A DNA stretch of 64,000 nt from positions 2,960-66,959 of IMG/VR virus record IMGVR_UViG_3300050821_006606; one strand, written 5' to 3'. Positions 1 through 64,000 of this stretch are shown here, piece by piece. The notes below the pieces were generated by a model. The model had not been told where the DNA came from, did not search any database, and was given only the letters and a program-made list of their open reading frames with translations. Source of the DNA: a virus. The position numbers and the translations under genes are program-made. How positions within the stretch are numbered: the stretch's first letter is position 1; every line of letters begins with the position of its first letter.

Positions 1-447
1 GATACTCACACCCAGGCGACCGACACCGGACTGAGCTTCCTGGCTGAAGATATCGCCACCGACGACCTTGGATTCGAAATAATAGTTTCCCGAATTATAC
101 CCATCGAGCGTTTGGACCAGCCCGTTGGTCACCGGATTGGCGACGGACAGATTGCCGCCCGAGAGGGAGACAGATCCTTGGATGGTCGAAGGATCGAATG
201 TGGTGAAACCACCTCCGGAATGCGGCCAACCCGCCGTATAGCCGGCGGGAACGGAATAAGCGAACGATGACGCGCCGAAGTTGAATGTCTGGCTGATATC
301 ACCAGTGCCACCGGCTGTCGGATACATCGTATCACCGAGAGTGGCCGATATATCAATTCCACCGACCAGCGTCGTGGGATTGGCTGAGGAATTGTTGTTC
401 CATATCCCACCGTTTTGGCGGAACCAGATGTAGGATTTCGCGGTCAT
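1..447 (-). CDS. Putative tail/virion protein with SPRY/ConA-like segment (runs off window start)
   Basis: ATG at 447 right after the gp10-like stop; manual translation MTAKSYIWFRQNGGIWNN...TFNFGASSFAYSVPAGY...GNYYFE resembles SPRY-like phage tail modules; frame open to base 1. Confidence 0.6.
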   Translation of the reverse strand, partial: MTAKSYIWFRQNGGIWNNNSSANPTTLVGGIDISATLGDTMYPTAGGTGDISQTFNFGASSFAYSVPAGYTAGWPHSGGGFTTFDPSTIQGSVSLSGGNLSVANPVTNGLVQTLDGYNSGNYYFESKVVGGDIFSQEAQSGVGRLGVSI

Positions 448-448
448 C

Positions 449-2761
449 TCAGGTCACCGACTTCAGATGCCAGGGTTGGGTAGCGGACGCCGCGATCGGA
501 TTGGTCGATGACCAGGTGAGTGAAACGGCAGTCAATTGCTGTTCTACCAGAGCGCCGCTGATGATGGTGTTCGCCCAGACCTGGATTTGGTTAGTGGCGG
601 TATCGACTGAAATCAACAAATTTACCCATGCTGACCATGTTGCGAAGTCATAGGTGGCACTCAGGATCGCCGCGTTGCTCGCGTCCCAGAGTTTGATGGT
701 GATCTGCGGCGACCCGTTCGTATCGTTTTGGACTTCGATGAAAACGCCCGGATTGGTCGTGCCATGGCTATCATCGGTCTGGTTGGAGAAGATCATCTCC
801 GATCCGGTGGTATCCGGGATGAATATCCATGTGCTGAAAACGAACGAAGAGAATGATAGCGGCAAGCCATTCAGCCCTGAGGCTGTCTGTAGAAGTGTCG
901 GCGGCGGATCAGTCACCGAGAGCGCCTGGTAATTCTGCGTATTGTTGACCGCCTGTGACGAAGCTTCCCATGGCGTAAACGCGTTACCCCAATGGCGGTT
1001 GAGATCGCCGTTATCGAAGGCCGCCAATTGATGCCACAATGGGTAACCAACCATGGCCGAGGCAGTCTTGTCGTAAACCCAGGTCTTGTTTGCCTGCGGG
1101 AAGGTCAGCACGTAGTAAACATGCGAGCCTTCTTGGCGGGCATAGGCGATCGCATCGCCTAGGTTAGCGTAAGTGCCGAATTCCGCCACCAGAGCCTGCG
1201 TCGAGATCGGCACCGGATTGTAGCCCGAGGCCATGACAACAACGCCTTGGCCTTGTTCATTGCGGGATAGCCAGATCAGTTCCTGGTCGGCGACCGCCAC
1301 CGAGAAGGGCGCGATGCAACCCCACTCGATATGGACGCTGGTGATCGGCCCAAAGGCGAAGTTCGCACTGCCTTCGTCGATCCAGACCTCGGTGTTGTTT
1401 TGCTTGAGGATATACGCCTCGTCATGGATCACCGCGATGCTGACGCAGAAATCAGGCGACTGATCGGCCACGCCGAAGCTCAGCGGATCCCATGTGCCGA
1501 GGTCGAGTTCATCGGATTGAGCGATTTCCTGCTGGTTCAGAAAGACCAAGAGGCCGAAGCCGTCACTGATATCGCCCTTCACCGGATTTGAAAACGGCAC
1601 GGTAATCGGCACAAGACCGACATACGAGCCGAAAGATGGCGATGTGACCACCAACCCTGAACCAGAGCCCGATGTCGATTTCTGGGTGAATTCGGACGTG
1701 GGCGAGTCGATCGCGCCGGGCTGTGTGATCGAAAACCCGGTGACAGTGCCGTTCTGGCCGATGCCGGTGACGAGATAGAGGGCATCCGTGGTGCCGCCCT
1801 GAATCACGCCGACCGCGCCGACCACATAGCCGCTGCCGCCGTTGTCGACCGTCGCTGATGAGATCGGGCCGGAAGCCGCGACAATGTTCACAGTGAAGCC
1901 CGAGCCGACATTGACCGGAATGCCCGGTTGATTGAGCGTGGCCGCGCCAACGACTGTGGCATACGCGGTGCCGGGATTGAGGATTCTGAAGCCGGTGACT
2001 GAGCCGCCGCCGCCAGTGGTCGTCACTCGATAGACAGCGTTCCGACTGCCGACGTTGATGATCCCTGTGTCGTTCACCGCATAGCCAGAACCGCCAGCGT
2101 CGACACTGGCGCTGGTGATCTGCCCATTCGCCACACTTCCGATTGTGATCGTCAGCCCATGGCCGCTGCCCGCCTGCGGCTGAATGTCCGAGACCGCGAC
2201 ATTACTCGCCGTTGTGTAAGTCGTCCCTGGATATGTCAGTTGGAACGAAGTGACCGGGCTTGATGCAAGCGAAGTGATCGTGATGACCGGATAGACTGTT
2301 TGCGTTCCCGAGACCGATTGAAGCTGAACCGTGTCACCGACCTGATAGAGACCGCCTCCGGTGGTCACAGTCCCGCCGGTCAATGGCAGGCCACCCGGGA
2401 CAATCCAGGCACCGACACCATCGACGATGCACATTTGCTTGGTATTCTGGAACATCGAGACCGGCGTGCTCTGGGCGCCAATCGTGCCCAGGAACGTCAC
2501 CACGCCAGCCGGAGTAACGCTGTAGACCCCAGAGCCGGAGACCACATAGAGCAAGCCCAGAAGCGGCAGCAGGCCCCTGATCGGCCCAGAGCCGACCGTG
2601 TAGAGCAAATCCAGCCCAGAGGCCAGGAACAGGAACCCAGGAACCTTCCCGTCCTTCGTCTCCAAAATTTCCGTTACCAAATTGATCGAAGTATTGTCCG
2701 CGGCATTCCGCGAACGCTGCGTTGAAAAGCCGCCAATGATAGGGGATTTGGCTATCGGCAT
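449..2761 (-). CDS. P22 gp10-like DNA stabilization/tail-hub protein with inserted Gly/Ser/Thr repeat module
   Basis: N-term GPIRGLL..LYVVSG, later IEWGCIAPFSVA, ISTQAL, AYARQEGSHVYYVLTFPQANKTWVYD, WH; lies downstream of gp4-like gene. Confidence 0.8.
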   Translation of the reverse strand: MPIAKSPIIGGFSTQRSRNAADNTSINLVTEILETKDGKVPGFLFLASGLDLLYTVGSGPIRGLLPLLGLLYVVSGSGVYSVTPAGVVTFLGTIGAQSTPVSMFQNTKQMCIVDGVGAWIVPGGLPLTGGTVTTGGGLYQVGDTVQLQSVSGTQTVYPVITITSLASSPVTSFQLTYPGTTYTTASNVAVSDIQPQAGSGHGLTITIGSVANGQITSASVDAGGSGYAVNDTGIINVGSRNAVYRVTTTGGGGSVTGFRILNPGTAYATVVGAATLNQPGIPVNVGSGFTVNIVAASGPISSATVDNGGSGYVVGAVGVIQGGTTDALYLVTGIGQNGTVTGFSITQPGAIDSPTSEFTQKSTSGSGSGLVVTSPSFGSYVGLVPITVPFSNPVKGDISDGFGLLVFLNQQEIAQSDELDLGTWDPLSFGVADQSPDFCVSIAVIHDEAYILKQNNTEVWIDEGSANFAFGPITSVHIEWGCIAPFSVAVADQELIWLSRNEQGQGVVVMASGYNPVPISTQALVAEFGTYANLGDAIAYARQEGSHVYYVLTFPQANKTWVYDKTASAMVGYPLWHQLAAFDNGDLNRHWGNAFTPWEASSQAVNNTQNYQALSVTDPPPTLLQTASGLNGLPLSFSSFVFSTWIFIPDTTGSEMIFSNQTDDSHGTTNPGVFIEVQNDTNGSPQITIKLWDASNAAILSATYDFATWSAWVNLLISVDTATNQIQVWANTIISGALVEQQLTAVSLTWSSTNPIAASATQPWHLKSVT

Positions 2762-3414
2762 CAGGCGCTCGACCTCTGGGGCATGACCACGACATAGCCG
2801 CGCCGCTCAAGCTCCTCAATCAACTCTTCATCTGGCGCAAAGCGCACCACATGGCCTTTGGTGCGCCGATTATCGACCTGTTGCTGAGCCGTCGCCCAAC
2901 GGCAGTTTCCAGGCTCGTAATTGCCTCGATTGTCCGGATATCGGTCGAGCGTCATCCCTTCTGGCGCCTCGCCCATATCGGCCAGAAAATTTTCGAATTT
3001 TGACCAGCGTTCGCACACCGTAATGCCACGGGAAACATAATACTTATTTGCGCCCGAGATCGATCCATTGCAACGACGGCGCATCGCCTCCCAAGAGGAA
3101 TATGTCCTGGATCGGATCACCTTGCCGTCGATATTGGCCGTATGGCCATGTTTCCGTCCGTTAGCTCCTGAGACTGGCGATTGCCGAATAGCCGTATGGC
3201 CGTGCGTTGTCCTGGCTTTGGCGATCGCCGCACCTTTGGTGCATCCACACGAGACGGATAATCCATCCCGCAATGTTCGAGCGACGACCGGGCGCTCTGT
3301 GCCACAATCGCACACACACCAATATACGCGATGTTTGTTTTTGTTCCTTTCGATTTCTCGTTCGACGTACCAACTTCCAAATTTTCTGCCGGCCAAATCC
3401 TTGAGTTCAAGCAT
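2761..3414 (-). CDS. Free-standing HNH homing endonuclease
   Basis: DLAGRKFG..WCVCDCG..SCGC..TYSSWEAMRRRC..GITVCERW..TLDR..DNRGNYEPGNCRWAT; likely start ATG 3414 (track start 3486 is upstream of the predicted promoter). Confidence 0.85.
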   Translation of the reverse strand: MLELKDLAGRKFGSWYVEREIERNKNKHRVYWCVCDCGTERPVVARTLRDGLSVSCGCTKGAAIAKARTTHGHTAIRQSPVSGANGRKHGHTANIDGKVIRSRTYSSWEAMRRRCNGSISGANKYYVSRGITVCERWSKFENFLADMGEAPEGMTLDRYPDNRGNYEPGNCRWATAQQQVDNRRTKGHVVRFAPDEELIEELERRGYVVVMPQRSSA

Positions 3415-3444
3415 CGTCTGATTTCCCACTGTGTTGCGGGAGAC

Positions 3445-3473
3445 ATTATACGAAACGCTGAGTGGAAAATCAA
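3445..3473 (-). promoter_or_regulatory. Sigma70-like promoter for the HNH gene
   Basis: Minus strand TTGATT-17 nt-TATAAT. Confidence 0.65.
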
Positions 3474-3489
3474 CAATAATAGGCATTTC

Positions 3490-4236
3490 CTAGGTATTCC
3501 GCCCGGAGCCGCGGTCCGAATAGATGTTGTAAACCTGATTTCCTCTTGAGATCAGTTCTGGATCGAAGACTGCTACTTGGGAACGCATGTTATTTCTCTT
3601 TATTGCCCCCTTTGTATTCATGGCCTCAGCAATAATCAACGGATCTATTTGGGCGCTGGTGAAGTATGGTTTCGCAATCACCGCGAGATTTGTGACAATC
3701 GCCCGCTTGTAACCCGGCGGCAGGGAAAACGGCGAATTCAACGAAGCAAAATCGCCGAGTTGTAGATAGGACATGAACGAGCACGTGTAGCCGATATTCG
3801 GCGTCGGCCAGATGTTGATGAACCCCAGAGGATATTGCGGGTCATACCAGAGATGATCGGGCAGATCGCTGTTGGCGACGGCAGTGGTCTGAATGTTCCA
3901 CGTTTGGTTGTCGACGACATCCATGCCGTAGCGGTTGAGATTGGTGTCCAGCAAATAGGCCGCGCCGGGCGCGTCGCTCACCCGAAGTGGGCGCTGACCG
4001 ACAATATCGGGATTCAACGCGGCCGGCCCTATCGAGTATCGAAACTTCCCTGGGACGAGCGTGAAAGTCTGCGTGATCCAATCGTAGCAGGCCAGACTTT
4101 CGTTCGACCACACGTCCATGAGATCATTGAGCGTCGACAGCATCCGCTCTGCATCGGCATCCGAGAGCGGGCTCCCTGGGTCATAGACGCCAAGTAGTTG
4201 CAGGCTGTCGGTGATAACATCGAGGGCTGTCGTCAT
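3490..4236 (-). CDS. P22 gp4-like head completion / head-tail adaptor protein
   Basis: MTTALDVITDSLQLLGV..LSTLNDLMDVW..LPPGYKRAIVTNLA; position between coat and gp10-like genes. Confidence 0.8.
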   Translation of the reverse strand: MTTALDVITDSLQLLGVYDPGSPLSDADAERMLSTLNDLMDVWSNESLACYDWITQTFTLVPGKFRYSIGPAALNPDIVGQRPLRVSDAPGAAYLLDTNLNRYGMDVVDNQTWNIQTTAVANSDLPDHLWYDPQYPLGFINIWPTPNIGYTCSFMSYLQLGDFASLNSPFSLPPGYKRAIVTNLAVIAKPYFTSAQIDPLIIAEAMNTKGAIKRNNMRSQVAVFDPELISRGNQVYNIYSDRGSGRNT

Positions 4237-4263
4237 CGGGTGATTCCCAGCGAAGATGGAAGC

Positions 4264-4286
4264 ACCCGCGGAGGCCCGTCGCGGTT
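4264..4286 (-). promoter_or_regulatory. Head-gene leader hairpin motif (gp4 copy)
   Basis: AACCGCG ACGGGCCTC CGCGGGT, 28 nt before ATG; near-identical architecture before scaffold and portal. Confidence 0.7.
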
Positions 4287-4310
4287 CGGATAGCTGACCT
4301 TACCGAAAGA

Positions 4311-5075
4311 TCACTCGATTTGGCCAGCCTCCTCCAGCATAGCGGCGACATCATTGCTGGCGATCGCTTCTTTCAGAGCCTTTTTGCGCGCCCACATGGC
4401 CCTCATGCGCTCGCTCACGGCTTGCCTCTGCGCGGCAGTCATCTTGAGATTGGGCTTCTTGGGTTTCTGCTGCTTGCCGGGATAGAGCGGCTTGGTGGGA
4501 ATCGATTTGTCCGCCTCCAAAGCTGCGATCTTCGCTTTGAGCATCTCGATTTCGAGTTGCTCCGGCGTCTTCTCTTCGCGCTCGGCGGCCACTTCAGTCA
4601 CGATGCGGACGCCTTCGACGATATCCTCCTTCGATGGAGCCGGAAGATCGTCCATCCGCACGCCGGCGGCGATGAGTGCCTCACGTTCTTCCTGTTCGTT
4701 GTTGACCAGCTTTCCGCCGGCCCACTTCGGATACTGGATCGGCACGTAATTGGTGATCATGGGAGATGCATCGGCGACCGCGCGAGCGAATGCTCCAGCG
4801 TCAGATTTGCCGATTGTCTGGTAGCCCTGAGATTTGTGGTATTCCTCCTGCTGCGCGTCGTGAACGAGCACGTCAGGGAAGCGAATTGACTTTCCGCCGG
4901 TGTAGATCAGGCGCCCGGTCGGCTTGCCGGTCTGCGGATCGATCACCTTGATTTCTTGATCCGGCACGCCTGGCTGAAAGCCCGGATGCTTCATGTGCTT
5001 CGGATACTCGTTGAACGTCTTCACGGGCGGAGGCTCCCGATACATTCCCTTGCCGGGCTCAAGCAGGATAGCCAT
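4311..5075 (-). CDS. Hypothetical late protein (two YPK motifs, basic C-terminus)
   Basis: Long ORF in operon; EYPKHM and QYPKW motifs. Confidence 0.65.
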   Translation of the reverse strand: MAILLEPGKGMYREPPPVKTFNEYPKHMKHPGFQPGVPDQEIKVIDPQTGKPTGRLIYTGGKSIRFPDVLVHDAQQEEYHKSQGYQTIGKSDAGAFARAVADASPMITNYVPIQYPKWAGGKLVNNEQEEREALIAAGVRMDDLPAPSKEDIVEGVRIVTEVAAEREEKTPEQLEIEMLKAKIAALEADKSIPTKPLYPGKQQKPKKPNLKMTAAQRQAVSERMRAMWARKKALKEAIASNDVAAMLEEAGQIE

Positions 5076-5250
5076 CAGGGCGACGCCTTTCTCAGCCGCT
5101 GAAGTGCAGCCCAATTAAAATCATCGGGTGTGAAGGACTTAACCACTTCAGCCGAAATAGCATCGGCCAAATCGGTATCCATCTCTTTGCCGCTATTGCG
5201 TGGGTCACACCAACCGCGTGCGACGGCTTGTCGGACTTGCTCTTCCAAAG

Positions 5251-6046
5251 TCATGTTTTCCTCCGAATAACACGGGTTAGATGGTCCCGCTGCTCCTTGG
5301 CATGAGCCTTCACGTGGCCCATGAGGTGCGGGTCTTTCTTGATTTCCTCGGCCCGCTTCAGCGTGTCAAGAGCCGACTCGGCCTTGTACCGCATCTCCTC
5401 GGCCGAGGAAGCCGTATGCATCGTTCCCGGCATTGGAGCGGGTGCCGGCGTCTTCTTTGGTGCCTCGCGCTTCCGGGTCGGTGGCGTGCGGTTCTTGATC
5501 GGCGGTTTCATGGGCGCACCTCGAACTTGGTGGGAGCACGGATCCTTAGTTTACTGGCTTCGCCTTCTGGGCTGATCAGATTAATCCAACGCGGCTCACG
5601 AAGCAGAACTTCCGTTGCATGTTTGGCGAAAGCGCCAGCAGAAGCCGCGAACATCTGTTGCATCCGCCATTGCCATTCGGTCGGAGGCCCGAACTGCTCT
5701 GCTTCCGGAGGCGCGGGATCGGGATCAATATCGTTGTTGATCAGCAATTCCCGCAGGCGCTCGATCTCGGCTTTCAGCGCGATCGGATCATCGCTCATTT
5801 ACGGGTGTAACCTTCCTCGAAAGGCTTCCGCGGCGACACAGATTTGTAGCCGTCCGGATAGAGGACCGCATATCCGCCAACCTCCGCTCGGGCCATCATC
5901 CCTAGCTCAGTTGTCTGGAAGCGCTTTTCCACGCCATCAGGCGCCACGAACAATGCGATTGGCACACCGTTCTGGCCTCCATCGATCCGGACAATCGGTG
6001 TCGCCCGCACCACTTTATGGCTCTCGTATTCAGGCCAATCGCTCAT
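5251..6046 (-). other. Three small coupled hypothetical ORFs (5251-5511, 5508-5798, 5795-6046)
   Basis: Overlapping start/stop codons; third ORF has GGYAVLYPDGYKSVSPRKPFEEGY, a common phage hypothetical motif. Confidence 0.6.
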
Positions 6047-6843
6047 TCCGCTGCCTCCGCTTGCTGTTCCGTCAACCGGACGCATTCCCCTGTGTTCCAA
6101 CAAGTTGACCGACATTCCTTAGAATAAAATCGGCATTTACCCTCTGGCGGCGCTGCTGCGGCCTTCTGGACCGGGATCGCGCTATCCCAGAGCCGGCCCT
6201 TCCATTGCTTGCGGCCAGAATGTGTGAACTCGATGCTCGGATCGACCCAGATTTCGCCACCCATCTCGCGCCAGCGGTTGCACCAATCGAAGTCTTCACC
6301 CCACCAATAGTCTGTCCCGTAGGCGCCCATGCGGAAGATTTCAGCAATCCGGATGAAGCTCCCGTCGGGAAGCGCCTGCCGATAGGTCGGGCACGCCGCC
6401 GCCATCTTCTCCATGACGTGGCGCCTGATCCGTAGGAAACCCGTCGGAACGCGCAGAGCCTTGAACAGCCCACTCTTGGTTTGGATCAGATGCCCCTGGC
6501 TTTCATCCATGACGACAGGAAATTCCAAGGTCTCCTGCTTCTTCGGATAGGCGCCGGCCACGACATCTTCCGGATCCAGCAACATGCGCAACGGCGCCTC
6601 CGGGTCAGTCCAACCGACATCATCATCGAGGAAGAAAAGATCGGTTGCTTCCGGGAATTCGCTCAGAAACTTGTGCACCAGGCGATTGCGCGCGCTCGCC
6701 AGATAGCAGTCGCCATTGATGTTGATCAGATTATGGGTGACGCCAGCCGCCGTGAGCAAATTGCTGCTCGCGAAGAAGCTATAAAGAAATTCGACGGAAA
6801 CGCTGTGCGAGACGCAGGGGATCGCGAAAACGGGCTGCATCAT
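6043..6843 (-). CDS. GT-A fold glycosyltransferase-like protein
   Basis: VFAIP..ARNRLVHKFL..TDLFFLDDDVGW (DxD)..TGFLRIRR..GEDFDWC..GGEIWVDP..HSG. Confidence 0.75.
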   Translation of the reverse strand: MMQPVFAIPCVSHSVSVEFLYSFFASSNLLTAAGVTHNLININGDCYLASARNRLVHKFLSEFPEATDLFFLDDDVGWTDPEAPLRMLLDPEDVVAGAYPKKQETLEFPVVMDESQGHLIQTKSGLFKALRVPTGFLRIRRHVMEKMAAACPTYRQALPDGSFIRIAEIFRMGAYGTDYWWGEDFDWCNRWREMGGEIWVDPSIEFTHSGRKQWKGRLWDSAIPVQKAAAAPPEGKCRFYSKECRSTCWNTGECVRLTEQQAEAAE

Positions 6844-6904
6844 CCGATTCCTTTACAATGACCAGTGAACCGCCGTTACAGCGGCTCACCGGACATTGCA
6901 AATA

Positions 6905-7984
6905 TCAGGTGCCGGAAGTCAGGCCCAACGTCGACATCGCGGCCACATCATTGCCCTTGGCGGCCGGCTGGATGGTGGTCGTCGCGTCGGTGTTGCCAGC
7001 CTGGGTCGTGAAGTAGGCGATCTGGTAGCTTTCCACCGGTGGGGTGATCGCGGCGGAAGTGTTGTTCGCGAAATTCAGCGCCAGAGTGTTCGCCGCCGAG
7101 ATGCGCGCACCAGCCAGCATAAGTCCAGTCGTGACGCTCGGCTTGGTCACGATGACCTTACCACCAGAGACCAGGCCAGTGACGGTGAAGGTCTGCTCGG
7201 CGGAGGTGTTCGCGGCGACCGAGACGGGCGTCAGGGTTTGGTTGAACACATCCATGATCGGCGCCGGCTGGAAGCCACTGGCCGAGGCGAAGGTATAAGT
7301 CTCGGCCGCCGTCGGCGTGATGGTCGAGCCAGTCAGGTTTGAGAACTGGATCGCCACCTGGTTCGTGCCCGAAGCCCGGGCATTGGTGATGATCAGACCC
7401 GCCTGCGCCGTGGGCTTGTTGACGATCACTGTCTGACCAGCGCTGACACCGGTGACGGTGAAGTACTGCTCCGACACGGTGTTGGAGGCCACTGACGCGG
7501 GCGAGAGGATCGCCGTGGTCTGCAAAGCGGCACCAATCGCGATCGTCGCCCAGACCTGGGTGGAGGTCGGAGTGATCGCTGAGCCGGTCACGTTGCCGAG
7601 AGTAAGCTGAACGGTGTTCGCCGCGGAGACCCGCGCCGTGCCGACGATAAGGCCCGCCTGCGTGGTCGGTTTCACCATCGCCACCGCATCGGTCGCAAGC
7701 ACACCGGTCACGGTGATGGACTGCTCAGCCGAGGAATTGGCCGCGACACTCGCCGGCGAGATAGAGTTGCCGTACGTGGTCACGTTCGCGACGGTCGAGA
7801 ACATATTCCCGGCGGTGCCAGGCTGGACTTCCGGCGCCTGTCCGAAAAACCCGACCTTATCGACGGCCGACTTGCCAAGAGCGGTGCCTGGGCCGCCGCT
7901 AATGCCGTTGCCGTCCGAAAGCTGCCGGACATTGGAAGTCGTGGTGACCGTGCCAACCGTTACCGGTTCATTGCTGCCGCTCAT
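6905..7984 (-). CDS. Putative capsid decoration/virion protein with three tandem beta-domains
   Basis: Three repeats of P.SVA.N...EQ..TVTG..KP...GL....R.S..N...ITP; DKVGFFG motif; downstream of coat gene. Confidence 0.6.
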   Translation of the reverse strand: MSGSNEPVTVGTVTTTSNVRQLSDGNGISGGPGTALGKSAVDKVGFFGQAPEVQPGTAGNMFSTVANVTTYGNSISPASVAANSSAEQSITVTGVLATDAVAMVKPTTQAGLIVGTARVSAANTVQLTLGNVTGSAITPTSTQVWATIAIGAALQTTAILSPASVASNTVSEQYFTVTGVSAGQTVIVNKPTAQAGLIITNARASGTNQVAIQFSNLTGSTITPTAAETYTFASASGFQPAPIMDVFNQTLTPVSVAANTSAEQTFTVTGLVSGGKVIVTKPSVTTGLMLAGARISAANTLALNFANNTSAAITPPVESYQIAYFTTQAGNTDATTTIQPAAKGNDVAAMSTLGLTSGT

Positions 7985-8364
7985 GCGAGTGCTCCTACTT
8001 CGACGGGCGTCATTGGGTAAGCGTCAGCCATCATCCAGTCACGCCGCTGTCCCTGGATAATTTGCTTGTTCACGTCGGATGCGATCTGGCGAATGGCCGC
8101 TTCGCTCATCATTGGACCGAGGAACATCACCTTCCGGGTGTTCCGCACGGTCACGCCAACCTGCCAGAGCTCGTCCTTCGGCTTCTCAGTCGTCATCTTC
8201 GCCGCGATCTCAGGTGGGATCGGAGCGCCATTGGCCTCTTCCTCCATCTGAGATCGGAGGGCCGCCTGATACGCCGCGCTGTCGGCCCGCCGGCTCAGTT
8301 CACTGACGAACTGGCCGGAGGGGCGCCGAAGGCGCTGCTCGAAGCGTCGTTGCGCGCGGTTCAT
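7981..8364 (-). CDS. Hypothetical protein (MNRAQRR N-terminus)
   Basis: GGAGG RBS, stop overlaps next start. Confidence 0.65.
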   Translation of the reverse strand: MNRAQRRFEQRLRRPSGQFVSELSRRADSAAYQAALRSQMEEEANGAPIPPEIAAKMTTEKPKDELWQVGVTVRNTRKVMFLGPMMSEAAIRQIASDVNKQIIQGQRRDWMMADAYPMTPVEVGALA

Positions 8365-8899
8365 CGCTCACCTCCAGCGAGTCGCGCTTCAGGTATTCGG
8401 TTAACCGGTCTTGCCCGATTGTTCGAAGCAAGATTTCGTAACCGCCGACCCGAACATTGCAAGCGTGGCACAACAACCCACGAACGATGCCCGTCTCGTG
8501 GCAATGATCGATCGGCCAGTTCGCAGAGTATCCGCCTGGTAGCCGCGCCTGTCGGCCATTGCTGTGCCTGTGACCATGCTCGGTGGCACCACAAAGAGCG
8601 CACGCATTGCCTTGCTCGGCCAGCAGTGTCTCGTACTGAGCGGGCGTGAGGCCGTACTTGTATTTGATGTCTGCGTTCCGCCGATGGATCGCCGCCCGCT
8701 CTGGGTTGGCTTTTTGCCATTTCGCTGAATTTGCTGCCGTCTTCGCCCGATAAGTCGGGTTGCTCGCATAGATGGCTCGCACGCGCGCTGATTCGCATGT
8801 CTTGCAAGCACCTCTGCGCCATCCCTTGGATTTGTTCGTCATCGTAAACGATGAAACTGGCAAATCCCGATGACATTTCGGGCACGCCCTGAGTTCCAT
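8300..8899 (-). CDS. Endonuclease VII-like free-standing homing endonuclease
   Basis: CPKC..CKTC; KYGLTPAQYETLLAEQGNACALC..IDHCHETGIVRGLLCHACN. Confidence 0.85.
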   Translation of the reverse strand: MELRACPKCHRDLPVSSFTMTNKSKGWRRGACKTCESARVRAIYASNPTYRAKTAANSAKWQKANPERAAIHRRNADIKYKYGLTPAQYETLLAEQGNACALCGATEHGHRHSNGRQARLPGGYSANWPIDHCHETGIVRGLLCHACNVRVGGYEILLRTIGQDRLTEYLKRDSLEVSDEPRATTLRAAPSAPLRPVRQ

Positions 8900-8962
8900 A
8901 TACTTCCCCCACTCGAAAAATCGCAGGGGAAGTATAAACAGAGCGGATAGGGATGTCGCGCA

Positions 8963-10147
8963 TCAGTTCGTCAACCTGACGCCCAAGGAATTATAGAACA
9001 TGGCCGTTCCAAATAATATGTCGATACGGCAAGGCGTAACGTCGTTCCACACGTCGTAAGCCCTGACGATGCGCATACTGATGTTGCGGAACATCTCCCG
9101 GGCCGCGAAGTCGACGCCGCCTGGCAGTTCCATGGGCACGACCACGAGGCCGAAGGCGTCGCGGCAGAAGCCTATGTTCTGGAAGTAAGTGGTGTTCGCC
9201 GAACCGACGACAGTGATCGCCGCGCCGTTGGCGGGTGAGGCCGTCACGTTCTGATAGGCACCAGTGGTCGTGATCGCCGGGAAGATTTGCAGGGTGGCGT
9301 TGCCGCCAACATCCGAAGCCGCCACCGCCGTAAGGGTGAATTGCTTCAGGGTGCCGGTCGAGAGGTAGTTTTGAGGGTTGACCTCATAAACGCCGGCCAT
9401 GGTGAAGACATCACCGACGTTCAGCAGGCCCGACCGCGAAGCCGTCCAGCCGTTGGTGATGATCGAAGACCCGGTTTGGTTCGCGCCATTGACGAGCGGC
9501 GTGCCGCTGTAATTGCCGACGGTCTGTGCCTGGATATTCTGATCCAGGTAGATTTCGAAGTTGGCGATCGCCGCCAGGAAGCCTTTCAGCGCTGGCTCAG
9601 CGACGGAACGGGTGAACAGGTTCGACACGCCATTCGCCAATGACCAGTAAGCCGCCGGGTTGAGGATCAGCACGCGGCCGTCCTGTGGTGCGGCGTTTTC
9701 GTCGAGGCGCTGCCCAACAGCGGCGATCGACGCGAAACTGGCCGGCGGAGTGCCGGGCGTTCCGACCTCGTTCGAAAGCTGGCTGTAGAGGGCCAGCACA
9801 TTGGTATCGATGGTGTTCGCCAGCGTTTCGGCCGCCGGCTTGCAGTACCGCTCGGAATACTCCTCGATCGTGAGGGTAAGTTCCTGCGAGGAAAACTGGA
9901 AATCGACGTGTGCCTGCGTCGAGATCGAGATCGACGTGGATGGCTCCGTGATGTCCTGGATTTGCAGCGCCGGACCGAGAGTGACCGTGAAGCGGTTCGG
10001 TTTGCGCACCGTAAGTGTAGTGCCAATCTTCACGAACTGATTCTCGAATTGGCGGTTGACTTTACCTGCCGCCACGAGATTATTGACCAATATTACAAGT
10101 GTTTCCTTAGTAATAAGGCTCGGAGTCAGAAGTGCATTGGCGGCCAT
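8963..10147 (-). CDS. Major capsid protein, P22 coat family
   Basis: MAANALLTPSLITKETLVILVNNL..KIGTTLTVRKPNRF..GDVFTMAGV..CRIDILFG. Confidence 0.92.
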   Translation of the reverse strand: MAANALLTPSLITKETLVILVNNLVAAGKVNRQFENQFVKIGTTLTVRKPNRFTVTLGPALQIQDITEPSTSISISTQAHVDFQFSSQELTLTIEEYSERYCKPAAETLANTIDTNVLALYSQLSNEVGTPGTPPASFASIAAVGQRLDENAAPQDGRVLILNPAAYWSLANGVSNLFTRSVAEPALKGFLAAIANFEIYLDQNIQAQTVGNYSGTPLVNGANQTGSSIITNGWTASRSGLLNVGDVFTMAGVYEVNPQNYLSTGTLKQFTLTAVAASDVGGNATLQIFPAITTTGAYQNVTASPANGAAITVVGSANTTYFQNIGFCRDAFGLVVVPMELPGGVDFAAREMFRNISMRIVRAYDVWNDVTPCRIDILFGTAMFYNSLGVRLTN

Positions 10148-10297
10148 TTACTTACCCTTTACTAAGGTGAAGGCGATTGACGTTGAGGCGGTGGCGTGGT
10201 AACTGTTGTTCCGACGGGATAGGTCGGCCAACCGAACGTCCAGCCTCCGCACTGGGCTTCCCGTCATTACCTTGCGGTACAGATGCGGAGATGAGTC

Positions 10298-11233
10298 ATG
10301 GACATTGAGGAAGAGTCTTCGACCGATTTTGGGCGCGTATTGCCGGCGCCGATGTCCGTTGCGGAATTGCGCAAAATCCTGCGTTACAACCCGAAAACCG
10401 GTGGAATGACATGGATAGTCTCGCCGGGACGCCGAGTTCGAGCAGGAGAGATCGCTGGAACAATCAATTCCGCTGGTTATTTGGTCGTCAAAATCAAAGG
10501 ACGATTTTACAAGGGTCATCGCCTTGCATGGTTTCTTGCCACTGAAGAATGGCCTGACCGGGCCCTTGAGATTGACCACATCAACGAGATCAAGGGCGAC
10601 AATCGACTCTGTAATCTTCGGCTGGTCACTCGATCCGAAAATCAGAAGAACATCGCCAGCAAGCGGACATGGAAGCCTAAGCCCAAGAGTGACGGGCCGA
10701 TCCGGCGAGGACGTGGATTCCAAAGGCCGGCGCCGATGACGCAAGATGCTCTGAAAGCGATCCTTACTTACGATCGTGACACTGGGTTGCTTACTTGGTT
10801 GGCGTGTACGCCCTGTGGCCAAGGCGCTGTCCATCTCAAGGCGGGCACGACCGCTGGGTGCCGTAGCGTCTGGGGTTACATCGTTGTGCGCCTGAACAAA
10901 GTGCTCTATCCGGCACATCGCCTGATTTGGCTTTGGATGACCGGCACGTGGCCGCCCGATATGATCGACCATGTGAATGGGATCAAAGACGACAACCGCT
11001 GGGAGAACCTGCGCCTCGCGACCAGCAGTCAGAACAATATCAATCGACGCTCGACTTTGCCGAACACCAGCGGCTACCGAGGTGTAACGCGGCATCGCGA
11101 CAAATGGATTGCTCAAATCCACATCGAAGGCAGGAATACCGCGCTCGGCACTTTCGACACTGCTGAGGATGCCCGTGCGGCGTACGTCGAGGCGGCTCGC
11201 CTGCATCATGGCGAATTCGCGAGAACCGTCTGA
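10298..11233 (+). CDS. Homing endonuclease with two HNH domains and a C-terminal AP2 domain
   Basis: Two YxxHRL.W..IDHxNxxKxDNRxxNLR units; NTSGYRGV..WIAQI..LGTFDTAEDA..HHGEFA; GGAG RBS. Confidence 0.9.
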   Translation: MDIEEESSTDFGRVLPAPMSVAELRKILRYNPKTGGMTWIVSPGRRVRAGEIAGTINSAGYLVVKIKGRFYKGHRLAWFLATEEWPDRALEIDHINEIKGDNRLCNLRLVTRSENQKNIASKRTWKPKPKSDGPIRRGRGFQRPAPMTQDALKAILTYDRDTGLLTWLACTPCGQGAVHLKAGTTAGCRSVWGYIVVRLNKVLYPAHRLIWLWMTGTWPPDMIDHVNGIKDDNRWENLRLATSSQNNINRRSTLPNTSGYRGVTRHRDKWIAQIHIEGRNTALGTFDTAEDARAAYVEAARLHHGEFARTV

Positions 11234-11324
11234 CCTGAGGGCGTGATTGCCCAACGCCGTGAACTCCTCTGGCCACGGCGGATGCCGCGGTCCTACGTGG
11301 TTGTGATCATGTTCGGTGGTCCTT

Positions 11325-11421
11325 TCCCGAGGCGTGCTCGGTGGTCCCGGACGTGCCGGTGGCAGGCGGTAGTGTCCCGGGTGTCCCGGTGGGTAGGCAC
11401 GTTACCCGGCGCGTGGCCGGT
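11325..11421 (-). repeat. Array of four CCACCG...CGGG(A/T) hairpins
   Basis: Copies at 11404-11421, 11375-11390, 11345-11360, 11325-11342. Confidence 0.75.
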
Positions 11422-11427
11422 GGGTCG

Positions 11428-12651
11428 TCAGTGAATTTGGCTTGGCGGGAAGAACGGCGCGCGCTCCTGGCGCAACGCCTTCATCCGTCGTTCGGCGTAA
11501 GTAGCCATGTCAGGCTCGGCATCGGTCGTGTCGGCGCGGTTTTCGGTCGTGTCGATCGGCTCGATTGGCGCCGGCCGCGCTCGTCTCGGAGGATTGGCGA
11601 TCCGTTCGGATATCCGGCCAAGCTCGATGAATTGTTCCGCGACGTTGGGCATTGAGGCGATGCGAACCGATTCCTCGGGATCCTGCGCCAATTGGTAGGC
11701 GATGTCCGGACCATTCTCGATCAGCAGGATCGCTGCCGCCATCGCATCGGTGATCGTAGGGCCGCCGTCGGCCGGCGCCTTCTTGGTCACCTCATCGAAG
11801 TCCGGGTATTTCTCGGTGGCCTTCTCGACCCTGGCGGTCCAGGTGTCATAGGTCTGCTTGACCGCTGCTTCATGCGCGACTCGCGCCTCTTCGTCAGCTT
11901 TGGCTTTGGCCTCAGCCTCTTCTGCTGCTTTCTTCTCGGCATCGACCCGGGCGGCTTCCGCTGCCACGGCTTCTTGCTCGCGGTGGGCTTCCCGTTTGCC
12001 CCAGGCGACCATCGCCTCATCGTAGAGGTCTGGATTATCGAACTCGTCCCTGGTCGGGCGAGGATCGGGCTTTGGCTCTTCCTTGGGAGCGGCGGCCTTC
12101 AGATCATCGAGGGTCTTCTGAGCCGCTTCGAGAGCTTCCCTGGCTTCCTTCGCCTCTTTGGCGGCGATGGCCGCTTTGCGGTTGGCCTCATTGACGGCCG
12201 TATCACGGGCGACATCGACGGCCTTCTGCCATGCCTCATCACCAACCTGTGCCCGAGCGGCTTTCCAGGCGGCGTCGGCGGCGTCCTGCGCTTTCTTGCG
12301 CTCCTTCTGGATCGAACGCACCGCATAGGATGGCAGATCATCCGGGATGGCGTCGAATTCGAGTTTGGGAGGCGTCTCCGGCTGATCATCCGGCTTGGCC
12401 TCGGTCTCAGGCTTGGCTGTCCCATCAGACTTGGGATCAGCGTCAGGCCCTGCCCCCTTCCTGGCGGCGGTCGCCGCTGCCAATTCTTCGGCCGTGATCT
12501 CCTTGGGCTTGCCTGCCGCTATGTCAGCCGGATCATTCGAGGCGGATTCGGGTGGCGTTGCGACCGGTGCCAGGGGCTGGTCGGTCGTCGCCGACAGCGG
12601 GATCGCTGTGCGTTCGATGATGTCTGGAGCACGAGAAGCTGCAAGCGCCAT
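11428..12651 (-). CDS. Capsid scaffolding protein
   Basis: Acidic coiled-coil; P.RDEFD..YDEAM..W; EKYPDFDEV; GPDIAYQLAQDPEE..RIA; APIEPI; upstream of coat. Confidence 0.85.
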   Translation of the reverse strand: MALAASRAPDIIERTAIPLSATTDQPLAPVATPPESASNDPADIAAGKPKEITAEELAAATAARKGAGPDADPKSDGTAKPETEAKPDDQPETPPKLEFDAIPDDLPSYAVRSIQKERKKAQDAADAAWKAARAQVGDEAWQKAVDVARDTAVNEANRKAAIAAKEAKEAREALEAAQKTLDDLKAAAPKEEPKPDPRPTRDEFDNPDLYDEAMVAWGKREAHREQEAVAAEAARVDAEKKAAEEAEAKAKADEEARVAHEAAVKQTYDTWTARVEKATEKYPDFDEVTKKAPADGGPTITDAMAAAILLIENGPDIAYQLAQDPEESVRIASMPNVAEQFIELGRISERIANPPRRARPAPIEPIDTTENRADTTDAEPDMATYAERRMKALRQERAPFFPPSQIH

Positions 12652-12686
12652 GGGCGAGAGAAATCCCGATCAGATTGGATTCTGTC

Positions 12687-12709
12687 ACCCGTGGAGGCGC
12701 TTCACGGTC
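12687..12709 (-). promoter_or_regulatory. Head-gene leader hairpin motif (scaffold copy)
   Basis: GACCGTG AAGCGCCTC CACGGGT, 36 nt before ATG. Confidence 0.7.
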
Positions 12710-12723
12710 AGCTTTCAAAGCGT

Positions 12724-12785
12724 GGTCTAACTCAATGGATTCTATGTCGTCAAGTCTTGCGATTGAGAGCGGCTGTGATATAGCT
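12724..12785. promoter_or_regulatory. Divergent promoters (scaffold leftward, tRNA cassette rightward)
   Basis: Minus TTGACG-18-TAGACC; plus TTGCGA..TGATATAGC. Confidence 0.4.
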
Positions 12786-12795
12786 CGCTCGCTGG

Positions 12796-12872
12796 TGCGG
12801 GATAGAGCAGTCCGGTAGCTCGCTTGGCTCATAACCAAGAGGTCGTCGGTTCAAATCCGGCTCTCGCTACCA
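12796..12872 (+). tRNA. tRNA-Met(CAT), initiator-like
   Basis: Cloverleaf: TGCGGGA/TCTCGCT with 1:72 mismatch, GAGC..GCTC D arm, CTTGG-CTCATAA-CCAAG, GGTTCAAATCC, encoded CCA. Confidence 0.92.
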
Positions 12873-12874
12873 GC

Positions 12875-13063
12875 GATCGCGATGGCGTTGATGGGTCGGC
12901 TATACGCCCTTGGTTAGCCGCACGGGATCAAGGGGAAGGCCGGCCCTAGCCGGGTGGAGCAAGGGGCCTGAAGTACTGTTACCGATAACAGCAGGACATG
13001 CATCGGGTTCTGCATTCGGCCCTAAGCAGCAGTGGGACCGGGAGTCTAAACCGGGTCGCGATT
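12875..13063 (+). ncRNA. Unknown structured ncRNA between two tRNAs
   Basis: 9-bp terminal stem, at least 5 internal stems and an 8-bp pseudoknot; fills the inter-tRNA spacer. Confidence 0.65.
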
Positions 13064-13065
13064 AT

Positions 13066-13141
13066 GCCGACGTAGCTCAATAGGTAGAGCGACTGCTTTG
13101 TAAGCTGTGGGTTAGGGGTTCAATTCCTCTCGTCGGCTCCA
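13066..13141 (+). tRNA. tRNA-Thr(TGT)
   Basis: GCCGACG/CGTCGGC acceptor, GCTC/GAGC D arm, anticodon loop TTTGTAA, GGTTCAATTCC, CCA. Confidence 0.92.
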
Positions 13142-13145
13142 CTTT

Positions 13146-16100
13146 CTACTGCTGGAACACCAGATAGGTCTGATTCTGGATCGTCTCCACGGTCATGAGC
13201 GCGGTCAGTTGCGCCGCCGAGTAGCCGAACACGAGGACACCGGGCCCATCGTTCGCGCTGGCAGTGATGAAGGCGAAGGAAGCTCCGGCGAAGTTCACAT
13301 CCCGGATAACCCAACCAGACCCTTGTGGCACGTCCACGGTCAGTTTGAATGTGCCGGGATCCGGAGTGATCGCATTGAAACTGATCAGTGTCAGGGCGTT
13401 CATGAGCACTTCGATCGACAGCGGCGCGTGGATACCATCACCCTTGCCGATAGTGGTGCCACCGGCCTGAGCTACCGCGAAATCCCGGAACATGGTAGGA
13501 TTGGCGTCGAAGATGGCCTGCGCCCCGGACAAAGGCACGTTCAGCCCGCCACTCAGTTGATTGATGGTGATGGTGCCCTTGCCGGTGAGTTCGATAATCG
13601 TCTTGCCGGTGTATTCGAACCCCTGGCCGCTGTCCTGCGAGGCATCCCAATATGTGAAAGAGGTCTTGGACCCGTCCGAGTTCGGTGCGAGCATCGGCTT
13701 AAATACGATGGTTGACCCCTGAAAACAGCCATAAACGAGACTGTTATTCTCCTGGGGAGTGCCGCTGGACGCGCTTGGCTCCAATTTCAGCCGCACAGCA
13801 CCGGTCGCCTGGCGCATATCGAAGGTGCCTGACTGGTAGTTATTGAAGTCGTAAGAGCCGCCCGCGGTGATGATCTCATTGAGAGTGGTCACTGTATCTG
13901 CTCCTAAGCTGTTGGTTTGAACCGTATGATCCGGCGTCATCGTCAGGTTGGAGTCCACATCCTCCGCGACAATGGCGAAGTGCTCCAATGTATTCACCGG
14001 AAGATGGGCCATGACGGCGCTGTGCGCCGTGCCGAACAGATTTTCTATGTCAGAGTACCGGAAGTACGCCGTGCTCGATCCGAACCTCACATATCCCAGC
14101 GAAGGTTTGTCGGTCGTCCAGTTGACCCGCGCATCGGTGCCGTCGATCAGGGATAATGTCACATTGCTGATCACCGGCGGCGTCGTGTCCGTGGGCGGTG
14201 GCGGAAGATGAGGCAGCAATTGGGTCGGGAAATAGACCGATTCCTCCTGCACCCGCTCCGTCGCCAGTTGCAGATCACGCCCGGTCACCTCTGGACGCGC
14301 GACGGAGCCGCCTAACCCGTTCCGAACGAAGTTGCTTATCTGGTTGAGCGGCAGAGTCACCATCGCGTCGAACTGCACAACCCCTGGAATGGTCGAATAG
14401 CCACTACCGCGAAGCGCGGCCTGAGCGGACCGGGCGCTGAACGGAAATTCAGGGATGGTGCCCCAGTTATCCCAATAGGCGCCAAGCCTGTTTTGGATCG
14501 GCCAAACGTCCGTGTTCAGGTAATTGCCGGACCACGGTATGTCGGATGGCACCCCAAACCTGTAGAATTTAGGCGCGCTATCTCCAAATCCGTGCACCAG
14601 CAATCGAGCTTCATTCTTGTCGATCGCGAGCGCCCATGGGTAATGACCAGGGTCAATTCCATAATTGCTCGATGGTTCACTTCGGGTGCCGTCCGCGGAG
14701 ATGCGGGTCATGGTGCGATTGTCGCCACCCGTATCGCAATTCACGAAAACATCGTCGATCGGCCCGATGTTGCCATTGCGATCGACATCGATCCAAGTCC
14801 AGCCCGCGCCACACAGGCCGCTGGCGATCAGCGTCACAGCGTTCGTGGTCAGGTCCATGTGCTTGATATTGCCGGCGGTCAACTCGTCAATGATCAGATT
14901 GGTGTGCGAGTCGAAGCGGACCGCGAACGGCTGGCTCAATCCTTGTGCCGCGCCGGCGATGGTGCTTACCGTGCTGCCATCCGGAGAAATCATGCGGATG
15001 CTGTTGTTGTCGTAATCCGCTACATACATCGTGCCATCCGAGCGCACCACGATGCTGTTTGGACCGCCGAATTGCGCCGTCAGGGCTGGACCATCGACAT
15101 TGCCTTGGATGCCGGGAACCCCTGCGTATGTCGTGATGTTCGGTGGGCTGACCGAGAAATCGACCTTGGCGATACGCGCGTTCGATTGGTCGGCCACGTA
15201 CAGGATACTGCTGTTCCTCGGATCGAAGGCAAGGTCCGTGGGCTCGTTAAAACCGACACCATTGAAATTCCCGATCGTGGTGAACTGAAGGGCATCCCGG
15301 TCCGACTGTGTGACGTTGGAATCCCAGATGGAGTAAGGCACAACGGATTTAATTGTCTGGCGACCCGCGATCGTGACCACCGAACCGTCCATGTTGAGTT
15401 GGAAGATGCGACCAGCTAGATCGATACCTACAAAGCCTCGCGCGGTGGGATTCGGGACATAGGTGCTGTAGGGCGACACGATGTTGTCATCACGCGATCC
15501 GTCGATCGCGGGCCGCATCAGAACACCGGGCAGGGCGATGTCGGAATCCGCTCCGGCCTCTGGGTCCATGGTCTCAAACAGAAGGCGACCGGCCTTCGTG
15601 CGAGCGATCTGAAGCCCGGTCTGCTCAAGGGTCACATTGGATTGGGTAAGGGATTCTTCCGTGAAGTACGGGCCAAGGCCCTGGTCCGACAGATTTCGCG
15701 AACTGGCCGGTGCGCTCACAGGTGAGGTATAAGATGTCGTGGTCGCGGGATGCGGCCATGTATAACCGGTGGTCCAGAACCGCCACTCCGGGATATCCGT
15801 TCGGCCCCAGTTGCGTATAACACCAGAGCCGACACTCGGCAGCAGTTGCGGGCCTGTGTTGGGTGTCGGATTGTTCCCGACAAGGAATGTGACCGCCGTC
15901 GGCACGTCTTTCGTAGTGTCGCCACTGCCGTCGACCAGGATCACCGAAGCGACGTGCGCGCCATCCGGTACGGTGGTGGAGTCCCAGGTGAACGCGTAGG
16001 GCGAGGTCAATCTTCCGCTCACCGGCTTGCCGTCGATCGTGTAGATCAGCGTGACACTGGGATCGATATTGCTGAGAAGATCGTCTTCGTAACTGAAATG

Positions 16101-16298
16101 CCGGCGCGCGCTTATAGCGACCAAGCCGGCGACCTCGCTGTAATTAGTGTCCGCCGAAGTCAGTGTCGGATAGATGCCTCCCCCATTTACTGGGTCCGTA
16201 TTCGTGGGAAAGATGCCGGGCGACACATACGGCTCGATCTGTGCCGCGGCTGGGAATGCACCGAGTAAAATAGCTGTGACCAGGGCAAATCCGCGCAT
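13146..16298 (-). CDS. Large signal-peptide protein with Ig-like, NHL-repeat and FN3-like domains
   Basis: MRGFALVTAILLGAFPAAA-Q; SPYAFTWDSTTVPDGAH (Ig-like); PTDLAFD..LYVADQSNARI, MYVADYDNNSIR (NHL); DTTPPVIS..VNWTTDKP (FN3-like). Confidence 0.75.
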   Translation of the reverse strand: MRGFALVTAILLGAFPAAAQIEPYVSPGIFPTNTDPVNGGGIYPTLTSADTNYSEVAGLVAISARRHFSYEDDLLSNIDPSVTLIYTIDGKPVSGRLTSPYAFTWDSTTVPDGAHVASVILVDGSGDTTKDVPTAVTFLVGNNPTPNTGPQLLPSVGSGVIRNWGRTDIPEWRFWTTGYTWPHPATTTSYTSPVSAPASSRNLSDQGLGPYFTEESLTQSNVTLEQTGLQIARTKAGRLLFETMDPEAGADSDIALPGVLMRPAIDGSRDDNIVSPYSTYVPNPTARGFVGIDLAGRIFQLNMDGSVVTIAGRQTIKSVVPYSIWDSNVTQSDRDALQFTTIGNFNGVGFNEPTDLAFDPRNSSILYVADQSNARIAKVDFSVSPPNITTYAGVPGIQGNVDGPALTAQFGGPNSIVVRSDGTMYVADYDNNSIRMISPDGSTVSTIAGAAQGLSQPFAVRFDSHTNLIIDELTAGNIKHMDLTTNAVTLIASGLCGAGWTWIDVDRNGNIGPIDDVFVNCDTGGDNRTMTRISADGTRSEPSSNYGIDPGHYPWALAIDKNEARLLVHGFGDSAPKFYRFGVPSDIPWSGNYLNTDVWPIQNRLGAYWDNWGTIPEFPFSARSAQAALRGSGYSTIPGVVQFDAMVTLPLNQISNFVRNGLGGSVARPEVTGRDLQLATERVQEESVYFPTQLLPHLPPPPTDTTPPVISNVTLSLIDGTDARVNWTTDKPSLGYVRFGSSTAYFRYSDIENLFGTAHSAVMAHLPVNTLEHFAIVAEDVDSNLTMTPDHTVQTNSLGADTVTTLNEIITAGGSYDFNNYQSGTFDMRQATGAVRLKLEPSASSGTPQENNSLVYGCFQGSTIVFKPMLAPNSDGSKTSFTYWDASQDSGQGFEYTGKTIIELTGKGTITINQLSGGLNVPLSGAQAIFDANPTMFRDFAVAQAGGTTIGKGDGIHAPLSIEVLMNALTLISFNAITPDPGTFKLTVDVPQGSGWVIRDVNFAGASFAFITASANDGPGVLVFGYSAAQLTALMTVETIQNQTYLVFQQ

Positions 16299-16309
16299 TT
16301 CTGTCTCGT

Positions 16310-16720
16310 TTATGCGATAGCAGCGGCGAGCAACAAGAATTCCGTGTTGGCTTCCTCGATCTCTGCCTCTTCGGCATCCAAAGCCTTGAAAATACGCACG
16401 AGAGATGCCGCGTAGAGTTGTTCATCGAAGGCCGGCGGAAGCGGCAGCGGTTCAGGTTCGGGTGCGTCTATCTCCGGTGGTGGAGGGATCCTGATCGCCT
16501 CGATTACGGCTGGCTGCTCCCGGACAAGTCCGATTTCTTTCCGTAGAGCATCGAGCATCGTCCGCCGGCGAGCCGCGATATCGATATTCCGCGTATCAAG
16601 GACGCGACGATATCCCTCGGGAGGCTCTTGTTCGTCGCTTGTGGTCGCTCCACCAACAGGCGGCGCCGGCGGGATTTGCCCGAGGGAGACCAGCCCAATG
16701 GGGAAATATCCAATGCTCAT
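16310..16720 (-). CDS. Hypothetical protein
   Basis: Coupled to upstream gene; acidic-then-hydrophobic C-terminus. Confidence 0.6.
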   Translation of the reverse strand: MSIGYFPIGLVSLGQIPPAPPVGGATTSDEQEPPEGYRRVLDTRNIDIAARRRTMLDALRKEIGLVREQPAVIEAIRIPPPPEIDAPEPEPLPLPPAFDEQLYAASLVRIFKALDAEEAEIEEANTEFLLLAAAIA

Positions 16721-18036
16721 CAGGTCAAGGTGTTGATCAGCGTATAGGAGATATCGACCTGGGCATGGCCGGTTTCTGCTGTAGAGACCGTGATCGCCAA
16801 TGTAAGACCCAAGCCGCTACCGGGCTGTGAGCCACCCGTCGCCGTGAATGCGTTAGCAAGAGTTTGGTAACTAGTGCCTAGTGAGGTCAGCGTATAAGTC
16901 AGGACGCCGCCGCCGCCGTCGACGGTGTTCACTTGGTAAGTCGCATCCCCTGAGTCTTGGACAAGAGTGCCTGTATCACCGATCGCATAACCACTACCAC
17001 CCGCCGCGAGGCTACTCGAAGTGATCGGGCCCCAAACACCCATATCGGCGGCTTGAGTGATTGCAATCCCCTGGTCATCTTCAAACTGAGAGATCGTATT
17101 ACCCGCCGCATCGAACACCAATGAATCCCCAGCATTTCCAAACAGCGGCGACAAATTGCTGTTCATAATATCGAAGCCGAGATTATCGGAAAATACCAAT
17201 TCCAATGGCAATACCGCCGAAGCTCCAAAGGGCGCTGTTCCGCCTTTATATTGGGCCGTCGCGGAAATGACGTTGATCGTCTTTCCAGAGCCGGGAGCGG
17301 CAATCGCGGTAATCGGAACAGAATTCAGTTCTGTCAACGCGGTTTCGGAGATTGGGACCGAGACCGTGAGGACAGCACCCGATCCGCCGCTTCCATTCGA
17401 TGCCGCTGTGATGCGGCCCTTGCCATCGACGGTGATGTTGGCATTGGTGAACGAACCAACATCAGGGTTGACCGTCGCCAAGGTCGCCGCTTGGGAGCCT
17501 GATCCCGGGCCGGCCGTAACATCGCCAGTCAATTGAGTGATGCCAGATCCGCCGGTTCCGTTTGACGCGGCCGTAATCTGGCCGGCAGCGTTCACGGTGG
17601 CATTCATGTTCGTATAGCTGCCGGCCGTCACACCAGTTGGCGTGATCGTCGTGGTCTCAGACCCGGAACCTGGACCGGCAGTGACTGGGCCGGTGAGTTG
17701 AGTGATCCCAGAGCCACTTGTCACGTCTTCAGCCAGGATAGCCGCACTCAAGATTGTATCGGCCGGAAGAAATGCCGCGATACCGGGTCCGTTGGAACTG
17801 AAGAGCGGCCCTCGGGTCAGCAGCGGTACAGGCCCGGTGGCATTGTATGTGCCGTGGCCGACTTCCCAGATCAGGCCGCCGGCCGCCTGGACACTGTACG
17901 ACACTTGGTTGCCGTTGACGGCACCCGCCTGTGCCAGACTTTGAAACCCTGGCACCACCGCACCCAGCAGCATGTGGCCGGCACCAGCGGTGTTCTGGAC
18001 CAGCATTTTAACCATGTCGAAGAGTGGAGCGGGCAT
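16720..18036 (-). CDS. Fiber-like virion protein
   Basis: WEVGHGTY N-terminal module; two GITQLTG.VTAGPGSGS..GS.TN....V...G.ITAASNG fiber repeats; C-terminal GGSGYAIGD module. Confidence 0.65.
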   Translation of the reverse strand: MPAPLFDMVKMLVQNTAGAGHMLLGAVVPGFQSLAQAGAVNGNQVSYSVQAAGGLIWEVGHGTYNATGPVPLLTRGPLFSSNGPGIAAFLPADTILSAAILAEDVTSGSGITQLTGPVTAGPGSGSETTTITPTGVTAGSYTNMNATVNAAGQITAASNGTGGSGITQLTGDVTAGPGSGSQAATLATVNPDVGSFTNANITVDGKGRITAASNGSGGSGAVLTVSVPISETALTELNSVPITAIAAPGSGKTINVISATAQYKGGTAPFGASAVLPLELVFSDNLGFDIMNSNLSPLFGNAGDSLVFDAAGNTISQFEDDQGIAITQAADMGVWGPITSSSLAAGGSGYAIGDTGTLVQDSGDATYQVNTVDGGGGVLTYTLTSLGTSYQTLANAFTATGGSQPGSGLGLTLAITVSTAETGHAQVDISYTLINTLT

Positions 18037-18913
18037 TATTGGACCGTCGCGGTTGCCGAGACTGCCTTACCGTCTTTGTCCCGATTCAGGGATACCATCC
18101 TCGGCGCGCGGATTGCCTGATCAAGCGTTTCGGTCCATTGCTTCATGTTGGTCATCAAACTTTCATGGCCGCCAGCGAGCGTCTTCATTTGCTCGGCTTG
18201 GCTCTGAGTCTGCCGGTCCAACGTCGCGGCGACCTCAGTCAGCGCGCCCTTGTGCTCTCCCTGAGACCCGCGCATGTCATCGACGAGCGAGGTTACCGCA
18301 TCAGCCATCGCCCGTATGACATCGGTGTTCTCTTGGAGAGAAGCGCGAAACTCTTCGACTTTCTCCGTGTTGGCCTTCAGCGCTTCACTCAGGCTCCATA
18401 GGCCAGCGATCATGTTCGGCGGGATCGTCAGCATCAGCGCCGGGCCGTGATCAGTGTCCTCTTTGAGAGCGGCCTTGGTCTCTTTCTCGGCGCGGGCAGG
18501 CGAAACCGGCTCTTCGTCGACAATCTCGTGATGAACCGGCGACCATCCGTCGTTCATGTGTACTCCGTCACCTTCGTTGGCGGCGCCACTCGATTATATC
18601 GCATATATTGGGCACTCGGCAGAAATGCGAACCCACGTTGATCATTGAGTTCTTCAGGAGTGATCCCATGGATCATGATCGCTTCATCCTGCGGGTAAAA
18701 ACCTCTGGCGATATAATACTGTTCAAGCTCAATGTTTTGCATCGCCGCCAAAGAAAGATAGGCCCTCACTGGCGGTGGGTCTTTCGCGACTGTCACGGAG
18801 ACCCCTCTGTTTTCGAGATGCTTCGCGACATCCTCACGGACCATCACGATGCCGAGGTGCGTCCCGGTTGTATCGACCAGTTTGAACCATGCGCCTGATA
18901 GCCGTCCGCTCAT
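18036..18913 (-). other. Two hypothetical ORFs following portal (18036-18557 coiled-coil; 18554-18913)
   Basis: Translationally coupled; C-terminal RDKDGKAV motif in first. Confidence 0.6.
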
Positions 18914-21348
18914 GCCGCCCTCTGTGGCTTGCCATCCTGCCCGAGCGTCCACCGCTGGCCATTGGCGAAGCGGGTTATGCGGCCGGGCTTGAGATGCTGC
19001 AAGGCTTCTGGGGGCAGCGCTCCGGCCTCCTGGGGCTGACTTGGCGCTTGAGGCGCCGAACTTGGACCTTCGGCCGGCATACTTGGAGCATTCGGCGCTG
19101 TCCCGGCAGCTTGGCTCGCGCCGCCAGTGTCGTTCGCCGGTTCCTGTCCTTGGTTTTCCAGCACGTGCACGAGACCGGTCGTCTCCTCGCCCAATTCGTT
19201 TATCTGGGAGGCGATATGCGTATTGAAATTCGCGTTAGCCTTCTGGTTGATCGCGGCCATTTTGGTCTCGGTATCCGAGATGACCTTCAGCAAAGCCGCT
19301 TCGAACCGCTTTTCGATATCATCGTGTTTGATCGCGCGATCGGCGTTCTTGTCCTGCAACGCGGCCATGGCCTGCCGTAGCTGCTCGGAAAGCTGCTTGA
19401 TCGCGTTCTCCTGCCCCTGAAGGATCGCCTGCACCTGGGGCGTGACATCCTTCATATCCGGCGACATGAGTTGCGGTGGGATGGTCTTCGCGAGCCGAGC
19501 AGCGATTTGCTCCGCACCTGGCCAATCTTGCGCCTGCGCGAACAGATCGACCACCAGAGCGGCGGTCTGCGGCAGCGCTTTCATGAAGGCCATCATATTT
19601 TCAGATGCTTCGATCCGCTTCGTCGCGTAGGATGGCCCGATCGTCACCGTGACGCCGTAGCGCCCGTAGGTCGGGTTGTAGAGTTTGCGGACCTTCCCAT
19701 CCGGCCGGCGCTCCTCCCCAGAGGCCCGGTTCATGTTCGGATCGATCTTGACCTGTTCCTCTTTCTCGTCCTCGCGCAAGATCGTGAGCACCCGCGGCTC
19801 ATCGTAAACTTTGGGGATCAGTTCGACCATGATCTCCCCAGCGCGCTTCAGCGAGCGAGCGAGGTTGTCGATGTAGTGGAATGCTCCGATATCGCCCGAG
19901 CGGCGAAGTTCCCGGATCGCCTTCCCGGACTCGTCGATCATCCGCTCGTTCATCGTGGCGTCGAACCGGATCCCGGTCGTCGCCATCATGTCCTGCGCTG
20001 CCCCAGCGATCGCCGCCTCAATACCCGCCGGAATGCCCGCCATGGGCTGACGCTGCGGCGGAGGCGCCGGATGACCGGCTACCGAGGTGCCCTTGTAGGA
20101 CAGATATGGGATGTTCTTGACGTTCGCGTTTTTGAACTCGTCCTCGTGGCCCTCGATCTGGCCCTCTTCCACCACCCAAGGCGACTTCGGCTGAAGCGCG
20201 ATCAGTTCTGTCTCGGCCGTCTTCCAGTAGTTAAACATCCGCTGTGGGTCTTTCGCGTTGCGGATGATACCGGACAGCTTAGATTTACCCTCAACGTCGG
20301 TTTCCTCACCAATAACTTTAACTACTGGTATAGTAGAACCCAGCCATTCACGCTCCATGAGGACATCGGTCGCGGTCACCTTGTACCACATGACCTTGGG
20401 CACCCGGCTCTCGCGCTCATCGACTACTTTCACTCGATTGCGCTTAATCTTGGCCTTCACAATATCGTCGAGTTCGTCCTTCCACCCGACATGCCCATTG
20501 TCGAGCTTCACAAGTATTTTGGTGTCGTACTCGATCTCGAAATACTCAGCGATCCGGATTTCGTCTTTAGATGCCCAGGTTGACATCTTCTCGCCAATAC
20601 CGGCGTCCGTGTAGGGCATCTCCGGGACATCCGGATATTTCTCTTTGAACTCGTCCCGCGTGATCATCTCCGTGACGAACGCATATTTGGCGTCCGCACC
20701 GGTCGGATCTTGGTGCGCAGGATCGAGGTAGACCGTGAAGGCATTCCGGATGCGCCGCACAACCAGCACGAGATTGAAGCTGTCCGGAGCTTCCCATTCA
20801 GTGAGGATGCGAAAAAATCCCCAACCCATTGTCACGGCATCGTCAAAAGCCGTGTCATAAGCGATGTCCGCCGAGCAATCCCGCTCGATGAACCGGATCA
20901 TGCCGCGGTAGAGTTTGGCGACATCACTATCGCCTCGATCGCCCACCGGAGAAATGTTGATCGCCGGCCGGTTCTGGCGCTGATCGTTCACGATCTGATG
21001 TATGAACGTCGGCAGCTTATTGATTGTTAAACATGGCCTTTTGTCGATATTTCGTTGCGCCATTATCGCGGTCGGCCACTGTTCGCCAACCCGGAATAGC
21101 TTGTCGTCCAGACCGGACTTCCGCATCTCGCTCTCGGAAGAAATGCATTTTTCCATTCTTTTTCGAATTCGATCGAGCAACTTCGCCTTTTTGGCTTCGG
21201 CTCCCTCAGGAGCTTTGTTGCTCAGTCTGACAATGCCCTTGTCGTCGAAATTGGACAGATCGCGAGGCGCGACCTTAACCATGGCGCTATCAGTTGGCGG
21301 CATACGCACGCGCCCGGAATCCGGCGCGCGAAGGGGACTATCGGCCAT
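18910..21348 (-). CDS. Portal protein, P22-like
   Basis: GEQWP..RPCLTINKLP..NDQRQNRP..GIIRNAKDPQRMFNYW..SGKAI..GPSYATKR. Confidence 0.92.
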   Translation of the reverse strand: MADSPLRAPDSGRVRMPPTDSAMVKVAPRDLSNFDDKGIVRLSNKAPEGAEAKKAKLLDRIRKRMEKCISSESEMRKSGLDDKLFRVGEQWPTAIMAQRNIDKRPCLTINKLPTFIHQIVNDQRQNRPAINISPVGDRGDSDVAKLYRGMIRFIERDCSADIAYDTAFDDAVTMGWGFFRILTEWEAPDSFNLVLVVRRIRNAFTVYLDPAHQDPTGADAKYAFVTEMITRDEFKEKYPDVPEMPYTDAGIGEKMSTWASKDEIRIAEYFEIEYDTKILVKLDNGHVGWKDELDDIVKAKIKRNRVKVVDERESRVPKVMWYKVTATDVLMEREWLGSTIPVVKVIGEETDVEGKSKLSGIIRNAKDPQRMFNYWKTAETELIALQPKSPWVVEEGQIEGHEDEFKNANVKNIPYLSYKGTSVAGHPAPPPQRQPMAGIPAGIEAAIAGAAQDMMATTGIRFDATMNERMIDESGKAIRELRRSGDIGAFHYIDNLARSLKRAGEIMVELIPKVYDEPRVLTILREDEKEEQVKIDPNMNRASGEERRPDGKVRKLYNPTYGRYGVTVTIGPSYATKRIEASENMMAFMKALPQTAALVVDLFAQAQDWPGAEQIAARLAKTIPPQLMSPDMKDVTPQVQAILQGQENAIKQLSEQLRQAMAALQDKNADRAIKHDDIEKRFEAALLKVISDTETKMAAINQKANANFNTHIASQINELGEETTGLVHVLENQGQEPANDTGGASQAAGTAPNAPSMPAEGPSSAPQAPSQPQEAGALPPEALQHLKPGRITRFANGQRWTLGQDGKPQRAA

Positions 21349-21353
21349 TTGTT

Positions 21354-21400
21354 ACCCGCTCTTGGCGGTGGAGGGGAACCCGGTGAGCCGCGAACCGGTA
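21354..21400 (-). promoter_or_regulatory. Two head-gene leader hairpins (portal)
   Basis: TACCGGT TCGCGGCTC ACCGGGT (21378-21400) and CCACCGC CAAGA GCGGGT (21354-21371). Confidence 0.7.
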
Positions 21401-21501
21401 CGCTCGATCACGATAGGGTTATGTCGAAGGAAAAAGCAAGCCGCTTGACGAATCAGTCCGCGACGCACCCTCTGCGCACGGACGTTTCCCCCCAAAAACT
21501 C

Positions 21502-21533
21502 AAAGGCCCGTCATCATCTTGGCGGGCTTTTTC
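21502..21533 (+). terminator. Intrinsic terminator
   Basis: GGCCCGTCA-loop-TGGCGGGCT followed by a T tract. Confidence 0.7.
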
Positions 21534-21536
21534 TTG

Positions 21537-23616
21537 TCAAGGCCGTTGGCTCAGCGGCGGCGGCATGGTCGCACCGGCAAACCTGTCGTGGATTTGGACC
21601 CAGGACACAAAATTGCGGTTCTCCACGGTATCAGCACAGGTCATCGCCTGGATTGTGCCGTCCTGCTGATAAATCCGATAGTGGATCACACCGTCGACGA
21701 TTTTCAGCTTCGACCAATCGGTGACGCACAGGGGAATGCCAAATCTCTTGGTCATGATTTGTCCATCGCGGCGATCGCGGCTCGGGCGCAATCCGTAGCA
21801 TCGCTCTCGCTCATTTGTTCATAGGGGCTTTCCGACCACTTATTGAACTCATCCCGGATCGCCCGCGCCACATGCTCGACCTGGGCCTCATTGACCGGCG
21901 GCACAGGAATGCCCAGCTTCTCAGCGGCCTTGGCGAGCGTCGCGGCGGGATCGGAGGGACGCATTGGGCCCAATGTAAAATCAGGCATGGTCAGCCAGCC
22001 ACCGGAATGCCTGTCGGATTGTCTCAGGCCAACAATCTTTCATGAATGTCACCGCGATCGGTGTGCAGTGCGGCGCATTCCATGCCGCTTCACTTGCTGG
22101 ATAAGCCGCCACCCGAATGGCCCATGATTCCAAAAGATCGGAAACCTGCTGAACGTCTTGCTCCAGTGATTTCACGGAAGTCGTGTAGGGCTCACTCACA
22201 AACCCCCACGGTTCGTGCGGCGGCCGGCAAAACCCGAGCGACCAGCTATGGTCCAGACGAATGACATCATTGACACGCGCCGCGACAGCCATCCAGACCA
22301 ATTCATCTGCCGGTTTGTCACTCCAAAAGCCCGGCCAGTTTAACATCGGAAATGCGCAAAATTCACCGCATCGGGTCAGCGGCACGATACAACCCTTCTC
22401 GCCGTAAGTATCTTGGGAAATGCGGTTGGCCAACGCCAGTTGTGCTTTTGTCGGCTTATATTTCAGCTTGTCCATGGTCCGATGCTCCATTCAAAACCAG
22501 TCTTCGTCACAGCGGAGTGTCCTACTGACGATCCCTCCAAGCCTGCGCATATTTTCGTTGGTATATGGCTCGGGCACCTGTGGCTCCTTGTGAATCGGAT
22601 TTGAGACGTAATTGCAGAGATCGGCCCGGGCATTGCGCAAGAAAGTCGCGAACATTGGTATCTTCGCCGCCTCGAATACGAACCGGTTGAGATTTACACC
22701 GTAAGTCGGCACCACGGTCAGCATCATATCGAGAATATCCTCGATTGACGCGCCTTGGTTAAACCTGTAGATGGGCATCCACGCGCACTTCTCATCTCGA
22801 TCAATTGCAATCCGGACCCGACGCCAGAGAGCTTCCTGGCCGTTTTCAATAATAAAGCGGTCTCCGACCGGGCCATCGGTTCCACATGCCCAGAACCAAT
22901 CATCTTTCGGCATGGCCTATCCTTGGTCGTTCGAGGTCAACACACTCGCCATCGATGGTCAGCTTGCAGACCGGGCATTCCTTCGGAATTTCCGCCGGCG
23001 GACCACACCAGTCATGCCCACAAACAAACACGACATGGGCAGCGCCAAAAGTCACAGTGTAGCCCTTCAGCAACTCCGCAATCTCATCCATCAGCGCCAC
23101 CGATCCTCGGGAACAATCTGCCCGGACTCGATGACCCAGCGCAGTTTGTCGCTCATCGTTTTTCCCGGCGCCTCAGAGAGAATTCTCGTCGGAGTGAGCA
23201 TCGTCACCGCCAGTTGTTTCCCGGTGCCGTCGAAGATCAGCCATCCGTTTGTCGAAAAATGAGTTTCTATATCCAATAAGATTTCGGTTTCAGACACGGT
23301 ATGCATCTCCTTCTGGTGGTTCGCCCATCGCCTGCTTTAGCCGTGCGAAATTCAGCTTCTCGACCCACGGCCCGATGTTTTCGTGCTCCGATACCGGCAC
23401 CTTGATGTGGAGTTCGCTCGCTGGGTGGAACAGAACGATCATCGGCTCTTGACCGATGTCGTTCATGAGGTGCGCCTCCATGTCATCCGGTAGGCCGGGA
23501 AGCGCTTCCGGATCGATCTTGGGTAGCGCGGCGATATTGATCCGGCGCACCGGAATCGGATTGCCGGCATCATCGACGACATCACGCGCCGCGCTACTGA
23601 GGAGTTCCTTCTTCAT
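21537..23616 (-). other. Seven small hypothetical ORFs (21537-21755, 21752-21988, 21981-22490, 22491-22913, 22900-23100, 23091-23306, 23290-23616)
   Basis: Tightly packed or overlapping same-strand ORFs; no recognisable families. Confidence 0.55.
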
Positions 23617-25121
23617 GGGAGATTCCCCACATCACTCTGGACCTTCGCCAGCGCGGTCAGCGCCAGCGTCAGATCGGCCTTGACCAGCGCTGAGCCTGCC
23701 TTGGCCTGTGCGGCGAGGATTTGCGTCTTCACCGCAGCGATATCCGTCAGCGCCGTCGCGACAGTGACCGGGACACCGACCACGGGAGATGTTGCCGGTG
23801 ACCAGCCTCCGGGCCCGGTCCAGAGATACCAGCCGCTTCCCTGGGCTGGTATGGCCTGCCCGTAGAGACCGCCATTATACCAGACAAGTTGCGCCGTCCC
23901 ATCGCCGTCCGGCATGGGTGCGCCGTTCTCAAGCGCCAAGCCGGCCGTGGTGATGGTGTAGACGTTCCCGGAGGTATCGACGATCGAACCGACACCCGGC
24001 GTGATGGCCGTGCCTGAGGGCGATGCGGAGACCGGACCGGTTGCGCCAGTCGCTCCCGTGGCGCCCGTGCTGCCGCCTCCCGTTGATCCGGTCGCGCCCG
24101 TGCTTCCGGTCGCTCCCGTAGCGCCTGTAGCGCCCGTCGCCGTCGCGTAGTTTGCCGGGACGGTAAACACACGGAAGTCGCTGATGATCATTGGCTCGAA
24201 CGACGTGGTTCCAGCCGGAGGAGCTCCCACCCAGCTATTCGGATTACTGCCGATCGCCAGGTTGTTGATCGGATACACCGGAATATCCGGGCCGTTCAGA
24301 TCGTTGGTCGCCGGCCAAACAAACATGCATTTGTCGTCGACGAAAGCCGCGTTCACGTCATCCGTCATCAGCGCGCCGTACTTGTGTGGTCCCGCGCCTG
24401 GATCGAAATCGATCGGCATCGTAAAGGTCGCCGTCGCGTTCGGCGGACCACCAGCCGCGATGTACTGCGGCTGCGGGTTGAGCAGCTTGACCTTGGCGAG
24501 CCAGTTCGGGTCGTTGGTATGGATCGAGGTCGTCAGCATCCATTGCGTGCCCGTTGGGTTGACCAATTCAATCAAGTCGAACTCGCCCGCCGGCCACTTC
24601 CCAATGTTCGGCAGGATCCAGAGCGCCCCCCACATGCCTTTGCCCGACGGCACCTGGGCGGTCCATTCGAAATACGCCGGAGCCGGATTACCGTTCGGGA
24701 ATGTGACGGCGGCACCAGAAAGGATTGTCTGATTGGCGAATGACGGTCCGAGTAGCGTCTTCTCGGCAGGCGTCAACAGCCGCGGCTGGATCGTCAACGG
24801 CCCCTGCGGACCGGGCGATGTCATGCATGTGGTCCCGAGCAAATTCATGCCGGTCTTCGTCAGGTAAGCCTCGGCCTCGGTTCCGGGATTCAGGAATGCT
24901 CCAACGATCTGGCCCAGGCCGTTGGTCTGCTGCGCTTCGTCCTGCGAGAAACCCGCGCTCCATTGCGTGGTCTCACTCAGCGGCGGATACGGTGCGACAG
25001 GCAGCGGGTAGGGCGGTTGGTTCCATCCCGTCGCCGGCGCGGAGAACAGCGTCGTGCCGTCCATCAGTTGGGTGAAGCCGGCCATGTTGAGCGGATCGCC
25101 GATTTGGACCTGGGCCGCCAT
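23613..25121 (-). CDS. GH16-family glycoside hydrolase with collagen-like linker
   Basis: YFEW..GKGMWGALWIL..W..GEFDLIE (ExDxxE), HKYG, NLAIG; (GAT/GST)n repeats. Confidence 0.75.
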   Translation of the reverse strand: MAAQVQIGDPLNMAGFTQLMDGTTLFSAPATGWNQPPYPLPVAPYPPLSETTQWSAGFSQDEAQQTNGLGQIVGAFLNPGTEAEAYLTKTGMNLLGTTCMTSPGPQGPLTIQPRLLTPAEKTLLGPSFANQTILSGAAVTFPNGNPAPAYFEWTAQVPSGKGMWGALWILPNIGKWPAGEFDLIELVNPTGTQWMLTTSIHTNDPNWLAKVKLLNPQPQYIAAGGPPNATATFTMPIDFDPGAGPHKYGALMTDDVNAAFVDDKCMFVWPATNDLNGPDIPVYPINNLAIGSNPNSWVGAPPAGTTSFEPMIISDFRVFTVPANYATATGATGATGATGSTGATGSTGGGSTGATGATGATGPVSASPSGTAITPGVGSIVDTSGNVYTITTAGLALENGAPMPDGDGTAQLVWYNGGLYGQAIPAQGSGWYLWTGPGGWSPATSPVVGVPVTVATALTDIAAVKTQILAAQAKAGSALVKADLTLALTALAKVQSDVGNLP

Positions 25122-25133
25122 ATTTCTCTCCTG

Positions 25134-26470
25134 TCAGAACGCGCTGCGCGCGAGATATCGTTCTTCGGCCGCTTTCCAGTGCTTTTCGCTCACATTGCCC
25201 GGCTCGTCACCCGCGTCGATCGCGGCCTCGATCGCATCGAGCGCGATGTTCTTCTGCTGGCGGCGAGACTTTCCCGGCAACGTCGCCGGCCGCTTGATAG
25301 AGTACGTGCCGTGCCCGGAAAAGCCCAGATACATGATCGCATCCTCGGCCGTGGCCGGGTCGTAGAATTCCACCGTGTTCCAGGTGATCAGCGGCATCAG
25401 GTCTTTTTCTCGGCGATCTTCTGCTTCACCTTGGCCCGAAACCGCCGCAGAAATCCATCCAATTGATCCGGGCACTCAGCGTAGAGCGCGATCAGCGAGT
25501 CCGCGGCGTGATACAGGAAGGTCTTGTTGAGGGTCGGCTCCTTGTGCCGTCGGAGCATGGCAGTCGCTCGATTGTCCCGGGCAACACGGAAAGAGACGTG
25601 TCCCGATTTCCGACGAACCACGCGGCCGTCTCTCTTGAGTAGTTCGCCGTGATCGACGCGGAAATCCATTTCATGGACAAGCCCGCAATCGCAGCACGCC
25701 AAGCGATAGCTCCGGTGTGTGGGAAATTCCCATGCGGTCCACCGGCTTCCCTCGGGCACCGTATCTCTGATTTCGCGGTAATTGCGGCGACGCTTCATGC
25801 GGCTCCATCCGGATCAACGGGACGATACCCCAGGTTGCGCATGATCCGGCCCTCGACCATCGCTTCCGTCATGTCCCCTATAAGAGAGGCTCGTGTCATG
25901 TCAGGCAACATGCTTATAGGGAATCGCGGGTGGGATGACCACCATGTTGTTGATACCCAGTACTGACCGGTCTCTTCGTGAAAAACGAACGATGCACAGG
26001 CGATCGCATCAGGCGGAGGGTCACAGTTCAGGATACCGGTACTCCACTTGCGTAGGGCCGCTGTCACAGGCGAAGACGGGATAGGCCGCTCATAGATGCG
26101 CAACTCAGCGCCCCCTTTGAGCGTCACCTTGCCGATCCGGACGCGGGCCGATGTCATCCCAGCACCATCGACGCGGCGACCACCACGCTGACCGCACAGG
26201 CACCGCAGGCGGCCAGCAGCAGCAGCGTGATGATCAGGTCACTGTTCATCAGGAGTCATCTTCTGTCGGGTCCGTAGCCACATCAGACATCGCGATCATG
26301 GATTGCCGCTGCCGGAGATCGGCCAGCTTGGCCAGCAGGTTCTGATGGGCTTGCTCGACCTGCCTACGCAATTCTCCGTACGCATTGGAGACCAGTTCCA
26401 GCCGGTCGATGTCCCATTGGGATGCTTCCCTGGTCTCGTCTCTGGTCACATCGTAAATTCTGACTGCCAT
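25134..26470 (-). other. Small hypothetical ORFs (25134-25397, 25397-25798 with CCDCGLVH, 25795-26157, 26249-26470)
   Basis: Coupled same-strand ORFs. Confidence 0.55.
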
Positions 26471-26558
26471 CTGGCTTCTGTCCCTTGGGAAACCACAATA
26501 TATGCAATACCCAGTCTGATCCACAACGCACCATGAGTTGCACGACTCTGTGCGGCGT

Positions 26559-27230
26559 TTAGGCGGCAACACAGCGAAGACGATACCTTTCCCGCAAGGC
26601 CGCTCGACTTTGTTCGAGGTTCGCATAATAGTGCGCTGCGGCACGAAGGCGGTTACATTCCTTACATTCACCTCCCTGTCTATTTCTCGTGCTGGTCGAG
26701 CGGCGCATGATGTTGTCTTCGATATAGGGATGGCCGCATTTGAATTGCGTTTTCGGCGGCTTCGGAGGCCGCGCCAGCCTTGCTTGGCGTTGTTTTTCCA
26801 GATTCCTTGTCTGATAGATACCGTCGCATATACGACAAAGGCGACGGCCGCGGCCTTCGCGTCCAGGTTTGCGAATAGTATTCTCTTCTGAATATGGGTG
26901 CCCGGCTTTGCAATGGGTTTTCGCGAGTTGGCGCTGCGCTGCCGTCTTGCCAGTATTCCCTCGCCGGATGTTAATCTTGCGAGTCACGGCCTCCAGATGA
27001 GCCGGATTTACGCAGCATCGGACCCTACAAAGATGGTCCAGTTCAAGACCCTCCGGAATTGGCCCTGTAAATAGACGATAAGCCACTCGATGAGCCAATT
27101 CTTGCTTGCCAGCGTCATCTGCGATGAATCCGTAGCCGGTCTGCCATGACCATGCGCCGGCCCACAACCAGCATCCGGAATTTGGCTCCGGGATGTACTT
27201 CGCCTCAAATCGTTCCAGCAGAGTGGCCAT
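26559..27230 (-). CDS. HNH homing endonuclease with C-terminal CxxGH zinc-ribbon repeats
   Basis: SGCWLWAG..GYG..AHRVAY..GPIPEGLELDHLCRVRCCVNPAHLEAVT..N; THCKAGHPY, FKCGHPY. Confidence 0.88.
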   Translation of the reverse strand: MATLLERFEAKYIPEPNSGCWLWAGAWSWQTGYGFIADDAGKQELAHRVAYRLFTGPIPEGLELDHLCRVRCCVNPAHLEAVTRKINIRRGNTGKTAAQRQLAKTHCKAGHPYSEENTIRKPGREGRGRRLCRICDGIYQTRNLEKQRQARLARPPKPPKTQFKCGHPYIEDNIMRRSTSTRNRQGGECKECNRLRAAAHYYANLEQSRAALRERYRLRCVAA

Positions 27231-27413
27231 AGTCTTTTATAAAGACTGCTTTTGTGTCGGCCGACCATACGTGTTGACGGCCTTAATTTGAGGAATGTCG
27301 GCCTTCTGCATTCCTTTATTGATGCCGGAGCCACGGATCGAGCCCTGGTCGCGCTCCATGGTGGGTTTTGTCGAGTTCGGGCCGGGAGAGGGAGATTTCA
27401 TGGGTGTGCTCCG

Positions 27414-29048
27414 TCAGTTCATGGGATGCGTGCTGGTCGTCACCCTGCCGTCGTAAAGCTGGTGACTGAGGTCGTTAAGCAATCCGGCGATCATCATGAC
27501 CGGCAATCCAGCGGTATCGATGGTCTGGACATCCTCGCAGTACCGCCCGTCCTCGCTCACCGTGAAGGTAATCGTCAGGGCGTAACTCTTGCCGGCGATG
27601 ACGGTGCCTTCGTTCACCGCTGTCTCGGCGGCGTCATCTGAGCGGATAGCCGCGGCGTGCCGCCCTTCGTGAAGTTCCGGTTGAACGCTTCGTCCGGCTT
27701 CACCGGTTCCGGCATCTTCATGGCGCCCTTGCGCTTCGGCTTGTGAGCGGCCTTCTTCTTGCCCGGGTGCATCTCGATCGAGGGTGTCAGCACGGCGTTT
27801 TTCATGGGTCGATTCCCTATCAGTCGAGGCGACCTTACCCCTCGTTCTTGCTGAGACGCCAGATGGCCTCGACGGCGATCATGATTTCGCGCTGTTCGTC
27901 CTCAAGCAACGCACCACGGCAGGAGATTTCCTGTTTCCCGAGCCATTCCCGATCGTAGGCGGCGAAGCTGATATCGCTCAGCCGCTTGCCACATGGCTTC
28001 TCGCCGTTGTTTTTATTCGTGCACCGGCCATCCGGCCCGAAGTTGTGGAGCGCGATGCTCATCCACCAATGCGCCTCGGATCGCCAAAGCCGATTTTAAC
28101 CGGGAATGGCGCCTTTTCCTTGGGAACACTATCCAGAGCCTTTCGCATTTGCTCGCGCGCTCCGGACATCACCTTGCCGTCGATCACGTCGCCGATCGCC
28201 CGGTGAAAGTTCTCGTGCACTGGGTCTGGCACGGCCTGTTTGACCGGTCCCGCAGTGGTCTCCACCGTCTCAGTCGGCCCGATGTAATCGCGTTTGCCTT
28301 GGTCGTTGACGCGCATCAGTGCGTCAGACAGGCTTGCGATCGTCTCTGCGTCATGGCCGCGCAGGATCTCCATTGCCGCTGCCTCGCCTTCCAGGCCCTC
28401 GATCCGATCGCGCTGGGTCAAGTTCTCCATGCGCAGCCGGCGGATTTCATTTCCGGCTTCAATCGCGTCAGCCCGAGCCGCATTGCGTTCATCATATAAC
28501 CGCCGTGCGGTTTCATGCAGTGAGTCGACGCGAAGTTGGAGGCGTTGGAACGTGTCTGTAGCTTCGGCCAGCACTGGCGCAAGTCCATCCGGCGCGAGCG
28601 CCGCCATCGCGCGGTAGATCATTGTAACATCTGATGCCTTGAAATCATCTTCGCCAGCCTGGAAAGCCGCCATTCCAGCCTCAACCATCTGCGCCGTCAC
28701 AGGCTGGCACTCCGGGTCGGCCAGCATGGCCTCCGCTTCGCGCTGGCGGACTGTCTGAGGATCAACAACAATCGTCCAGTCGGCAGAAGCTTCGACCTTC
28801 TTGATCGTCGTGCCGCCCGCCTCGTTGTGCCGGAGAAGCTCGCCATTCGGATAACAAATCTTTGTGATCACGCCCTGTTCATTGGTTTCAAGGCGGCCCA
28901 TGCCATGTTTGGCTGCCTCAGCGGCGATGCCCTTGCTGTCCGCTGGCCAAATGGCGAGCATTGCATTGAGCGCTCTAACGGAGGTGGCGTCTTCCTTAGC
29001 AGAATCTATCCGTTTCATTGCTTCCTGAATTATCTGATCCGCTGTCAT
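27414..29048 (-). other. Hypothetical ORFs (27414-27617, 27614-27805 basic, 27835-28062, 28059-29048 coiled-coil)
   Basis: Coupled same-strand ORFs. Confidence 0.55.
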
Positions 29049-29530
29049 TTCGATTTCCTCCGTGTTGTGATCTTCGCGGTGCCGGCGTTGACAGCGGCCA
29101 TCTTCGGCTCGCCGTATTTCTGGACGGACGCGCGCTTTACCACGTATTCACCCCTCTGGGCAGCGATCAGACCGTCGTCCCTGCCGATTGGCTTTCCGGT
29201 CACTTTGCGCACGGCGCCGCCTTTCTTGAAGCCAGTCGGATCTGGGTCTTTCTTCCGGTCGGCCGCCTCTTTCTTCATCATGCGGTCGATGTCCGCCAGC
29301 CGATTGCGTCGCTCGCCTGGGTCCGCTGGTGGAAAGCCCTGCCTGAACGGATCGACCTCGCCGCCGTCGGCGTAACCCTTCGACCGTTTTTTCGACGGAT
29401 GATCGCGAACCACGGCATTCGCTGCCATCGCGGCCCGTTTTGGCGAAGCGCCACGGTCAAGCATACTTTGCTCGACGTGATCCCACTGGCGTTTTTGCGC
29501 GGGTGTCTTGGCCTTGGCGCTGCGCGGCAT
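29045..29530 (-). CDS. Basic protein, ChaB-like N-terminus plus GG..GEYVV module
   Basis: RQWDHV..RAAMAANAVV; YADGGEV, FKKGGAV..DDGLIAAQRGEYVVK. Confidence 0.45.
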   Translation of the reverse strand: MPRSAKAKTPAQKRQWDHVEQSMLDRGASPKRAAMAANAVVRDHPSKKRSKGYADGGEVDPFRQGFPPADPGERRNRLADIDRMMKKEAADRKKDPDPTGFKKGGAVRKVTGKPIGRDDGLIAAQRGEYVVKRASVQKYGEPKMAAVNAGTAKITTRRKSK

Positions 29531-29533
29531 GGC

Positions 29534-29716
29534 CTATTTCTTCCCGCCGTGATAGTGCGGACCACCGGGCGCGGCGCCCTTGCGGCGAGCGATCTGCCCG
29601 ATGACCGCCTTCGGTACGCCCTGTGCTTCAAGTTGCGCGGCCCGCCCGCCGTGTCCGAGTTTGTTACTTTTGCCGTGATAAGACCCAGTTTTGCGGGTCG
29701 AGCCTGACTTCGCCAT
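29534..29716 (-). CDS. Small Gly/Lys/His-rich basic protein
   Basis: AGGAG RBS; MAKSGSTRKTGSYHGK.. Confidence 0.6.
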   Translation of the reverse strand: MAKSGSTRKTGSYHGKSNKLGHGGRAAQLEAQGVPKAVIGQIARRKGAAPGGPHYHGGKK

Positions 29717-29768
29717 GGCTGGAACTCCTGTTTCCGCCCCCACCATACGGCAAATGCGCCGTTGGCGG

Positions 29769-31666
29769 TCAATCCTTCTCCGCGGCAGCAAGCATCGCGT
29801 CCCAGATATCTTCAAAGTCGCTGTACTCCGAACCCTCAAGGATCATGTCGCGGGTCGCCCTACGGCGGACGATCGCGTAACCCCCCTCGGAAAGCCACGC
29901 GATGAAGCGGCGCTCCTGGCAGGGGCACAGAACGTGCCCGGGCTTCCGTCCCATGCAAGCACACGCGATAGGTTCAAACGCCGGCGAGCGGGCAACGCGG
30001 CTGGCGGCGAGCGCCGCACGCACGCGGTCTCGAATTTCGTCGGTCATGGCTTGCCCGCCAATCCACAGTAGCCTGAAGAAGTAAATCCGCCATATCGATT
30101 GGGCGTAGGATCGCCAAGTCGCCACGCCATGCACAGAGAACCGACGCAAAAAATGCTGAGTTTGTCCTCTTGCTGGTTGCGAAGATAAGCGGCTTTCAGC
30201 GTGGCCGGCCCGGTTTGCACACTGACCGCGCGCGACGCCGCGAACGGACACCACAGCTTCTTGGCCTCTTCCTCGGTCATGATGCTGTCTCCTGCCTGAG
30301 CGCTCTGAAGGCCGCGACGACGCGATCCTCTGCCTCAGGTGAGAGAAGCGGCTCGTCCGGCGGCTCATCCCGATAAATGCCGGACAAGATTTTGAACTGA
30401 AGCATCCAGACAGCCCAAGGATGCCAGCCGTGTTTCTCGGCGATCTTCATGTCGCGCTCGAATTCAGCGTTCACGGTTCCTCTTCGGCGGCGCGGCGTAG
30501 GGCGCGCTGTGCGTCCTCAACCACTTCCCGCCTCTCGAAGGCGCCACGGCCCCCACCTTCACCGAGCCACGTTTCTCGGTATTCGGCGAGCAGCGCCTTC
30601 AGCGCCCGTTCCATGTCCTCGGCCGCGCCAAGTTTGGCGGCGATGCGTTCGATCTTGACGTTCTCGTTCCAGCCGCGGGTAGTTTGGTTCACTTCAGTCC
30701 ACCAGAGCGCCTCTCCGCTTTCATCGACGCCGCGAATGATGTTGCCTTCGCGTTTCCAGGTCATGATTGCTCTCCCAAAATCTCAGCCGCCTCAGCGATG
30801 CACGTCGGGCAGTAGGCGCGCGACTCGTATTCACCGATCGAGACAGCGCGCTCGACCTCGGCTTGACACCCAGCGCAAGAGATGTGCGACCACGACTTAT
30901 TCCCGATAATTTCAGCCACCGCATCGGGCCGAGGCTTGTCGCCCAAAGCGACGAGGCGCTCGTAAATATCCGCTCCGCTGGAATGTATCCATGATCCTGC
31001 TCTGAATTGCTCTCGCTTCCATTTTTCGGCCACTCTGCGGCAGCGATCCTCGGCCGTGAGGATCTCGACATACTTCGCCCGCATCACTTTCTCCTCCGCC
31101 AAGAGGTTCCCCACTCCCAGAGTTTCACCAGACCCAGGACGAACACCGTCACGCCGAGCACCAGACCGGCCATGATGATGTTCGCCCACACGAACAAGAA
31201 GATGCCCGCCAGACCCAACACAAGGCCCACGGCAAGCACCAGGATCAGCAGCAGCCCGAGCACGCCGTTGATCAGGTCGCTCATGGACGCGCCACAATCG
31301 CGATGACACCGGCCCAGACCGTCACCCACGCGCCCAGCGCGCACCACACGGCCGGCTCACCACCGACCAGCTTGGCACCGTGCAGCAAGAACCCGAGACC
31401 GACCACGGCGCCGATCGAGCTAAAGAGCATTGTCACGTCAGTTGCCTCACCAACGCGATCGCCTCTTCGAAGGCCATGTAACGCAACTCACTTGCTGCAT
31501 CATCCCGCCTCGCTTTCAGCACCCGCAGAACATCCGCGACCGTCGGGCCGGCGGAGACAATCTCCGCATTCTTGCCCCTATCGCACCAAAAACTCGCATC
31601 GACGGCCGCTTCCCGCAGGCTATCATAGGTGATTTGGTACGCCCCTGCTTTCACGATGTAGCTCAT
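29769..31666 (-). other. Cluster of about 8 small hypothetical ORFs, including membrane peptides
   Basis: e.g. 29769-30047, 30044-30280, 30277-30474, 30471-30764, 30761-31084, 31084-31284, 31433-31666. Confidence 0.5.
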
Positions 31667-32055
31667 GATTTCCCTCTCCCCTTTTTCGGCTTCTGCCCAC
31701 CACGGAAAAACGGCTCGACCGGAGCGCCCACGGGACGCGGCGGCGGCTTCTCCGGCGCAACCAGAGCCAGCTTGCTTTCGTCCAGCACGGGCACCGTCGG
31801 CGCCACTTTCGGGTGCTGGGCGATCTCGGCCAACCGGCGCCGGCGAACCTCAACAGTCACCACGGGAGGGCCTTGCGCCAATTCCGGCAGAATGACCGGC
31901 CCTAAAGCTCGCTCCAAAAGAGCCGAAACAGTCATTCCCATTGTTGCCCGATTGGTGTCGCAACGGGCAACTAAACGCGCGTACAGATCATTCGGAAGCC
32001 GAACGCTGAGCATCGTCGTCTTGCTGGTTGTCGCCTTCGCCACCGCCGATTCCAA
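31663..32055 (-). CDS. Ribbon-helix-helix-like DNA-binding protein
   Basis: KTTMLSVRLPNDLYARL..TVSALLERAL. Confidence 0.6.
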   Translation of the reverse strand: MESAVAKATTSKTTMLSVRLPNDLYARLVARCDTNRATMGMTVSALLERALGPVILPELAQGPPVVTVEVRRRRLAEIAQHPKVAPTVPVLDESKLALVAPEKPPPRPVGAPVEPFFRGGQKPKKGRGKS

Positions 32056-32069
32056 TTTTCAATCGGCCA

Positions 32070-32094
32070 CTGTCATACAGTGACTGTCAGACAG
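32070..32094. promoter_or_regulatory. Tandem palindromic operator CTGTCAnACAG x2
   Basis: CTGTCATACAG 32070-80 and CTGTCAGACAG 32084-94 directly upstream of the RHH gene. Confidence 0.55.
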
Positions 32095-32107
32095 AAGGAA
32101 GAGGTAT

Positions 32108-33691
32108 TTACAGGCCCATCCAATCATCCCGGGCACCGCCGCCGGTCTGCATCCTCGGCGCACGTGGCGAGTTCCGCACCGGCCGATCCCGTACTGGTTC
32201 CGCGAACGTCAACGCGATTGCGTCCCATTCGTCCGGCGACCGCACCCCACGGGCGCGTATCTGTTCCTTGCTCTCCAGCACCAACCTCTGGTCCGTCGTC
32301 CTGTAGGTGTATCCAGGCGCCGCGGCGTCCGCCTGCAATCCGTCTTCGTCCGGCAAATCAGCACCACCGACCTGTTCCAGCCACTCCTTCGAGCGCATCC
32401 ACATCTCGGCCCGCCGGTTCGCCGGACCCGCCCGCTTCGTCCCATCGTCCGCGATCAGCATCTCGGTCTGCGGCGCGCTCCCGAAGTTCACCAGCACCAT
32501 GCACGAGGAGTACGGTTCTCCCCAGGACACAAGCAGATCGAATAGCCGATCTCCGCCACCGCCCGCATCGATGAACATCCGCGCCGGCTTGTGCAGATCG
32601 ATGATATCCCGGAGCCACGCCAATGCCTCAACCGTCCCAATCTTTGATCGGGATTCTACCTGCATGACTTTCCGGCCGCGGCGCCAAGCAACAGAAAACC
32701 GATCATCTCCAAATCGTGCAGGGTCGACACCAACAACAAGAGGCCCAACACCATCAAGGCTGCGCTTTCGTGCCGCGACAACCAGTTCCGGATCGATGTA
32801 GCTCTGCCGCCCGCTGGCTTCGAACATCTCCACCGCATTCGCCGCGTACTCCTGCTTGAACAATCTCGGGTCTCGCAACTCGTCCATTTTCGCGCGCCGC
32901 CACACCATTTGACCTTCTGTCAGAGAATACAAATCGCGGTAACGGCGCTCCTCATCGGTCAGGCTAAACCCTTCTGGCACTGGTCGCGTATAATCTTCTG
33001 TCCAGAACCATGGAGCGAAGATCGCCTCGTAATCCCCTGTTCTTGCTTCCGCTCTTTGCCAGCGCTCGTAGAATTCTCCCCATGGGCCATTGCCCGTGCT
33101 CTCCAGGATAATCTCTGTGCCAGGAAGGTCAGGAACCGTCTGCACCACACCAGCGAAATGCTCGGCCGCATTCGGCCAGAACGCCACCTCTGAGCCGTGT
33201 AGAAGGTGCACGGTCTTGGACCTGCCACGCGCCTTGGTGCCGGCCGTACCGACACTGTAGCCGCCGTCCAGCTTATCGAAGGTCAGTTCCTTGGCGTTGT
33301 TGACGCTTGTCGACGGCTTCAGCGGACAGTGCTCGTGGAACCGCTCGACCATCTCAAACAGAGTGTCCGTCGCGTCTTGCTCGTGCGTCAGGATGAACGT
33401 CTCGGTGCCACGATACATCGTCGTCCGGTGGAAAAACCGCGCGCCAACGTACGTGCTCACGCCGCCCTGCCGGCCCTTACCGATGATCGCCCGGACTTTC
33501 CCGGTGCGACGCTTCTGATCTTCCAACTTTTTATGAAGAAACTGCTGCGCACGATTGAAAACAAGGGGAATTATCTGCCCGTCCTTGCCCTTGATCCGCA
33601 GTGCTTCGGATGCATAGAGCGTCAAATCCTCCCGGAGCCGGCGAAGGCCCTCGACACGGCGGGCCATGCGAGCATCAGCGAGGGTCGTCAC
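32108..33691 (-). CDS. terL: Terminase large subunit
   Basis: KGRQGGVST Walker A, LLHGSEVAFW Walker B, IILESTGNG coupling motif, GVDPARFGDD and RSPDEWDA nuclease motifs. Confidence 0.95.
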   Translation of the reverse strand: MTTLADARMARRVEGLRRLREDLTLYASEALRIKGKDGQIIPLVFNRAQQFLHKKLEDQKRRTGKVRAIIGKGRQGGVSTYVGARFFHRTTMYRGTETFILTHEQDATDTLFEMVERFHEHCPLKPSTSVNNAKELTFDKLDGGYSVGTAGTKARGRSKTVHLLHGSEVAFWPNAAEHFAGVVQTVPDLPGTEIILESTGNGPWGEFYERWQRAEARTGDYEAIFAPWFWTEDYTRPVPEGFSLTDEERRYRDLYSLTEGQMVWRRAKMDELRDPRLFKQEYAANAVEMFEASGRQSYIDPELVVAARKRSLDGVGPLVVGVDPARFGDDRFSVAWRRGRKVMQVESRSKIGTVEALAWLRDIIDLHKPARMFIDAGGGGDRLFDLLVSWGEPYSSCMVLVNFGSAPQTEMLIADDGTKRAGPANRRAEMWMRSKEWLEQVGGADLPDEDGLQADAAAPGYTYRTTDQRLVLESKEQIRARGVRSPDEWDAIALTFAEPVRDRPVRNSPRAPRMQTGGGARDDWMGL

Positions 33692-34719
33692 CTGCGATTA
33701 TCTCCTGGACGTGCTTGAGCGGTTCGCCGGGCCCATAGCCGCAGTGGGCACAGAACCACGGATATTTCCGATGCGGCCGAAACAAATGCAAGTCCGCTTT
33801 CGTCCGAGGCGGCGTGACGGTCCAGACGGCGGACCGCAGCATCTCCGCCGCCTCAGTGAGTGTCGTCATCACAACGACGCGCGAGCATCTGAGGCACTGA
33901 GAAATCCTCGCTCAGTCCATGGGCGGGTTTCGTCCGGATTGATCGCGAACATCAACGAAAACAGCCCGGTGCCGTCCAGCGCTTGCTCTCCCATGGTCAA
34001 CTGAGCCGCCATCAGCGAGGCGAGATCATCCATGAAATCCTTGTCGGTTTCGGGCGTGAGACCATCAATCCCACGCATAACCTGACCACGAATAGCGCCG
34101 CGCAAGCTATCCATGACGCGCTGGCTCCGAGCGCTGCGAGCGACCCGTGGTAATTGCTCACGAAACATTTTCCGGGATGCCAGGCAAACAACCTGCCCAC
34201 CGGCTGACGGCCCCTCGGCCAGCGTCGCCACGATCACAAGTTTTGAGTGTGACCATGCGGTTCGAACGAATTCAGGAGTATCGTCTGGCATCTCACTCGT
34301 CCCTGAATAGCGCCAGGAGATCACCGGCATCTGGCTGCGTCTCGGCCCAGGACTTCAGCGAGGCCGTCCGTAGCACGGCGGCATCACGCGCTTCCGCCTG
34401 CGCCTCACCCCACGCCTTCAGTAGCGTCGCCCTATCCAGCCCGGGCATCGAGGGCCGTCGCTTCCGCCTGCGCAACTCCTCCCGCAGCAGTCCCGGACGC
34501 CGCTCAGCCTCCATCGGATCTATGCCCATTTCAACAGTCCTTCCAGCAGATACATTTTGTATCGGCCGCACCGCAATGCGGACAATAGAGCGAGAACAGT
34601 GCACACCGATCGTCTGGCGTCAGCGTGTCGAGAGCAGCAATGAGCGCCGCTGAAACGCCACGCGACACAGCCGCCGCGACATCGATCTCGTGCCGCGCCT
34701 TTTCCCAATCCTCGATCAT
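33675..34719 (-). other. Small hypothetical ORFs between TerL and the methyltransferase
   Basis: 33675-33872, 33869-about 34291, and two short ORFs to about 34719. Confidence 0.45.
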
Positions 34720-35303
34720 TCCGCCGCGATCTCCATGAACATCCCGCCGTCCGCACGTAGCCGTAACCACTTGCCCGGAATACCACAATCCCGTAGCCGC
34801 AAAGCATCGGTCTCCCCATAGGCAATCAAGATCGAAGGAGCGCCAGCATTTCCGCCGCCTTGATCGGCCCGTGGCAATGTCCCATCGCCGCGATGAAATA
34901 CCAAGCGGCCCTTAATGAACAGCACGGCAGTTGCTCGCTCCCATATTGTCTCAAAGAATATCGCGGTTTCGGTCCGAGCAAATATCAGCGCGGTCCCTAC
35001 CCCATGATCGGCCATGCGTCGCATCCACGGCGCGATTTGTGCCCTCGGGCCATACGGCGGGTTGAGCCAGACACGACCGAACCACGGCCGCGCCAAAGAG
35101 TTGTCAGCGCGTGTCCACATCGTCTCGGCAGTCGGCCATGGTCGCGGCTCCGGCGCGGCACATGGGTCGAGCGCGAAGAGGCCAAGCGCCTCCAGAATAA
35201 ATGGTGGCGTCAGCCACGTATGCGTTTGAGCATTGTGTGATTGATGCGAGCCCATCGCTCTGACGCGCTGAAGAGGCGTATCGAACAGCGCCAAGTCGCT
35301 CAC
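34716..35303 (-). CDS. Phage N6-adenine DNA methyltransferase (phage Dam family)
   Basis: WLTPP..FALDPCAA..VWLNPPYG..ARTET..GRLVF. Confidence 0.85.
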   Translation of the reverse strand: MSDLALFDTPLQRVRAMGSHQSHNAQTHTWLTPPFILEALGLFALDPCAAPEPRPWPTAETMWTRADNSLARPWFGRVWLNPPYGPRAQIAPWMRRMADHGVGTALIFARTETAIFFETIWERATAVLFIKGRLVFHRGDGTLPRADQGGGNAGAPSILIAYGETDALRLRDCGIPGKWLRLRADGGMFMEIAAE

Positions 35304-36870
35304 CGGGCAAGCTCGTCCAGCCGATCCGCGACCATCTCAGGGGTCACGTCGCGGTCGGGAACGGGCTCATACGCGCCCAGTATGAACGCATTGCACATGA
35401 GATCATTGCCGAACGTATCCCGGGTGAAATGACCGACAGAGAAATACCCCTGCGGACGATCGCCAGCCCATTGCTCCCATGCCAGCCGCATAGCGCAGGC
35501 CGAGCACGCCGCGAAGTTCCAGTCGAACCGGACCGGCCACTGGTCCTGGCGCCTCAGCAGCCACGCCAGCCCGCGCACCGACGGCACTGACAGATCGGGC
35601 TTCTCCGGTAGAGCGTCAAAAGGCATTGGTGTTCTCCGTGATTTTAGCTTTCGCGGTGTCGCCAAAGTGCCGGCGAGCAGCAATCCGTCTAGCAGCTTCC
35701 CGGAAGATGCGCACCTCATTCTCGGCCTTGATAGCCGCGATTTCGCGGTTCAACTCACCGCGTACTCGAATATCCTGCGCTCGGTCTTCGAGCCAGTCCG
35801 CCCGACGATCAATCCAATCCGTAAGGCAATCAAGCCAGCGCATCGTTCCCTCCGCAGGTGTTTACACCCAGGCCAAGTGTTTACACCGGTGTTTACACTC
35901 AGCCGAAAGTGTTTACACCCAATCGCCTCATGGATCACTCCAGTTCGATCGCGCGCACCGCCACGGCAGGCGTGCCGACCTCATGACCGTCATCGAGATC
36001 GAGTTCGCGCGTTGTCCGGAGCGGCGCGGGTTCTGGTGCCGGGACAGGTGATGGCAGCGGCTGGTATGCGGCCATCAGACTCGCGCGGTAATTCTCCAGC
36101 ATGGCGCGTTCGATCTGGCCGGCAGACGCCAGACCATTGCCGAGACCCTGTGTCTCCCGCCCGAGCGCTTGCATTCCCTCCGCTGTCGCCAATGCCGCCG
36201 CGTAGGGCATCTGTTGTGGTCTCCTGTAGCGCTGCGTAGCCTGCTGCACCAAGCGATCCCGCTCCACCCGCGTCATCGATGCCCATTGTGCCTCATCGAC
36301 AAGCGTAAACGGCACATCTTTCTCCCGAGACGCATCGAGCGCCTCCGTTATCGGCGGCGGCTCACGCTCAAACGGCCGCACCGGCTCCCTGAAAGGCGCC
36401 TGTTCCCGCCGATAGCGCTGTCTTGCGTATTCCCGGGCCATTGCCGATGCATCGACGCTGAGACGCGGCGTCCGGCCGTCCGGCTCATAGTTCAGATCGT
36501 CGATGCGCGCGAGAACGTCGGGCATGAGTTGCGCCATCATCTCTTTCGTCGGGACAGCCATCAGAACATCTCCGCGCCGAAGTGTTTACACCTTCACCCA
36601 CGTAAATCCAGCCTTATGCGCCGCTCGCACGCTCTTGAAATGGCGCACCTGACGAAAGCCAGTGGTATTGGTCGGCGAGGCCGCGCCCTGGACGATCCAG
36701 ATGCCGCCGGCCTGATCTTTGTGCCGCGGCGTGCGGTGCGACGGCGGCCGCTTCCAAAGTTTCTCCCGCTGCCCGGCCAACCAGCGTTCGCCCATCGTCT
36801 CCCGTGCACTGTCTGACAGACTGTAAGACAGTCCCGGGCGCCGCGCCTTGCTCCAATCGAGCTTGCTCAC
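35300..36870 (-). other. Hypothetical ORFs (35300-35626, 35616-35843, 35935-36561, 36586-36870)
   Basis: Same-strand ORFs with RBSs. Confidence 0.5.
35858..35918. repeat. Four copies of near-palindromic GTGTTTACAC (fifth at 36582-36591)
   Basis: Exact 10-mers at 35858, 35877, 35889, 35909, 36582. Confidence 0.85.
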
Positions 36871-37295
36871 TGCCTGCTGGCCGCGATCAGACGAACAACA
36901 TTGAGCGACGCGCCGGTTTGGAGCGCGATTTGCTCCGGTGGCGTCCCGCGAACGAGCATCGCCGCGATAGTCGTCCGGACATCGCCGGCAATCTCCCAGA
37001 GATTAAAATTCCTCATGATCATCTCCCATCATAGACCGAATCCAACGTAACGCCGCTACATCGCGCCATCAATATGCTGCCGCGCCGACCTTGCGTGCCA
37101 TCAGGAATTACCAAACGCGCGGCCCTACGAGCATTAGGCACACCGCCCGGCTACGCCTTGACCGAGCAGGGCAACTGCAAGGATGGGAGAGAGACCTGTC
37201 TGAAGACCCTGTGACGAGCAAAGCCCGCACGCGCCTCAATGCGCGCCCTTAACAAATAAGGGGGGTGGGGGGGTTCGTGCCTGAACGCTGAGAGG

Positions 37296-37631
37296 TCAAC
37301 GCCCAAGACGATCAAGGATCGCCTCGAAAGTTTCGTCCACTGTGTGTTCCATGGGCTGCGACGGCTTACCATAGGCGCGGTCCAGGAGCTCACGGGCGGC
37401 ACCCTGCTGCACACTCTCGGCCTGAGCGAGCTTGATGTCCGGGAGGCGCTTCAGCGGCTTTGTGAGGCCGGCCTGAACGGCGAGAGCGAGCAAGGCGTCT
37501 GGGCCATATTTGCGAGCGATGAGACGATCTTCGCGGCCGACCTTGTTCGGGATGCCCTTACGCGAGCCGCCGCCGTATCTGACGCCCTTTGGCGGTCCTC
37601 GCTTCTTCTTGAGAGGCGGCGCGTCGTTCAT
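37296..37631 (-). CDS. Probable terminase small subunit
   Basis: GGSRKGIPNKV..ARELLDRAYGKPSQ, typical of TerS-like proteins; upstream of TerL. Confidence 0.65.
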   Translation of the reverse strand: MNDAPPLKKKRGPPKGVRYGGGSRKGIPNKVGREDRLIARKYGPDALLALAVQAGLTKPLKRLPDIKLAQAESVQQGAARELLDRAYGKPSQPMEHTVDETFEAILDRLGR

Positions 37632-37931
37632 AACTCACTGGCTCGCACTTTTGCGTTTTTCGGCGAATTGAGCGAGCCGCTTCTGGTCTGTCGGATATCC
37701 GGCGCGAGCCCATTGATTTCGCTGCCAGTTTGTGAGGCGCTTGATGATGGGCTGAAGCTCGGTCGGGATTTTCATGCCGGATCACCGCTTATTGGGAGGT
37801 TGGCTTCCGCCGCGGGAGTTCGGCGGTTGCCGTGGAGGGCCGGCGTCATGTTGTCAGCCGTGAGCCTCCTGTGTGGCCTTTCGGCTGGCTTGGTAAGAAC
37901 CGCGCCGCGCCGCTCCCCCACGTGGATCGGT

Positions 37932-39600
37932 TTACGCGCCCTGCTGGCTGGTCTTGCCCATGCCGAGCGGGTTGGAGCCGAACGGTTCGCGGTCGAGCGT
38001 ATGCGGGTTGGCCGGCGCGCTGTCCTCGATTGGGAACTTGACGTTGCCCGGGCGCGAGCCTGATCCGACCGAGGTGTTCATCGGCGCGGAATGCTGAGGG
38101 GGAGCTTTGACGGTGCCTTTGGTGGGTGAGCCGAGAGCGGAAGCCATGGGTGTTCTCCGTGAGTGCGTTTCGCGCATTACACGATGGCGTGAGGGTTTCG
38201 CAAGCCTACGCGAAAACAGTGACAATGCTGGCTGTTTTTGGCTCCCAGAGAACACGGTGGCGCTGGCCTCGGAGGGCAATGAGCCAGTGCTCGCGACCGT
38301 TGGCGAGGTCTCTGCGGATCATGAGGGCGCGCGCGGTGCCGGCGATTGTGTCGAGGATCATCATGGCGAGTTCGCGCCATTCCTCGCGTGTCGGCTCGAT
38401 GCCCCAGCGTTCGATCGCTCGTTCCTGGGCGTGCTCGCTGGCCCAGACCCATTTGAGTTCGCTCATAGCTTTTCGGGCGGCGCTGATGGCAGGTTGATGG
38501 CGTGGCGGACGGAACGCCATGCTTCGGTGTAATCAGCGTGGCTATCGTACAGCGGCGGCGGCGTGGCACCCATGAGGACAATACAGCCGAGTTCTGGGTC
38601 ATCCCTGGTGTGCACGCGGGCGAGGATGCCGAGAGCTTGGGTGAGCGGCATGAGGTCGGTCATTGGGTATCCTTTGGTTGATTGGCGGGCACGATCACGT
38701 AGTCGACGCCGTTCGGGTCACTGGAAACGAGGAGGAGCGTGAGGCCGGGCCCGGGCGCCTGGATCAGCGCGCTGTGCGTCATGCCCTGCGAATTGAGGTC
38801 AGCGGCGGTCCAGGGTGCGCGGAATATCCATTCGCTCATTGGATGTGGAGCACTTTGATGATGATGAACGGGATTGCCGCCATCGCCGCGTAAATCGCGG
38901 CGAGGATGAGCGGGCCGCGCCATGCTCTGGCTTCGCGTGCGGCGGCATGGAATGCTGGGCTGGTCATCGCATATCTCCCCATAAATGGTGGCAATCAGGG
39001 TCGAGGCTACCGTCATCGAGCTTATTGCCACCACAAACCAGGCACCAATCCAGTTTGCGTCGCGAACTCGGTCGCGTGCGTGCCAGCGCCAATTTGGCCG
39101 CTTGCCCGTCGGATATGTCATTGGCACGGGCAATCAGTCTTTCTAACCATTTACCGTCGGTCATTCGAGCGGGTCTCCTGTGCCTTGTGGGGGACGGATT
39201 CGATGCAGCGCCATCGTAGGACCGAGGGCGGCCGAGACACGAGCGCTGTTGCACATGCTCATGGCGATGACGGCGACGGTAGGCCAAAGGAGCGGATCGT
39301 CGGTCAGCATCCGGGTGTAGAGCGCTGCGTAGGCCGAGTAGTGCTTGGCCGCGCTTTCGACGGTGATCATGCTTTGCTTATCGCCCTCCCGTCTTGCCAG
39401 ATGACGATACCAGCCTCGGTGAAGGCCCGTGCGATCGCCTCTCGATTGTTGTGCAGCAGCCTGTTTTGGCCGAGTTCGAAGCCGGCGATCGATCGCGAGT
39501 TGACGTGGGCTTTCTGCGCCAGTTCGGTCTGGTTCCAACCGAGCCATGCTCTGGCGGCGCGGCATTGTTCTGGTGTGATCATCATTTGGGCGCCTTACCA
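37932..39600 (-). other. Small hypothetical ORFs (37932-38147, 38206-38466, 38463-38663, 38660-38839 and others)
   Basis: Coupled ORFs; promoter-like TTGCGA..TAATGC before 38147. Confidence 0.5.
39367..39585 (-). CDS. XRE-family HTH protein
   Basis: ITPEQCRAARAWLGWNQTELAQKA..IAGFE..AFTEAGI, typical alphaproteobacterial XRE. Confidence 0.8.
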   Translation of the reverse strand: MMITPEQCRAARAWLGWNQTELAQKAHVNSRSIAGFELGQNRLLHNNREAIARAFTEAGIVIWQDGRAISKA

Positions 39601-39724
39601 GATTAATGCAGGGCAACGCAAATAAATGCTATCTTTCCGGCCCGATTTCCCTTAGATTTTCTCCCGGACAATACCGTCCGGCCTTTGGAGTTACCTCACT
39701 ATGGGAAATTACGGCAGTAACACC

Positions 39725-39856
39725 ATGGAATACCTCAGAACTGCACGCAAGCCGCACGCCTGCTATTGGTGCGGCCGGGACATTAGGCCCGGTCAAAAGT
39801 ACTGGGATTACACGCCGCGCCACAAAGAGTGCCTGTCCTGCGGGCCGGAGGAATGA
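39725..39856 (+). CDS. Small zinc-finger protein (43 aa, not in track)
   Basis: MEYLRTARKPHACYWCGRDIRPGQKY..CLSC; first gene of the divergent operon. Confidence 0.6.
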   Translation: MEYLRTARKPHACYWCGRDIRPGQKYWDYTPRHKECLSCGPEE

Positions 39857-39858
39857 TC

Positions 39859-40059
39859 ATGAAAATTCAGGTCGAAATCCGCAACGTGTATGGCACGGAA
39901 ACCGTCTATCCGGTTTGCCGCCACGCGCAATTTCTCGCCGCGATGGCGGGAACCAAGACTTTCACCCCTGAGAAAATGCGGCTGATCCTGGCGAATGGCT
40001 ATGAGGTCGAGGCCGTTTCATCCGCTATTGGCCGCATCGTCGGTCTGGGAGCACGCTGA
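39859..40059 (+). CDS. Hypothetical early protein
   Basis: GGAGG RBS; IRNVYG..YPVC..AGTKT. Confidence 0.7.
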   Translation: MKIQVEIRNVYGTETVYPVCRHAQFLAAMAGTKTFTPEKMRLILANGYEVEAVSSAIGRIVGLGAR

Positions 40060-40060
40060 T

Positions 40061-41641
40061 ATGATCATCAAATCTAAAGCCGCCGAACAATGCGCTGATA
40101 TCACTGCGCTTCTGCGGGCACGCAATCCTCTGCTTTGGGTTGTGAGCCGCGAAGAGGCGCGCGTTGAGGGCTATCTCTTCGAGGCCGCTGCCGCCGCCGG
40201 CTACACGTGCCGCACATGGGATGTCGCGGCCGGCGTGTGCGATATGGGCGGCAAGCCTGTGAACATGGGTTCGCGTGACCCGGGTGAGATGCTGAACGAG
40301 ATCGGTGAGCGGGCCCGTAGCGGCCGGGAGCGGTGCCTCTGGATTATGCGTGACCTTCCGCCGTGGCTGGCCGGCTCGATCGGCATGACGACGGTCCGTC
40401 AACTCCGCAACCTCACGCGGATGCTGCCCATGATCGGCCGCGATAGCGCGCAAGCTGTCGTGGTGCTCAGCCCGGACGGCAATGTTCCTCCCGAGCTTTC
40501 CAACCACGCGACCGTGCTCGAATGGACGCTCCCGGACCGTGCTGAAATCGGCCGCATTCTTGATGCCGCGATCAACTCGCTCCCGGAAGAGATCAAAGCC
40601 GCGGCCGCGCCGAACGGCACTCGTGATGCCGCGATCGATGCTGCTGTCGGTCTGTCCGGTGAGGAAGCTGCGGCCTGCTACGCGCGGTCTCTCGTTCAAC
40701 TCCGCCGCATCGATCCCACCACGGTTGCCCAAGAGAAAAAGCGGGTCGTGGCGCGTGAACGAGTGCTCGAATGGTATGACCCGATCCCGGGCGGCCTGGA
40801 CGCAGTTGGTGGTTTGGACGTGCTGAAGTCCTGGCTTACCTCCCGCCGGCAAGCCTACAGCCCAGCGGCTCGGGCTTATGGTCTGCCGGCGCCGAAGGGT
40901 GCCATGCTCGTTGGCATTCCGGGTTGCGGCAAATCGCTGACCGCGAAAGCGATCGCCACAGCCTGGGGCGTGCCGTTGTTGCGCCTCGATCTTGGTTCGC
41001 TCAAATCGAAATTCGTCGGCGAGAGCGAGGGCAACTTGCGCCGTGCACTGCGCACCATCGAGGCTATCGGTCGCTGCGTCGTTTGGTTGGACGAGATCGA
41101 AAAAGCCCTGGCCGGCGCGACGCAAGGCGCGGCCGATGGCGGTGTTTCGTCCGATGCTCTTGGGTCAATCCTGTCATGGATGCAGGAAAGAGCGGGCGAA
41201 GCGTTTGTGATTGCGACGGCAAACGATGTCTCCTCATTGCCGCCCGAGTTAATGAGGAAGGGCCGGTTCGATGAGATTTGGTGGATCGACCTGCCTACGC
41301 ACTCTGAGCGCGAACAGATCATCGTGGCCGCACTCAAAGCCCATGGGCGCAAGCCCGGTGACGACCTCTGGGCTTTCGATGTCGCTAAGGCCACCGAAGG
41401 CTTCACGGGCAGTGAGATCGCCGCCCTTGTCCCTGACGCGATGTATGCGGCTTTCGCCGATGGCGCGCGTGATCTGACCGTCCAAGACCTTCTGAACGCC
41501 ACGCTTACCGTCGTTCCCATGGCTAAGACCGCCGCTGAGAAAATCACTCGTCTCCGCGAATGGGCTGTCGGTCGTGCCCGTCCCGCTACTACTCCGGAAA
41601 CGGCCACCGCTGCCGCTTCCGGCCGTCAACTCGACTTCTGA
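40061..41641 (+). CDS. Ycf46-like AAA+ ATPase
   Basis: LLRARNPLLWVVSREEARV N-domain; VGGLDVLKSW; GIPGCGKSL; WLDEIEKA; TAN..LPPELMRKGRFDE. Confidence 0.88.
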   Translation: MIIKSKAAEQCADITALLRARNPLLWVVSREEARVEGYLFEAAAAAGYTCRTWDVAAGVCDMGGKPVNMGSRDPGEMLNEIGERARSGRERCLWIMRDLPPWLAGSIGMTTVRQLRNLTRMLPMIGRDSAQAVVVLSPDGNVPPELSNHATVLEWTLPDRAEIGRILDAAINSLPEEIKAAAAPNGTRDAAIDAAVGLSGEEAAACYARSLVQLRRIDPTTVAQEKKRVVARERVLEWYDPIPGGLDAVGGLDVLKSWLTSRRQAYSPAARAYGLPAPKGAMLVGIPGCGKSLTAKAIATAWGVPLLRLDLGSLKSKFVGESEGNLRRALRTIEAIGRCVVWLDEIEKALAGATQGAADGGVSSDALGSILSWMQERAGEAFVIATANDVSSLPPELMRKGRFDEIWWIDLPTHSEREQIIVAALKAHGRKPGDDLWAFDVAKATEGFTGSEIAALVPDAMYAAFADGARDLTVQDLLNATLTVVPMAKTAAEKITRLREWAVGRARPATTPETATAAASGRQLDF

Positions 41642-41676
41642 TCAGTTCAACCCCTCAATCTGATAGGCAACGCACC

Positions 41677-42462
41677 ATGAACATCTCAACGCTAAGGCCG
41701 GGTCTGCTGGTCTCCCTCAAAAGCTCCATCCGTGGCAACGTGAGTTATGCCACCCGCGAAATCGAGCCGGATCATATCGCGGAAGACGGCGCACGGCGCG
41801 CTGTCTGGGAGACAAACCGGGTTATCGAGTTGCCGAACGAGCATGAAGCGGCCGTGAAATGCCGCAGCAAGGCGCGCTCCCTGATCACCGCGATTTGCTC
41901 GCCCAGTTCCTTCGGGCTTCTGTGCCCAGAGGCCCAGCGCGATCGGCTGACGCAGGCAATCGAAGATGCTCGGGAGACTATCACCGAGTTCAACCGCGGC
42001 GCCGAGCGCACACAAATCAGCCTCTATGTGATGATTGGCCGGGTCGCGGCAGATGACGTGGAGGCCGTGCGCGCGATCAATTCCGAGATCCGAGACTTGC
42101 TGTCGACCATGGAGACCGGGCTCCGGAACCTGGACGTGCAAGGCGTCCGGGATGCCGCCAACAAGGCGCGCGCTATCTCCTCGATGCTGTCACCCGAAGC
42201 GGCCGAGAAAGCCCGGAAGGCTATCGAGATCGCCCGGGAAGCGGCTCGCAAGATCGTCAAGGCCGGCGATGTCGCGGCGGCTGAGATCGATGAGGCGACG
42301 CTCAGCGCCATCAGGGACAGCCGCACGGCGTTCCTGGACCTCGAAGACGCCGCTGAGGTGCGCGCGCCGGAGGTTACAGCCCGAGCGATTGATCTGGACG
42401 ACAAACCGCTCCAGGTCGAGATGTCGGCCGCTCCCGCGCCATCTTTCTCGTTCGATTGGTAA
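41677..42462 (+). CDS. Helical hypothetical protein co-transcribed with the AAA ATPase
   Basis: 261-aa ORF directly downstream of the AAA gene. Confidence 0.75.
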   Translation: MNISTLRPGLLVSLKSSIRGNVSYATREIEPDHIAEDGARRAVWETNRVIELPNEHEAAVKCRSKARSLITAICSPSSFGLLCPEAQRDRLTQAIEDARETITEFNRGAERTQISLYVMIGRVAADDVEAVRAINSEIRDLLSTMETGLRNLDVQGVRDAANKARAISSMLSPEAAEKARKAIEIAREAARKIVKAGDVAAAEIDEATLSAIRDSRTAFLDLEDAAEVRAPEVTARAIDLDDKPLQVEMSAAPAPSFSFDW

Positions 42463-42474
42463 GCAATCCGCAAC

Positions 42475-42500
42475 CCGGGCAGTGGCAAAACACTGCCCGG
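42475..42500. other. Perfect 10-bp intergenic hairpin (a second one at 42886-42907)
   Basis: CCGGGCAGTG-GCAAAA-CACTGCCCGG, no U tract. Confidence 0.6.
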
Positions 42501-42526
42501 ACAACTCCCTTCAAAGGATATCGAAA

Positions 42527-42871
42527 ATGCCGTGCGACACAAAAATCCGTCCCGGTCAGACCTTCACTCAGCGGAAGACCGAGGTCCGCGAGGCGATCGC
42601 CAAACTATCGTCCGCCCTGGTCACTGGCCGCGCGAAGGCAGTCGTAGGCCCGACGGGTGGCGTTGCGTTTACCGGCTGGGATGACCGGGCAAACGTCACC
42701 GATAATTGTGCCTATCGGTTAATTCTGGCCACTGGTTCCGCCTTGGCAAAGCAGGCCATTGCCCGGGCAGAGCAAATCGCCGGTCGCACCGTCAGCCGTC
42801 AAGCCGTCGCACAGGGTCACCACGCCCACGAGCATGACGGACATCTTCACTGGCATGACCACAAGGGCTGA
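42527..42871 (+). CDS. Hypothetical protein with His-rich C-terminus
   Basis: AAGGA RBS; MPCD..; ends HHAHEHDGHLHWHDHKG. Confidence 0.75.
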   Translation: MPCDTKIRPGQTFTQRKTEVREAIAKLSSALVTGRAKAVVGPTGGVAFTGWDDRANVTDNCAYRLILATGSALAKQAIARAEQIAGRTVSRQAVAQGHHAHEHDGHLHWHDHKG

Positions 42872-42926
42872 CCTGATCTCGCTCCGGACGGCGGTACGCC
42901 GCCGTCCATGGTGAGACCAGGAGGCA

Positions 42927-43899
42927 ATGATGACGATAGATACCCAAGGCAACCCGATCTTCTACATAGCGACCGCACACTTGCGGAACGGCAGAGGCGC
43001 CATGGTGGAAAGCCAGCCGTATGACAACCGTGAGGATGCGGCGGCCGAGCTACTCGCGGCTTATCTGACACTGCGCTCTTGCTACACCTCGCGCGCATGG
43101 AATGGACGGAGCACCGGCAGCGATATGCGTTTTCATGACCGGCCGTACGCACAGGCCGGGAAGCATTCAACACGGATCGGATAACCACATGATCGAAACT
43201 CTCACCCGTTGGGCAGTCATTCTGGGCGTGCTCGCCACGTTCTGGCTTGCCTACACCCACTGGAACACCGTGCCGACCGTCCAGGTGCCGTCCGTGTCGG
43301 GCGGCATCACCATGATTTTCAAATAGGAAGACTGACATGATGAACAAACATGAATTCCTTAACCTTCTCCGGAGGCTCCACTTTTTGGACCACTCCGCTG
43401 TGCCAACTCTTGATTGGGATACATGGTTGGCATTCAGAGGTGATCCGGTTGGCTTCCTCCTCCAATGTGACTTTGCAACGGCGGAAATAGTCTGGATTGC
43501 TCTTTCCAAATAACCCAGGAGAATCCCCATGCACGTTACTCTCAACGGCAAGACCTATTACGTCGCTTTGGACCCGGCCAGCAGAAACAGGCGGCAGGTG
43601 CTCGTCCAGCAGTCCGCCAGGATGTGGCGCCTCGCTTCCCCTCAGGACAGCCTCAGGGTGTTGGCTGGCCTGTCCCTGTACCCGCTGCGGCTGGTAGGTG
43701 CGCCATGACCGATGCGGAGATGTGGGACAATTTAGTAAAAATGTCCGAGGCCCACCATATTAGGTACGAATTTCAGTCCGAACCGTATCGTATGGCAGAA
43801 GAGATCGCTCGCCTTCGAAAGAAGTGTGGTGAGACAATATGCCCTGTTTTCGCGCCCCTATCAATCAATCGATCGGACGACGGTGATTGTCCGTTTTGA
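42927..43899 (+). other. Small early ORFs (42927-43184, 43189-43326 membrane, and others)
   Basis: RBS-preceded short ORFs. Confidence 0.45.
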
Positions 43900-44208
43900 A
43901 AGGCTTGTCACGCGCCGCAGCAATCCGAGCACCACAACAGCCGACATCAGAACCACCAACGACCCGGGTTCCGGAGTAGGCACCTCTACGTCTGGCAGGC
44001 CACCGGCCGGGCCAGGACCGACATCGATCAGCGGAGCGGGCACAGAGGGGGACGCCGGAGGAATCCCCCACAACACCGCTCCGCCGCTCGCCACGCAGGC
44101 GATTACCAGACCAGCGCGATAATGAGCGAGCGACCCCCAGGCGGCGGCTGTAAGCCATTCCCATCGCCACACACAGGCTACCCGATAGAATACGTGCGTC
44201 CAGATCAT
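43861..44208 (-). CDS. PEP-CTERM-like sorting-signal protein
   Basis: TPEPGSLVVLMSAVVVLGLLRR: PEP + TM helix + Arg cluster; ATGA coupling to upstream gene. Confidence 0.7.
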   Translation of the reverse strand: MIWTHVFYRVACVWRWEWLTAAAWGSLAHYRAGLVIACVASGGAVLWGIPPASPSVPAPLIDVGPGPAGGLPDVEVPTPEPGSLVVLMSAVVVLGLLRRVTSLSKRTITVVRSID

Positions 44209-44504
44209 TTCAAGACTCCCAAATATCGCGAATGAAAAGCATTCCACCCGGCGATCGCCACAAGGTCGAGGCCATGGAGGTCCGCCCATGTGCGTCGGCC
44301 AAGGCGATGCCATTGGGCGTGGTGCCACCAGCACAGGCCGACAGTGGCATCGTCACCGCCGCCCGCGCCGACCGTGGTGACATGGTGAGCGTGTATCGGG
44401 CATCGGGTGCAGAATGGCACGCAACAGCCCCAGGACCGCACGAGAGCCAAATGTGCCGGGCATCGGATCGGCAGAACCTTGAAGCGGGTAACGACTTCTA
44501 CCAC
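44205..44504 (-). CDS. DUF968/HNH-like nuclease
   Basis: HLALVRSWGCCV..AHHV..DDATVGLCWWHH..H. Confidence 0.6.
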   Translation of the reverse strand: MVEVVTRFKVLPIRCPAHLALVRSWGCCVPFCTRCPIHAHHVTTVGAGGGDDATVGLCWWHHAQWHRLGRRTWADLHGLDLVAIAGWNAFHSRYLGVLK

Positions 44505-44700
44505 TCTTCCCTCCGCATCCGATCGAATGACGCCTGCAATTGGTCCCTCAATTCCCGCTGTTCCGGCGTCATGGGAGGCTGTGAGGCGGCAAACCGGGCC
44601 AGATCGGCGTAACACTCGGCGCAGACCTCAGGTCCGCCGCACGGCGCTCTGGCGCCTCCCGGTGCGCGGTAGACCCAACCATGACCGCAGCCTATGTCGG

Positions 44701-45414
44701 TCATGTTGGCCACTGCCGGATCATGAATTCGTCAGGGATCAGCGCCTTTTTCGTCATCTGCTTGTGGAAGTATGGGACACCGGCCGCTGTGCACTGGTCC
44801 CGCAGGGAACGAAACCACTCGATATCCGTTTCCCTTGCCTTCCCGCCGCTCTCGCCTCCGGCGATGACAAGGCCAACTCGAGAAAGATCGTCCGGTCGGA
44901 ATTCCAGCGGACCGAGCAATGGTTCGCACGAAAGAAACCTGATCGCCGGCGAGGTCTCCAGCAGGAACGGCAGGCGGCGGTTGAGTTCGTCCTGATTTTC
45001 GATCGTGGTCCCAATCCATACATTGGACCAAATCTCCAAGGATTTCGTCATCTCCCGGATATTCTGCGGTCGCTTGGTTAGGAGCATCCAATCCAGCATC
45101 CATGTCGACCGAATCACCGCCCAGAGGTCTTCCCTCCATTCAGCGGGCGCCCGATTATCGAACACGTCCGAAAGGGAGGCGCAAAACACACGGACCCGCT
45201 TGCCGGTTTTGAGGGCGGCTCTGTGCCATTTCATCGGCTTTACCCAATACGCCGGACTTGTCCGATTGCGAGGATTGTTCCCCCATATGACCTGGCCATA
45301 CCGCTTCGCCCGTTCCTCGGCGTAGCAATTATCACAGGCCGGCGAGACCTTGGTGCACCCGACCCATGGCGAGAAAGTATGATCGGTCCATTCTATTTTG
45401 CTGTTCTCAACCAC
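44701..45414 (-). CDS. Gp37Gp68 (DUF5131) family protein
   Basis: SKIEWTDHTFSPWVGCTKVSPACDNCYA..VFCASLSDVFD..LTKRP..FLSCEPLL..GGESG..FHKQ. Confidence 0.9.
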   Translation of the reverse strand: MVENSKIEWTDHTFSPWVGCTKVSPACDNCYAEERAKRYGQVIWGNNPRNRTSPAYWVKPMKWHRAALKTGKRVRVFCASLSDVFDNRAPAEWREDLWAVIRSTWMLDWMLLTKRPQNIREMTKSLEIWSNVWIGTTIENQDELNRRLPFLLETSPAIRFLSCEPLLGPLEFRPDDLSRVGLVIAGGESGGKARETDIEWFRSLRDQCTAAGVPYFHKQMTKKALIPDEFMIRQWPT

Positions 45415-45579
45415 TTTCGATGATCTCCAACTCGATCGAAGGATGCCGCGATCGAAAGCCCAGGCGCTTCCAATAGACCGCAATCCAGCCATCGAGCGCG
45501 TCAATCACGCCTATCTCAGTCCCGATGTCCGGGAACCGCCGTCGCGCGTCATCCGTGAGGCGTACGAGTTCCCCCTTGG

Positions 45580-46519
45580 TCACGCTGCGGCGCCATCAGA
45601 GATCAACCAGTCTCGCTCCGTAAGAAGCGCCGGAGAGTGCTGGAGCATCTTCTTGAACGTCGGCATCACGATCCAGATGTGCGTGCCAGGACAGCACGGC
45701 CCGAGCCAGCATTCGGGATCTTCGCACGCTTCCGCCCGGAGAACCTGATGTTCGTCCCAATGCCTGGGTTTGGCGACGTTCCGACCTCGCGCGGCATAGA
45801 GATGGTCGAGCATGAAACCCCATGCTGTCGCCGCGGGATCACGTTCGGCCGGGATCGGCAAATTGCGGAAAGCGTAGCTCATTTGAAAACTCCCATTTTG
45901 AATCCACCGGCCGGCACGGGATACGTGCCGGGTTTGACCAACCTCACGGAATTATCGGGCGGCCGATTTCCCGCTCGGCCAAACGGAATAGCCCACGTCG
46001 GCGGAAGCGGCTCGTCGTTCAGGAGCAACTCCTCCAGGGTAGGCTCAACAACCGCTGGCACCACGACAGGCGCTCTCCGCACCGGCTTTTCGCGATATCG
46101 GTTCGCCGCATCGCGAATATCGTGCACGGACAGGTCGCCCTGCACCATCGGCCCTATCCGCCGCCGGATGACCGCCATGTGCGTGTCCAACGCCCAGAGC
46201 GTGTCGAGCAAAAATAACGCGCCCGGATTGTCCAGGATAGGATTGCTCATTGCCAGGTTGCCTCCACCGCTTCCTGTATCTGCGGGATGGCAGCCAGGAT
46301 CGCGTCATGTAGCATTTTCAACGCTTTCTCTGGTTCATCGAATTTCATGCAGAAAGTCATGATCAGGCTACAGACCACGCCAGCCATTTGCTCCGGAGGA
46401 ATTTTCTCGAAAATCCTGATCATTGGCACGGTGTACTGTCCGGCGTCATCGACCTCGGCTTGGGTCGGCATACGGTCTGGGTCGTCTAAGGGGACGTAGC
46501 CTCTGAATTCATCGGTCAT
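45580..46519 (-). other. Three hypothetical ORFs (45580-45882, 45879-46250, 46247-46519)
   Basis: Coupled ORFs. Confidence 0.55.
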
Positions 46520-47906
46520 TTGGTGGCTCCGGAAATTCTATGGTCGGCGATGAATACCGCCCGGTCAGTTCATCGTGCTCCATCGTGGCGAGGCGTCCTT
46601 TCTGTCCCCACCGGCGGAACCGACACTTCCAGACATGAACCTCTGACAGTCCAGGCTCAGCGCTGTGAATTGTCACACCGACATCGGTCTTGTTCGCCCA
46701 GTGAGCGCTTCCCGAGATGTCGTATGGTCCAGGCGCGTTCCGTTTCTCGCCGGGCCGGAGAGGCAATGGTTTGCCCGGGTGAGCGATAATCCAGACATTG
46801 CACCCATAGCGCAGTCCGAACCCCTTGCAGCGCTGCAAACACCGGCCGATGAAATCGGTCTCCGAGACATCGCCGCGATGCTGCGACATCTCGTTCCACG
46901 GATCGATCAGGAAATCCGTCGCGCCATCCCGGAGAACACAAGCCGCCGCCCGCTCCAAGAGCCAATCAAGCGTTAGTTCCTGCCTCTCAGCATCGCAGAC
47001 CAACATCGTGATGTGCTCGCCAAGGAATTTCTCGGCATCGGCGATTTCGTCATCCGTCATGGCCGAAATGCCCTGCACGGGATAAAATATCTTGCCCGTG
47101 TAAGCCTCAGCGCACTGAGCGACGAATTGCTCCCATGGCTGGCTCTCGGGAGAAAACACGACCCACCGGCGATCGTGCCGCTTCGCGGTGTGGATCATCA
47201 CATAGCGTAGCCACGATGTTTTGCCCGAGGACGGAAAACCGGTGACTACGATCAATCGACCTTCCGTCGGGAATTTCAACACATTGTCCGAACTCATCGT
47301 GCCAGTCGACATCACCGCTGGAGCTGGCCGGCTACGTAGGCCCGCGAGCGTACCGCCGACAATCCGCTGAAGTCCCTCGATCGGATACGGCACGGCCGCT
47401 GTGAGAGCCTCTGAGACCGCCTCCGAGCCGACGGTGCGAAGCATCTCCGCGGCGCCAGCGCACCCCTCAGGCCACGCCACGACCCAGCAGCGATGCCTGC
47501 CAAAGCGACGGGCCAATTCCTCCCGCAGCGGGATATCCTTCACCGCGATCACTATCCGGCGAAGACGCTCGATTTTGTCGAGGTAGGGCCCGAATGCCGG
47601 GAAATGTGGCTTGCGGTTACCGCCGACCAATGCGACGGCATTCCCGAATCCGCACTCGTCCAGCGCGAGCACGTCCATTTGCGACCCGGCGAAAATCAAT
47701 TCACCCGGATCAGCATCGAGCACTCTGGCATTAAAGAAGTTTCCAGTATCGAGCCAGACCAATTCGCCATCAGCCCGCGCGCCCGCCAGGAAGCGATCAA
47801 CTGCCCGAGCACCGACCCGAGTCTCGGCCATGCGCTCGTACAGCGCATCGTCACGCTCGACCGGAGCATTTCTGTCGATTGACCAGAAGTCGATATCATC
47901 GGACAT
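46509..47906 (-). CDS. Twinkle/T7 gp4-like helicase with degenerate Toprim domain
   Basis: EELARRFGRHRCWVV.WP; TGFPSSGKT; IDPWN; AHPGK; YDISGSAHWANKTD; KCRF. Confidence 0.85.
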   Translation of the reverse strand: MSDDIDFWSIDRNAPVERDDALYERMAETRVGARAVDRFLAGARADGELVWLDTGNFFNARVLDADPGELIFAGSQMDVLALDECGFGNAVALVGGNRKPHFPAFGPYLDKIERLRRIVIAVKDIPLREELARRFGRHRCWVVAWPEGCAGAAEMLRTVGSEAVSEALTAAVPYPIEGLQRIVGGTLAGLRSRPAPAVMSTGTMSSDNVLKFPTEGRLIVVTGFPSSGKTSWLRYVMIHTAKRHDRRWVVFSPESQPWEQFVAQCAEAYTGKIFYPVQGISAMTDDEIADAEKFLGEHITMLVCDAERQELTLDWLLERAAACVLRDGATDFLIDPWNEMSQHRGDVSETDFIGRCLQRCKGFGLRYGCNVWIIAHPGKPLPLRPGEKRNAPGPYDISGSAHWANKTDVGVTIHSAEPGLSEVHVWKCRFRRWGQKGRLATMEHDELTGRYSSPTIEFPEPPNDR

Positions 47907-48294
47907 TTTTGCGCATTCTCCCAACAAGGTGCTTGCGGTAGGCCGGGCACATAGCGGCGAACACCCAGCGCATTTTTTCCGGATCACGGCATTTCGCGGC
48001 AGCGGATTCGAAGTAGCCGATCGGATCGTCCCGGCGTTTCCGCTCGTCCGCCAGGATGGTTTTCAACCCTGCCTCATGCGCGTCCCAGAGCAAATCCGGC
48101 ACTCGGTCCGTGACGCGTTCCTGGGCTTCGGGAGACAGCAAACCGAGACCAGCACGCACCGCGATCATCGTAACCGCGTACTTCGCATCGCCAAATTCGA
48201 TCTCGCCAGCGGCCACCAAAAGACCCTGGACGCGCGCTTCGAGGCGCATTCGAGGAATCACCTGATCGCGGAAATCCTCTGCGAACGACATCAA
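47896..48294 (-). CDS. Hypothetical replication-associated protein
   Basis: Coupled between initiator and helicase. Confidence 0.6.
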   Translation of the reverse strand: MMSFAEDFRDQVIPRMRLEARVQGLLVAAGEIEFGDAKYAVTMIAVRAGLGLLSPEAQERVTDRVPDLLWDAHEAGLKTILADERKRRDDPIGYFESAAAKCRDPEKMRWVFAAMCPAYRKHLVGRMRKNVR

Positions 48295-49028
48295 AAAATT
48301 CCCGTTATCCGTGGCGCGTCACGTTCGGCCTTGGGAACCGCCGCCTTCATCAGCCACGCGGCCGGATCAAGCGGCCGGGTTGATTCCGCATCGCGCAAAA
48401 TGCCGAGTACCTGCGCGCAATCGTCGTGAGAGGCTTTGAGCAATTTGCCCAGAAATGCTCGGGAGCGATGTTCTGGTTGGCCGAGAAGCGATCGGAGGAT
48501 GGTCAAACCCTCTCGCCACAATTCGGTCCTGACATCAAAAATCGATGCGGCCGCATCTGTCCGAAGGACAGAATCTTTCTCTTTCTCTTTCTCTCTCTCT
48601 TTCTCTGCTTTAACCGGAAATCCAACCCCATCTCGCGAGAACAGGTTAACCCCCTCATGACCGTTTTTGAGAACCGGATTTCCACCTTTCCTTCCGTTAA
48701 CCCTTGATTTTTCACGATTGTCATTATCGCGAACCATCCTTCGACAGTAGATAACTCCCTCGGAAGTCCGGCTGAACACACCCGCATCTTCGAGTTCACG
48801 CATCAGCTTCTTTATCTCTTTGACCGACGAACTACCCACGAACTGCATCACATCTCGCTCTGAAAGTGGCTTCATCTTCACCGCAAGATGGCCGTACGGA
48901 GTGGCGTTGTGCATGATGCAGAGAAGTTCCATCCACAGCCCTCGGGCCGCCAGACAGCATGTCCGGAGGCCGGGATCGCTCATCCATTTGTCAAAGTGCC
49001 ATTTCACCCACGGGACCGATTCAGTCAT
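48291..49028 (-). CDS. Phage replication initiator-like protein
   Basis: PWVKW..WMSDPGLR.C.LAARGLWMELLC.MH..GHL..ELEDAGVFSR..RRMVRD..GRKGGNP; EKEREKEKE linker. Confidence 0.75.
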   Translation of the reverse strand: MTESVPWVKWHFDKWMSDPGLRTCCLAARGLWMELLCIMHNATPYGHLAVKMKPLSERDVMQFVGSSSVKEIKKLMRELEDAGVFSRTSEGVIYCRRMVRDNDNREKSRVNGRKGGNPVLKNGHEGVNLFSRDGVGFPVKAEKEREKEKEKDSVLRTDAAASIFDVRTELWREGLTILRSLLGQPEHRSRAFLGKLLKASHDDCAQVLGILRDAESTRPLDPAAWLMKAAVPKAERDAPRITGIF

Positions 49029-49312
49029 TGGCCGAGTCCCTCCCGGATGGATTCGACCTGGGCGGCGAAATCGGGCCATTGCTTCATGAGCCATTTCACC
49101 TTGGCGACACCGGCCAGGATCGTTGTGTGATCCCGATTCCCGAACCGCCGGCCGATCTCGGGATAGCTGTGACCGGTGAGTTCCCGGGAAAAATACATCG
49201 CGACCTGTCTCGGACGCGCGACTCTCAAATGCCGGTCTTTCACGTGCATATCGATGATGCTGATGCCCATGGCATCCGCGACATGCTGCTGAATTTCAGC
49301 GATCGTAATCAT
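49025..49312 (-). CDS. DnaA C-terminal (domain IV) HTH protein
   Basis: IQQHVA..ARPRQVAMYFSRELTGHSYPEIGRRFGNRDHTTILAGVAKV. Confidence 0.9.
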   Translation of the reverse strand: MITIAEIQQHVADAMGISIIDMHVKDRHLRVARPRQVAMYFSRELTGHSYPEIGRRFGNRDHTTILAGVAKVKWLMKQWPDFAAQVESIREGLGQ

Positions 49313-49742
49313 AGACGCATCAACCCAATGGCCGCGAAATTATCCAATCGCCGGGAATTGGGACTTGCGGCTCGCCGAAATCGCCAATAGATATTGGCAC
49401 GGCATCAGCCGCCAGACCGCCTAACCGGTCGACTTTGCTCGGATGGTCGCGACAACCACCGGGCGTTCACGAACTTGACACCCCAGGAGCCAGCGCCGTC
49501 AAGCGCTGGTTTTCCTTGGTGTCATTCCGCCGCTTTCAGAGCTGCCGGAGCCGCTGGCATTTCAATCGCTTTGATGGCGAGACCGCGCGTCCGCAGGCTG
49601 GCGAGCAGCTTGAACGCCCTGTGTTGTCCGGTGCCGGCATCGTCCATGGCCGATTCGATCGCGCTAACGAATCCAAGAACGAGATCGCCGTCGAGTGATG
49701 GAGTAGACATTGGGATTTCCTCGCACATGGTCAGATTCAGGG

Positions 49743-50498
49743 TCATGAGTTACCTCGGTGTTGGCGGATTGCGAAAGGCGCGAGTTGAAGTTGCCGGCGC
49801 TTGGAATTGACGCGTTCCAGGTCGAGCTTCCCGGTGACGATGCCGCGTTCGGCGCCCCAGCGCTGCGCCTGGGCGGCGTCGACCATGATCGGCTCACCAC
49901 TCGCCGCGGAGATGCCGTTGACGGCCTGACGCGCTTCGGGAGCGGTGCGCAGGACCGGCGGAACCACCTTCGGAACCGGCAGTCTGGTCTCGATGGTGGT
50001 CTTTGGTATCTCTGGCGCGGGAGTGGCCGCCTGGGGAGGAACTGGGCGAGCGGATTTCGCAATTCCCCACTGGATCGCGTATGCACCCAGTTGTTTTTCC
50101 GGTATCTGTCCGCCGGGCAAAGCATTCAGCGCGTCGAGGATTTCCTTGCGTGTCGGTGCCGGATTGCCGGGTGTTCCCGGTCGGTGCCATAACTCTCTGA
50201 GCAACTCCACGCGTTCGGGCGTCTTTTGCCGGGTGTTTTTCGGAAATGTCGCGGTGACCGTTGGTTTGGGAGCGACAGCCGGCTGAGGCGGCTCTTTCGC
50301 CGGCGGTGCTGGAGTGATAGCTGGCGGAGCCGGCCTCTCCGTCGGCTTCGCCAGCACCTCAGTCGTCTCTTCATAGACGTTGATCGCATCCGTCAGAGCG
50401 GCGACGATTTTCTGATATCGATTACGCCACGCGCGCATTTGCGCGATGAAAAGCTCGTCGGATTTTGACGCGGAATGGCTCACGTCACCCGTGGCCAT
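49743..50498 (-). CDS. Pro-rich protein with GcrA-like HTH segment
   Basis: TPERVELLRELW resembles the GcrA N-terminal WTDERVE.LKKLW motif. Confidence 0.45.
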   Translation of the reverse strand: MATGDVSHSASKSDELFIAQMRAWRNRYQKIVAALTDAINVYEETTEVLAKPTERPAPPAITPAPPAKEPPQPAVAPKPTVTATFPKNTRQKTPERVELLRELWHRPGTPGNPAPTRKEILDALNALPGGQIPEKQLGAYAIQWGIAKSARPVPPQAATPAPEIPKTTIETRLPVPKVVPPVLRTAPEARQAVNGISAASGEPIMVDAAQAQRWGAERGIVTGKLDLERVNSKRRQLQLAPFAIRQHRGNS

Positions 50499-51303
50499 AG
50501 AAAAGGATTCTCACGTGCGATAGCTCCGGCTTCCAGCATATCCCGCACGTGACGCAGTGGTTCGTGTTCCCGATCTCTTGGGGACAGACCATGGAATTCG
50601 TCTTCGGATCGAACGATGTCCGCGCTGGCTTTTCCCAGACCGTAGTCACCTGATCCGGCGCGTAGGGAGCATCTACGGCGACCGAAAAACGGACATGCCA
50701 CCGGTCAGAAGCATTGAGTTCCGCGATCACTTGGCCGATGACGCTTTCTCTCAGATGCGCGGTGAATCCCCAGACATGAAGCTCCGGATGGAGGCCGAGC
50801 CATGCCGACCATTGGCGGACATATTCAAGATCCGGAAAGTCACCCAGTACATGAAGGCGAACAGAGAAGCCTTTGGGATGTTTGAACGAAAGGTGCCAAA
50901 GTTCGCCGTCCAGACTACGCATGAGTGAATCATTGTGCCGAAATCGTACTGCGACCGGCATTTTCGATCCATAGCATTCCCGCCATACAGCACAGGACCG
51001 AGGGCACGTCGCCCTCTCTTCGAGGGATAGGGTGTACTGCCTTAGACCAGCCCACCGTCCAACCACGATCCGGTTGCCGATCTTGGCATTATTGAAACCA
51101 GGGATCAGACAATGATCACGCTCGCTGGCATCGAACACATAAGACGGATGGACAGAATGTCCCTCAATGACAGCCGGATTGTTCGCTCTAAGCGAGACCC
51201 GGGAGCGCGCTGTCGGCTCCGTCATTGGCGGATTGAGGTATCTCGCCTGTCCGCCGACGGCGTACGCGCGGCGGTTGCTCCCCATCGCTCTTCCGGTCGC
51301 CAT
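50485..51303 (-). CDS. GP88-like Cys-cluster protein
   Basis: NAKIG..LSL..ATCPRSC....CY..RLHVLGDF..WGFT..C..CGIC. Confidence 0.65.
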   Translation of the reverse strand: MATGRAMGSNRRAYAVGGQARYLNPPMTEPTARSRVSLRANNPAVIEGHSVHPSYVFDASERDHCLIPGFNNAKIGNRIVVGRWAGLRQYTLSLEERATCPRSCAVWRECYGSKMPVAVRFRHNDSLMRSLDGELWHLSFKHPKGFSVRLHVLGDFPDLEYVRQWSAWLGLHPELHVWGFTAHLRESVIGQVIAELNASDRWHVRFSVAVDAPYAPDQVTTVWEKPARTSFDPKTNSMVCPQEIGNTNHCVTCGICWKPELSHVRILFYGHG

Positions 51304-51856
51304 GAGATATCCATCCTCCAGTGAAAGGTCCAGTATGTGATCGATCAAAAACGTACCAGCAATATGCGGTGCTCGGATGATTCCCGGGCATTTCGACGCC
51401 GCCCGGAGGCACCCGGATGCGGTCTCGGAACTGCCACATCCTGACCAGATGGCCGCGCGACCAGAGCATTTTATGCCGCTTCACACCTTCGAGCCATGTG
51501 GTCTTTTCCAGGATCGCGATCTTGCCCGGGATAATCTTCAGCGCGTGTAAGGCGAATTGCAGGCTTTTGTCGTACGGCGGGTTGAGCACCGCGTTCGGCG
51601 CCAGCGGGTCACCATTGTACAGAAGGAAATCCATGCAACGCAGCATCGGGCCGTAACCGCGGTCTACCAGATCGGTTCCGACCGTCTGGTAGCCATGCTC
51701 TATAAGTGTCTGAGGTATATTGCCTTCGCCGCAACTTGGATCCCAGACTGAGCCGCTGAATTGCTCGACCTCCAGCAGACACTCGACCGTCCGGCGGTCC
51801 TCCTGGTAGAAATCGTGTGCGTTGCGGACATAACCGGATGCTCTGGTTGCCATCAA
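51188..51856 (-). CDS. Amino-DNA methyltransferase-like protein
   Basis: HDFY..VWDPSCGEGNI..TDLVDRGY..DFL..NPPY..AYCWYVFD. Confidence 0.78.
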   Translation of the reverse strand: MMATRASGYVRNAHDFYQEDRRTVECLLEVEQFSGSVWDPSCGEGNIPQTLIEHGYQTVGTDLVDRGYGPMLRCMDFLLYNGDPLAPNAVLNPPYDKSLQFALHALKIIPGKIAILEKTTWLEGVKRHKMLWSRGHLVRMWQFRDRIRVPPGGVEMPGNHPSTAYCWYVFDRSHTGPFTGGWISHGDRKSDGEQPPRVRRRRTGEIPQSANDGADSALPGLA

Positions 51857-52395
51857 GCGGGCCGCCGTTTTCTGCCGAGCATCTCGTGCCTCATCCCAAC
51901 CTCGTATCCCCAGACCACAGCCGCGTCTCGAGCATTGTCGTCACCGATCGACCACCCCATGGAACGTACCCACGGCTCGATGATCGCCTTTTTCACAGTG
52001 AGCCGTGGACGCACACGCTTTTCGTCCTCGGTCAGTCGCGTCCGGCCGATGACGGCGCCACGAAGCGTATCGATGCTGTGCGAGACAATCTCGATTTGTG
52101 CCCGGAACGCGCATCCGCGAGCCGCGAACGGGAGTCCGTAATTGTATTCACAGGTCTCACGGCTCCCCTGAAGGTCCGGCGCGAGGGGCGCTTCATAGGA
52201 GATCAGGTCCGGCCGTTCGTTTTCGAGGAATTCGTCCAGCCAATCCTCAAACGTCGCGCAGCAGGCGCCAAGGCCGTCCTCCTTTGGAAGCTCCCGCATC
52301 CCCCATCGAGGAGCGTCGCCTGGTCTGCCCAAAGCCCAGCCAACCTTCGGAGAAAGGTCGAGGCCTAGAACAAGGCCGGGCGCGAGCTTGCTCAC
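51853..52395 (-). CDS. RuvC-like Holliday junction resolvase
   Basis: VLGLDLS..GWA..ISYEAP..DDNARDAAVVW. Confidence 0.75.
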   Translation of the reverse strand: MSKLAPGLVLGLDLSPKVGWALGRPGDAPRWGMRELPKEDGLGACCATFEDWLDEFLENERPDLISYEAPLAPDLQGSRETCEYNYGLPFAARGCAFRAQIEIVSHSIDTLRGAVIGRTRLTEDEKRVRPRLTVKKAIIEPWVRSMGWSIGDDNARDAAVVWGYEVGMRHEMLGRKRRPA

Positions 52396-53036
52396 TGAAT
52401 GGTGCCGGCTTCCGCCTGCACAGCTTCCCGGAGCGCTTTGGCCGCGGCTTTTTCCTCAGGGGTCATCGGCTTGCGGCCACGGCGCGGCCCTGGCGTCGCT
52501 GTGCCGGTCTCGACATTCTCGGCGGTGGGTTTGGTCTTCTTCAGCTTCCAACCTTCCGCATGCCCCTCCAGCCAGCCCACAAACTCAGGAGAGCCTGGGT
52601 TGCTCTGGTACGGATTGCTTGCCGTATTGAACCCGCGCTTGCCCGCGCTGAAACCCTGCTTCTGGGCACGCGCCATGCGGAGCCGCTCAGCCACTTCACC
52701 CGATGCCGCGGTGAAATCGAGATCAGCCTGTTTGACGCTCATCGTCCAGGTATCGTCCGCCGGCGGCGGAATAACTTCGGCCGCAGTCGCGTACTGGGTC
52801 AGGCCATGGATATAGGCCAGCGCCTCATCCGGGTCTTTGCGAGCCAGCTTGTTGAGGCCGGCGAGGAGTTCCCGGTCAACACCCTGCGCCTCGTATCTGC
52901 TGATGGCAGCGCCCTTCCGGCCAGCGATCGACGCCATTTGGGTGTCGTAATTCATCAGTTCGGTGAGCGCTTCGGCGATCAGCGCGGCCGGGACGTTGGA
53001 CTTTTGGTCCTCTGCCGTGCCGTTTCCTTTTGCCAT
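52392..53036 (-). CDS. GapR-like N-domain fused to RMF-like motif
   Basis: ..AQGVDRELL..L.KLARKDPDE..L.QY; RAQKQGFSAGKRG..NPYQ..WLEGHAEG. Confidence 0.55.
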   Translation of the reverse strand: MAKGNGTAEDQKSNVPAALIAEALTELMNYDTQMASIAGRKGAAISRYEAQGVDRELLAGLNKLARKDPDEALAYIHGLTQYATAAEVIPPPADDTWTMSVKQADLDFTAASGEVAERLRMARAQKQGFSAGKRGFNTASNPYQSNPGSPEFVGWLEGHAEGWKLKKTKPTAENVETGTATPGPRRGRKPMTPEEKAAAKALREAVQAEAGTIQ

Positions 53037-53064
53037 GGATTCCATCCTTGTTTGGGGTTCCGAA

Positions 53065-53265
53065 TTACGCTTTTTTGGCCTCGAAAACGGATTCGGCAAG
53101 TGTCGCTCGATATTCCGGGCTGATGTCGGCATAGGTCCGCAAGGCGCGGCTGATCACGCGCTGCTGTGGCCGGTCTTCGGCCGAGGAAATTGCCCGGAGG
53201 AGGTCGCCGTCTTCGTCCGAGACCCAGACAGCGGTGCCTTTGCGTCTTGATGGTTGTGTGTCCAT
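53065..53265 (-). CDS. Ribbon-helix-helix regulator
   Basis: TAVWVSDEDGDLLRAIS..RPQQRVISRALRTY. Confidence 0.6.
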   Translation of the reverse strand: MDTQPSRRKGTAVWVSDEDGDLLRAISSAEDRPQQRVISRALRTYADISPEYRATLAESVFEAKKA

Positions 53266-53350
53266 GATGGCCGGATAAGGCATTTCGGATAATTTCGTCA
53301 AGCGGTGATTTTCACGCTTGCATTTTGCAATTCTCGCGAGCAATTTCCCG
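53266..53350. promoter_or_regulatory. Divergent promoter region with TTATCCG direct repeats
   Basis: Minus TTGACG-17-TTATCC with two TTATCCG; plus TTGCAT-17-CAATTT. Confidence 0.55.
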
Positions 53351-53372
53351 GCGGCCGAAATAGGAGGTCTGA

Positions 53373-54741
53373 TGTGAAAGATTGGCGCCGTCGGGACGAT
53401 CTCAGGGTCTGGCACCCGCGTAACGTGGTCACAGACCTGATTGCCGTTGCCTGCCTCCTGGGCTCGGGTCCGGTGGGGTATTTGTTCATAAGGTTACTGC
53501 CATGAGAATGGTGATAGTTCCCAATTGTGTGCGCGACGCGATCGACGCAGCCCTGGATAAAGCTATCGCAGAGTGCCCAGGCGCACAGCGAGACAGGGAA
53601 ATGCTGTTCGGTCAATTGTTGGACTATTTTGACGAGCATGGCGTTGTGCCGGATTTCCGGATTACGCCTCCGGCGGATGGCTCACGATGAGCGGCCTGAC
53701 AAAAGAATGCCCTCACTGTGAGGAGGGCATCATCTGGCGTTCCCGCTACGGTGGGAATGACCCGGACACGCGGCCGGTCGGCTGTGAGCAGTGCGACGGC
53801 GAGGGTAATATGCCGATCTACTGCGAGGGCTGGCACAAGGACGGCGACCACGAAGCGGTTGAGATCGTCGATGGGATGCCGGCTTGCGCGGTGCACGCGG
53901 CCGAATGGAAAGCCGAGGCGTCAACGTGATCGTCAGGCAACTCGACAGCTACTACTGGAATGGCGTCCGAGCGTGGCTCATTGCGGCTTATGACGAGCGT
54001 CGAAAGTTGATGGCGAGATACGCCAGTCTGGTCCGGCAGTCACATCCCAATACCTTCGGGCAGGGACGATTGATCGAACTTAATCAAGAGTGGATTTCCC
54101 GACTTGAAGACGAATTCGATAAGCGGTCGGTGCCGCCTGACGAAGCGAAGGAGACGACCTGATGGGCAAGCTGACCGCCGACGACATCCACGAAATTCTC
54201 CACGAGTTGAACGTGGCGAAAAACTGCCAGGCCTCAATCGAGAGGGTCAGCCCGAATTTACGAGCCCTCACCGATATGTCGGCGAACCATATCGATAAGG
54301 CGATCAGGCGGCTTCTCCGCGCCTCCTTGGCCGCCGTCGAGATCGAAGAAGGTCCGCAGCCGATCGGCGCGATCGTCGACCCGATCCTGGAGCGGGCGCG
54401 GCGGCTGTCGCATGTTGAGGGACCGCTGACCAATGGCTGACCGTCATTTCCTGGAGCAACTCATGAAGCGCCTCGCCGATGAGGGGAAGCTGATTGAGGC
54501 CGGCTGGGTCGCGATGCGGCTTGCCGTAATCCCGCTCGATGCTCCGGCGATCCAACTCCAGGAAATGCGTCGAGCGTATATGCTTGGTGCCCAGCATCTG
54601 TTCACGAGCATGATGGGAATGCTCGATCCCGGTCCCGATGAGACGCCGGACGACATTCGGCGCATGGAATTGATCGCTCAGGAACTCGATACGTTCCGGG
54701 ATGAAATGCTGATGGCCGCGAAGACCAAGGGAACCGCGTGA
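53373..54741 (+). other. Six small hypothetical ORFs (incl. 53502-53690, 53687-53929 Zn-finger, 54162-54440, 54433-54741)
   Basis: Coupled ORFs after GGAGG RBS. Confidence 0.6.
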
Positions 54742-55604
54742 TGATCCACCTGACTGACAAAGATCCCAACGTGGTTGAGGCCGAGACGCTGCCGCCCGCT
54801 GCCCAGGACGTGGCCGTTCGGCAGGAAACTCCGATCGCTACCTTGCCGCCGCAATCGACGATCGATTTCGGTAGCATCTTGGCCCAGATGCTCGAAAAAT
54901 GCAGCGACCCACAATTCGACGAAAAGAAACTCGTCGTTATGACGAATGTCGTCAGGGAATGGCGACAAGACGACGCGAAGCAATGGTTCGCTCGGGACAT
55001 GGCCTCTGCGCAGGCCGAGATGCAGCCGGTAGTGCGCGCGGCGGAAGTCCAATTGGGCAAACCCGGCGAAAATAAAGGCAGCTACAAATACGCCGACATT
55101 TCCGATATCGACGAGATGCTTCGGCCGATCATGACCAAATACGGTTTCTCGGTCACCTATGACCGCAAGCCACGCACAGGCGATGGCGGCGGCCTGGAAA
55201 TCATCGGTACGCTCTGGCACCGCGGAGGGCATTCGATCACCGCGAGTTTTCCGCTAGCATTGGACAGCGGTCCAGGCCGCAGCAACGCACAGGCCGGAGG
55301 GAGCACAGACACCTACGGGCGTAAATACATCCTGCTCGGGTTTTTCAATGTCGTCCGTAAGAACGAGGATAATGATGGCACCGATACCGGCGGATCGAAC
55401 CTCACCCGTGAGCAAGCCCTCGAAATCAAAACCCTGGTCGATGAGGCCGAGGTCGACCCGAGATCGTGGTTCTCTGACATGCTCAGCTACGAGATCAAGC
55501 AGTACCTGGAAATCCACCAGGAGGATTTCATCCGGCTGAAGCGTGCGCTCATGAGCGTCCGCGACGCCAATGCCCGGGAACAAGCGGAGGGATTGAAGCT
55601 GTGA
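54738..55604 (+). CDS. ERF-family single-strand annealing protein
   Basis: YKYADISDI..RPIMTKYGFSV..LWHRGGH..D..AQAGGSTDTYGRKY..EDNDG. Confidence 0.88.
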   Translation: MMIHLTDKDPNVVEAETLPPAAQDVAVRQETPIATLPPQSTIDFGSILAQMLEKCSDPQFDEKKLVVMTNVVREWRQDDAKQWFARDMASAQAEMQPVVRAAEVQLGKPGENKGSYKYADISDIDEMLRPIMTKYGFSVTYDRKPRTGDGGGLEIIGTLWHRGGHSITASFPLALDSGPGRSNAQAGGSTDTYGRKYILLGFFNVVRKNEDNDGTDTGGSNLTREQALEIKTLVDEAEVDPRSWFSDMLSYEIKQYLEIHQEDFIRLKRALMSVRDANAREQAEGLKL

Positions 55605-56347
55605 ACGATCTCCGCACACCGACATTCGTTTTCGATGTCGAACAAGGCAGTGAGGAGTGGCGGCGCCTCCGCATGGGCAAGGCGACCGCCAGCAATTTCA
55701 ATCGGATCGTGACCGAGGTAAAGGGCGAATACGCCTCTGGCGTAGATAAGTATGCCCGCGAGGTCGCGATCCAGCGGATGATCATGGAGGACACCGAGCA
55801 ACCGAAAGACGGTCTGCGGTGGATTGAGCGCGGCAAAGTACTCGAGCCAGATGCCGTGAAGCATTATGAAAAGGTGCGCGGTCGGACGACCAAGGCGATT
55901 GGCCTAGTGATTTCCGCCGATGGCGCCCGCGCTTGCTCACCGGACAGGATCAGCGCCGATCATCTTTGGGGCGTCGAGATAAAATGTCCCAGTGGTCCGG
56001 AGCATTTGGAATATATGGACGACGCCAAGAAGGGCGGTGCTGGTCCAGGTACGGCATACCGCTGGCAGGTTCTTGGCTCAATACTCGTCGCCGGCTTTGA
56101 TGGCTGGTCGTTCGTCTCGTATCATCCCAATCTCCGCGAGGTGATCGTCACCTACAAGCGGGAGAACTTCGAAAAGGAGTTGAAGCTCCTGGATGACTGC
56201 CTGAACCGCTTCGAGGAGACCGTGCAGCGGTATTGTAACCTGATCCGCCGCGAGGGTTTCATCGACCCGCGGACGCAGACGCCGACCAGGGCCGAGGCCG
56301 AATGGGCGAAGTTGTTGGAAGCGGATCCGAATTTGTGGGCACTATAG
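55601..56347 (+). CDS. YqaJ/lambda-type exonuclease
   Basis: EQGSEEWRRLRMGKATAS..ERGKVLEP..CSPD..VEIKCP..WQV. Confidence 0.9.
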   Translation: MNDLRTPTFVFDVEQGSEEWRRLRMGKATASNFNRIVTEVKGEYASGVDKYAREVAIQRMIMEDTEQPKDGLRWIERGKVLEPDAVKHYEKVRGRTTKAIGLVISADGARACSPDRISADHLWGVEIKCPSGPEHLEYMDDAKKGGAGPGTAYRWQVLGSILVAGFDGWSFVSYHPNLREVIVTYKRENFEKELKLLDDCLNRFEETVQRYCNLIRREGFIDPRTQTPTRAEAEWAKLLEADPNLWAL

Positions 56348-56351
56348 CCTG

Positions 56352-56528
56352 ATGGCCAGCGACATCATCGACATCGCCGGAGAGATCCACGGCGAGACGG
56401 ACAAAGCCTATCGGTTCCATGATGGCGTTCGGACCGTTTGGTTGCCCAAGAACCAGTGTGAATGGGACGCTGACAACAAGACCATGGCGATGCCCGAATG
56501 GTTGGCTCAGGAGAAGGAATTGATTTGA
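56352..56528 (+). CDS. Small conserved phage protein (not in track)
   Basis: ETDKAYRFHDG..VWLPKNQCE..MPEWLAQEKELI. Confidence 0.65.
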   Translation: MASDIIDIAGEIHGETDKAYRFHDGVRTVWLPKNQCEWDADNKTMAMPEWLAQEKELI

Positions 56529-56971
56529 TGGCCACTTCACTCAATAAGGTCTGCTTGCTCGGGAATGTCGGAAAAGATCCCGAGATCAGGAACACCCAAA
56601 ACGGCAATCAGATCGCCAATCTCACCTTGGCTACCTCGGAATCCTGGAAGGAAAAATCCTCGGGCGAGCGCAAAGAGCGCACTGAATGGCATAAAATTAC
56701 CGTTTGGAACCAGCACCTGATCCCGGTGATCGAGAAGTACGTGAAGAAGGGATCGAAGCTCTACATCGAGGGCACGCTTCAGACCCACAAGTGGCAGGCC
56801 CAGGACGGCACCGAGCGCTATACGACCGAGGTGGTGCTCAACAATTTCGGAGGCGTCCTGCTCCTGCTGTCCGATTCCCGTGGCGGAGGTTCATCCGAAC
56901 CGTCCGCCCGAGCGCCGGCCAAGAACGAGAAGCAGCGATACGATGATCTCGACGAAGAAATCCCATTTTAG
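56528..56971 (+). CDS. ssb: Single-stranded DNA-binding protein
   Basis: LNKVCLLGNVGKDPEIR..ATSESW..ERTEWH..KGSKLYIEG..DDLDEEIPF. Confidence 0.95.
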   Translation: MATSLNKVCLLGNVGKDPEIRNTQNGNQIANLTLATSESWKEKSSGERKERTEWHKITVWNQHLIPVIEKYVKKGSKLYIEGTLQTHKWQAQDGTERYTTEVVLNNFGGVLLLLSDSRGGGSSEPSARAPAKNEKQRYDDLDEEIPF

Positions 56972-56981
56972 GGGGTTGCTG

Positions 56982-57365
56982 ATGGTCGCCTATTCATTCA
57001 AGCAGCAATTCGTCGAGCCGATCCGCTCTGGGAGCAAGCGGCAAACGATCCGGGCCGACCGCAAACGCCATGCGCGCCCCGGCGAAAGCATCAGTCTTTA
57101 CACCGGGATGCGGACGAAACACTGCAAGCTGATCGGCGTGGCGGAATGTATCGCCGTCGAGCCTATCAGGATGATCCTCGGCCCCCTTGGGTCGGTCGAA
57201 ATCTCAGGCATCGAATGGTCTGGCACACTGGACCAGTTCGCCCAGACCGATGGATTTCAGAAGTGGGATGATCTGCTCTATTTCTGGGAGTTGAACCACG
57301 CTGAGTTGTCCGATTTCAGCGGACAACTGATCCGTTGGGACAAGTTTGACCCATGGAAGTCGTGA
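56982..57365 (+). CDS. ASCH/PUA-like protein
   Basis: MVAYSFKQQFVEPIRSGSKRQTIR..LYTGMRTK..FAQTDGF. Confidence 0.7.
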   Translation: MVAYSFKQQFVEPIRSGSKRQTIRADRKRHARPGESISLYTGMRTKHCKLIGVAECIAVEPIRMILGPLGSVEISGIEWSGTLDQFAQTDGFQKWDDLLYFWELNHAELSDFSGQLIRWDKFDPWKS

Positions 57366-57658
57366 TCACCGTCCTCGCCTCGCCGTTCGGCATTCTCCCG
57401 GCGGCGATTTTGGTGCTGCTGGTGATGCTGCCGTTTCTCAGAGACAGGAGCGCCGGATGACATCGGGACATGATGATCCGGACCATTCGGTCCCTCCCTA
57501 CGGCGCCGATCTCCTTACGCCATCTTCTGCCGTGTGCCGCGCGATGGCCAGATTCCATCGCGCACTGGCCCGTCGAGCCATGAGCCGCCAGGATTTTACG
57601 AGTGTTTCTCAGGAACTTCGTTGCGCCGCTCTCTGGGACGGCGCCGCCGCCAAAGCAT

Positions 57659-58144
57659 CTACCGATGCAGCAGCCTCGGCAACTCCATCGGAGCCAGCGC
57701 CGTCCCGCCCTGAACGCCCTTACCGAACGCGGTCAGCAAATCAAGCACCTGCTGAGCCTGCGCGATCTTCGGCAGGAACTGCTTGAGTTTCGGATCGGCA
57801 CCCGGCGCGTTCACGGCATCGTTCGCCGCTTTCACGGCACTCTGGAGAAAGCCCTCGATCTGCTGGACGAGCGGCAGCGCCTGGAGTTGCGTCATCGTCG
57901 GAACCATGTCAGCGAACACCGCCGCCGCCGAGTTGAGATAGGGTGTGACGATGGCGACCAGAGGTGCCGCGGCCGGAACCGCGATGGCCATGCCAGCGAC
58001 CAGGACATCGAGTAGCGGCATGACGAACTGAATGCCATTGAACACCGCGAGCACGGCGGGAACGACCGCGCCGGTCACGCAAGCGGCGACGGCGATGACT
58101 GGAGCGATCAAGGCCGAGGTGGCGAGCAATCCGCGACGGTTCAT
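57659..58144 (-). CDS. Twin-arginine-signal lipoprotein
   Basis: MNRRGLL..hydrophobic..VAAC lipobox; AAGGA RBS. Confidence 0.65.
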   Translation of the reverse strand: MNRRGLLATSALIAPVIAVAACVTGAVVPAVLAVFNGIQFVMPLLDVLVAGMAIAVPAAAPLVAIVTPYLNSAAAVFADMVPTMTQLQALPLVQQIEGFLQSAVKAANDAVNAPGADPKLKQFLPKIAQAQQVLDLLTAFGKGVQGGTALAPMELPRLLHR

Positions 58145-58223
58145 CTGTTTGATCCTTGCGTTGGAGTCCGGATACGGCCAATAGATGGGAACCCGAAATT
58201 CCGCAACACGAGAGAAACGCCAG

Positions 58224-59009
58224 ATGGAACGCACCTTGAGACTGGGCCGAAACCCAACGCGATGGACGACGCAGAACCTTCGCAAAGCGCACCGTATCCA
58301 GATGACGATGAACGCATTGCCACCGCCGCCAGCGGTCTCCGCCGACTTCATGGCGGCTGTGTTCAGGCATACCAAGGGGAACTGGGGAATGTTCCTCAAT
58401 GACCAACTCGGCGACTGCGTTCCCGCCGACACTGGCCATGAACTGATGTTGCGAACCGCCAACACGGGAGTATTCCTGCGGCCAACAAACAACGATATCC
58501 TCAAACTGTATGAGGCGGTCGGCAAATACGTCCCTGGCGATCCAGCGACCGATCAGGGTTGTGAAGAAGGCGCCATGTGCCAGTACATGGTGGACACGGG
58601 CCTGCTCGGCCATAAGTCGATCGACTACGCGGCCATCGCTACCGTCGTTATTGACACAGCCGCTATTACCCGCATTAAGTGGGGTATTCAGTTGTTCGGT
58701 TGCGTGCGCCTTGGCGTGAACCTGCCACAATCGGCCGAGGATCAGTTCAACGCCGGCCAGGAATGGACCGTCAGCGGCGATGCGACGATCCTCGGCGGCC
58801 ATGGTATCCCAGCGGTCAAATACGATACCGAAGGAGTGTGGCTCGTCACCTGGGGGAAGCGGATCAAGGCATCCTGGCAATGGCTGATGACATACGGCGA
58901 GGAAGCCTGGGGCGAGATTTATCCCGACTTCATCCGCTCAAACGGCCTTTCGCCCGACGGGTTCAGTCTGGCGCAACTCATCGCCGATCTGAAAGAGATA
59001 GCCCGCTAA
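58224..59009 (+). CDS. Papain-like (C1-type) cysteine peptidase
   Basis: GMFLNDQLGDCV..GGHGI..YD..VTWG. Confidence 0.7.
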   Translation: MERTLRLGRNPTRWTTQNLRKAHRIQMTMNALPPPPAVSADFMAAVFRHTKGNWGMFLNDQLGDCVPADTGHELMLRTANTGVFLRPTNNDILKLYEAVGKYVPGDPATDQGCEEGAMCQYMVDTGLLGHKSIDYAAIATVVIDTAAITRIKWGIQLFGCVRLGVNLPQSAEDQFNAGQEWTVSGDATILGGHGIPAVKYDTEGVWLVTWGKRIKASWQWLMTYGEEAWGEIYPDFIRSNGLSPDGFSLAQLIADLKEIAR

Positions 59010-59830
59010 GTCGACAAGCCGAATTTCACGACCAGGGCGTGCACGCCGATACCAAGCAAGACGCCGAAAGCGCCGACGACATCTGACGGCACAACGACAT
59101 GGAACAGACCCAGGAGCCACACCAGGATCACCACGAGCGCACCGGCGGCCGTGTAGGAGCCGGCCGCCGTTGCCTGGTTGGCCGGGCTGCTTGAAACCAA
59201 CGGCGGTGCTGAAGGAGGCGCCTCGGCCACCATCGCGAAACGTGAATTGTGACCGGGCGCGGCGGGCGCTGTTGGATTGGCCGGTGGCGGCTCTTGATGG
59301 GTTTTCTCGTAAGCTGTCCAGGCAGCGACCGCCTGCGGATACACCGCCGACCAGCGTTCCCGGGCCTCCACCGCGCGCTGCCCGCCTTCAGTGACCGCTC
59401 CGGGCCGCCATACTCGTACATAGGTTTCCCATGCGGCCTCTTCGTCGCCGATCGCCGGTAAAGCTCTGGGATTCGCCCAGAGGTCGAGCCGGGCCAGTCC
59501 GGCAGCGAGATCGGGCGATCCCATAATGCGCTGGTAAATCACCGGGCCAGTCGGCTGGAGATATATCATCCGGCAAAGGGTGTGGAGCATTTCTCCGGTC
59601 GCCTTCGACGCCAACAACTCGGCGCAGGTTTCCGGCTCGAATTGCCAAGGTCCGCGGCCAGGACCTCCGCCGATTTGCTCGATGTTACGCCAGCCGGTCT
59701 CCTGTCCTGCCATCGCCAATAATTGGACCATCGCCGGTCCGGAGAATGGCGCGTGCCAACCCGGGAAGGCGGCAACTCGTCCGGCGGCTGGAGCGAGATA
59801 GTCTCGGAGAAAATCGAAAGCGTTGTTCAT
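59006..59830 (-). CDS. Lysozyme-like endolysin with C-terminal holin-like membrane domain
   Basis: LLAMAGQETG..QIGGGPGRGPWQFEP..LARL..WRPG; Pro/Ala linker; two C-terminal TM segments. Confidence 0.7.
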   Translation of the reverse strand: MNNAFDFLRDYLAPAAGRVAAFPGWHAPFSGPAMVQLLAMAGQETGWRNIEQIGGGPGRGPWQFEPETCAELLASKATGEMLHTLCRMIYLQPTGPVIYQRIMGSPDLAAGLARLDLWANPRALPAIGDEEAAWETYVRVWRPGAVTEGGQRAVEARERWSAVYPQAVAAWTAYEKTHQEPPPANPTAPAAPGHNSRFAMVAEAPPSAPPLVSSSPANQATAAGSYTAAGALVVILVWLLGLFHVVVPSDVVGAFGVLLGIGVHALVVKFGLST

Positions 59831-60009
59831 TGGGGTGGTTTCCTTGTCTTCAAAAGTTCATCTCGTCGGATGCTGATGAGAAGGTCGATCGCCACGCGGA
59901 CCATATCCGGTCGGGTTTCTCCCAGGAGGAGGTTAGCATCGATTTCCGCACGTTTGCCCGCTGGCAATCGGACATACAGGGCTTCCGTGTGAGCATTGTC
60001 TCGTGCCAT
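59827..60009 (-). CDS. Small RHH-like protein
   Basis: LYVRLPAGKRAEIDA..GETRPDMVRVAI. Confidence 0.6.
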   Translation of the reverse strand: MARDNAHTEALYVRLPAGKRAEIDANLLLGETRPDMVRVAIDLLISIRRDELLKTRKPPQ

Positions 60010-60089
60010 CGTCGCGCCCTACCGCATTCTGATATCGCGCCGCAAGACCGTTCGTGTTACTCGAAATGCGCCGCGAACGAGGGAATCGG

Positions 60090-60782
60090 GTGACATCATT
60101 TATCATTTGGAGCGCTGCCCGGTCAGGCAGCATCAATCTGTGCGATGCTCTTGGCGCGGAAAGCGAGCCGTTCAATCCCTGGCCGCCGAAGGCTAAACTC
60201 GCTGATATCTATCTGAACTGGCCCAAATCGGCCGACCACTTGGAACAGCTTTGTGAGGCGGGTTATTGCCTGAAGCACCTTCCAGAAGGCTTCGGTGATG
60301 ATTTCAACGTCGGTTTGGCCCGGATCGCCAGCCGGCATGGTTACCGCCACATTCATCTGGTCCGTCGTGATGAACTCGCCAGACTGGTGAGCCGCGGCAT
60401 CGCCATGCAAACCAACGCGTGGATCCCGGCGAAGGCCAAAGCGAAATTCGCTGAGCTTCGGGAAGGCCGAAAGAAACTGGCTCCGCTCGATGTCGACGAA
60501 GCCATGCGCAACACCCTCAGGGTGCGACGGGCGTGGAACACGATCGCGCCGCATCTGGGCCCGACAAGGATGATGCTGCATGAACATCTGACCTCGCGGA
60601 ACGTGACTATCCGCCATGCTACCCTGCTTGAATTAATCGATTTCCTTGAACTTCCCTATGGCTGGATCGTCCGCCTCAAAACCGCCATGCGCGACGGCGG
60701 CCAACGAAGCGAGCAGGTCTGGGACTTGGTGCCGAATATCGCCGAAATGAGAGCCGCGCTGTTGAGAGAGGGTCTACTGTGA
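60090..60782 (+). CDS. Stf0-like sulfotransferase
   Basis: FIIWSAARSGS..L (5'-PSB loop), EPFN, LKH, IHLVRRD.LARLVS..IA.QT..W (3'-PB). Confidence 0.72.
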   Translation: MTSFIIWSAARSGSINLCDALGAESEPFNPWPPKAKLADIYLNWPKSADHLEQLCEAGYCLKHLPEGFGDDFNVGLARIASRHGYRHIHLVRRDELARLVSRGIAMQTNAWIPAKAKAKFAELREGRKKLAPLDVDEAMRNTLRVRRAWNTIAPHLGPTRMMLHEHLTSRNVTIRHATLLELIDFLELPYGWIVRLKTAMRDGGQRSEQVWDLVPNIAEMRAALLREGLL

Positions 60783-61882
60783 GAGCGCCTGACTTCCGTC
60801 ACGAGGAACTATCCGAACGCCGGCCGCACATGGTCGCGCCCAGTCTGGCATCCGTCCGGTGCATCTTCGTGATCCACCACCACAAGCCGAGACAGCCGGG
60901 CAGCGATGCCGGCCTCAATGTTACGACGAACTGCACGATGCGGGTGTTGCAGCGTCATGGCGTCGACTGCCAGACCTGGGGCGTTCGAGGTTCCGATGAA
61001 TTGTTCCGCCGGCTGGAGCATGACCGATATCAGGCCCGCCGGCCACTCACGCACGTCATCGTGCACACGCCGAATTTCATCTCACCGGCGGAATTCGGGA
61101 TGCTGGCGACTCAATGGCCCGAGATAGAGTTCGTGCAACTCAATCACACCGGCCTCGCCTACCAATCGATCGATTTCCACGGCCCTCAGCGCATCCGCGA
61201 AGTACTCGAGCTTCAGCAGACGATGCACAACGTCAAAGTCGCAGGGAACAATTGGCGGTTCGGGTGGTACGGTCTTGCCTATGGGGTAGAGCCCCTGTTG
61301 CTGCCGAACCTGTTTAATGTCGATTCCTTCGTCAACCCGGTGGTCGCACGGAAAGATCATGATCCGCTCCGGATCGGCGGATTTGGGGAAGCGCGGCCCT
61401 GGAAAAACCAACTCATCACCGCGATGGCGGCGATCTCCATCGCGCGCAATCTCGGTGTCCAGTTGGAGCTCTACATCAACAAAGACCGCTGGCCGCAAAC
61501 ATGGTCGATCACTCAGGCCCGCCAGGAACTCTACGCGAATTTGCCTGGAGCAAAGCTAATTGAGGTCGAATGGCAACCGTGGCCGCGGTTCCGCCGAACC
61601 GTCCAAACCATGGACCTTCTGATCAATCCGTCGTTCGATGAGACATTCTGCTGCGTCGTGGCCGACGGGATCGCCGAGGGTGTTCCTTCGGTGGTCAGCA
61701 ACGCCATGGAGTGGTGCCCGCAGTCCTGGCAGGCGCCCGCGCTGTCTGACCCGGCTTCAGTGGCGGCGATCGGCGCGAACCTGCTACACTCGCGGGTGTC
61801 CGCCATTCACGATGGCCGGCGATCGCTCACTCGGTTTGTCGATCATGGCGTAAAGCTTTGGATCGACTACCTGACGGGTTGA
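60779..61882 (+). CDS. GT-B (GT4-like) glycosyltransferase
   Basis: GGFG..RPWKNQ..MDLLINPSFDETFCCVVADGIAEGVPSVVS. Confidence 0.75.
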   Translation: MRAPDFRHEELSERRPHMVAPSLASVRCIFVIHHHKPRQPGSDAGLNVTTNCTMRVLQRHGVDCQTWGVRGSDELFRRLEHDRYQARRPLTHVIVHTPNFISPAEFGMLATQWPEIEFVQLNHTGLAYQSIDFHGPQRIREVLELQQTMHNVKVAGNNWRFGWYGLAYGVEPLLLPNLFNVDSFVNPVVARKDHDPLRIGGFGEARPWKNQLITAMAAISIARNLGVQLELYINKDRWPQTWSITQARQELYANLPGAKLIEVEWQPWPRFRRTVQTMDLLINPSFDETFCCVVADGIAEGVPSVVSNAMEWCPQSWQAPALSDPASVAAIGANLLHSRVSAIHDGRRSLTRFVDHGVKLWIDYLTG

Positions 61883-61894
61883 AGGAAAGAGGCC

Positions 61895-62287
61895 ATGTCA
61901 TTGGAACTACTCGATAGAATACAGAAGATTGGCGATCGATACGTCGAAGCGAGGGTCACTTATGATGAAGCCCGCGAAAAAGGTGACATTGGCGCGGCAA
62001 CATTGCACTGGGAGCGTCTGCTTGAACTTGAAGCGGCATGGCGACCTCTCGCGGATGAATTCGCCACGAAATATGCCAATACCGAGCCACCATCATCGGT
62101 AAATACCATCGTCGTTTGGAAGAAAGGCGCCGTTGGCGTTCAGGGTATCGTAACAGAACTTCCGTGGCCGCATCACCCGCTACTTGCCACCGTGAAGACG
62201 AAGCGCGGCACCTTCCAGGAATTCATCGACAACCTGATGCCGCTTTCCGCTATTTCCCGATCATGTGCGGGATCAGCCATTCACTGA
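61895..62287 (+). CDS. Hypothetical protein
   Basis: RBS-preceded ORF. Confidence 0.55.
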   Translation: MSLELLDRIQKIGDRYVEARVTYDEAREKGDIGAATLHWERLLELEAAWRPLADEFATKYANTEPPSSVNTIVVWKKGAVGVQGIVTELPWPHHPLLATVKTKRGTFQEFIDNLMPLSAISRSCAGSAIH

Positions 62288-62639
62288 TCGCGGTGAAGGC
62301 GCCACCGAACACGGCGCCCAGGCCGACAGCGATTGTCACGAGCATCCCAACGGACCCATACTTGGTTTCGAGCGCCGTCACGCGGTCCCGCAACTCAGCG
62401 ATATCATGGCCAAGCGGGATCGTGACCTGATCAATTTTCGCCAGGATTTCCGTTCGCATGGCGCGCGCTTCTGTCGCGCCGGCCCGGACATTCACGTTGA
62501 TATCATCGATTGTCCGTAGCAGCAGAGATAGCGGATCAGGCTCTGCCATTGCCATCGCTAACAGGAAAGTCAGCGCCATGGGAGGCGGTTGCCCTGGCTC
62601 CGAGATCGGAAACCCGGCCAAACAGTATTTCGGCATCAA
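62250..62639 (-). CDS. Coiled-coil membrane protein (lysis-associated type)
   Basis: LRDRVTALE followed by a C-terminal TM helix. Confidence 0.55.
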   Translation of the reverse strand: MMPKYCLAGFPISEPGQPPPMALTFLLAMAMAEPDPLSLLLRTIDDINVNVRAGATEARAMRTEILAKIDQVTIPLGHDIAELRDRVTALETKYGSVGMLVTIAVGLGAVFGGAFTAISEWLIPHMIGK

Positions 62640-62721
62640 AGGTCACTCCGTCCTCATTGGTGCGGCTCCGATCGTTTAACGCCCTTGCTCGTCCGGCGTT
62701 CCTCATTGAAATCGCCTCCGT

Positions 62722-64000
62722 TTATGCCATCCAAAATCCAGGACTCGGGTTGCTTCCTCCGCCACCGCTCGTACTCAGCGCGATGGTGAGGGCATCCACG
62801 AGATATTCGCCGCCATTTGAATCCGGCACGCTCGCGCCCCAGGCGACGGTATGGCTTATGAGGGCCGCACTCTGCGCCTGGGCCGTGAAACTCGAATAGC
62901 AATAATCAGAGCCGCTATTATTCGGGACATTCTCCATCAGCCAGAAACCTGTCGGCGGAGACCCGAAACCATTCGTGCTGGGGTTCGCCATCCCTTCCAT
63001 CGCGACCACGACGCCGAGAGCATCCGTCGTGGTGATAGACACCGATGGCGTCCAGGTGCCGGTCGCGACATTGCTTTCAACCGCCGGAACACCCGCATTC
63101 GGATCAAACGGATTGGTTGCATTGCTAACGGTGAAGGTGAAGACCGTCGTGTTATCGAACGTGCCGGAATAACTGATGGTCGCCGTGGTCGCGCTGACCG
63201 GACTGGCGGCGGGCGCGGACCAAAGCTCCAATGAACCTCGGGAACTCCCGTGACTTCGCTTGCGCAGGGTGAATGTGAGACCGCTGGCGGAAATGCCTGA
63301 TATCGAAGGTCCGCCACCACTCGCCTCACAATAGGATGCGATGAGGATCGTATCGCCCGCTGTTGGCGCCTGCACCGTTATGGTGCGGGAATTGGTACTT
63401 GTCGCAATAGCTGACCCGCCGGAATAATCGATGCACGGAGCCGGATTATTGCCTGTTGTCGGGCCAGCGGTCAGAGCATCGAATATCGATGAATTCTCGG
63501 TCGAGACGCTTCCGCCGCCACTTACGGTGACGCCGCTTTGGGCGGAGGAGACCACTTTGTAATAGACGCCGGTTTCCGAGTAATCGACGGATCCGGTCGC
63601 CGCGGCCACCGCGATTTGGGTGTAACCTGTCGGTGTGCCGGTCACCGCGTTGATCGTGCTTCCGTTCGCGAAAATGAGGAAGCAGTTTGCGCCAACCGTA
63701 CTGGTGTTCGGGAACGATGGCGTTGTGCCCGACTGCAAGGCGAGCGTCATCGGCCCGCAGCCGTTGTCCCATGGCTGAGAGGTCTGGCAACCCGTGACGC
63801 CGAACACGACCATGGACGAGGCATCCGGTGTGCCTCCCGCGATCGTGGCTGTAATCGTCTGCGCGGTCAGCGGGCTCGCGGTAACGGCCCACCACATTTC
63901 AATGGTGTTGGTGCGGGTGACCGAATTGCTGACGACCCGGCTGCGGAATTTCCACGTCAGGCTCGCACCGGAAATGCCACTGATTGTCGATGGTGTGGCG
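62722..64000 (-). CDS. Ser/Thr/Gly-rich virion/tail protein with duplicated domain (5' end beyond window)
   Basis: Frame open to 64000; repeated ISGIS..LT..R.R..E.W.A unit. Confidence 0.6.
   Translation of the reverse strand, partial: ATPSTISGISGASLTWKFRSRVVSNSVTRTNTIEMWWAVTASPLTAQTITATIAGGTPDASSMVVFGVTGCQTSQPWDNGCGPMTLALQSGTTPSFPNTSTVGANCFLIFANGSTINAVTGTPTGYTQIAVAAATGSVDYSETGVYYKVVSSAQSGVTVSGGGSVSTENSSIFDALTAGPTTGNNPAPCIDYSGGSAIATSTNSRTITVQAPTAGDTILIASYCEASGGGPSISGISASGLTFTLRKRSHGSSRGSLELWSAPAASPVSATTATISYSGTFDNTTVFTFTVSNATNPFDPNAGVPAVESNVATGTWTPSVSITTTDALGVVVAMEGMANPSTNGFGSPPTGFWLMENVPNNSGSDYCYSSFTAQAQSAALISHTVAWGASVPDSNGGEYLVDALTIALSTSGGGGSNPSPGFWMA

What the first reader, a model, noticed from the sequence alone, without database searches (positions are those of the whole stretch)
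4264..21400. Conserved leader hairpin about 30 nt before portal, scaffold and gp4 genes: candidate head-assembly regulon
Seen (mRNA strand): gp4 AACCGCG-ACGGGCCTC-CGCGGGT (4264-4286), scaffold GACCGTG-AAGCGCCTC-CACGGGT (12687-12709), portal TACCGGT-TCGCGGCTC-ACCGGGT (21378-21400). All have an A.G-flanked 5-bp CCGNN/NNCGG stem with compensatory changes and a 9-nt nnGsGsCTC loop. They lie 28, 36 and 30 nt before ATGs that lack a clear Shine-Dalgarno. Known: P22 scaffold autoregulates its own synthesis post-transcriptionally. Inference: a protein-binding RNA (or DNA) element that coordinates stoichiometry of physically dispersed head genes.
Basis: partly seen in the sequence, partly recalled or inferred. 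Interest (0 to 1): 0.85.

Follow-up and report, generated by a model that had tools for sequence, protein, structure and literature searches.

The report
Pseudoknot leaders on phage virion mRNAs
Three virion-gene units of this uncultured phage each begin with the same small folded RNA element, apparently undescribed, which probably lets the phage control its particle-building genes together at the RNA level.

Summary
The three 23-nt sites are exactly where stated, on the mRNA strand, 28, 36 and 30 nt before SD-poor ATGs. They are the only strong copies in the record.

The same element sits before orthologous genes in related uncultured phages, with compensatory stem changes. It matches no Rfam family.

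It is more than a hairpin:
- The 3-4 nt before the conserved A pair with the start of the "loop". This gives an H-type pseudoknot topology supported by covariation in three sets.
- It lies 10-16 nt after -10-like boxes, so probably at the very 5' end of separate late transcripts.
- A second helix usually runs from its 3' GGG to the bases just before the start codon.

In relatives it also precedes ejection-protein and other virion genes, so it is not head-specific. Four short-loop copies lie in tandem after the scaffold gene.

My best reading is a shared RNA operator or lock on virion mRNAs. Nothing points to the scaffold protein as the binder. A clade-restricted Cys4 zinc-ribbon protein is a weak candidate. 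The function is inferred. No transcript data were found.

The parts
4264..4290 (-). Leader element 1, before the 248-aa gene. Stem 1 pairs 4290-4287 with 4278-4275. The conserved A is at 4285. Stem 2 pairs 4284-4280 with 4270-4266. The conserved G is at 4265.
   Evidence: Sequence. CM hit of 31.1 bits. Pair counts.
4297..4302 (-). -10-like hexamer TAAGGT, ending 11 nt before the conserved A of element 1. The predicted start of transcription is near 4290.
   Evidence: Read. Positional enrichment of TANNNT across relatives. Not flagged by the E. coli-type promoter scan.
4238..4267 (-). Predicted helix 2 of leader 1. GGGTG pairs with CACCC, enclosing a small hairpin, and ends 1 nt before ATG 4236.
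   Evidence: MFE folds. Swap control.
3490..4236 (-).
   Evidence: Homologues found in 9 of 9 and 5 of 5 related records.
12687..12712 (-). Leader element 2, before the scaffold gene. Stem 1 pairs 12712-12710 with 12701-12699. The conserved A is at 12708. Stem 2 pairs 12707-12703 with 12693-12689. The conserved G is at 12688.
   Evidence: Sequence. CM hit of 33.7 bits. Pair counts.
12725..12753 (-). Promoter-like site: TTGACG (12753-12748), a 17-nt spacer, then TTAGAC (12730-12725), ending 16 nt before the conserved A.
   Evidence: Read. The same TTGACG-N16/17-(C)TAGAC arrangement occurs in four orthologous scaffold leaders. Not flagged by the scan, because there is no T at position 6 of the -10.
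12652..12690 (-). Predicted helix 2 of leader 2. GGGTGA pairs with TCGCCC, enclosing a covarying hairpin, and ends at the base before ATG 12651.
   Evidence: RNAalifold on 7 scaffold leaders, with compensatory changes in the inner helix.
11428..12651 (-). Scaffold protein gene (407 aa).
   Evidence: phrog_8865, E 1e-18.
21378..21403 (-). Leader element 3, before the portal gene. Stem 1 pairs 21403-21401 with 21392-21390. The conserved A is at 21399. Stem 2 pairs 21398-21394 with 21384-21380. The conserved G is at 21379.
   Evidence: Sequence. CM hit of 34.3 bits. Pair counts.
21410..21439 (-). Promoter-like site: TTGCTT (21439-21434), an 18-nt spacer, then TATCGT (21415-21410), ending 10 nt before the conserved A. 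A terminator-like hairpin with a T-run lies upstream at about 21500-21540.
   Evidence: Read. TANNNT enrichment. Not flagged.
21355..21369 (-). Short second hairpin of the same type (A-CCGC-CAAGA-GCGG-G) between element 3 and the portal ATG. It takes the place of helix 2.
   Evidence: Read. Fold.
18910..21348 (-). Portal protein gene (812 aa).
   Evidence: Pfam P22_portal, E 3.7e-164.
11326..11421 (-). Tandem array of four short-loop hairpins with the same A-CCGnn/nnCGG-G frame (11421-11405, 11390-11376, 11360-11346, 11342-11326). It lies between the scaffold stop and the next gene.
   Evidence: Homologous arrays of 2-5 copies lie between scaffold and coat in relatives L069, L072, L073, L074, L076 and L079.
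26252..26572 (-). Candidate partner only: a ~107-aa Cys4 zinc-ribbon protein with a long helix, restricted to phages that carry the element.
   Evidence: No family or fold match.

Best explanation
The three sites are copies of a clade-specific, cis-acting RNA leader module carried by each separately promoted virion-gene (late) transcription unit.

Anatomy:
- A -10-like box lies 10-16 nt upstream, so the module should occupy roughly the first 30 nt of the mRNA.
- Stem 1 is formed by the 3-4 nt just 5' of the conserved A and the first 3-4 nt of the 'loop'.
- The single conserved A is the crossing loop.
- The conserved 3' G opens a second helix. That helix pairs GGGYR... with the C-rich bases directly before the SD-less start codon.

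Proposed working: the 5' end is buried and the initiation region is locked in RNA structure. One common factor reads the invariant A/CCG:CGG/G face and opens or holds the leader. All virion units are then switched or balanced together after transcription. This works like Mu Com on mom mRNA, or like the T4 gene 32 operator, but applied to a regulon.

Shown: the sequence, its strand bias, covariation of both stems, and its position relative to -10-like boxes and start codons.

Inferred: the transcription start, that both stems form at once, the lock, the factor, and the direction of control.

My odds:
- Real structured RNA element: 0.9
- Pseudoknot: 0.75
- 5'-terminal: 0.65
- Factor-dependent translational control: 0.4
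- The Cys4 protein is that factor: 0.2

The overall confidence given refers to the core claim: a shared cis-acting structured RNA leader of virion transcripts that acts after transcription.
For: Stem 2:
- 100% of 70 cells paired, 13 double changes, 0 of 500 shuffles as high.
- In an unbiased scan for ACCG-N11-15-CGGG, 20 of 46 gene-strand hits have both inner pairs Watson-Crick, against 2 of 27 antisense hits.

Stem 1, using instances chosen on stem 2 only:
- At least 3 contiguous pairs in 55 of 93. The permuted mean is 26 and the maximum 37 in 1000 permutations.

Both stems together:
- 91.3% of 126 cells paired.
- 91.4% of 151 cells in 17 independent CM hits.
- 91.4% of 324 cells in 36 distinct hits, with 70 double-change cells.
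- Slid controls give 19-53%. 0 of 500 shuffles reach the observed values.

Strand: 39 of 40 CM hits are on the virion-gene strand.

Promoter proximity: TANNNT ends 10-14 nt before the conserved A in 21 of 55 instances. The figure is 4 of 55 for a control window and 1 of 38 for background hairpins.

Helix 2:
- 26 of 32 leaders have at least 4 end-to-end pairs. The mean is 6.7 against 3.2 in shuffles, and 17 of 32 reach p<=0.05.
- In the swap control, 6 of 2000 permutations reach the observed mean.
- The inner helix covaries in scaffold leaders.

Other points:
- Loop length varies from 3 to 11 nt, which does not fit a duplex-DNA dimer site.
- No Rfam match.
- The Cys4 protein is present in 9 of 9 further element-bearing records and 0 of 5 complete element-free relatives. 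It is the only non-shadow ORF with that pattern.
Against: - There are no transcript data. No RNA run holds the stretch, so the start sites and even the timing as 'late' are inferred.
- The E. coli-type promoter scan flagged none of the three sites.
- Single-sequence folds are no more stable than shuffles, with z of 0.19, -0.87 and 0.01. For sites 1 and 2 the MFE uses helix 2 and leaves stem 2 open.
- The two stems could be alternative hairpins rather than a pseudoknot. No pseudoknot energy model was run.
- Helix 2 rests largely on shared GGG.../...CCC ends. Own pairing averages 5.0 against 4.4 when swapped. It is absent in 6 of 32 leaders, including the window's portal leader.
- The sequences are related, so shuffle tests overstate support.
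- The protein co-occurrence is confounded by phylogeny. TerL and two small neighbouring genes show nearly the same pattern.
- The Cys4 protein has no recognisable RNA-binding fold.
Confidence: 0.55

Rival explanations
1. Passive 5' stabiliser or roadblock. The 5'-terminal pseudoknot and the tandem intercistronic hairpins protect virion mRNAs, above all the coat segment, from 5'-end-dependent decay (RppH with RNase E scanning, or RNase J). No dedicated factor is needed.
For: - The predicted start lies 0-6 nt before stem 1.
- Tandem arrays of 2-5 copies sit just upstream of the coat gene or its inserted neighbour.
- It needs no unknown protein.
- That a 5' stem-loop stabilises mRNA is recalled general knowledge, not checked here.
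Against: - A pure stabiliser does not need the invariant A, CCG:CGG and G across phages whose proteins are only 60-70% identical, while the rest of the stems and loops drift.
- It does not explain helix 2 reaching the start codon.
- One distant group does change the third pair by compensation (CCAGC/GCTGG). This weakens the sequence-reading argument.
Confidence: 0.25
2. Processive antitermination signal. The nascent RNA element, alone like HK022 put or with a phage protein like lambda N with boxB, modifies RNA polymerase just after the promoter. The tandem copies reload the signal inside the operon.
For: - It occurs in promoter-proximal positions and again inside an operon, much like nutL and nutR.
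- It is RNA-level and strand-specific.
- A terminator-like hairpin lies upstream of the portal promoter.
Against: - There is no boxA-like partner and no GNRA-like pentaloop.
- The terminator scan found no more candidates in 3400-22000 than shuffles give: 14 against 16.4. There is therefore no evident need for antitermination.
- It does not explain helix 2 at the start codon.
Confidence: 0.1
3. Free scaffold protein binds the hairpin and represses or tunes translation of head-assembly genes, extending P22 scaffold autoregulation.
For: - The element precedes the scaffold gene in the window and in at least 8 relatives.
- The P22 scaffold N-terminus is said to be implicated in translational autoregulation. 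I saw this as one sentence in the introduction of bioRxiv 10.1101/2022.12.13.520362. Wyckoff & Casjens 1985 I saw only as a reference entry.
Against: - The element also heads ejection-protein and other non-head units.
- More distant relatives keep scaffold, coat, portal and the 248-aa gene but lack the element.
- No known RNA operator of P22 scaffold was available for comparison.
- The scaffold proteins are only 38-48% identical while the RNA face is invariant.
Confidence: 0.07
4. DNA-level element. It is an operator or downstream promoter element bound by a late activator or repressor on duplex DNA, or a recombination cassette kept by gene conversion, like PeSLs.
For: - It lies immediately downstream of -10-like boxes.
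- It recurs as a cassette in several places per genome.
- Homing HNH genes sit beside some copies.
Against: - Arm spacing varies from 3 to 11 nt.
- Inner stem pairs and stem 1 change by compensation rather than being conserved.
- Tandem copies occur without promoters.
- There is a strict sense-strand bias.
Confidence: 0.05

Closest known systems
T4 gene 32 translational operator (5' leader pseudoknot)
   Same: Both have a small (~28 nt) H-type pseudoknot at the 5' end of a phage mRNA leader, some 30-40 nt upstream of the start codon. In T4 it serves as the recognition site for a protein that controls translation (passages read in PMC535899).
   Different: - T4's pseudoknot is followed by an unstructured stretch of more than 40 nt with UUAAA repeats and a normal RBS. 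Here the downstream leader is GC-rich, folded and SD-less.
- T4's controls one gene autogenously. This one heads 3-7 different units per genome.
- There is no sequence likeness and no Rfam match.
Mu Com / mom mRNA
   Same: A small zinc-finger phage protein binds a short hairpin just 5' of a translation-inhibition structure that holds the start signals, and so activates translation (abstract and passages of PMC6483171). Here a hairpin or pseudoknot abuts a helix that reaches the start codon. A clade-restricted Cys4 protein exists.
   Different: - The Cys4 protein has no detectable homology to Com.
- Com's motif lies in the hairpin loop, whereas here the loops vary and the stem base is invariant.
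- Com has a single target rather than many.
- Binding was not tested.
Lambda N with nut (boxA/boxB), and HK022 put
   Same: Both are short RNA structures transcribed just after promoters and again inside operons, acting in cis on expression of downstream phage genes. This comparison is recalled, not read here.
   Different: - There is no boxA and the loops differ.
- These are early-operon systems.
- put is a two-stem RNA of about 70 nt.
- No terminators were identified here that would need to be overcome.
PeSLs (promoter-early stem-loops) of T4-like phages
   Same: Both are repeated cassettes that join a sigma70-like promoter to a stem-loop, many per genome (passages of PMC2839356).
   Different: - PeSL stem-loops lie upstream of, or overlap, the -35 and -10 boxes and act as terminators.
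- They go with early ORFans in hyperplastic regions.
- Here the structure is downstream of the -10 box, has no T-run, and heads conserved virion genes.
P22 scaffold protein autoregulation
   Same: Both involve post-transcriptional control of a scaffold gene in a phage with a P22-type head.
   Different: I could not read any RNA target for P22 (PMC255007 is not held). The element is absent from 34 more distant P22-like loci totalling 403 kb.

Membership tests
Any Rfam 15 family | Score at or above the family's gathering threshold | tested here: not met
   The whole window at gathering threshold gives only two tRNAs. The three 3-kb loci at E<=5 give nothing at the sites.
Intrinsic terminator | GC-rich hairpin followed by a T-run | tested here: not met
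   None of the three sites is in the terminator list. The tails read GTGCTTCC, GTGACAGA and GTTCCCCT.
T4 gene 32-type operator | 5' leader H-type pseudoknot | tested here: met
   Both stems covary, with 91% of cells paired in three sets. The topology is S1-A-S2-S1'-L3-S2'. That both stems form at the same time was not tested.
T4 gene 32-type operator | Unstructured A/U-rich stretch with UUAAA repeats between the pseudoknot and the RBS, for cooperative binding | tested here: not met
   The downstream leaders are GC-rich and predicted to be folded.
T4 gene 32-type operator | Autogenous control by the product of the downstream gene | not testable with these tools
   The element heads several unrelated genes. 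This argues against simple autogenous control.
Mu Com/mom system | Com-family zinc-finger protein | tested here: not met
   The Cys4 protein has no Pfam hit at E<=10 apart from a chance-level CTU2 match. No PDB fold match reaches E<=0.001.
Mu Com/mom system | Hairpin immediately 5' of a structure that sequesters the start signals | tested here: inconclusive
   Helix 2 is predicted in 26 of 32 leaders and ends 0-6 nt before the start codon. Its specific covariation is modest, and the window's portal leader lacks it.
Lambda-type nut site | boxA plus a 15-nt boxB hairpin with a 5-nt GNRA-like loop | tested here: not met
   The loops are 3-11 nt and variable, and no conserved boxA-like block lies next to them. 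The nut definition itself is recalled.
PeSL cassette | Stem-loop upstream of or overlapping the promoter, acting as a terminator, next to early ORFans | tested here: not met
   Here the structure is 10-16 nt downstream of the -10-like box and heads virion genes. The PeSL definition comes from PMC2839356.
   No Pfam family. phrog_12985 has unknown function. No PDB relative.

The most novel reading that the evidence does not exclude
A phage-wide RNA switch for virion genes. Every late transcript begins with a 5'-terminal pseudoknot stacked on a helix that locks an SD-less start codon. One small Cys4 zinc-ribbon protein (window 26252-26572) binds the invariant A/CCG:CGG/G face and unlocks all of them at once. 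This would be a Com-like translational activator scaled up to a whole late regulon, taking the place of the usual transcriptional late switch.
Probability: 0.2. Interest if true: 0.8.

Novelty: new variant of a known kind. Interest (0 to 1): 0.62.

Why it matters
Late-gene control in tailed phages is normally described at the level of transcription: activators, sigma factors and antiterminators. A conserved structured leader shared by all separately promoted virion units would be an RNA-level regulon in a group of uncultured soil phages with a P22-type head.

It would matter in three ways:
- It gives a compact (~30 nt) covarying motif that is not in Rfam.
- A covariance model of it marks the starts of late transcription units in metagenomic phage contigs.
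- It gives a testable RNA-protein pair.

If the lock-and-key reading holds, it is also a small orthogonal translational switch. My two literature searches for a comparable element returned nothing comparable among the listed papers. Supplementary files were not consulted, and subscription journals are not covered.

Tried and rejected
- **Rfam.** Searches at gathering and permissive thresholds found nothing at the sites.
- **Promoter and terminator scan.** The E. coli-type scan flagged none of the three sites, and the totals were at background.
- **RNAalifold on g248 leaders.** It returned stem 2 only, because helix 2 was out of register in the alignment.
- **Phage DNA search.** blastn against isolated phages found no match. 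The nearest isolates are about 40% identical in portal and coat.
- **Single-protein locus search.** A search with the 248-aa protein gave only one locus.
- **Sequencing runs.** No RNA holder is listed and only one DNA run appeared, possibly the source. Nothing was laid.
- **Earlier scan notes.** There were none for this genome or sequence. Three notes on other genomes describe similar themes.
- **Cys4 protein.** No PHROG or Pfam family. Atlas scores are at most 0.80, which is chance level. The AF2 model has pLDDT 84 but no PDB fold match at E<=0.001. The 27 homologues are all unnamed.
- **Riboswitch.** Rejected because loop 3 is not conserved.
- **ECF-type or phage-RNAP promoter.** Rejected because the arm spacing varies.
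- **N4-type DNA hairpin promoter.** Rejected because no giant RNAP ORF is present and the genes are late ones.
- **Papers.** Wyckoff & Casjens 1985 (PMC255007) is not held.
- **Script.** The analysis was redone from stored files.

Full report
**1. Observation**

The window is bases 2960-66959 of a 66,959-b IMG/VR virus record that CheckV puts at 83% complete. The genes concerned lie on the minus strand.

- The ATGs at 4236, 12651 and 21348 begin 28, 36 and 30 nt after them.
- The bases just before each ATG hold no good Shine-Dalgarno.
- The consensus pattern has 3 exact matches, all on the minus strand, and none in 100 shuffles.
- The whole record has the same three and none for the backwards control.
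- With two mismatches allowed, the count is at background: 13 against 8.9.
- The window holds 23 generic CCGnn-loop-nnCGG palindromes. Only these three combine the A and G flanks with the loop ending in CTC.

Gene identities:
- Portal and coat are confirmed by Pfam.
- Scaffold is supported by PHROG.
- The '248-aa gp4' has no Pfam family, falls in a PHROG of unknown function, and has no relative of solved structure.

**2. Conservation**

Isolated phages are only about 40% identical in portal and coat, and there is no DNA match. IMG/VR holds closer relatives: 8 loci by portal (63-71% identity) and 80 by coat.

- Before I ran any structure search, the leaders of the orthologous portal, scaffold and 248-aa genes in those relatives already showed the same A-CCGnn...nnCGG-G hairpin. 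Their inner pairs differed: CCGGG/CCCGG, CCGGT/ACCGG and CCGGC/GCCGG.
- On 14 such sequences, all 70 stem cells pair, 13 of them with changes on both sides. No shuffle of 500 reaches this.
- A scan that fixes only ACCG and CGGG, 11-15 nt apart, gives the following. On the gene strand, 20 of 46 hits have both free inner pairs Watson-Crick. On the antisense strand, 2 of 27 do.
- A covariance model (R1) finds the three window sites at 31-34 bits. The next hit scores 15 bits.
- R1 finds 2-8 hits at E<=1 in each of five related records, and the stronger ones are all on the virion-gene strand.
- Over 500,870 bases, 39 of 40 hits are on that strand.
- It finds nothing in 34 more distant P22-like loci of 403,490 bases, where the best E-value is 0.28.
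- No Rfam family matches.

**3. More than a hairpin**

RNAalifold on the scaffold leaders drew my attention to pairing between the 5' flank and the 'loop'.

- I took instances chosen on stem 2 alone. In these, the 3-4 nt just before the conserved A pair with the first 3-4 nt after the 5' arm in 55 of 93 cases. After permuting the partners, the mean is 26 and the maximum 37.
- Written as a pseudoknot, the two stems are 91.3% paired on the 14 training sequences.
- They are 91.4% paired on 17 distinct independent CM hits.
- They are 91.4% paired on 36 distinct hits, with 70 double-change cells.
- Partners slid by 1-3 columns give 19-53%.
- Stem 1 uses many different sequences, including GCG/CGC, GCT/AGC, CCG/CGG, ACCA/TGGT, GCCA/TGGC and CCAT/ATGG.

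The order is S1 5', one A, S2 5', S1 3', 4-7 nt, then S2 3'. That is a classical H-type layout.

Whether both stems form at once or alternate was not tested. No pseudoknot energy model was available. Single-sequence MFE folds are not better than shuffles.

**4. Context**

- *Promoter proximity.* In the 55 instances with stem 1, a TANNNT hexamer ends 10-14 nt before the conserved A in 21. The figure is 4 for a control window and 1 of 38 for hairpins without stem 1. Many hexamers carry a TG extension, and scaffold leaders have TTGACG 16-17 nt upstream. This places the likely transcription start 0-6 nt before stem 1. The E. coli-type scan did not flag the three window sites, and no RNA data exist. 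The start sites are therefore inferred.
- *Genes served.* In relatives the element precedes:
  - the portal gene, or a small gene or HNH gene in front of it;
  - the scaffold gene;
  - the 248-aa gene;
  - DNA-ejection proteins (phrog_598, three cases);
  - a transglycosylase-like virion protein;
  - an 87-aa protein.

  It therefore marks virion units in general, not head assembly.
- *Tandem copies.* Relatives carry 2-5 tandem copies between scaffold and coat. The window has four short-loop copies at 11421-11326, after the scaffold stop. A 5-codon mini-ORF, a hairpin and a strong SD follow them.

**5. Second helix**

- From the GGG that ends stem 2, the leader pairs with the C-rich bases just before the start codon in 26 of 32 leaders. 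The mean is 6.7 end pairs against 3.2 in shuffles. 17 of 32 reach p<=0.05, and 6 of 32 have none.
- Swapping 5' and 3' ends among leaders lowers the helix only from 5.0 to 4.4, with 6 of 2000 permutations reaching the observed value. Much of the helix therefore comes from shared ends.
- In scaffold leaders the inner part covaries.
- The window's 248-aa and scaffold leaders have this helix (4238-4267 and 12652-12690). The portal leader instead has a second short hairpin (21355-21369).
- The two outer G's are shared with stem 2, so the two structures either stack or compete.

**6. A possible partner**

More distant relatives (five complete records, coat about 70% identical) lack the element. Their best CM hit is 17 bits. 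In three of the five, the 248-aa gene abuts the upstream gene.

- I compared window ORFs across 9 element-bearing and 5 element-free records. After leaving out frames that shadow a longer conserved gene, one ORF is present in 9 of 9 and 0 of 5. It is a protein of about 107 aa at 26252-26572.
- It has an invariant R-x-E-x-C-x-S-W-C...C-x-x-C-G motif and a long helix.
- It has no Pfam, PHROG or PDB-fold relative. It has only 27 unnamed homologues among 5.8 billion proteins.
- TerL and two small neighbouring genes have nearly the same distribution (7-8 of 9, and 0 of 5). The signal is therefore confounded by descent and is only a lead.

**7. Interpretation**

The variable arm spacing, the compensatory changes, the sense-strand bias and the promoter-free tandem copies all point to a folded RNA rather than a duplex-DNA site.

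The invariant A, CCG:CGG and G persist across phages whose proteins have drifted to 40-70% identity. This, together with the helix reaching an SD-less start, makes a shared protein-read operator or lock the best reading. It works most like Mu Com on mom mRNA and the T4 gene 32 operator.

A passive 5' stabiliser or roadblock is the main rival. Antitermination, scaffold autoregulation and a DNA-level cassette like PeSLs are less likely.

The element is not a member of any of those families. The defining features I tested were not met, or were inconclusive (see the membership table).

**8. Verdict**

The element appears undescribed: it is not in Rfam, and nothing comparable turned up in my two literature searches. 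It belongs to the known kind 'structured 5' leader operator'. Its function remains to be shown by experiment.

Three earlier notes of this scan, on other genomes, describe similar late-leader themes. I did not test them.

Noticed in passing
window 11252-11325 (minus strand): After the tandem hairpins come an AAAGGA Shine-Dalgarno, a 5-codon mini-ORF (ATG 11310 to TAG 11293), a GC hairpin, a strong SD (AGAGGAG) and the TTG start at 11254. Mini-ORFs of 2-6 codons sit at the same place before the coat gene in relatives. This looks like a translational-coupling or attenuation device.
   Followed up: partly
window 10148-11254 (minus strand): A 368-aa ORF sits between scaffold and coat and abuts the coat start. 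It has no Pfam or PHROG family and only a weak partial match in one relative. It looks like an insertion into the scaffold-coat spacer.
   Followed up: no
window 12796-13141 (+) and 28608-28694 (-): tRNA-Met and tRNA-Thr lie on the strand opposite to the virion genes, just upstream of the scaffold promoter-like site. A tRNA-Gly lies inside a crude 329-aa ORF call.
   Followed up: no
window 13146-18952 (minus strand): About 5.8 kb of genes is inserted between portal and scaffold. It includes a 1050-aa NHL-repeat protein and a 438-aa protein. In relatives L004 and L005, scaffold follows portal within about 0.6 kb.
   Followed up: no
window 2761-3486, window 26559-27230 and L052:14400-14900: HNH homing-type endonuclease genes sit beside leader-controlled genes. 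In relative G002 one lies between the leader element and the portal gene.
   Followed up: no
window 32108-33691 (minus strand): The large terminase (phrog_2) lies about 11 kb upstream of portal, not next to it. It is absent, by tblastn at E<=1e-5, from the five element-free relatives, which must use another terminase. The 502-aa ORF at 23613-25121 has no family and no homologue in G001-G004.
   Followed up: partly
window about 21467-21542 (+): There is a sub-threshold Rfam match to suhB/mmgR (28.2 bits against a gathering score of 41, E 0.013). It overlaps the terminator-like hairpin upstream of the portal promoter-like site, and the terminator stem probably explains the match.
   Followed up: no
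window 37932-38279: This stretch gives tblastn matches in two frames and on both strands. It matches 9 of 9 element-bearing and 4 of 5 element-free relatives, although the translation looks non-coding. It may be a conserved DNA or RNA element or a small gene.
   Followed up: no
L006:9922-10003 (G003 portal leader) and L055:7032-7080: In G003, the leader helix ends 2 nt before an 8-codon mini-ORF whose stop overlaps the portal ATG (TGATG). The G003 homologue of the 248-aa gene seems to start at CTG, 6 nt after a GGAGG.
   Followed up: no

Follow-up and report, generated by a model that had tools for sequence, protein, structure and literature searches.

Why does the late region of an uncultured soil phage carry a cluster of four short hairpins between the genes for its scaffold and its coat protein? 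In the window, by which we mean the whole 64,000-nt stretch of DNA analysed here, the head scaffolding protein gene (11428-12651; phrog_8865, E 1.1e-18; stop codon TGA at 11428-11430) and the gene of the major capsid protein, a P22-type coat (8963-10147; phrog_283, E 1.6e-77; PF11651, E 2.6e-40), are both encoded on the minus strand, to which all features below belong unless stated otherwise. The portal is likewise of P22 type. No close cultured relatives were found, the best coat match in the phage database being 40% identical. The first-pass annotation had placed the hairpins between scaffold and coat, which is literally true, but a homing-endonuclease gene with HNH_3 and AP2 domains on the plus strand (10298-11233; phrog_99, E 9.8e-105; PF13392, E 2.8e-29) separates them from the coat gene. 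In relatives without the HNH insert, the array lies directly ahead of coat. The array occupies an untranslated spacer between same-strand open reading frames, with a conserved promoter upstream of scaffold, and no promoter was recognised inside the scaffold-coat spacer. A look-up of sequencing runs with a 4.3-kb stretch listed no RNA run and one DNA run, which may be the source sample.

As had been proposed from the first reading of the sequence, the array consists of four hairpins of the form CCACCG-stem-loop-stem-CGGG (11325-11423, minus, head-gene strand). Unit 1 (11404-11423), which starts 4 nt past the scaffold stop, reads CCACCGGC-CACGC-GCCGGGT and folds as CCA-CCGGC-CACGC-GCCGG-GT (-9.4 kcal/mol, z -1.19; 22.1 bits with model R1, seed member). 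Unit 2 (11375-11392) is preceded by the linker motif GCCUACC (11392-11398) and reads CCACCGGG-ACA-CCCGGGA, that is CCA-CCGGG-ACA-CCCGG-GA (-8.5 kcal/mol, z -1.09; 24.3 bits, seed member). Unit 3 (11345-11362; CCACCGG-CACGT-CCGGGA) has 4 pairs only and is the weakest (-5.4 kcal/mol, z +0.34; not listed by model R1 at E<=10). Unit 4 (11325-11344) reads CCACCGAG-CACGC-CTCGGGA, that is CCA-CCGAG-CACGC-CUCGG-GA (-6.8 kcal/mol, z -1.63; 19.2 bits, seed member), and its type, ACCGAG...CUCGGG, is kept in position as the last unit among relatives. The stems thus comprise 4-5 pairs, nearly all G-C. The unit structure was also recovered as direct-repeat families, and a fifth CCACCG without a hairpin (11314-11319) duplicates the 5' half of unit 4 (direct repeat D3, 92%). 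A search for CCACCG-N5-15-CGGG over both strands of the 64 kb gives 11 matches where 3.85 are expected (sd 2.07; maximum of 10 in 100 shuffles), and four of the 11, all on the minus strand, fall inside the single 98-nt stretch of the array.

Folding energy was rejected as evidence for the array. The 151-nt array stretch folds no better than its shuffles on either strand (z +0.86 for both), and single units lie between z -1.6 and +0.3. Because the units are individually weak and no better than shuffled sequence, the comparative data carry the support.

At least one array unit occurs in the scaffold-coat spacer of all 11 relatives with a coat identity of at least 74%, and 10 of these carry three to four units; at least two units are present in 15 of 68 distinct scaffold-coat spacers. 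The clade consists of uncultured soil phages with genomes of 67-88 kb, and its wider relatives include prophages in Paraburkholderia and Rhodanobacteraceae. The scaffold proteins of the array-bearing phages are only 27-47% identical. When ACCG-N5-20-CGGG anchors were collected from 61 distinct scaffold-coat spacers, 45 of 63 had at least two further stacked pairs, compared with 41 of 316 (sense) and 32 of 230 (antisense) in the control made up of the coat gene and its downstream sequence. The stem base A-CCG/CGG-G is fixed while the two upper pairs covary (GC 14, AU 8, CG 2 and CG 11, GC 10, respectively), with 97.5% of cells paired and a covariation score reached by none of 500 shuffles. In one relative (L088) there is a compensatory change even in the stem base (ACUGAG...CUCAGG), and two units of another (L008) are without the 3' flanking G. 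The covariation that the first-pass annotation had read from the window is weak within one genome alone and becomes convincing once relatives are included; its expectation of conservation in relatives was borne out, as the arrays there keep their position and their stems change in a compensatory way.

A sequence-blind hairpin census found the invariant stem base in 40 of 77 spacer hairpins (32 ACCG..CGGG and 8 ACCCG..CGGGG), the remaining 37 being mostly a separate, coat-proximal hairpin. In all five near-complete relatives, four of which were not in the seed, the best genome-wide match of the unit model is this spacer. Directly 5' of units, at least nine distinct spacers contain the linker motif GCCUACC again, and the base 5' of the stem-flanking A is C in 26 of 48 units. 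The loops measure 3-10 nt, have no common sequence and vary within and between phages (CACGC, ACA, CACGU and CACGC in the window; UUCG, CAUGA, GCGCA, CGGACA, GCGAAUAA and others in relatives). Regular unit spacing, as for an ordered oligomer, was considered and rejected, the spacing being irregular (18-59 nt). At this place, in a spacer of 40-90 nt, the more distant relatives possess a single hairpin that is either generic or, with its T-run, resembles a terminator, which fits an ancestral structural role for a hairpin there.

The array opens a conserved module made up of hairpins, a Shine-Dalgarno (SD) sequence, a mini-ORF of 3-6 codons, a stronger hairpin and the coat SD. With the HNH gene, the SD and mini-ORF and the second hairpin had been overlooked in the first-pass annotation. 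In the window, the mini-ORF leader (11311-11325) holds the SD-like AAAGGA (11320-11325) and the CCACCG half-unit described above, and is followed by the mini-ORF itself (11293-11310; ATG ATC ACA ACC ACG TAG, M-I-T-T-T-stop). The coat-proximal hairpin comes next (11273-11290; CCGCGGC-AUCC-GCCGUGG, 7 pairs; -13.4 kcal/mol, z -2.26). It occurs once per related spacer, with 72% of cells paired in fixed columns. The original coat SD, AGAGGAG (11264-11270), is cut off from coat by the HNH insert. The module can be aligned across 14 phages, and the AGGAG of the coat SD is invariant in all 14. An SD with a mini-ORF is present in 15 of 19 related array-bearing spacers; the homologous mini-ORFs have 2-6 codons, and their stop lies 28-43 nt (mostly 33-35) before the next start. 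A role of the Thr-rich mini-ORF, beside a phage tRNA-Thr, as an attenuation-type sensor was rejected, since the ORFs have merely 2-6 codons, and their Thr and Asn codons are due to the A/C-rich composition.

We tentatively take the four hairpins to be a cis-acting element of the late mRNA that would shield the untranslated spacer from decay and uncouple coat from scaffold translation, an explanation to which we give somewhat less than an even chance. The array probably helps to set the amount of coat protein made. The working unit would be the whole module, with 2-5 short GC hairpins, C/A-rich and U-poor linkers, the SD and mini-ORF, the stronger hairpin and the coat SD and start. On the mRNA strand the array region contains 44% C, 28% G and 6% U and its linkers 46% C, 15% G and 10% U, compared with a strand average of 29% C, 30% G and 20% U. 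What the sequences show directly is the array's presence, position, strand, conservation, covariation and composition, together with the layout of the module; the functional steps, namely stability, uncoupling and reinitiation, are all inferred. The hairpins would sequester all G-rich sequence locally, and with linkers that are nearly U-free the ribosome-free spacer of ~120 nt would therefore offer few RNase E-type endonuclease sites and gain segmental stability, while exonucleases would be blocked from both sides. The hairpins would also halt the sliding of ribosomes that terminate at the upstream ORF, and coat translation would therefore be uncoupled from that of scaffold. It would restart from ribosomes that enter at the mini-ORF through its strong SD, terminate shortly ahead of the second hairpin and reinitiate at coat, ~34 nt further downstream. 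Two points speak against a structural role: hairpins of 4-5 pairs and -5.4 to -9.4 kcal/mol are far below typical exonuclease barriers, and a purely structural element should fix neither A-CCG/CGG-G among phages whose scaffold proteins have diverged this far nor the single-stranded GCCUACC. Against an RNA element in general, there is no signal that separates sense RNA from antisense RNA or DNA.

This last point bears on the proposal that the array has no function in the mRNA and exists as a DNA-level or selfish feature, be it a hairpin or cruciform on single-stranded or supercoiled DNA, a set of REP/MITE-like repeats spread by duplication or sites tied to HNH homing. The structure is equally possible on both strands, a strand call from wobble extensions being uninformative (7 G-U versus 6 A-C), the resemblance of units within a phage suggests concerted duplication, and the HNH gene lies only ~70 nt from the array. 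We nevertheless regard a DNA-level origin as highly improbable: the array is kept in three relatives that have no HNH gene (L007, L009 and L010), and its position and number are retained across the range of scaffold divergence given above. In the window as in its relatives, every array is found in an untranslated spacer of the head-gene strand. The units always share the orientation of the head genes and are associated with promoters, SD sites and stop codons, and there is no dispersal through the genome.

Comparison with known element classes gave no assignment at the array. REPs are elements of ~35 nt with a GTAG head, present in hundreds of dispersed copies and linked to RAYT (IS200/IS605-like) transposases. 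REP/BIME-type dispersal is absent here, model matches being concentrated in one spacer in the window and in all five relatives, and the units open with CCA-CCG, not GTAG. CRISPR arrays have repeats of ~21-48 nt and unique spacers of similar or greater length; here the units are 15-19 nt and the linkers 2-14 nt, and no CRISPR repeat family scores at the array. Rfam 15 at a permissive E<=10 gave nothing at the array when positions 10100-12700 were searched, and over the whole window two tRNAs alone reached the gathering score. An MS2/PP7 operator consists of one hairpin that overlaps a start codon and has a bulged A and invariant bases in its loop. The array units overlap no start codon and have variable loops, and an MS2-like reading of a bulged A was dropped, as the A is not kept in the leader hairpins described below. 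The array hairpin loops also lack a conserved sequence of the kind that an N-type protein recognises in lambda/P22 nut sites. As for intrinsic terminators, GC-rich stems are present, but no T-run follows any array hairpin (3' flanks GUAACG, GACACU, GACCAC and GAAAGG), and a terminator and sigma-70 promoter consensus scan of positions 10000-13200 reported neither at the array.

These last results weigh on the idea that the array controls transcription between scaffold and coat, acting either as a Rho-type attenuator of C-rich, G-poor RNA or as put-/nut-like hairpins that modify the polymerase for readthrough, a role that leader hairpins just past promoters would share. Rho prefers C-rich, G-poor RNA, like the array linkers, and the composition of array and linkers is accordingly in favour. 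So is a stem with a T-run in the same spacer of five relatives: full T-run hairpins in four distant ones (L048, L049, L053 and L054) and a further case in L091. The relatives with such a spacer include a Paraburkholderia silviterrae prophage, and in two other phages (L011 and L012) 3-4 U stand behind a unit. The scaffold-leader hairpin, placed 11-22 nt past a conserved promoter -10, and the toleration of an inverted HNH cassette (0.7-1.1 kb) within the transcription unit of the window and of L008 can be read in the same way. We still consider transcriptional control distinctly unlikely, since the four window hairpins have no T-run and were negative in the terminator scan, the array shows no evident boxA-like element, conserved loop or Rfam match, and halting transcription before the most abundant virion protein would be counter-intuitive.

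Hairpins of the same type are found in the leaders of scaffold, portal and the ORF at 3490-4236, confirming the link to a head-gene leader motif that the first-pass annotation had drawn. The scaffold promoter-like site (12688-12753 including the leader hairpin) consists of TTGACG (12748-12753), 17 nt and TTAGAC (12725-12730); the consensus promoter scan did not call it. Its hairpin, ACCGUG-AAGCGCCUC-CACGGG (12688-12708), is kept together with the -35 and -10 in 8 relatives with compensatory stem changes, and in the window and these 8 relatives begins 11-22 nt after the -10 of TTGACG-17/18-TAnnnn. The portal leader carries two family hairpins (21355-21399), namely ACCGGU-UCGCGGCUC-ACCGGG (21379-21399) and the short-loop copy that had been noticed before portal, CCACCGC-CAAGA-GCGGG (21355-21371), which scores 17.1 bits with the model built from array units and ends 6 nt before the portal ATG. 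Upstream of this leader the scan reports a promoter-like TTGACA-16-GATGAT (21540-21513); a T-run terminator considered there was not called by the scan (loop of 12 nt). The third leader hairpin, ACCGCG-ACGGGCCUC-CGCGGG (4265-4285), precedes the ORF at 3490-4236, and its loop recurs with different stems in G001, L011 and L012. In orthologous leaders the loops ACGGGCCUC and AAGCGCCUC thus stay constant while the stems change. In none of the genomes does this hairpin type form a larger cluster than the array. The family's signal is one of clustering, stems and position, not of count: the bare pattern ACCG-N-CGGGTG showed no genome-wide enrichment over a reversed-pattern control in five relatives, and its stemmed form has 9 matches in the window against 6.25 in Markov simulations. 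For the cis-acting mRNA element, the single leader hairpins of the family would be 5'-proximal stabilisers, scaffold being the best-placed case, with its hairpin starting 11-22 nt after the promoter -10.

The same distribution can be read as a regulon, with the hairpins as binding or cleavage sites of one sequence-specific factor, either a late-gene RNA-binding regulator or an endoribonuclease acting at the hairpin base. This puts into more specific terms the multivalent protein-binding array that the first-pass annotation had proposed. Such a factor would read the stem base A-CCG/CGG-G and the adjacent single-stranded sequence, and with 1-2 sites in leaders and 2-5 ahead of coat it would give graded, coordinated synthesis of head proteins. 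The invariant stem base, in 40 of the 77 census hairpins, and the single-stranded GCCUACC just 5' of units would indeed point to a specific trans-acting factor, as would the spread over three leaders and the array and the leader loops that are kept while stems change. Protein-binding hairpins of lambda/P22 (boxB) and MS2/PP7 (operators) are short, with 5-8 bp, and lie in leaders or between cistrons; the weak 5-bp stems match the size of peptide-binding hairpins such as boxB, and MS2/PP7 arrays are the engineered model of multivalent binding. Both boxB and MS2/PP7 depend on conserved loop bases, and MS2/PP7 also on the bulged A, whereas the array loops are variable in length and sequence, the bulged A is not conserved in the leaders and the spacing is irregular. 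The exceptions in L008 and L088 noted above also count against a factor that reads the stem base. Binding that depends on the loop or on geometry is disfavoured by the variable loops, the irregular spacing and the distant relatives, which carry just a generic or T-run hairpin at this place. The analysis turned up no candidate for the binding protein, and tandem duplication may be all that makes the units of one phage alike. We consider a single trans-acting factor rather unlikely, though worth weighing. More specifically, the hairpins could be operators of a phage-encoded head-assembly sensor, such as unassembled scaffold or coat or a dedicated small RNA-binding protein, that would bind late mRNAs and tune head-protein synthesis to assembly, with 2-5 sites ahead of coat and 1-2 in each of three leaders, those of portal, scaffold and another head gene; we think this quite improbable. 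Post-transcriptional autoregulation of scaffold has reportedly been described in P22, and an assembly sensor, if real, would provide a sequence-defined handle on regulation of that kind.

For the cis-acting mRNA element there are precedents. Stem-loops at the 5' terminus, of the ompA type, are said to stabilise mRNAs (Emory et al. 1992, as cited in PMC7509114). In the part of PMC7509114 drawn on here, intercistronic hairpins that protect puf mRNA, REP sequences and 5'-terminal stem-loops are all described. As with ompA-type stabilisers (same source), the scaffold-leader hairpin would lie near the transcript 5' end, 11-22 nt past the -10, whereas the array units are internal and the 5'-end placement here derives from a predicted promoter. 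The array resembles the Rhodobacter puf hairpins and E. coli REPs, as the same part of PMC7509114 presents them, in that several GC-rich hairpins occupy a polycistronic spacer, the neighbouring gene products are needed in unequal amounts and the hairpins are proposed to guard the mRNA against endo- and exonucleases. It differs from them in its much smaller and weaker units (4-5 pairs, -5 to -9 kcal/mol) with an invariant stem base, in being restricted to a single phage clade, and there to the head-gene region, and in its coupling to an SD and mini-ORF. P22, with which the phage shares coat and portal families, also has a hairpin next to its major capsid gene within the late operon, annotated as 'similar in location to stem-loops in phage HK97 and phage lambda' (NC_002371, feature 6102-6119). 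In contrast to the array, this P22 hairpin stands alone and follows the coat gene, and P22 has no scaffold-coat spacer, the two genes overlapping (4804/4804). The SAS/ESAS elements of Cluster K mycobacteriophages, in the part of PMC3203893 used here, are likewise conserved motifs specific to a phage clade. They combine inverted repeats with a variable spacer, stand shortly upstream of some of the genes, always in the same orientation, and are conserved by gene family. Unlike the array, ESAS are imperfect repeats of 17 bp that go with a 13-bp motif close to the start; sequences and hosts are unrelated, and that part of the account describes neither a multi-copy array nor a mini-ORF.

Differential expression within long phage late operons is mostly unexplained beyond a few model phages, and here a whole clade shares a compact, sequence-defined candidate RNA module ahead of its most abundant protein. 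Should the module control mRNA stability or ribosome loading, it would be nature's equivalent of the insulators and bicistronic designs built by engineers; should its invariant stem base be read by a protein, it would define a new post-transcriptional regulon of phages. On either reading, the hairpin module is a clean candidate for a new family of cis-regulatory RNA.

The HNH gene is inserted, on the opposite strand, between the coat SD and the coat start. Among relatives, L008 has an HNH gene at this site and L007, L009 and L010 do not; a single-protein query of viral contigs returned no relatives of the HNH protein. The orphaned coat SD is followed 9 nt downstream by a TTG (11252-11254), at which an open frame of 368 codons begins on the coat strand (10148-11254). 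This frame runs antisense to and codon-aligned with the HNH gene and ends in a TAA that abuts the coat ATG. Family searches with it gave no match. A fully open antisense frame was found in none of 40 other ORFs of at least 200 aa. The frame is possibly a 'bridge ORF' from the orphaned SD to the coat ATG, and the placement of the cassette exactly between coat SD and start, together with such a bridging frame, may be of wider interest for the question of how mobile genes spare their hosts. An equivalent open frame lies antisense to the HNH gene of L008.

The window covers nearly all of a 66,959-bp IMG/VR viral contig, with the head genes encoded on the minus strand: portal (18910-21348; PF16510, E 3.7e-164), scaffold (11428-12651; phrog_8865, E 1.1e-18) and coat (8963-10147; PF11651, E 2.6e-40; phrog_283). 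Four nt downstream of the scaffold stop codon (TGA, 11428-11430, minus strand) begins an array of four hairpins of the form CCA-CCG(N1-2)-loop-(N1-2)CGG-G(A/U), units 1-4, at 11404-11423, 11375-11392, 11345-11362 and 11325-11344 (minus strand). Minus-strand reading and pattern search bore out the stems, loops and flanks described in the first-pass annotation. CCACCG-N5-15-CGGG has 11 matches on both strands of the window, compared with 3.85 expected, and four of the 11 are the array. Compared with shuffles, none of the folding energies of units 1-4 is significant (-9.4, -8.5, -5.4 and -6.8 kcal/mol), and the stretch as a whole scores z = +0.86 on both strands. The array is thus energetically unremarkable, and from a single genome alone would be a weak finding. 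The region contains 44% C, 28% G and 6% U, and its linkers 46% C, 15% G and 10% U, against a strand average of 29% C, 30% G and 20% U. Since a T-run is absent, the array is not an intrinsic terminator; a repeat-family search ruled out a CRISPR array, and Rfam 15 gave no match to a known family.

In a coat-protein search we found 121 related loci from viruses and retained 80 of them; a further 12 came from bacterial or archaeal assemblies. At least two units were present in 15 of the 68 distinct regions upstream of coat, 13 of them with strict ACCG...CGGG units; the variant ACCCG...CGGGG occurs as four units each in loci L011 and L012. Among the 11 relatives with a coat identity of at least 74%, none lacks the unit and 10 carry three or four. 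Two or more extra stacked pairs were seen in 45 of 63 spacer ACCG-N5-20-CGGG anchors, chosen by the anchors only, compared with 41/316 (sense) and 32/230 (antisense) in the control, the coat gene and downstream DNA. When 24 units from nine phages were aligned, three stem pairs were invariant (C-G, C-G, G-C), while the upper pairs varied as GC 14/AU 8/CG 2 and CG 11/GC 10/unpaired 3; 97.5% of cells were paired overall, and the covariation score was reached by none of 500 shuffles. These units had been pre-selected by a pattern demanding the anchors plus one or more extra pairs, and the anchor test is therefore less biased. In L088, a compensatory change is found even within the 'invariant' stem base (ACUGAG...CUCAGG). 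The conservation and covariation on which the first-pass annotation had staked its proposal were thus both found, in the coat-upstream regions and the 24-unit alignment.

A covariance model of the unit had its genome-wide best match in the scaffold-coat spacer in all five near-complete relatives, four of which had given no units to the model. The best non-seed matches in the window were 33487-33508 (17.7 bits), within the terminase ORF and probably due to chance, and 21352-21372 (17.1 bits), just ahead of portal. Unit 3 did not reach E<=10 in the window search. These model searches of the window and five relatives ruled out a REP-like dispersed repeat, and that the array acts as a DNA-level or selfish repeat appears very improbable. 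A sequence-blind, greedy census of hairpins with at least 5 pairs in 19 array-bearing spacers returned 77 hairpins, comprising 32 ACCG...CGGG, 8 variant and 37 'other', the last mostly the coat-proximal hairpin or alternative picks of the greedy algorithm.

The array is not coding sequence, since its unit number ranges from 2 to 5, nor does it belong to the HNH cassette described below, since HNH-less relatives carry it. L008 and L011 have an additional small ORF between scaffold and array, which ties the array to the coat leader, after whichever ORF precedes it. The C-terminal part of this ORF (L008 3813-4139; L011 ~4450-4845; ...VKKYGHAKLAAVNAGKAVITVPK...) resembles window sequence encoded just upstream of an ATG at 29048 (~29050-29150, minus strand). 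In more distant relatives the spacer is 40-90 nt long and holds a single generic hairpin; in five of them (L048, L049, L053, L054 and L091, the last from a Paraburkholderia silviterrae scaffold) a stem with a T-run is nested in a larger stem. In phage P22, scaffold and coat overlap without a spacer, and a single stem-loop is annotated after coat. The T-run hairpins that distant relatives carry at this position, together with the C-rich, G-poor RNA, would suit a transcriptional attenuator or antitermination element, which we consider unlikely for the array.

The first-pass annotation placed the array correctly between scaffold and coat but overlooked a mini-ORF, a second hairpin, the coat Shine-Dalgarno sequence (SD) and an opposite-strand HNH gene. 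On the mRNA strand, unit 4 is followed by an SD-like AAAGGA, a fifth CCACCG duplicating the 5' half of unit 4, the mini-ORF ATG ATC ACA ACC ACG TAG (11293-11310), a 7-pair hairpin (11273-11290; -13.4 kcal/mol, z -2.26) and AGAGGAG (11264-11270), all three on the minus strand. In HNH-less relatives AGGAG is the coat SD, with the coat start 5-9 nt beyond; 14 modules were aligned, starting at the last hairpin and ending at the coat start. A script requiring an SD and an ATG ORF of at most 8 codons found a mini-ORF in 16 of the 19 array-bearing spacers, or 15 clean cases without L009, where its pick was false and the true 3-codon ORF has no SD matching the regex. The exceptions are L011 and L012, with only a GTG candidate, and L089, with none. 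From the mini-ORF stop to the next start there are 28-43 nt, mostly 33-35 nt. The mini-ORFs contain many Thr codons, probably a composition effect.

Pattern searches located same-base hairpins in the leaders of portal (21379-21399, with a short copy at 21355-21371) and scaffold (12688-12708) and ahead of ORF 3490-4236 (4265-4285), all on the minus strand, which is that of the head genes. Orthologous leader hairpins keep the loop and alter the stem compensatorily. In one example the loop ACGGGCCUC is constant, with a stem of ACCG-CG/CG-CGGG in the window versus GG/CC in the related contig G001 and AG/CU in L011. A promoter-like site, TTGACG-17/18-TAnnnn, is conserved ahead of scaffold in the window (12724-12753, minus strand, CTTGACG-17/18-TAnnnn) and eight relatives among L007-L018, and the leader hairpin starts 11-22 nt past its -10. 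A generic sigma-70 consensus scan made no call at this site because the -10 is non-canonical (TTAGAC-like); for portal it reported TTGACA-16-GATGAT (21540-21513), an uncertain promoter. Array linkers often carry GCCUACC(C) immediately 5' of a unit (window 11392-11398; L007, L008, L010, L011, L012, L018, L021 and L056). The fixed stem base, this linker motif and the regulon-like spread favour putative sites for a sequence-specific RNA-binding protein, as first proposed, or for an endonuclease acting at the hairpin base; the loops are variable, however, and the unit spacing is irregular, and we regard such sites as doubtful. Separately, in L010 (7983-8024) and L024 (7978-8014) an ACCG...CGGG hairpin pair abuts the SD (GGGUGGAG) belonging to a gene that lies ~1.8 kb downstream of coat; the equivalent place in the window is without such a pair.

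Our tentative reading, drawn from sequence comparison, is that the array and the elements following it may form a cis-acting mRNA module. With G-rich sequence tied up in hairpins and U-poor C/A linkers offering few targets for RNase E-type cleavage, the ~120-nt ribosome-free spacer would persist and exonucleases would be blocked from both sides. The hairpins would also shield coat translation from ribosomes completing the upstream ORF, and the strong SD and mini-ORF would permit ribosome reloading; reloaded ribosomes would terminate at the base of the second hairpin and start again at coat, ~34 nt further on. In the leaders, the hairpins would serve as 5'-proximal stabilisers. Precedents described in PMC7509114 are REP sequences, 5'-terminal stem-loops and the several hairpins that protect puf mRNA. 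Against a cis-acting module stand the weak stems; furthermore, a purely structural element should not hold A-CCG/CGG-G and GCCUACC fixed, as they are across phages whose scaffold proteins are just 27-47% identical. The hairpins have no match in Rfam 15 and, as far as literature searches not specific to the motif can show, are an undescribed clade-specific RNA-type motif family. They are of a kind already known, the structured elements that operon mRNAs carry between genes and in leaders.

The window and L008 carry an HNH cassette in inverted orientation, placed precisely between the coat SD and coat start (window 10148-11270; L008 4300-5003). The window's cassette encodes a 311-aa HNH_3 + AP2 homing endonuclease (10298-11233, plus strand; phrog_99, E 9.8e-105), to which that of L008 is only 36-37% identical. 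On the coat strand, a frame of 368 codons starts at a TTG (11254) located 9 nt past the now orphaned SD of coat; the frame is antisense to and codon-aligned with the HNH gene, and its TAA (10148-10150) abuts the coat ATG. This arrangement recurs in L008, where 7 nt separate the SD from a TTG at 4312 and the frame extends to 4995, its stop falling 5 nt short of the coat ATG. The distance from mini-ORF stop to TTG, 38 nt in the window and 34 nt in L008, is the coat-start position of uninterrupted relatives. None of 40 other window ORFs of at least 200 aa has a fully open antisense frame (largest open fraction 0.81); TTA, CTA and TCA make up 1.3% of codons, so ~4 antisense stops are expected in 311 codons. 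On only these two examples, it is plausible that the frame is a 'bridge ORF' retaining ribosomes on the coat transcript throughout the inverted cassette, and it may preserve translation and anti-polarity. Between scaffold and coat, L046 (~4130-5000) carries an HNH of another type, sense-oriented and with a DHDH...CxxC-type motif, which makes this junction a recurrent homing-endonuclease landing site. L027 has another HNH gene close to its head genes (917-1405), and a second HNH ORF of the window lies at 26559-27230.

Between the gene for a 1050-aa NHL-repeat protein and the scaffold promoter, the window carries tRNA-Met(CAU) (12796-12872) and tRNA-Thr(UGU) (13066-13141) on the plus strand, opposite to the head genes and separated by ~190 nt without gene assignment; tRNA-Gly(UCC) lies further on (28608-28694, minus strand). 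L087, an 88-kb contig in a MAG labelled Verrucomicrobiia, has a spacer identical to that of viral contig L010, and L097/L098 are 44%-identical coat genes in a MAG labelled Bathyarchaeota; all of these are probably phage contigs that were binned into the MAGs in error. Among isolate genomes, relatives occur in Paraburkholderia silviterrae and one Rhodanobacteraceae strain.

What the first reader, a model, noticed from the sequence alone, without database searches (positions are those of the whole stretch)
12875..13063. Unknown ~190-nt pseudoknotted RNA sandwiched between two tRNAs
Seen: closing stem GATCGCGAT/GTCGCGATT. Hairpin CGGCTA/TAGCCG (12897-12920) has a loop CCCTTGGT that pairs with ATCAAGGG (12927-34), with an alternative partner CAAGGG at 12960. 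Further stems are CCGGC/GCCGG, bulged CCTG-aagta-CTGTTA/TAACAG-CAGG, ATGCA/TGCAT and CCGG/CCGG. The element fills the spacer to within 2 nt of each tRNA, so tRNA processing would release it. Known: large phage ncRNAs (GOLLD, ROOL) often lie among tRNAs. I cannot assign a family; the topology loosely recalls the raiA motif.
Basis: partly seen in the sequence, partly recalled or inferred. Interest (0 to 1): 0.85.

Follow-up and report, generated by a model that had tools for sequence, protein, structure and literature searches.

The report
New structured phage RNA between tRNAs
The 193-base spacer between two phage tRNA genes is a real, conserved, folded RNA of a family not yet catalogued, found in soil RNA libraries, but its function is still unknown.

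Summary
The two tRNAs (Met-CAT 12796-12872, Thr-TGT 13066-13141) and the 193-nt spacer are as described. The spacer matches no Rfam 15 family at E<=10.

Its fold is only moderately unusual on its own: z -2.7, a value that 4 of 186 control windows of the same genome also reach.

A 19-mer scan of IMG/VR found a homolog in two other phage contigs, where the two copies are identical. It scores 58 bits and covers the full length. The window and the homolog share four helices around one junction:
- P1 and P3 keep pairing through 9 double (compensatory) changes.
- The junction strands and the whole P4 hairpin are invariant.
- The homolog has no tRNAs nearby. It follows an ORF and precedes a terminator-like hairpin.

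Contigs from three soil metatranscriptome runs carry the window's element with 0 differences, joined to tRNA-Met.

A nested P2 helix is conserved instead.

Best reading: a new family of free-standing phage ncRNA. It is matured by tRNA processing here and from a 3' UTR plus terminator elsewhere. Its conserved junction core is probably a binding site.

The family rests on only two distinct sequences. No further member turned up in the searches I could run.

The parts
12796..12872 (+). tRNA-Met (anticodon CAT) with its CCA end encoded; upstream partner in the same transcription unit
   Evidence: ARAGORN; Rfam tRNA 61.4 bits. RNA-library contigs run from inside this tRNA into the element without a break.
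12873..13065 (+). The whole structured RNA element (193 nt), member of an uncatalogued phage RNA family
   Evidence: Strand-specific fold. No Rfam match. Homolog at 58 bits over the full length. 28 shared pairs, 100% paired in both sequences.
12875..12883 (+). P1, 5' strand (pairs with 13055-13063)
   Evidence: 9 pairs kept in both sequences; 5 changed on both sides and 3 on one side.
12884..12892 (+). J1/2 linker GGCGUUGAU; UUGAU is invariant
   Evidence: CM alignment of the window and L231.
12893..12946 (+). P2 domain: outer helix 12893-12901/12938-12946, inner helix 12907-12915/12926-12934. The base of P2 (CGGC/GCCG core) is conserved and the distal part is variable.
   Evidence: Pair probabilities 0.99 and 0.96. 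6 P2 pairs are shared with L231, 2 of them changed on one side.
12947..12962 (+). J2/3 strand. CGGGUGGAGC (12951-12960) is invariant and is followed by R-A.
   Evidence: RNAalifold pairs it irregularly with J3/4.
12963..12968 (+). P3, 5' strand GGGGCC (pairs with 13018-13023)
   Evidence: 6 pairs kept; 4 changed on both sides and 1 on one side.
12969..13017 (+). Variable distal part of the P3 domain. In the window it holds the hairpins CUGUUA/UAACAG and AUGCA/UGCAU, which are not alignable with the homolog's 71 nt.
   Evidence: The ensemble is ambiguous here, with pair probabilities 0.3-0.5.
13018..13023 (+). P3, 3' strand GGCCCU
13024..13037 (+). J3/4 strand AAGC-R-GCAGUGGGA, invariant except for one purine
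13038..13054 (+). P4 hairpin CCGG-GAGUCUAAA-CCGG, identical in both sequences. It abuts the P1 3' strand with no linker.
   Evidence: Pair probability 0.96. The 19-mer seed taken here found the homologs. The depth-37 RNA contig ends at 13054.
13055..13063 (+). P1, 3' strand
13066..13141 (+). tRNA-Thr (anticodon TGT). RNase P cleavage at its 5' end would set the element's 3' end (inferred).
   Evidence: ARAGORN; Rfam tRNA 66.7 bits.

Best explanation
The spacer is a gene for a free-standing structured RNA of a phage-borne family that is not yet catalogued.

Structure: four helices (P1-P4) meet at one junction. The helices can change sequence as long as they still pair. The junction strands (UUGAU, CGGGUGGAGC, AAGC-R-GCAGUGGGA) and the whole P4 hairpin are fixed, so they most likely form the working surface: a binding site for a host or phage protein, RNA or small ligand.

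Biogenesis in this phage (inferred from textbook bacterial tRNA processing): the RNA is transcribed on the + strand together with tRNA-Met and tRNA-Thr, antisense to the head-gene operon. RNase P cutting at the 5' end of tRNA-Thr sets its 3' end. Its 5' end depends on 3' processing of tRNA-Met, which may be slow, so a tRNA-Met-plus-element species may persist.

Biogenesis in the other phages: the same RNA sits just after an ORF and ends at a terminator-like hairpin, like a 3'-UTR-derived small RNA.

Shown: conservation, covarying helices, strand, presence in RNA libraries.
Inferred: processing route, action in trans, binding role.
For: 1. No known family. Rfam 15 gives no match at E<=10 for the window element or the homolog.
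2. Homolog. L231 6982-7181 (+) and the identical copy in L230 score 58 bits, E 1.8e-13, over model positions 1-193. Loci picked by other exact 19-mers scored at most 11.4 bits with the same model (10 metagenome loci) or gave no match at E<=10 (L232).
3. Covariation. 28 shared pairs are 100% paired in both sequences. 9 pairs changed on both sides (5 in P1, 4 in P3). With the 3' partners slid by 1-3 columns, 0-2 such pairs remain and 25-56% of cells pair. RNAalifold finds the same helices on its own.
4. Pattern of conservation. 78 of 122 aligned columns are identical, concentrated in the junction strands and P4.
5. Strand. The + strand folds with z -2.72 and the - strand with z -0.16. The homolog lies on the strand of its flanking ORFs and is followed on that strand by a 12-bp GC hairpin and UUUCUAU (read by eye).
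6. RNA. Contigs from three soil metatranscriptome runs cover 12810-13054 (depth 37), 12805-13032 and 12805-12964 with 0 differences.
7. Not coding. Only 20-57-aa frames exist, mostly with TTG starts and overlapping the tRNAs.
8. Not a tRNA relic. The best local score against 43 tRNAs (40 from relatives, 3 from the window) is 22, against a mean of 22.3 for a shuffled spacer.
9. No conserved neighbour or shared protein near the element between the two kinds of phage. This fits an RNA that works with host factors or alone.
Against: - The family has only two distinct sequences, so covariation cannot be tested statistically. The alignment was also fitted to the model's structure.
- The homolog's own fold is not unusual: z -1.43, with 21 of 200 shuffles as good.
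- The window's z is matched by 4 of 186 control windows and by 9 of 24 other tRNA spacers.
- 80 loci and 48 whole records of the closest phage relatives lack the element, so it is dispensable for this phage group.
- RNA evidence comes from contigs only. They give no strand, ends or level, and the three studies share a year and a habitat, so they may be one campaign.
- The contigs join the element to tRNA-Met, so release as a separate RNA is not shown.
- No promoter or terminator consensus was found around the cassette.
- No partner or target was identified. The longest exact match to the rest of the phage is 11 nt, which is chance level.
Confidence: 0.6

Rival explanations
1. A tRNA-like processing module. 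P1 stacked on P4 mimics the acceptor/T-arm minihelix, so RNase P or another tRNA-processing enzyme cuts at the element's 5' edge. This makes the 3' end of whatever lies upstream: tRNA-Met here, an mRNA in the other phages. It could alternatively act as a decoy for tRNA-targeting host defences.
For: - Four-way junction in which P4 abuts the 3' strand of P1 with no linker in both sequences, giving 13-14 stacked pairs.
- The element begins 2-4 nt after the end of the upstream feature in both contexts.
- It sits in a tRNA cassette in the window.
- Recalled precedents: mascRNA/MALAT1 3'-end formation by RNase P, and phage tRNAs that counter anticodon nucleases.
Against: - No tRNA or tmRNA signal in the spacer from ARAGORN or the Rfam tRNA clan at E<=10.
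- The P4 loop has 9 nt and lacks the T-loop consensus.
- The junction linkers are 9, 16 and 14 nt, against 2, 1 and 4-5 in a tRNA.
- There is no CCA after P1.
- RNA-library contigs run uncut across the tRNA-Met/element border.
Confidence: 0.12
2. A new class of self-cleaving ribozyme. It cuts at its own 5' edge and so trims the 3' end of the upstream tRNA or mRNA, as theta (HDV-like) ribozymes are proposed to do for phage tRNAs.
For: - Invariant junction core flanked by freely covarying helices.
- It starts within 2-4 nt of the upstream tRNA 3' end or stop codon.
- Precedent: 1753 theta ribozymes with cleavage sites adjacent to phage tRNAs (PMC10879173, abstract read).
Against: - No match to any Rfam ribozyme family at E<=10.
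- P1 pairs the two termini, which is not the HDV-like nested double pseudoknot.
- The contigs in three RNA libraries are continuous across the presumed cleavage site.
- 193-200 nt is large for a small self-cleaver.
Confidence: 0.08
3. A cis-acting regulator (riboswitch or attenuator). The junction core binds a ligand and controls read-through into the downstream gene.
For: In L231 the element is followed directly by a 12-bp GC hairpin plus U-rich tail, then a ribosome-binding site and a 72-aa ORF 41 nt further on. That layout resembles an aptamer plus expression platform.
Against: - In the window there is no hairpin and no downstream ORF on that strand. tRNA-Thr starts 2 nt after P1, and 4 nt beyond its end a convergent gene ends.
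- I found no convincing anti-terminator pairing in L231 by eye.
- The element sits right after an ORF stop codon, with no room for a promoter of its own.
Confidence: 0.07
4. A non-functional spacer, a decayed tRNA pair or a miniature mobile element with 9-bp terminal inverted repeats. Its stems exist by chance in GC-rich DNA.
For: - A z of -2.7 is reached by 4 of 186 control windows.
- The same site in relatives is a variable tRNA island holding 1, 10 or 26 tRNAs.
- In another scan, 57 of 81 tRNA pairs with the same spacing had further tRNAs between them.
- The element is absent from 48 related whole records.
Against: - A homolog in unrelated phages has 9 compensatory pair changes and invariant junction strands.
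- No similarity to tRNAs.
- One copy per genome: one in the window's record, none in the 10 candidate host genomes apart from two partial matches that I rejected, and none in 401 Pseudomonadota genomes.
- Present in RNA libraries.
Confidence: 0.05

Closest known systems
Bacteriophage T4 'species 1' and 'species 2' stable RNAs (recalled from memory; my paper search, listed no paper about them)
   Same: Small stable RNAs of unknown function, encoded inside a phage tRNA gene cluster, co-transcribed with the tRNAs and released by the host's tRNA-processing enzymes.
   Different: The present family also occurs away from tRNAs, after an ORF. T4 infects enterobacteria; these are soil phage contigs with about 0.54-0.62 GC.
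Theta (minimal HDV-like) ribozymes next to phage tRNAs (PMC10879173, abstract and outline read)
   Same: A structured RNA placed directly at the 3' end of a phage tRNA, proposed to take part in tRNA maturation.
   Different: Theta ribozymes are described as minimal HDV-like ribozymes, which fold as a double pseudoknot. This element is 193-200 nt, closes with a terminal P1 around a four-way junction, and matches no Rfam ribozyme model. Self-cleavage is untested.
GOLLD and ROOL large ornate RNAs (PMC5737381, passages read; PMC12286853, search listing and start of abstract)
   Same: Phage- or prophage-associated structured RNAs of unknown function. GOLLD is often located near tRNAs.
   Different: [quoted passage not shown] This RNA is a third of that size and has one junction. 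There was no covariance-model match.
raiA motif RNA (PMC5737381, passages read)
   Same: I recall raiA as being of similar length, about 200 nt. Both are multi-stem RNAs that tend to sit close to the upstream same-strand gene, and neither behaves like a classical cis regulator.
   Different: raiA is found in Firmicutes and Actinobacteria near raiA, PBP and comFC genes. Here there is no model match at E<=10, the setting is a phage, and the neighbours are different.
3'-UTR-derived and tRNA-spacer-derived bacterial small RNAs, such as 3'ETS-leuZ and CpxQ (recalled from memory)
   Same: Biogenesis that relies on an existing transcript: release from a tRNA operon spacer, or from an mRNA 3' UTR that ends at the mRNA's terminator.
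   Different: Those RNAs are short, weakly structured and act by base pairing. This one is about 200 nt, highly structured, with a conserved junction core and no detectable target complementarity in the phage.

Membership tests
Any Rfam 15 family (4227 models) | Match to the family covariance model | tested here: not met
   Window 12700-13250 at E<=10: only the two tRNAs and an antisense hit on tRNA-Thr. L231 6800-7400 at E<=10: only weak partial hits on the hairpin downstream of the element and one at 7288-7328.
raiA motif | Match to the raiA covariance model | tested here: not met
   No match at E<=10 in either member.
raiA motif | Occurrence in Firmicutes or Actinobacteria near raiA, PBP or comFC genes (PMC5737381) | tested here: not met
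   The setting is phage contigs. The neighbours are tRNAs and head genes, or an ORF with no Pfam or PHROG family and a 72-aa ORF of unknown function.
GOLLD / ROOL | Size of roughly 500-800 nt with many multistem junctions; model match | tested here: not met
   193-200 nt and one four-way junction. No model match.
HDV-like / theta ribozyme | Nested double-pseudoknot fold; match to an HDV-type model | tested here: not met
   No Rfam ribozyme match. The covarying P1 pairs the 5' and 3' termini.
HDV-like / theta ribozyme | Self-scission at the 5' edge, next to the tRNA 3' end | not testable with these tools
   This needs an in vitro cleavage assay. RNA-library contigs span the border uncut, which is weak evidence against efficient cleavage.
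tRNA / tRNA-like | Cloverleaf detected by tRNA models; T-loop and D-loop consensus | tested here: not met
   ARAGORN finds nothing in the spacer. The Rfam tRNA clan gives nothing at E<=10. No similarity to 43 tRNAs.
tRNA / tRNA-like | Four-way junction with the last arm stacked directly on the terminal stem | tested here: inconclusive
   P4 abuts the 3' strand of P1 with no linker in both members, but the linkers and loops are not tRNA-sized.
tmRNA | tRNA-like domain plus a tag reading frame | tested here: not met
   ARAGORN's tmRNA search of the window finds none. No Rfam tmRNA match.
Riboswitch / cis regulator | Aptamer followed by an expression platform and a regulated gene on the same strand | tested here: not met
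   In the window there is no hairpin and no downstream same-strand ORF; tRNA-Thr follows 2 nt after P1. L231 alone has such a layout.
T4 species 1/2 stable RNAs | Sequence or structure homology to the T4 RNAs | tested here: inconclusive
   BLAST of the element against 50,697 GenBank phage records gave no match beyond 21-38-nt chance hits. I did not check that the collection includes T4, and no structural comparison was made.
OMEGA / bridge-RNA type guide RNAs (TnpB, IscB, IS110) | Adjacent TnpB, IscB or IS110 recombinase gene | tested here: not met
   The 366-aa ORF upstream in L231 has no Pfam or PHROG family at E<=0.01. The window has tRNAs on both sides.

The most novel reading that the evidence does not exclude
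The element founds a new class of catalytic or tRNA-mimicking RNA. It acts on the RNA immediately upstream, either by cutting at its own 5' edge or by recruiting RNase P. Alternatively it decoys a tRNA-directed host defence. Phages move it as a cassette between tRNA islands and gene 3' ends.
Probability: 0.15. Interest if true: 0.8.

Novelty: new variant of a known kind. Interest (0 to 1): 0.55.

Why it matters
Phage genomes carry many tRNA islands whose spacers are usually ignored. This one holds an RNA with the marks of function: helices that covary, junction strands that do not change, and presence in environmental RNA. The same RNA has been placed in two different "delivery" contexts, a tRNA operon and an mRNA 3' end with a terminator-like hairpin. 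That shows one way phages may express a stable RNA without a dedicated promoter and terminator. If the conserved core binds a host factor or acts on tRNA or mRNA ends, it would add a new tool to the short list of phage-encoded structured RNAs with a known role. The evidence now rests on two sequences, so the first value of the finding is as a seed model for a proper database search.

Tried and rejected
**Homolog searches that found nothing**
- nhmmer and blastn of the spacer against 85 fetched loci.
- BLAST against 48 whole records of coat-gene relatives: only two 14-nt matches.
- GenBank phages and plasmids.
- Metagenome scan with the tRNA-anchored pattern: 0 matches.
- Metagenome scan with a 19-mer from J1/2: 10 loci, all chance matches of 19-21 nt.
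- A 27-nt core pattern with up to 3 mismatches in 401 Pseudomonadota genomes: 0 matches.
- Model R2 over about 2.15 Mb of held loci: only the three known copies.

**Weak model hits that I rejected**
- L010/L089 15898-15998: 23 bits, inside a 267-aa ORF, P3 and P4 domains missing.
- G055 (24.8 bits) and G052 (16.9 bits): partial, GC-rich, no tRNAs nearby.
- L232: hit by another 19-mer but no model match.

**Loose tRNA-pair scan**
It gave 80 loci. 24 of the 81 matches have a tRNA-free gap of at least 120 nt, and none resembles this element.

**Other negatives**
- Antisense-target idea: no complementarity beyond 11 nt in the window.
- Small-protein idea: no plausible frame.
- Lay-reads: the RNA runs gave no contig on the flanking genes 12300-12770 and 13240-13700. 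The tool warns that a part without cover proves nothing. The DNA run X1 may be the source sample.

- Paper supplements were not opened. The supplementary motif lists of PMC5737381 and PMC10879173 could in principle contain this motif.
- A full-text search for the P4 motif found no paper.

Full report
**Setting**

The window is part of an IMG/VR virus record of 66,959 bases, estimated 83% complete, with about 0.59 GC. The finding lies in the head-gene region. All the surrounding genes are on the minus strand:
- a P22-type coat gene at 8963-10147 (Pfam E 2.6e-40);
- a head scaffolding gene at 11428-12651 (PHROG);
- a 1050-aa gene with NHL repeats at 13146-16298;
- a portal gene at 18910-21348.

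Between the scaffolding gene and the 1050-aa gene sits a small + strand cassette. It consists of tRNA-Met(CAT) at 12796-12872, a 193-nt spacer, and tRNA-Thr(TGT) at 13066-13141 (ARAGORN; Rfam tRNA 61.4 and 66.7 bits).

**Checking the observation**

The + strand folds to -82.7 kcal/mol with z -2.72, and 1 of 200 shuffles folds as well. The minus strand gives z -0.16.

This energy signal is modest. In my control of 186 same-length windows from the first 36.8 kb of the window (both strands, 25 shuffles each), 4 reached z <= -2.7. Among 24 tRNA-flanked spacers of 123-209 nt from other phages, 9 reached that value on the tRNA strand.

The ensemble has four firm helices:
- P1, 12875-83 with 13055-63, pair probability 0.93;
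- an outer P2 helix, 12893-901 with 12938-46, pair probability 0.99;
- an inner P2 helix, 12907-15 with 12926-34, pair probability 0.96;
- P4, 13038-41 with 13051-54, pair probability 0.96.

The middle of the molecule is ambiguous. Its nested stems reach at best -65.5 kcal/mol.

**What it is not**
- Not a known family. Rfam 15 gives nothing in the spacer at E<=10 with permissive filters.
- Not coding. There is no plausible reading frame.
- Not a tRNA relic. The best local score against 43 tRNAs is 22, against a mean of 22.3 for shuffled spacers.
- Not a repeat within the genome. There is one copy in the window's record.
- Not an obvious antisense regulator. Complementarity to the rest of the phage does not exceed 11 nt.

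**Relatives of the phage lack it**

The coat protein found 121 relatives in IMG/VR, of which the best 80 were kept. None has the element:
- not in the fetched loci;
- not in 48 whole records.

The same site in relatives, upstream of the scaffolding gene, is a variable tRNA island. L010 has one tRNA there, on the opposite strand, L012 has 10 and L011 has 26. The cassette therefore sits in a hot spot for tRNA gain and loss.

**Presence in RNA**

A word-index search found one DNA run holding the whole stretch, which may be the source sample. It also found three soil metatranscriptome runs holding 20-36% of the sampled words. I laid these four runs on 12300-13700. The RNA-library contigs matching with 0 differences cover:
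- 12810-13054 (245 nt, depth 37);
- 12805-13032 (228 nt);
- 12805-12964 (160 nt).

Each contig joins most of tRNA-Met to the element. The longest ends exactly at the last base of P4.

Contigs give no strand, ends or level. The three studies share a year and a habitat, so they may be one campaign. That the flanking genes had no RNA contig is not evidence, by the tool's own warning. What can be said is that the element exists in RNA libraries as one piece with tRNA-Met.

**The homolog**

After several empty scans, a 19-mer spanning the P4 hairpin hit two IMG/VR contigs. The single-sequence covariance model R1 scores both at 58 bits, E 1.8e-13, over its full length. Loci selected by other exact 19-mers scored at most 11.4 bits or gave no match at all (L232).

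The two copies are identical. They lie in a 2.3-kb module shared at 99% identity by two otherwise unrelated contigs, whose GC outside the module is 0.53 and 0.62. The family thus has two distinct sequences in three records.

**Comparative structure**

In the model-guided alignment, 78 of 122 aligned columns are identical.

The invariant parts are:
- UUGAU in J1/2;
- CGGGUGGAGC in J2/3;
- AAGC-R-GCAGUGGGA in J3/4;
- the entire P4 hairpin, CCGG-GAGUCUAAA-CCGG.

The helices differ between the two sequences but stay paired:
- All 28 shared pairs form in both.
- 9 pairs changed on both sides, 5 of 9 in P1 and 4 of 6 in P3.
- 7 more pairs changed on one side only.
- With the 3' partners slid by 1-3 columns, only 0-2 double changes remain and 25-56% of cells pair.

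RNAalifold recovers the same four helices. It also proposes an irregular pairing of the two invariant junction strands. P1 and P3 are anchored by invariant blocks on both sides, so their alignment is not in doubt.

The distal parts of the P2 and P3 domains are variable.

The nested P2 does.

With two sequences this cannot be a statistical covariation test. The homolog's own fold is also unremarkable (z -1.43).

**Context of the homolog**

In L231 the model match begins 2 nt after the stop codon of a 366-aa ORF. That ORF has no Pfam or PHROG family. A lysozyme/SLT-like fold is a weak lead only.

By eye, the match is followed by a 12-bp GC hairpin (7184-7211) and UUUCUAU. The consensus scan did not call this hairpin. 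A 72-aa ORF starts at 7260.

There is no tRNA within the 10.8-kb locus. No protein near the element is shared with the window's phage. Flanking tRNAs are therefore not a property of the family, and there is no conserved protein partner in cis.

**How it most likely works**

Shown: a conserved four-helix-junction RNA on a defined strand, present in RNA libraries, in two different genomic settings.

Inferred from established bacterial tRNA processing: in this phage, RNase P cleavage at tRNA-Thr sets the 3' end. The 5' end depends on 3' maturation of tRNA-Met, which encodes its CCA. The contigs that join the two suggest that this step is incomplete, or that a tRNA-Met-element species is itself stable.

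In the other phages the element looks like a 3'-UTR small RNA that ends at a terminator. The two settings share only this: each delivers a discrete, stable RNA. I therefore favour a free-standing RNA whose invariant junction and P4 loop bind a partner (0.6). The rivals are:
- a tRNA-like processing or decoy module (0.12);
- a self-cleaving ribozyme (0.08);
- a cis regulator (0.07);
- a non-functional spacer or mobile relic (0.05).

**Comparison with the known**

The closest in kind are the T4 species 1 and 2 stable RNAs inside its tRNA cluster. These are recalled from memory, and no paper about them was listed. Next come the theta ribozymes at phage tRNA 3' ends (PMC10879173, abstract read). 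GOLLD, ROOL and raiA (PMC5737381, passages read) are analogies only. The element fails the model-match test for every Rfam family. A full-text search for the P4 motif found no paper.

**Limits**

The further searches I could still run were negative:
- 401 Pseudomonadota genomes;
- GenBank phages and plasmids;
- about 2.15 Mb of held loci.

Paper supplements were not opened.

**Verdict**

This is a real and apparently new phage RNA family with a good structural signature and unknown function. Interest 0.55.

Noticed in passing
window 8801-8993 (minus strand): This was the most negative fold in my background control (z -5.1 with 25 shuffles; z -4.12 with 0 of 200 shuffles as good). A 14-bp perfect hairpin sits just downstream of the coat gene's stop, between it and the next minus-strand gene. 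It may be a terminator, an attenuator or an mRNA-stabilising hairpin after the major capsid gene.
   Followed up: partly
window 28608-28694 (minus strand): ARAGORN calls an 87-nt tRNA-Gly(TCC) here. Rfam's tRNA model does not reach its gathering score there, and the site lies inside a 329-aa ORF at 28059-29048. It is probably a false call.
   Followed up: no
L011 930-7496; L012 5991-7895; L010 8318-8391: In coat-gene relatives, the site upstream of the scaffolding gene holds 26, 10 or 1 tRNA genes, in either orientation. This is a hot spot of tRNA gain and loss within one phage group. L011 has tRNA-free gaps of 130-840 nt inside its array that I did not examine.
   Followed up: partly
L107 13685-13880; L161 1204-1412; L177 4206-4405; pairs L118/L152, L146/L180, L103/L120: Other spacers of about 180-210 nt between phage tRNAs fold far better than shuffles (z -4.7, -5.5 and -5.3). 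Three pairs of spacers from different contigs are 83-99% identical. They could be undetected tRNAs or further spacer RNAs. None resembles the present element.
   Followed up: no
G060 26536-28839 = G059 1-2304: A 2.3-kb module carrying the 366-aa ORF and the RNA element is 99% identical in two contigs that otherwise share almost nothing. The contigs differ in GC: module 0.595, remainders 0.62 and 0.53. This suggests recent exchange of a moron-like cassette. G059 ends 35 nt beyond the element, so the module's far edge is unknown.
   Followed up: partly
L231 7182-7214: The hairpin after the homolog is 94% identical over 33-34 nt to unannotated intergenic sequence in seven Ralstonia phage records. 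It may be a shared terminator, and it gives a weak hint to the host range of that phage.
   Followed up: no
L089 (genome contigs) and L010 (IMG/VR): The closest coat relative (90% identity) is an 88-kb contig that is also binned in a Verrucomicrobiia MAG. More distant relatives sit in long contigs of a Rhodanobacteraceae genome and a Paraburkholderia genome, which look like prophages. The host of the window's phage is therefore uncertain, though it is most likely a proteobacterium.
   Followed up: no
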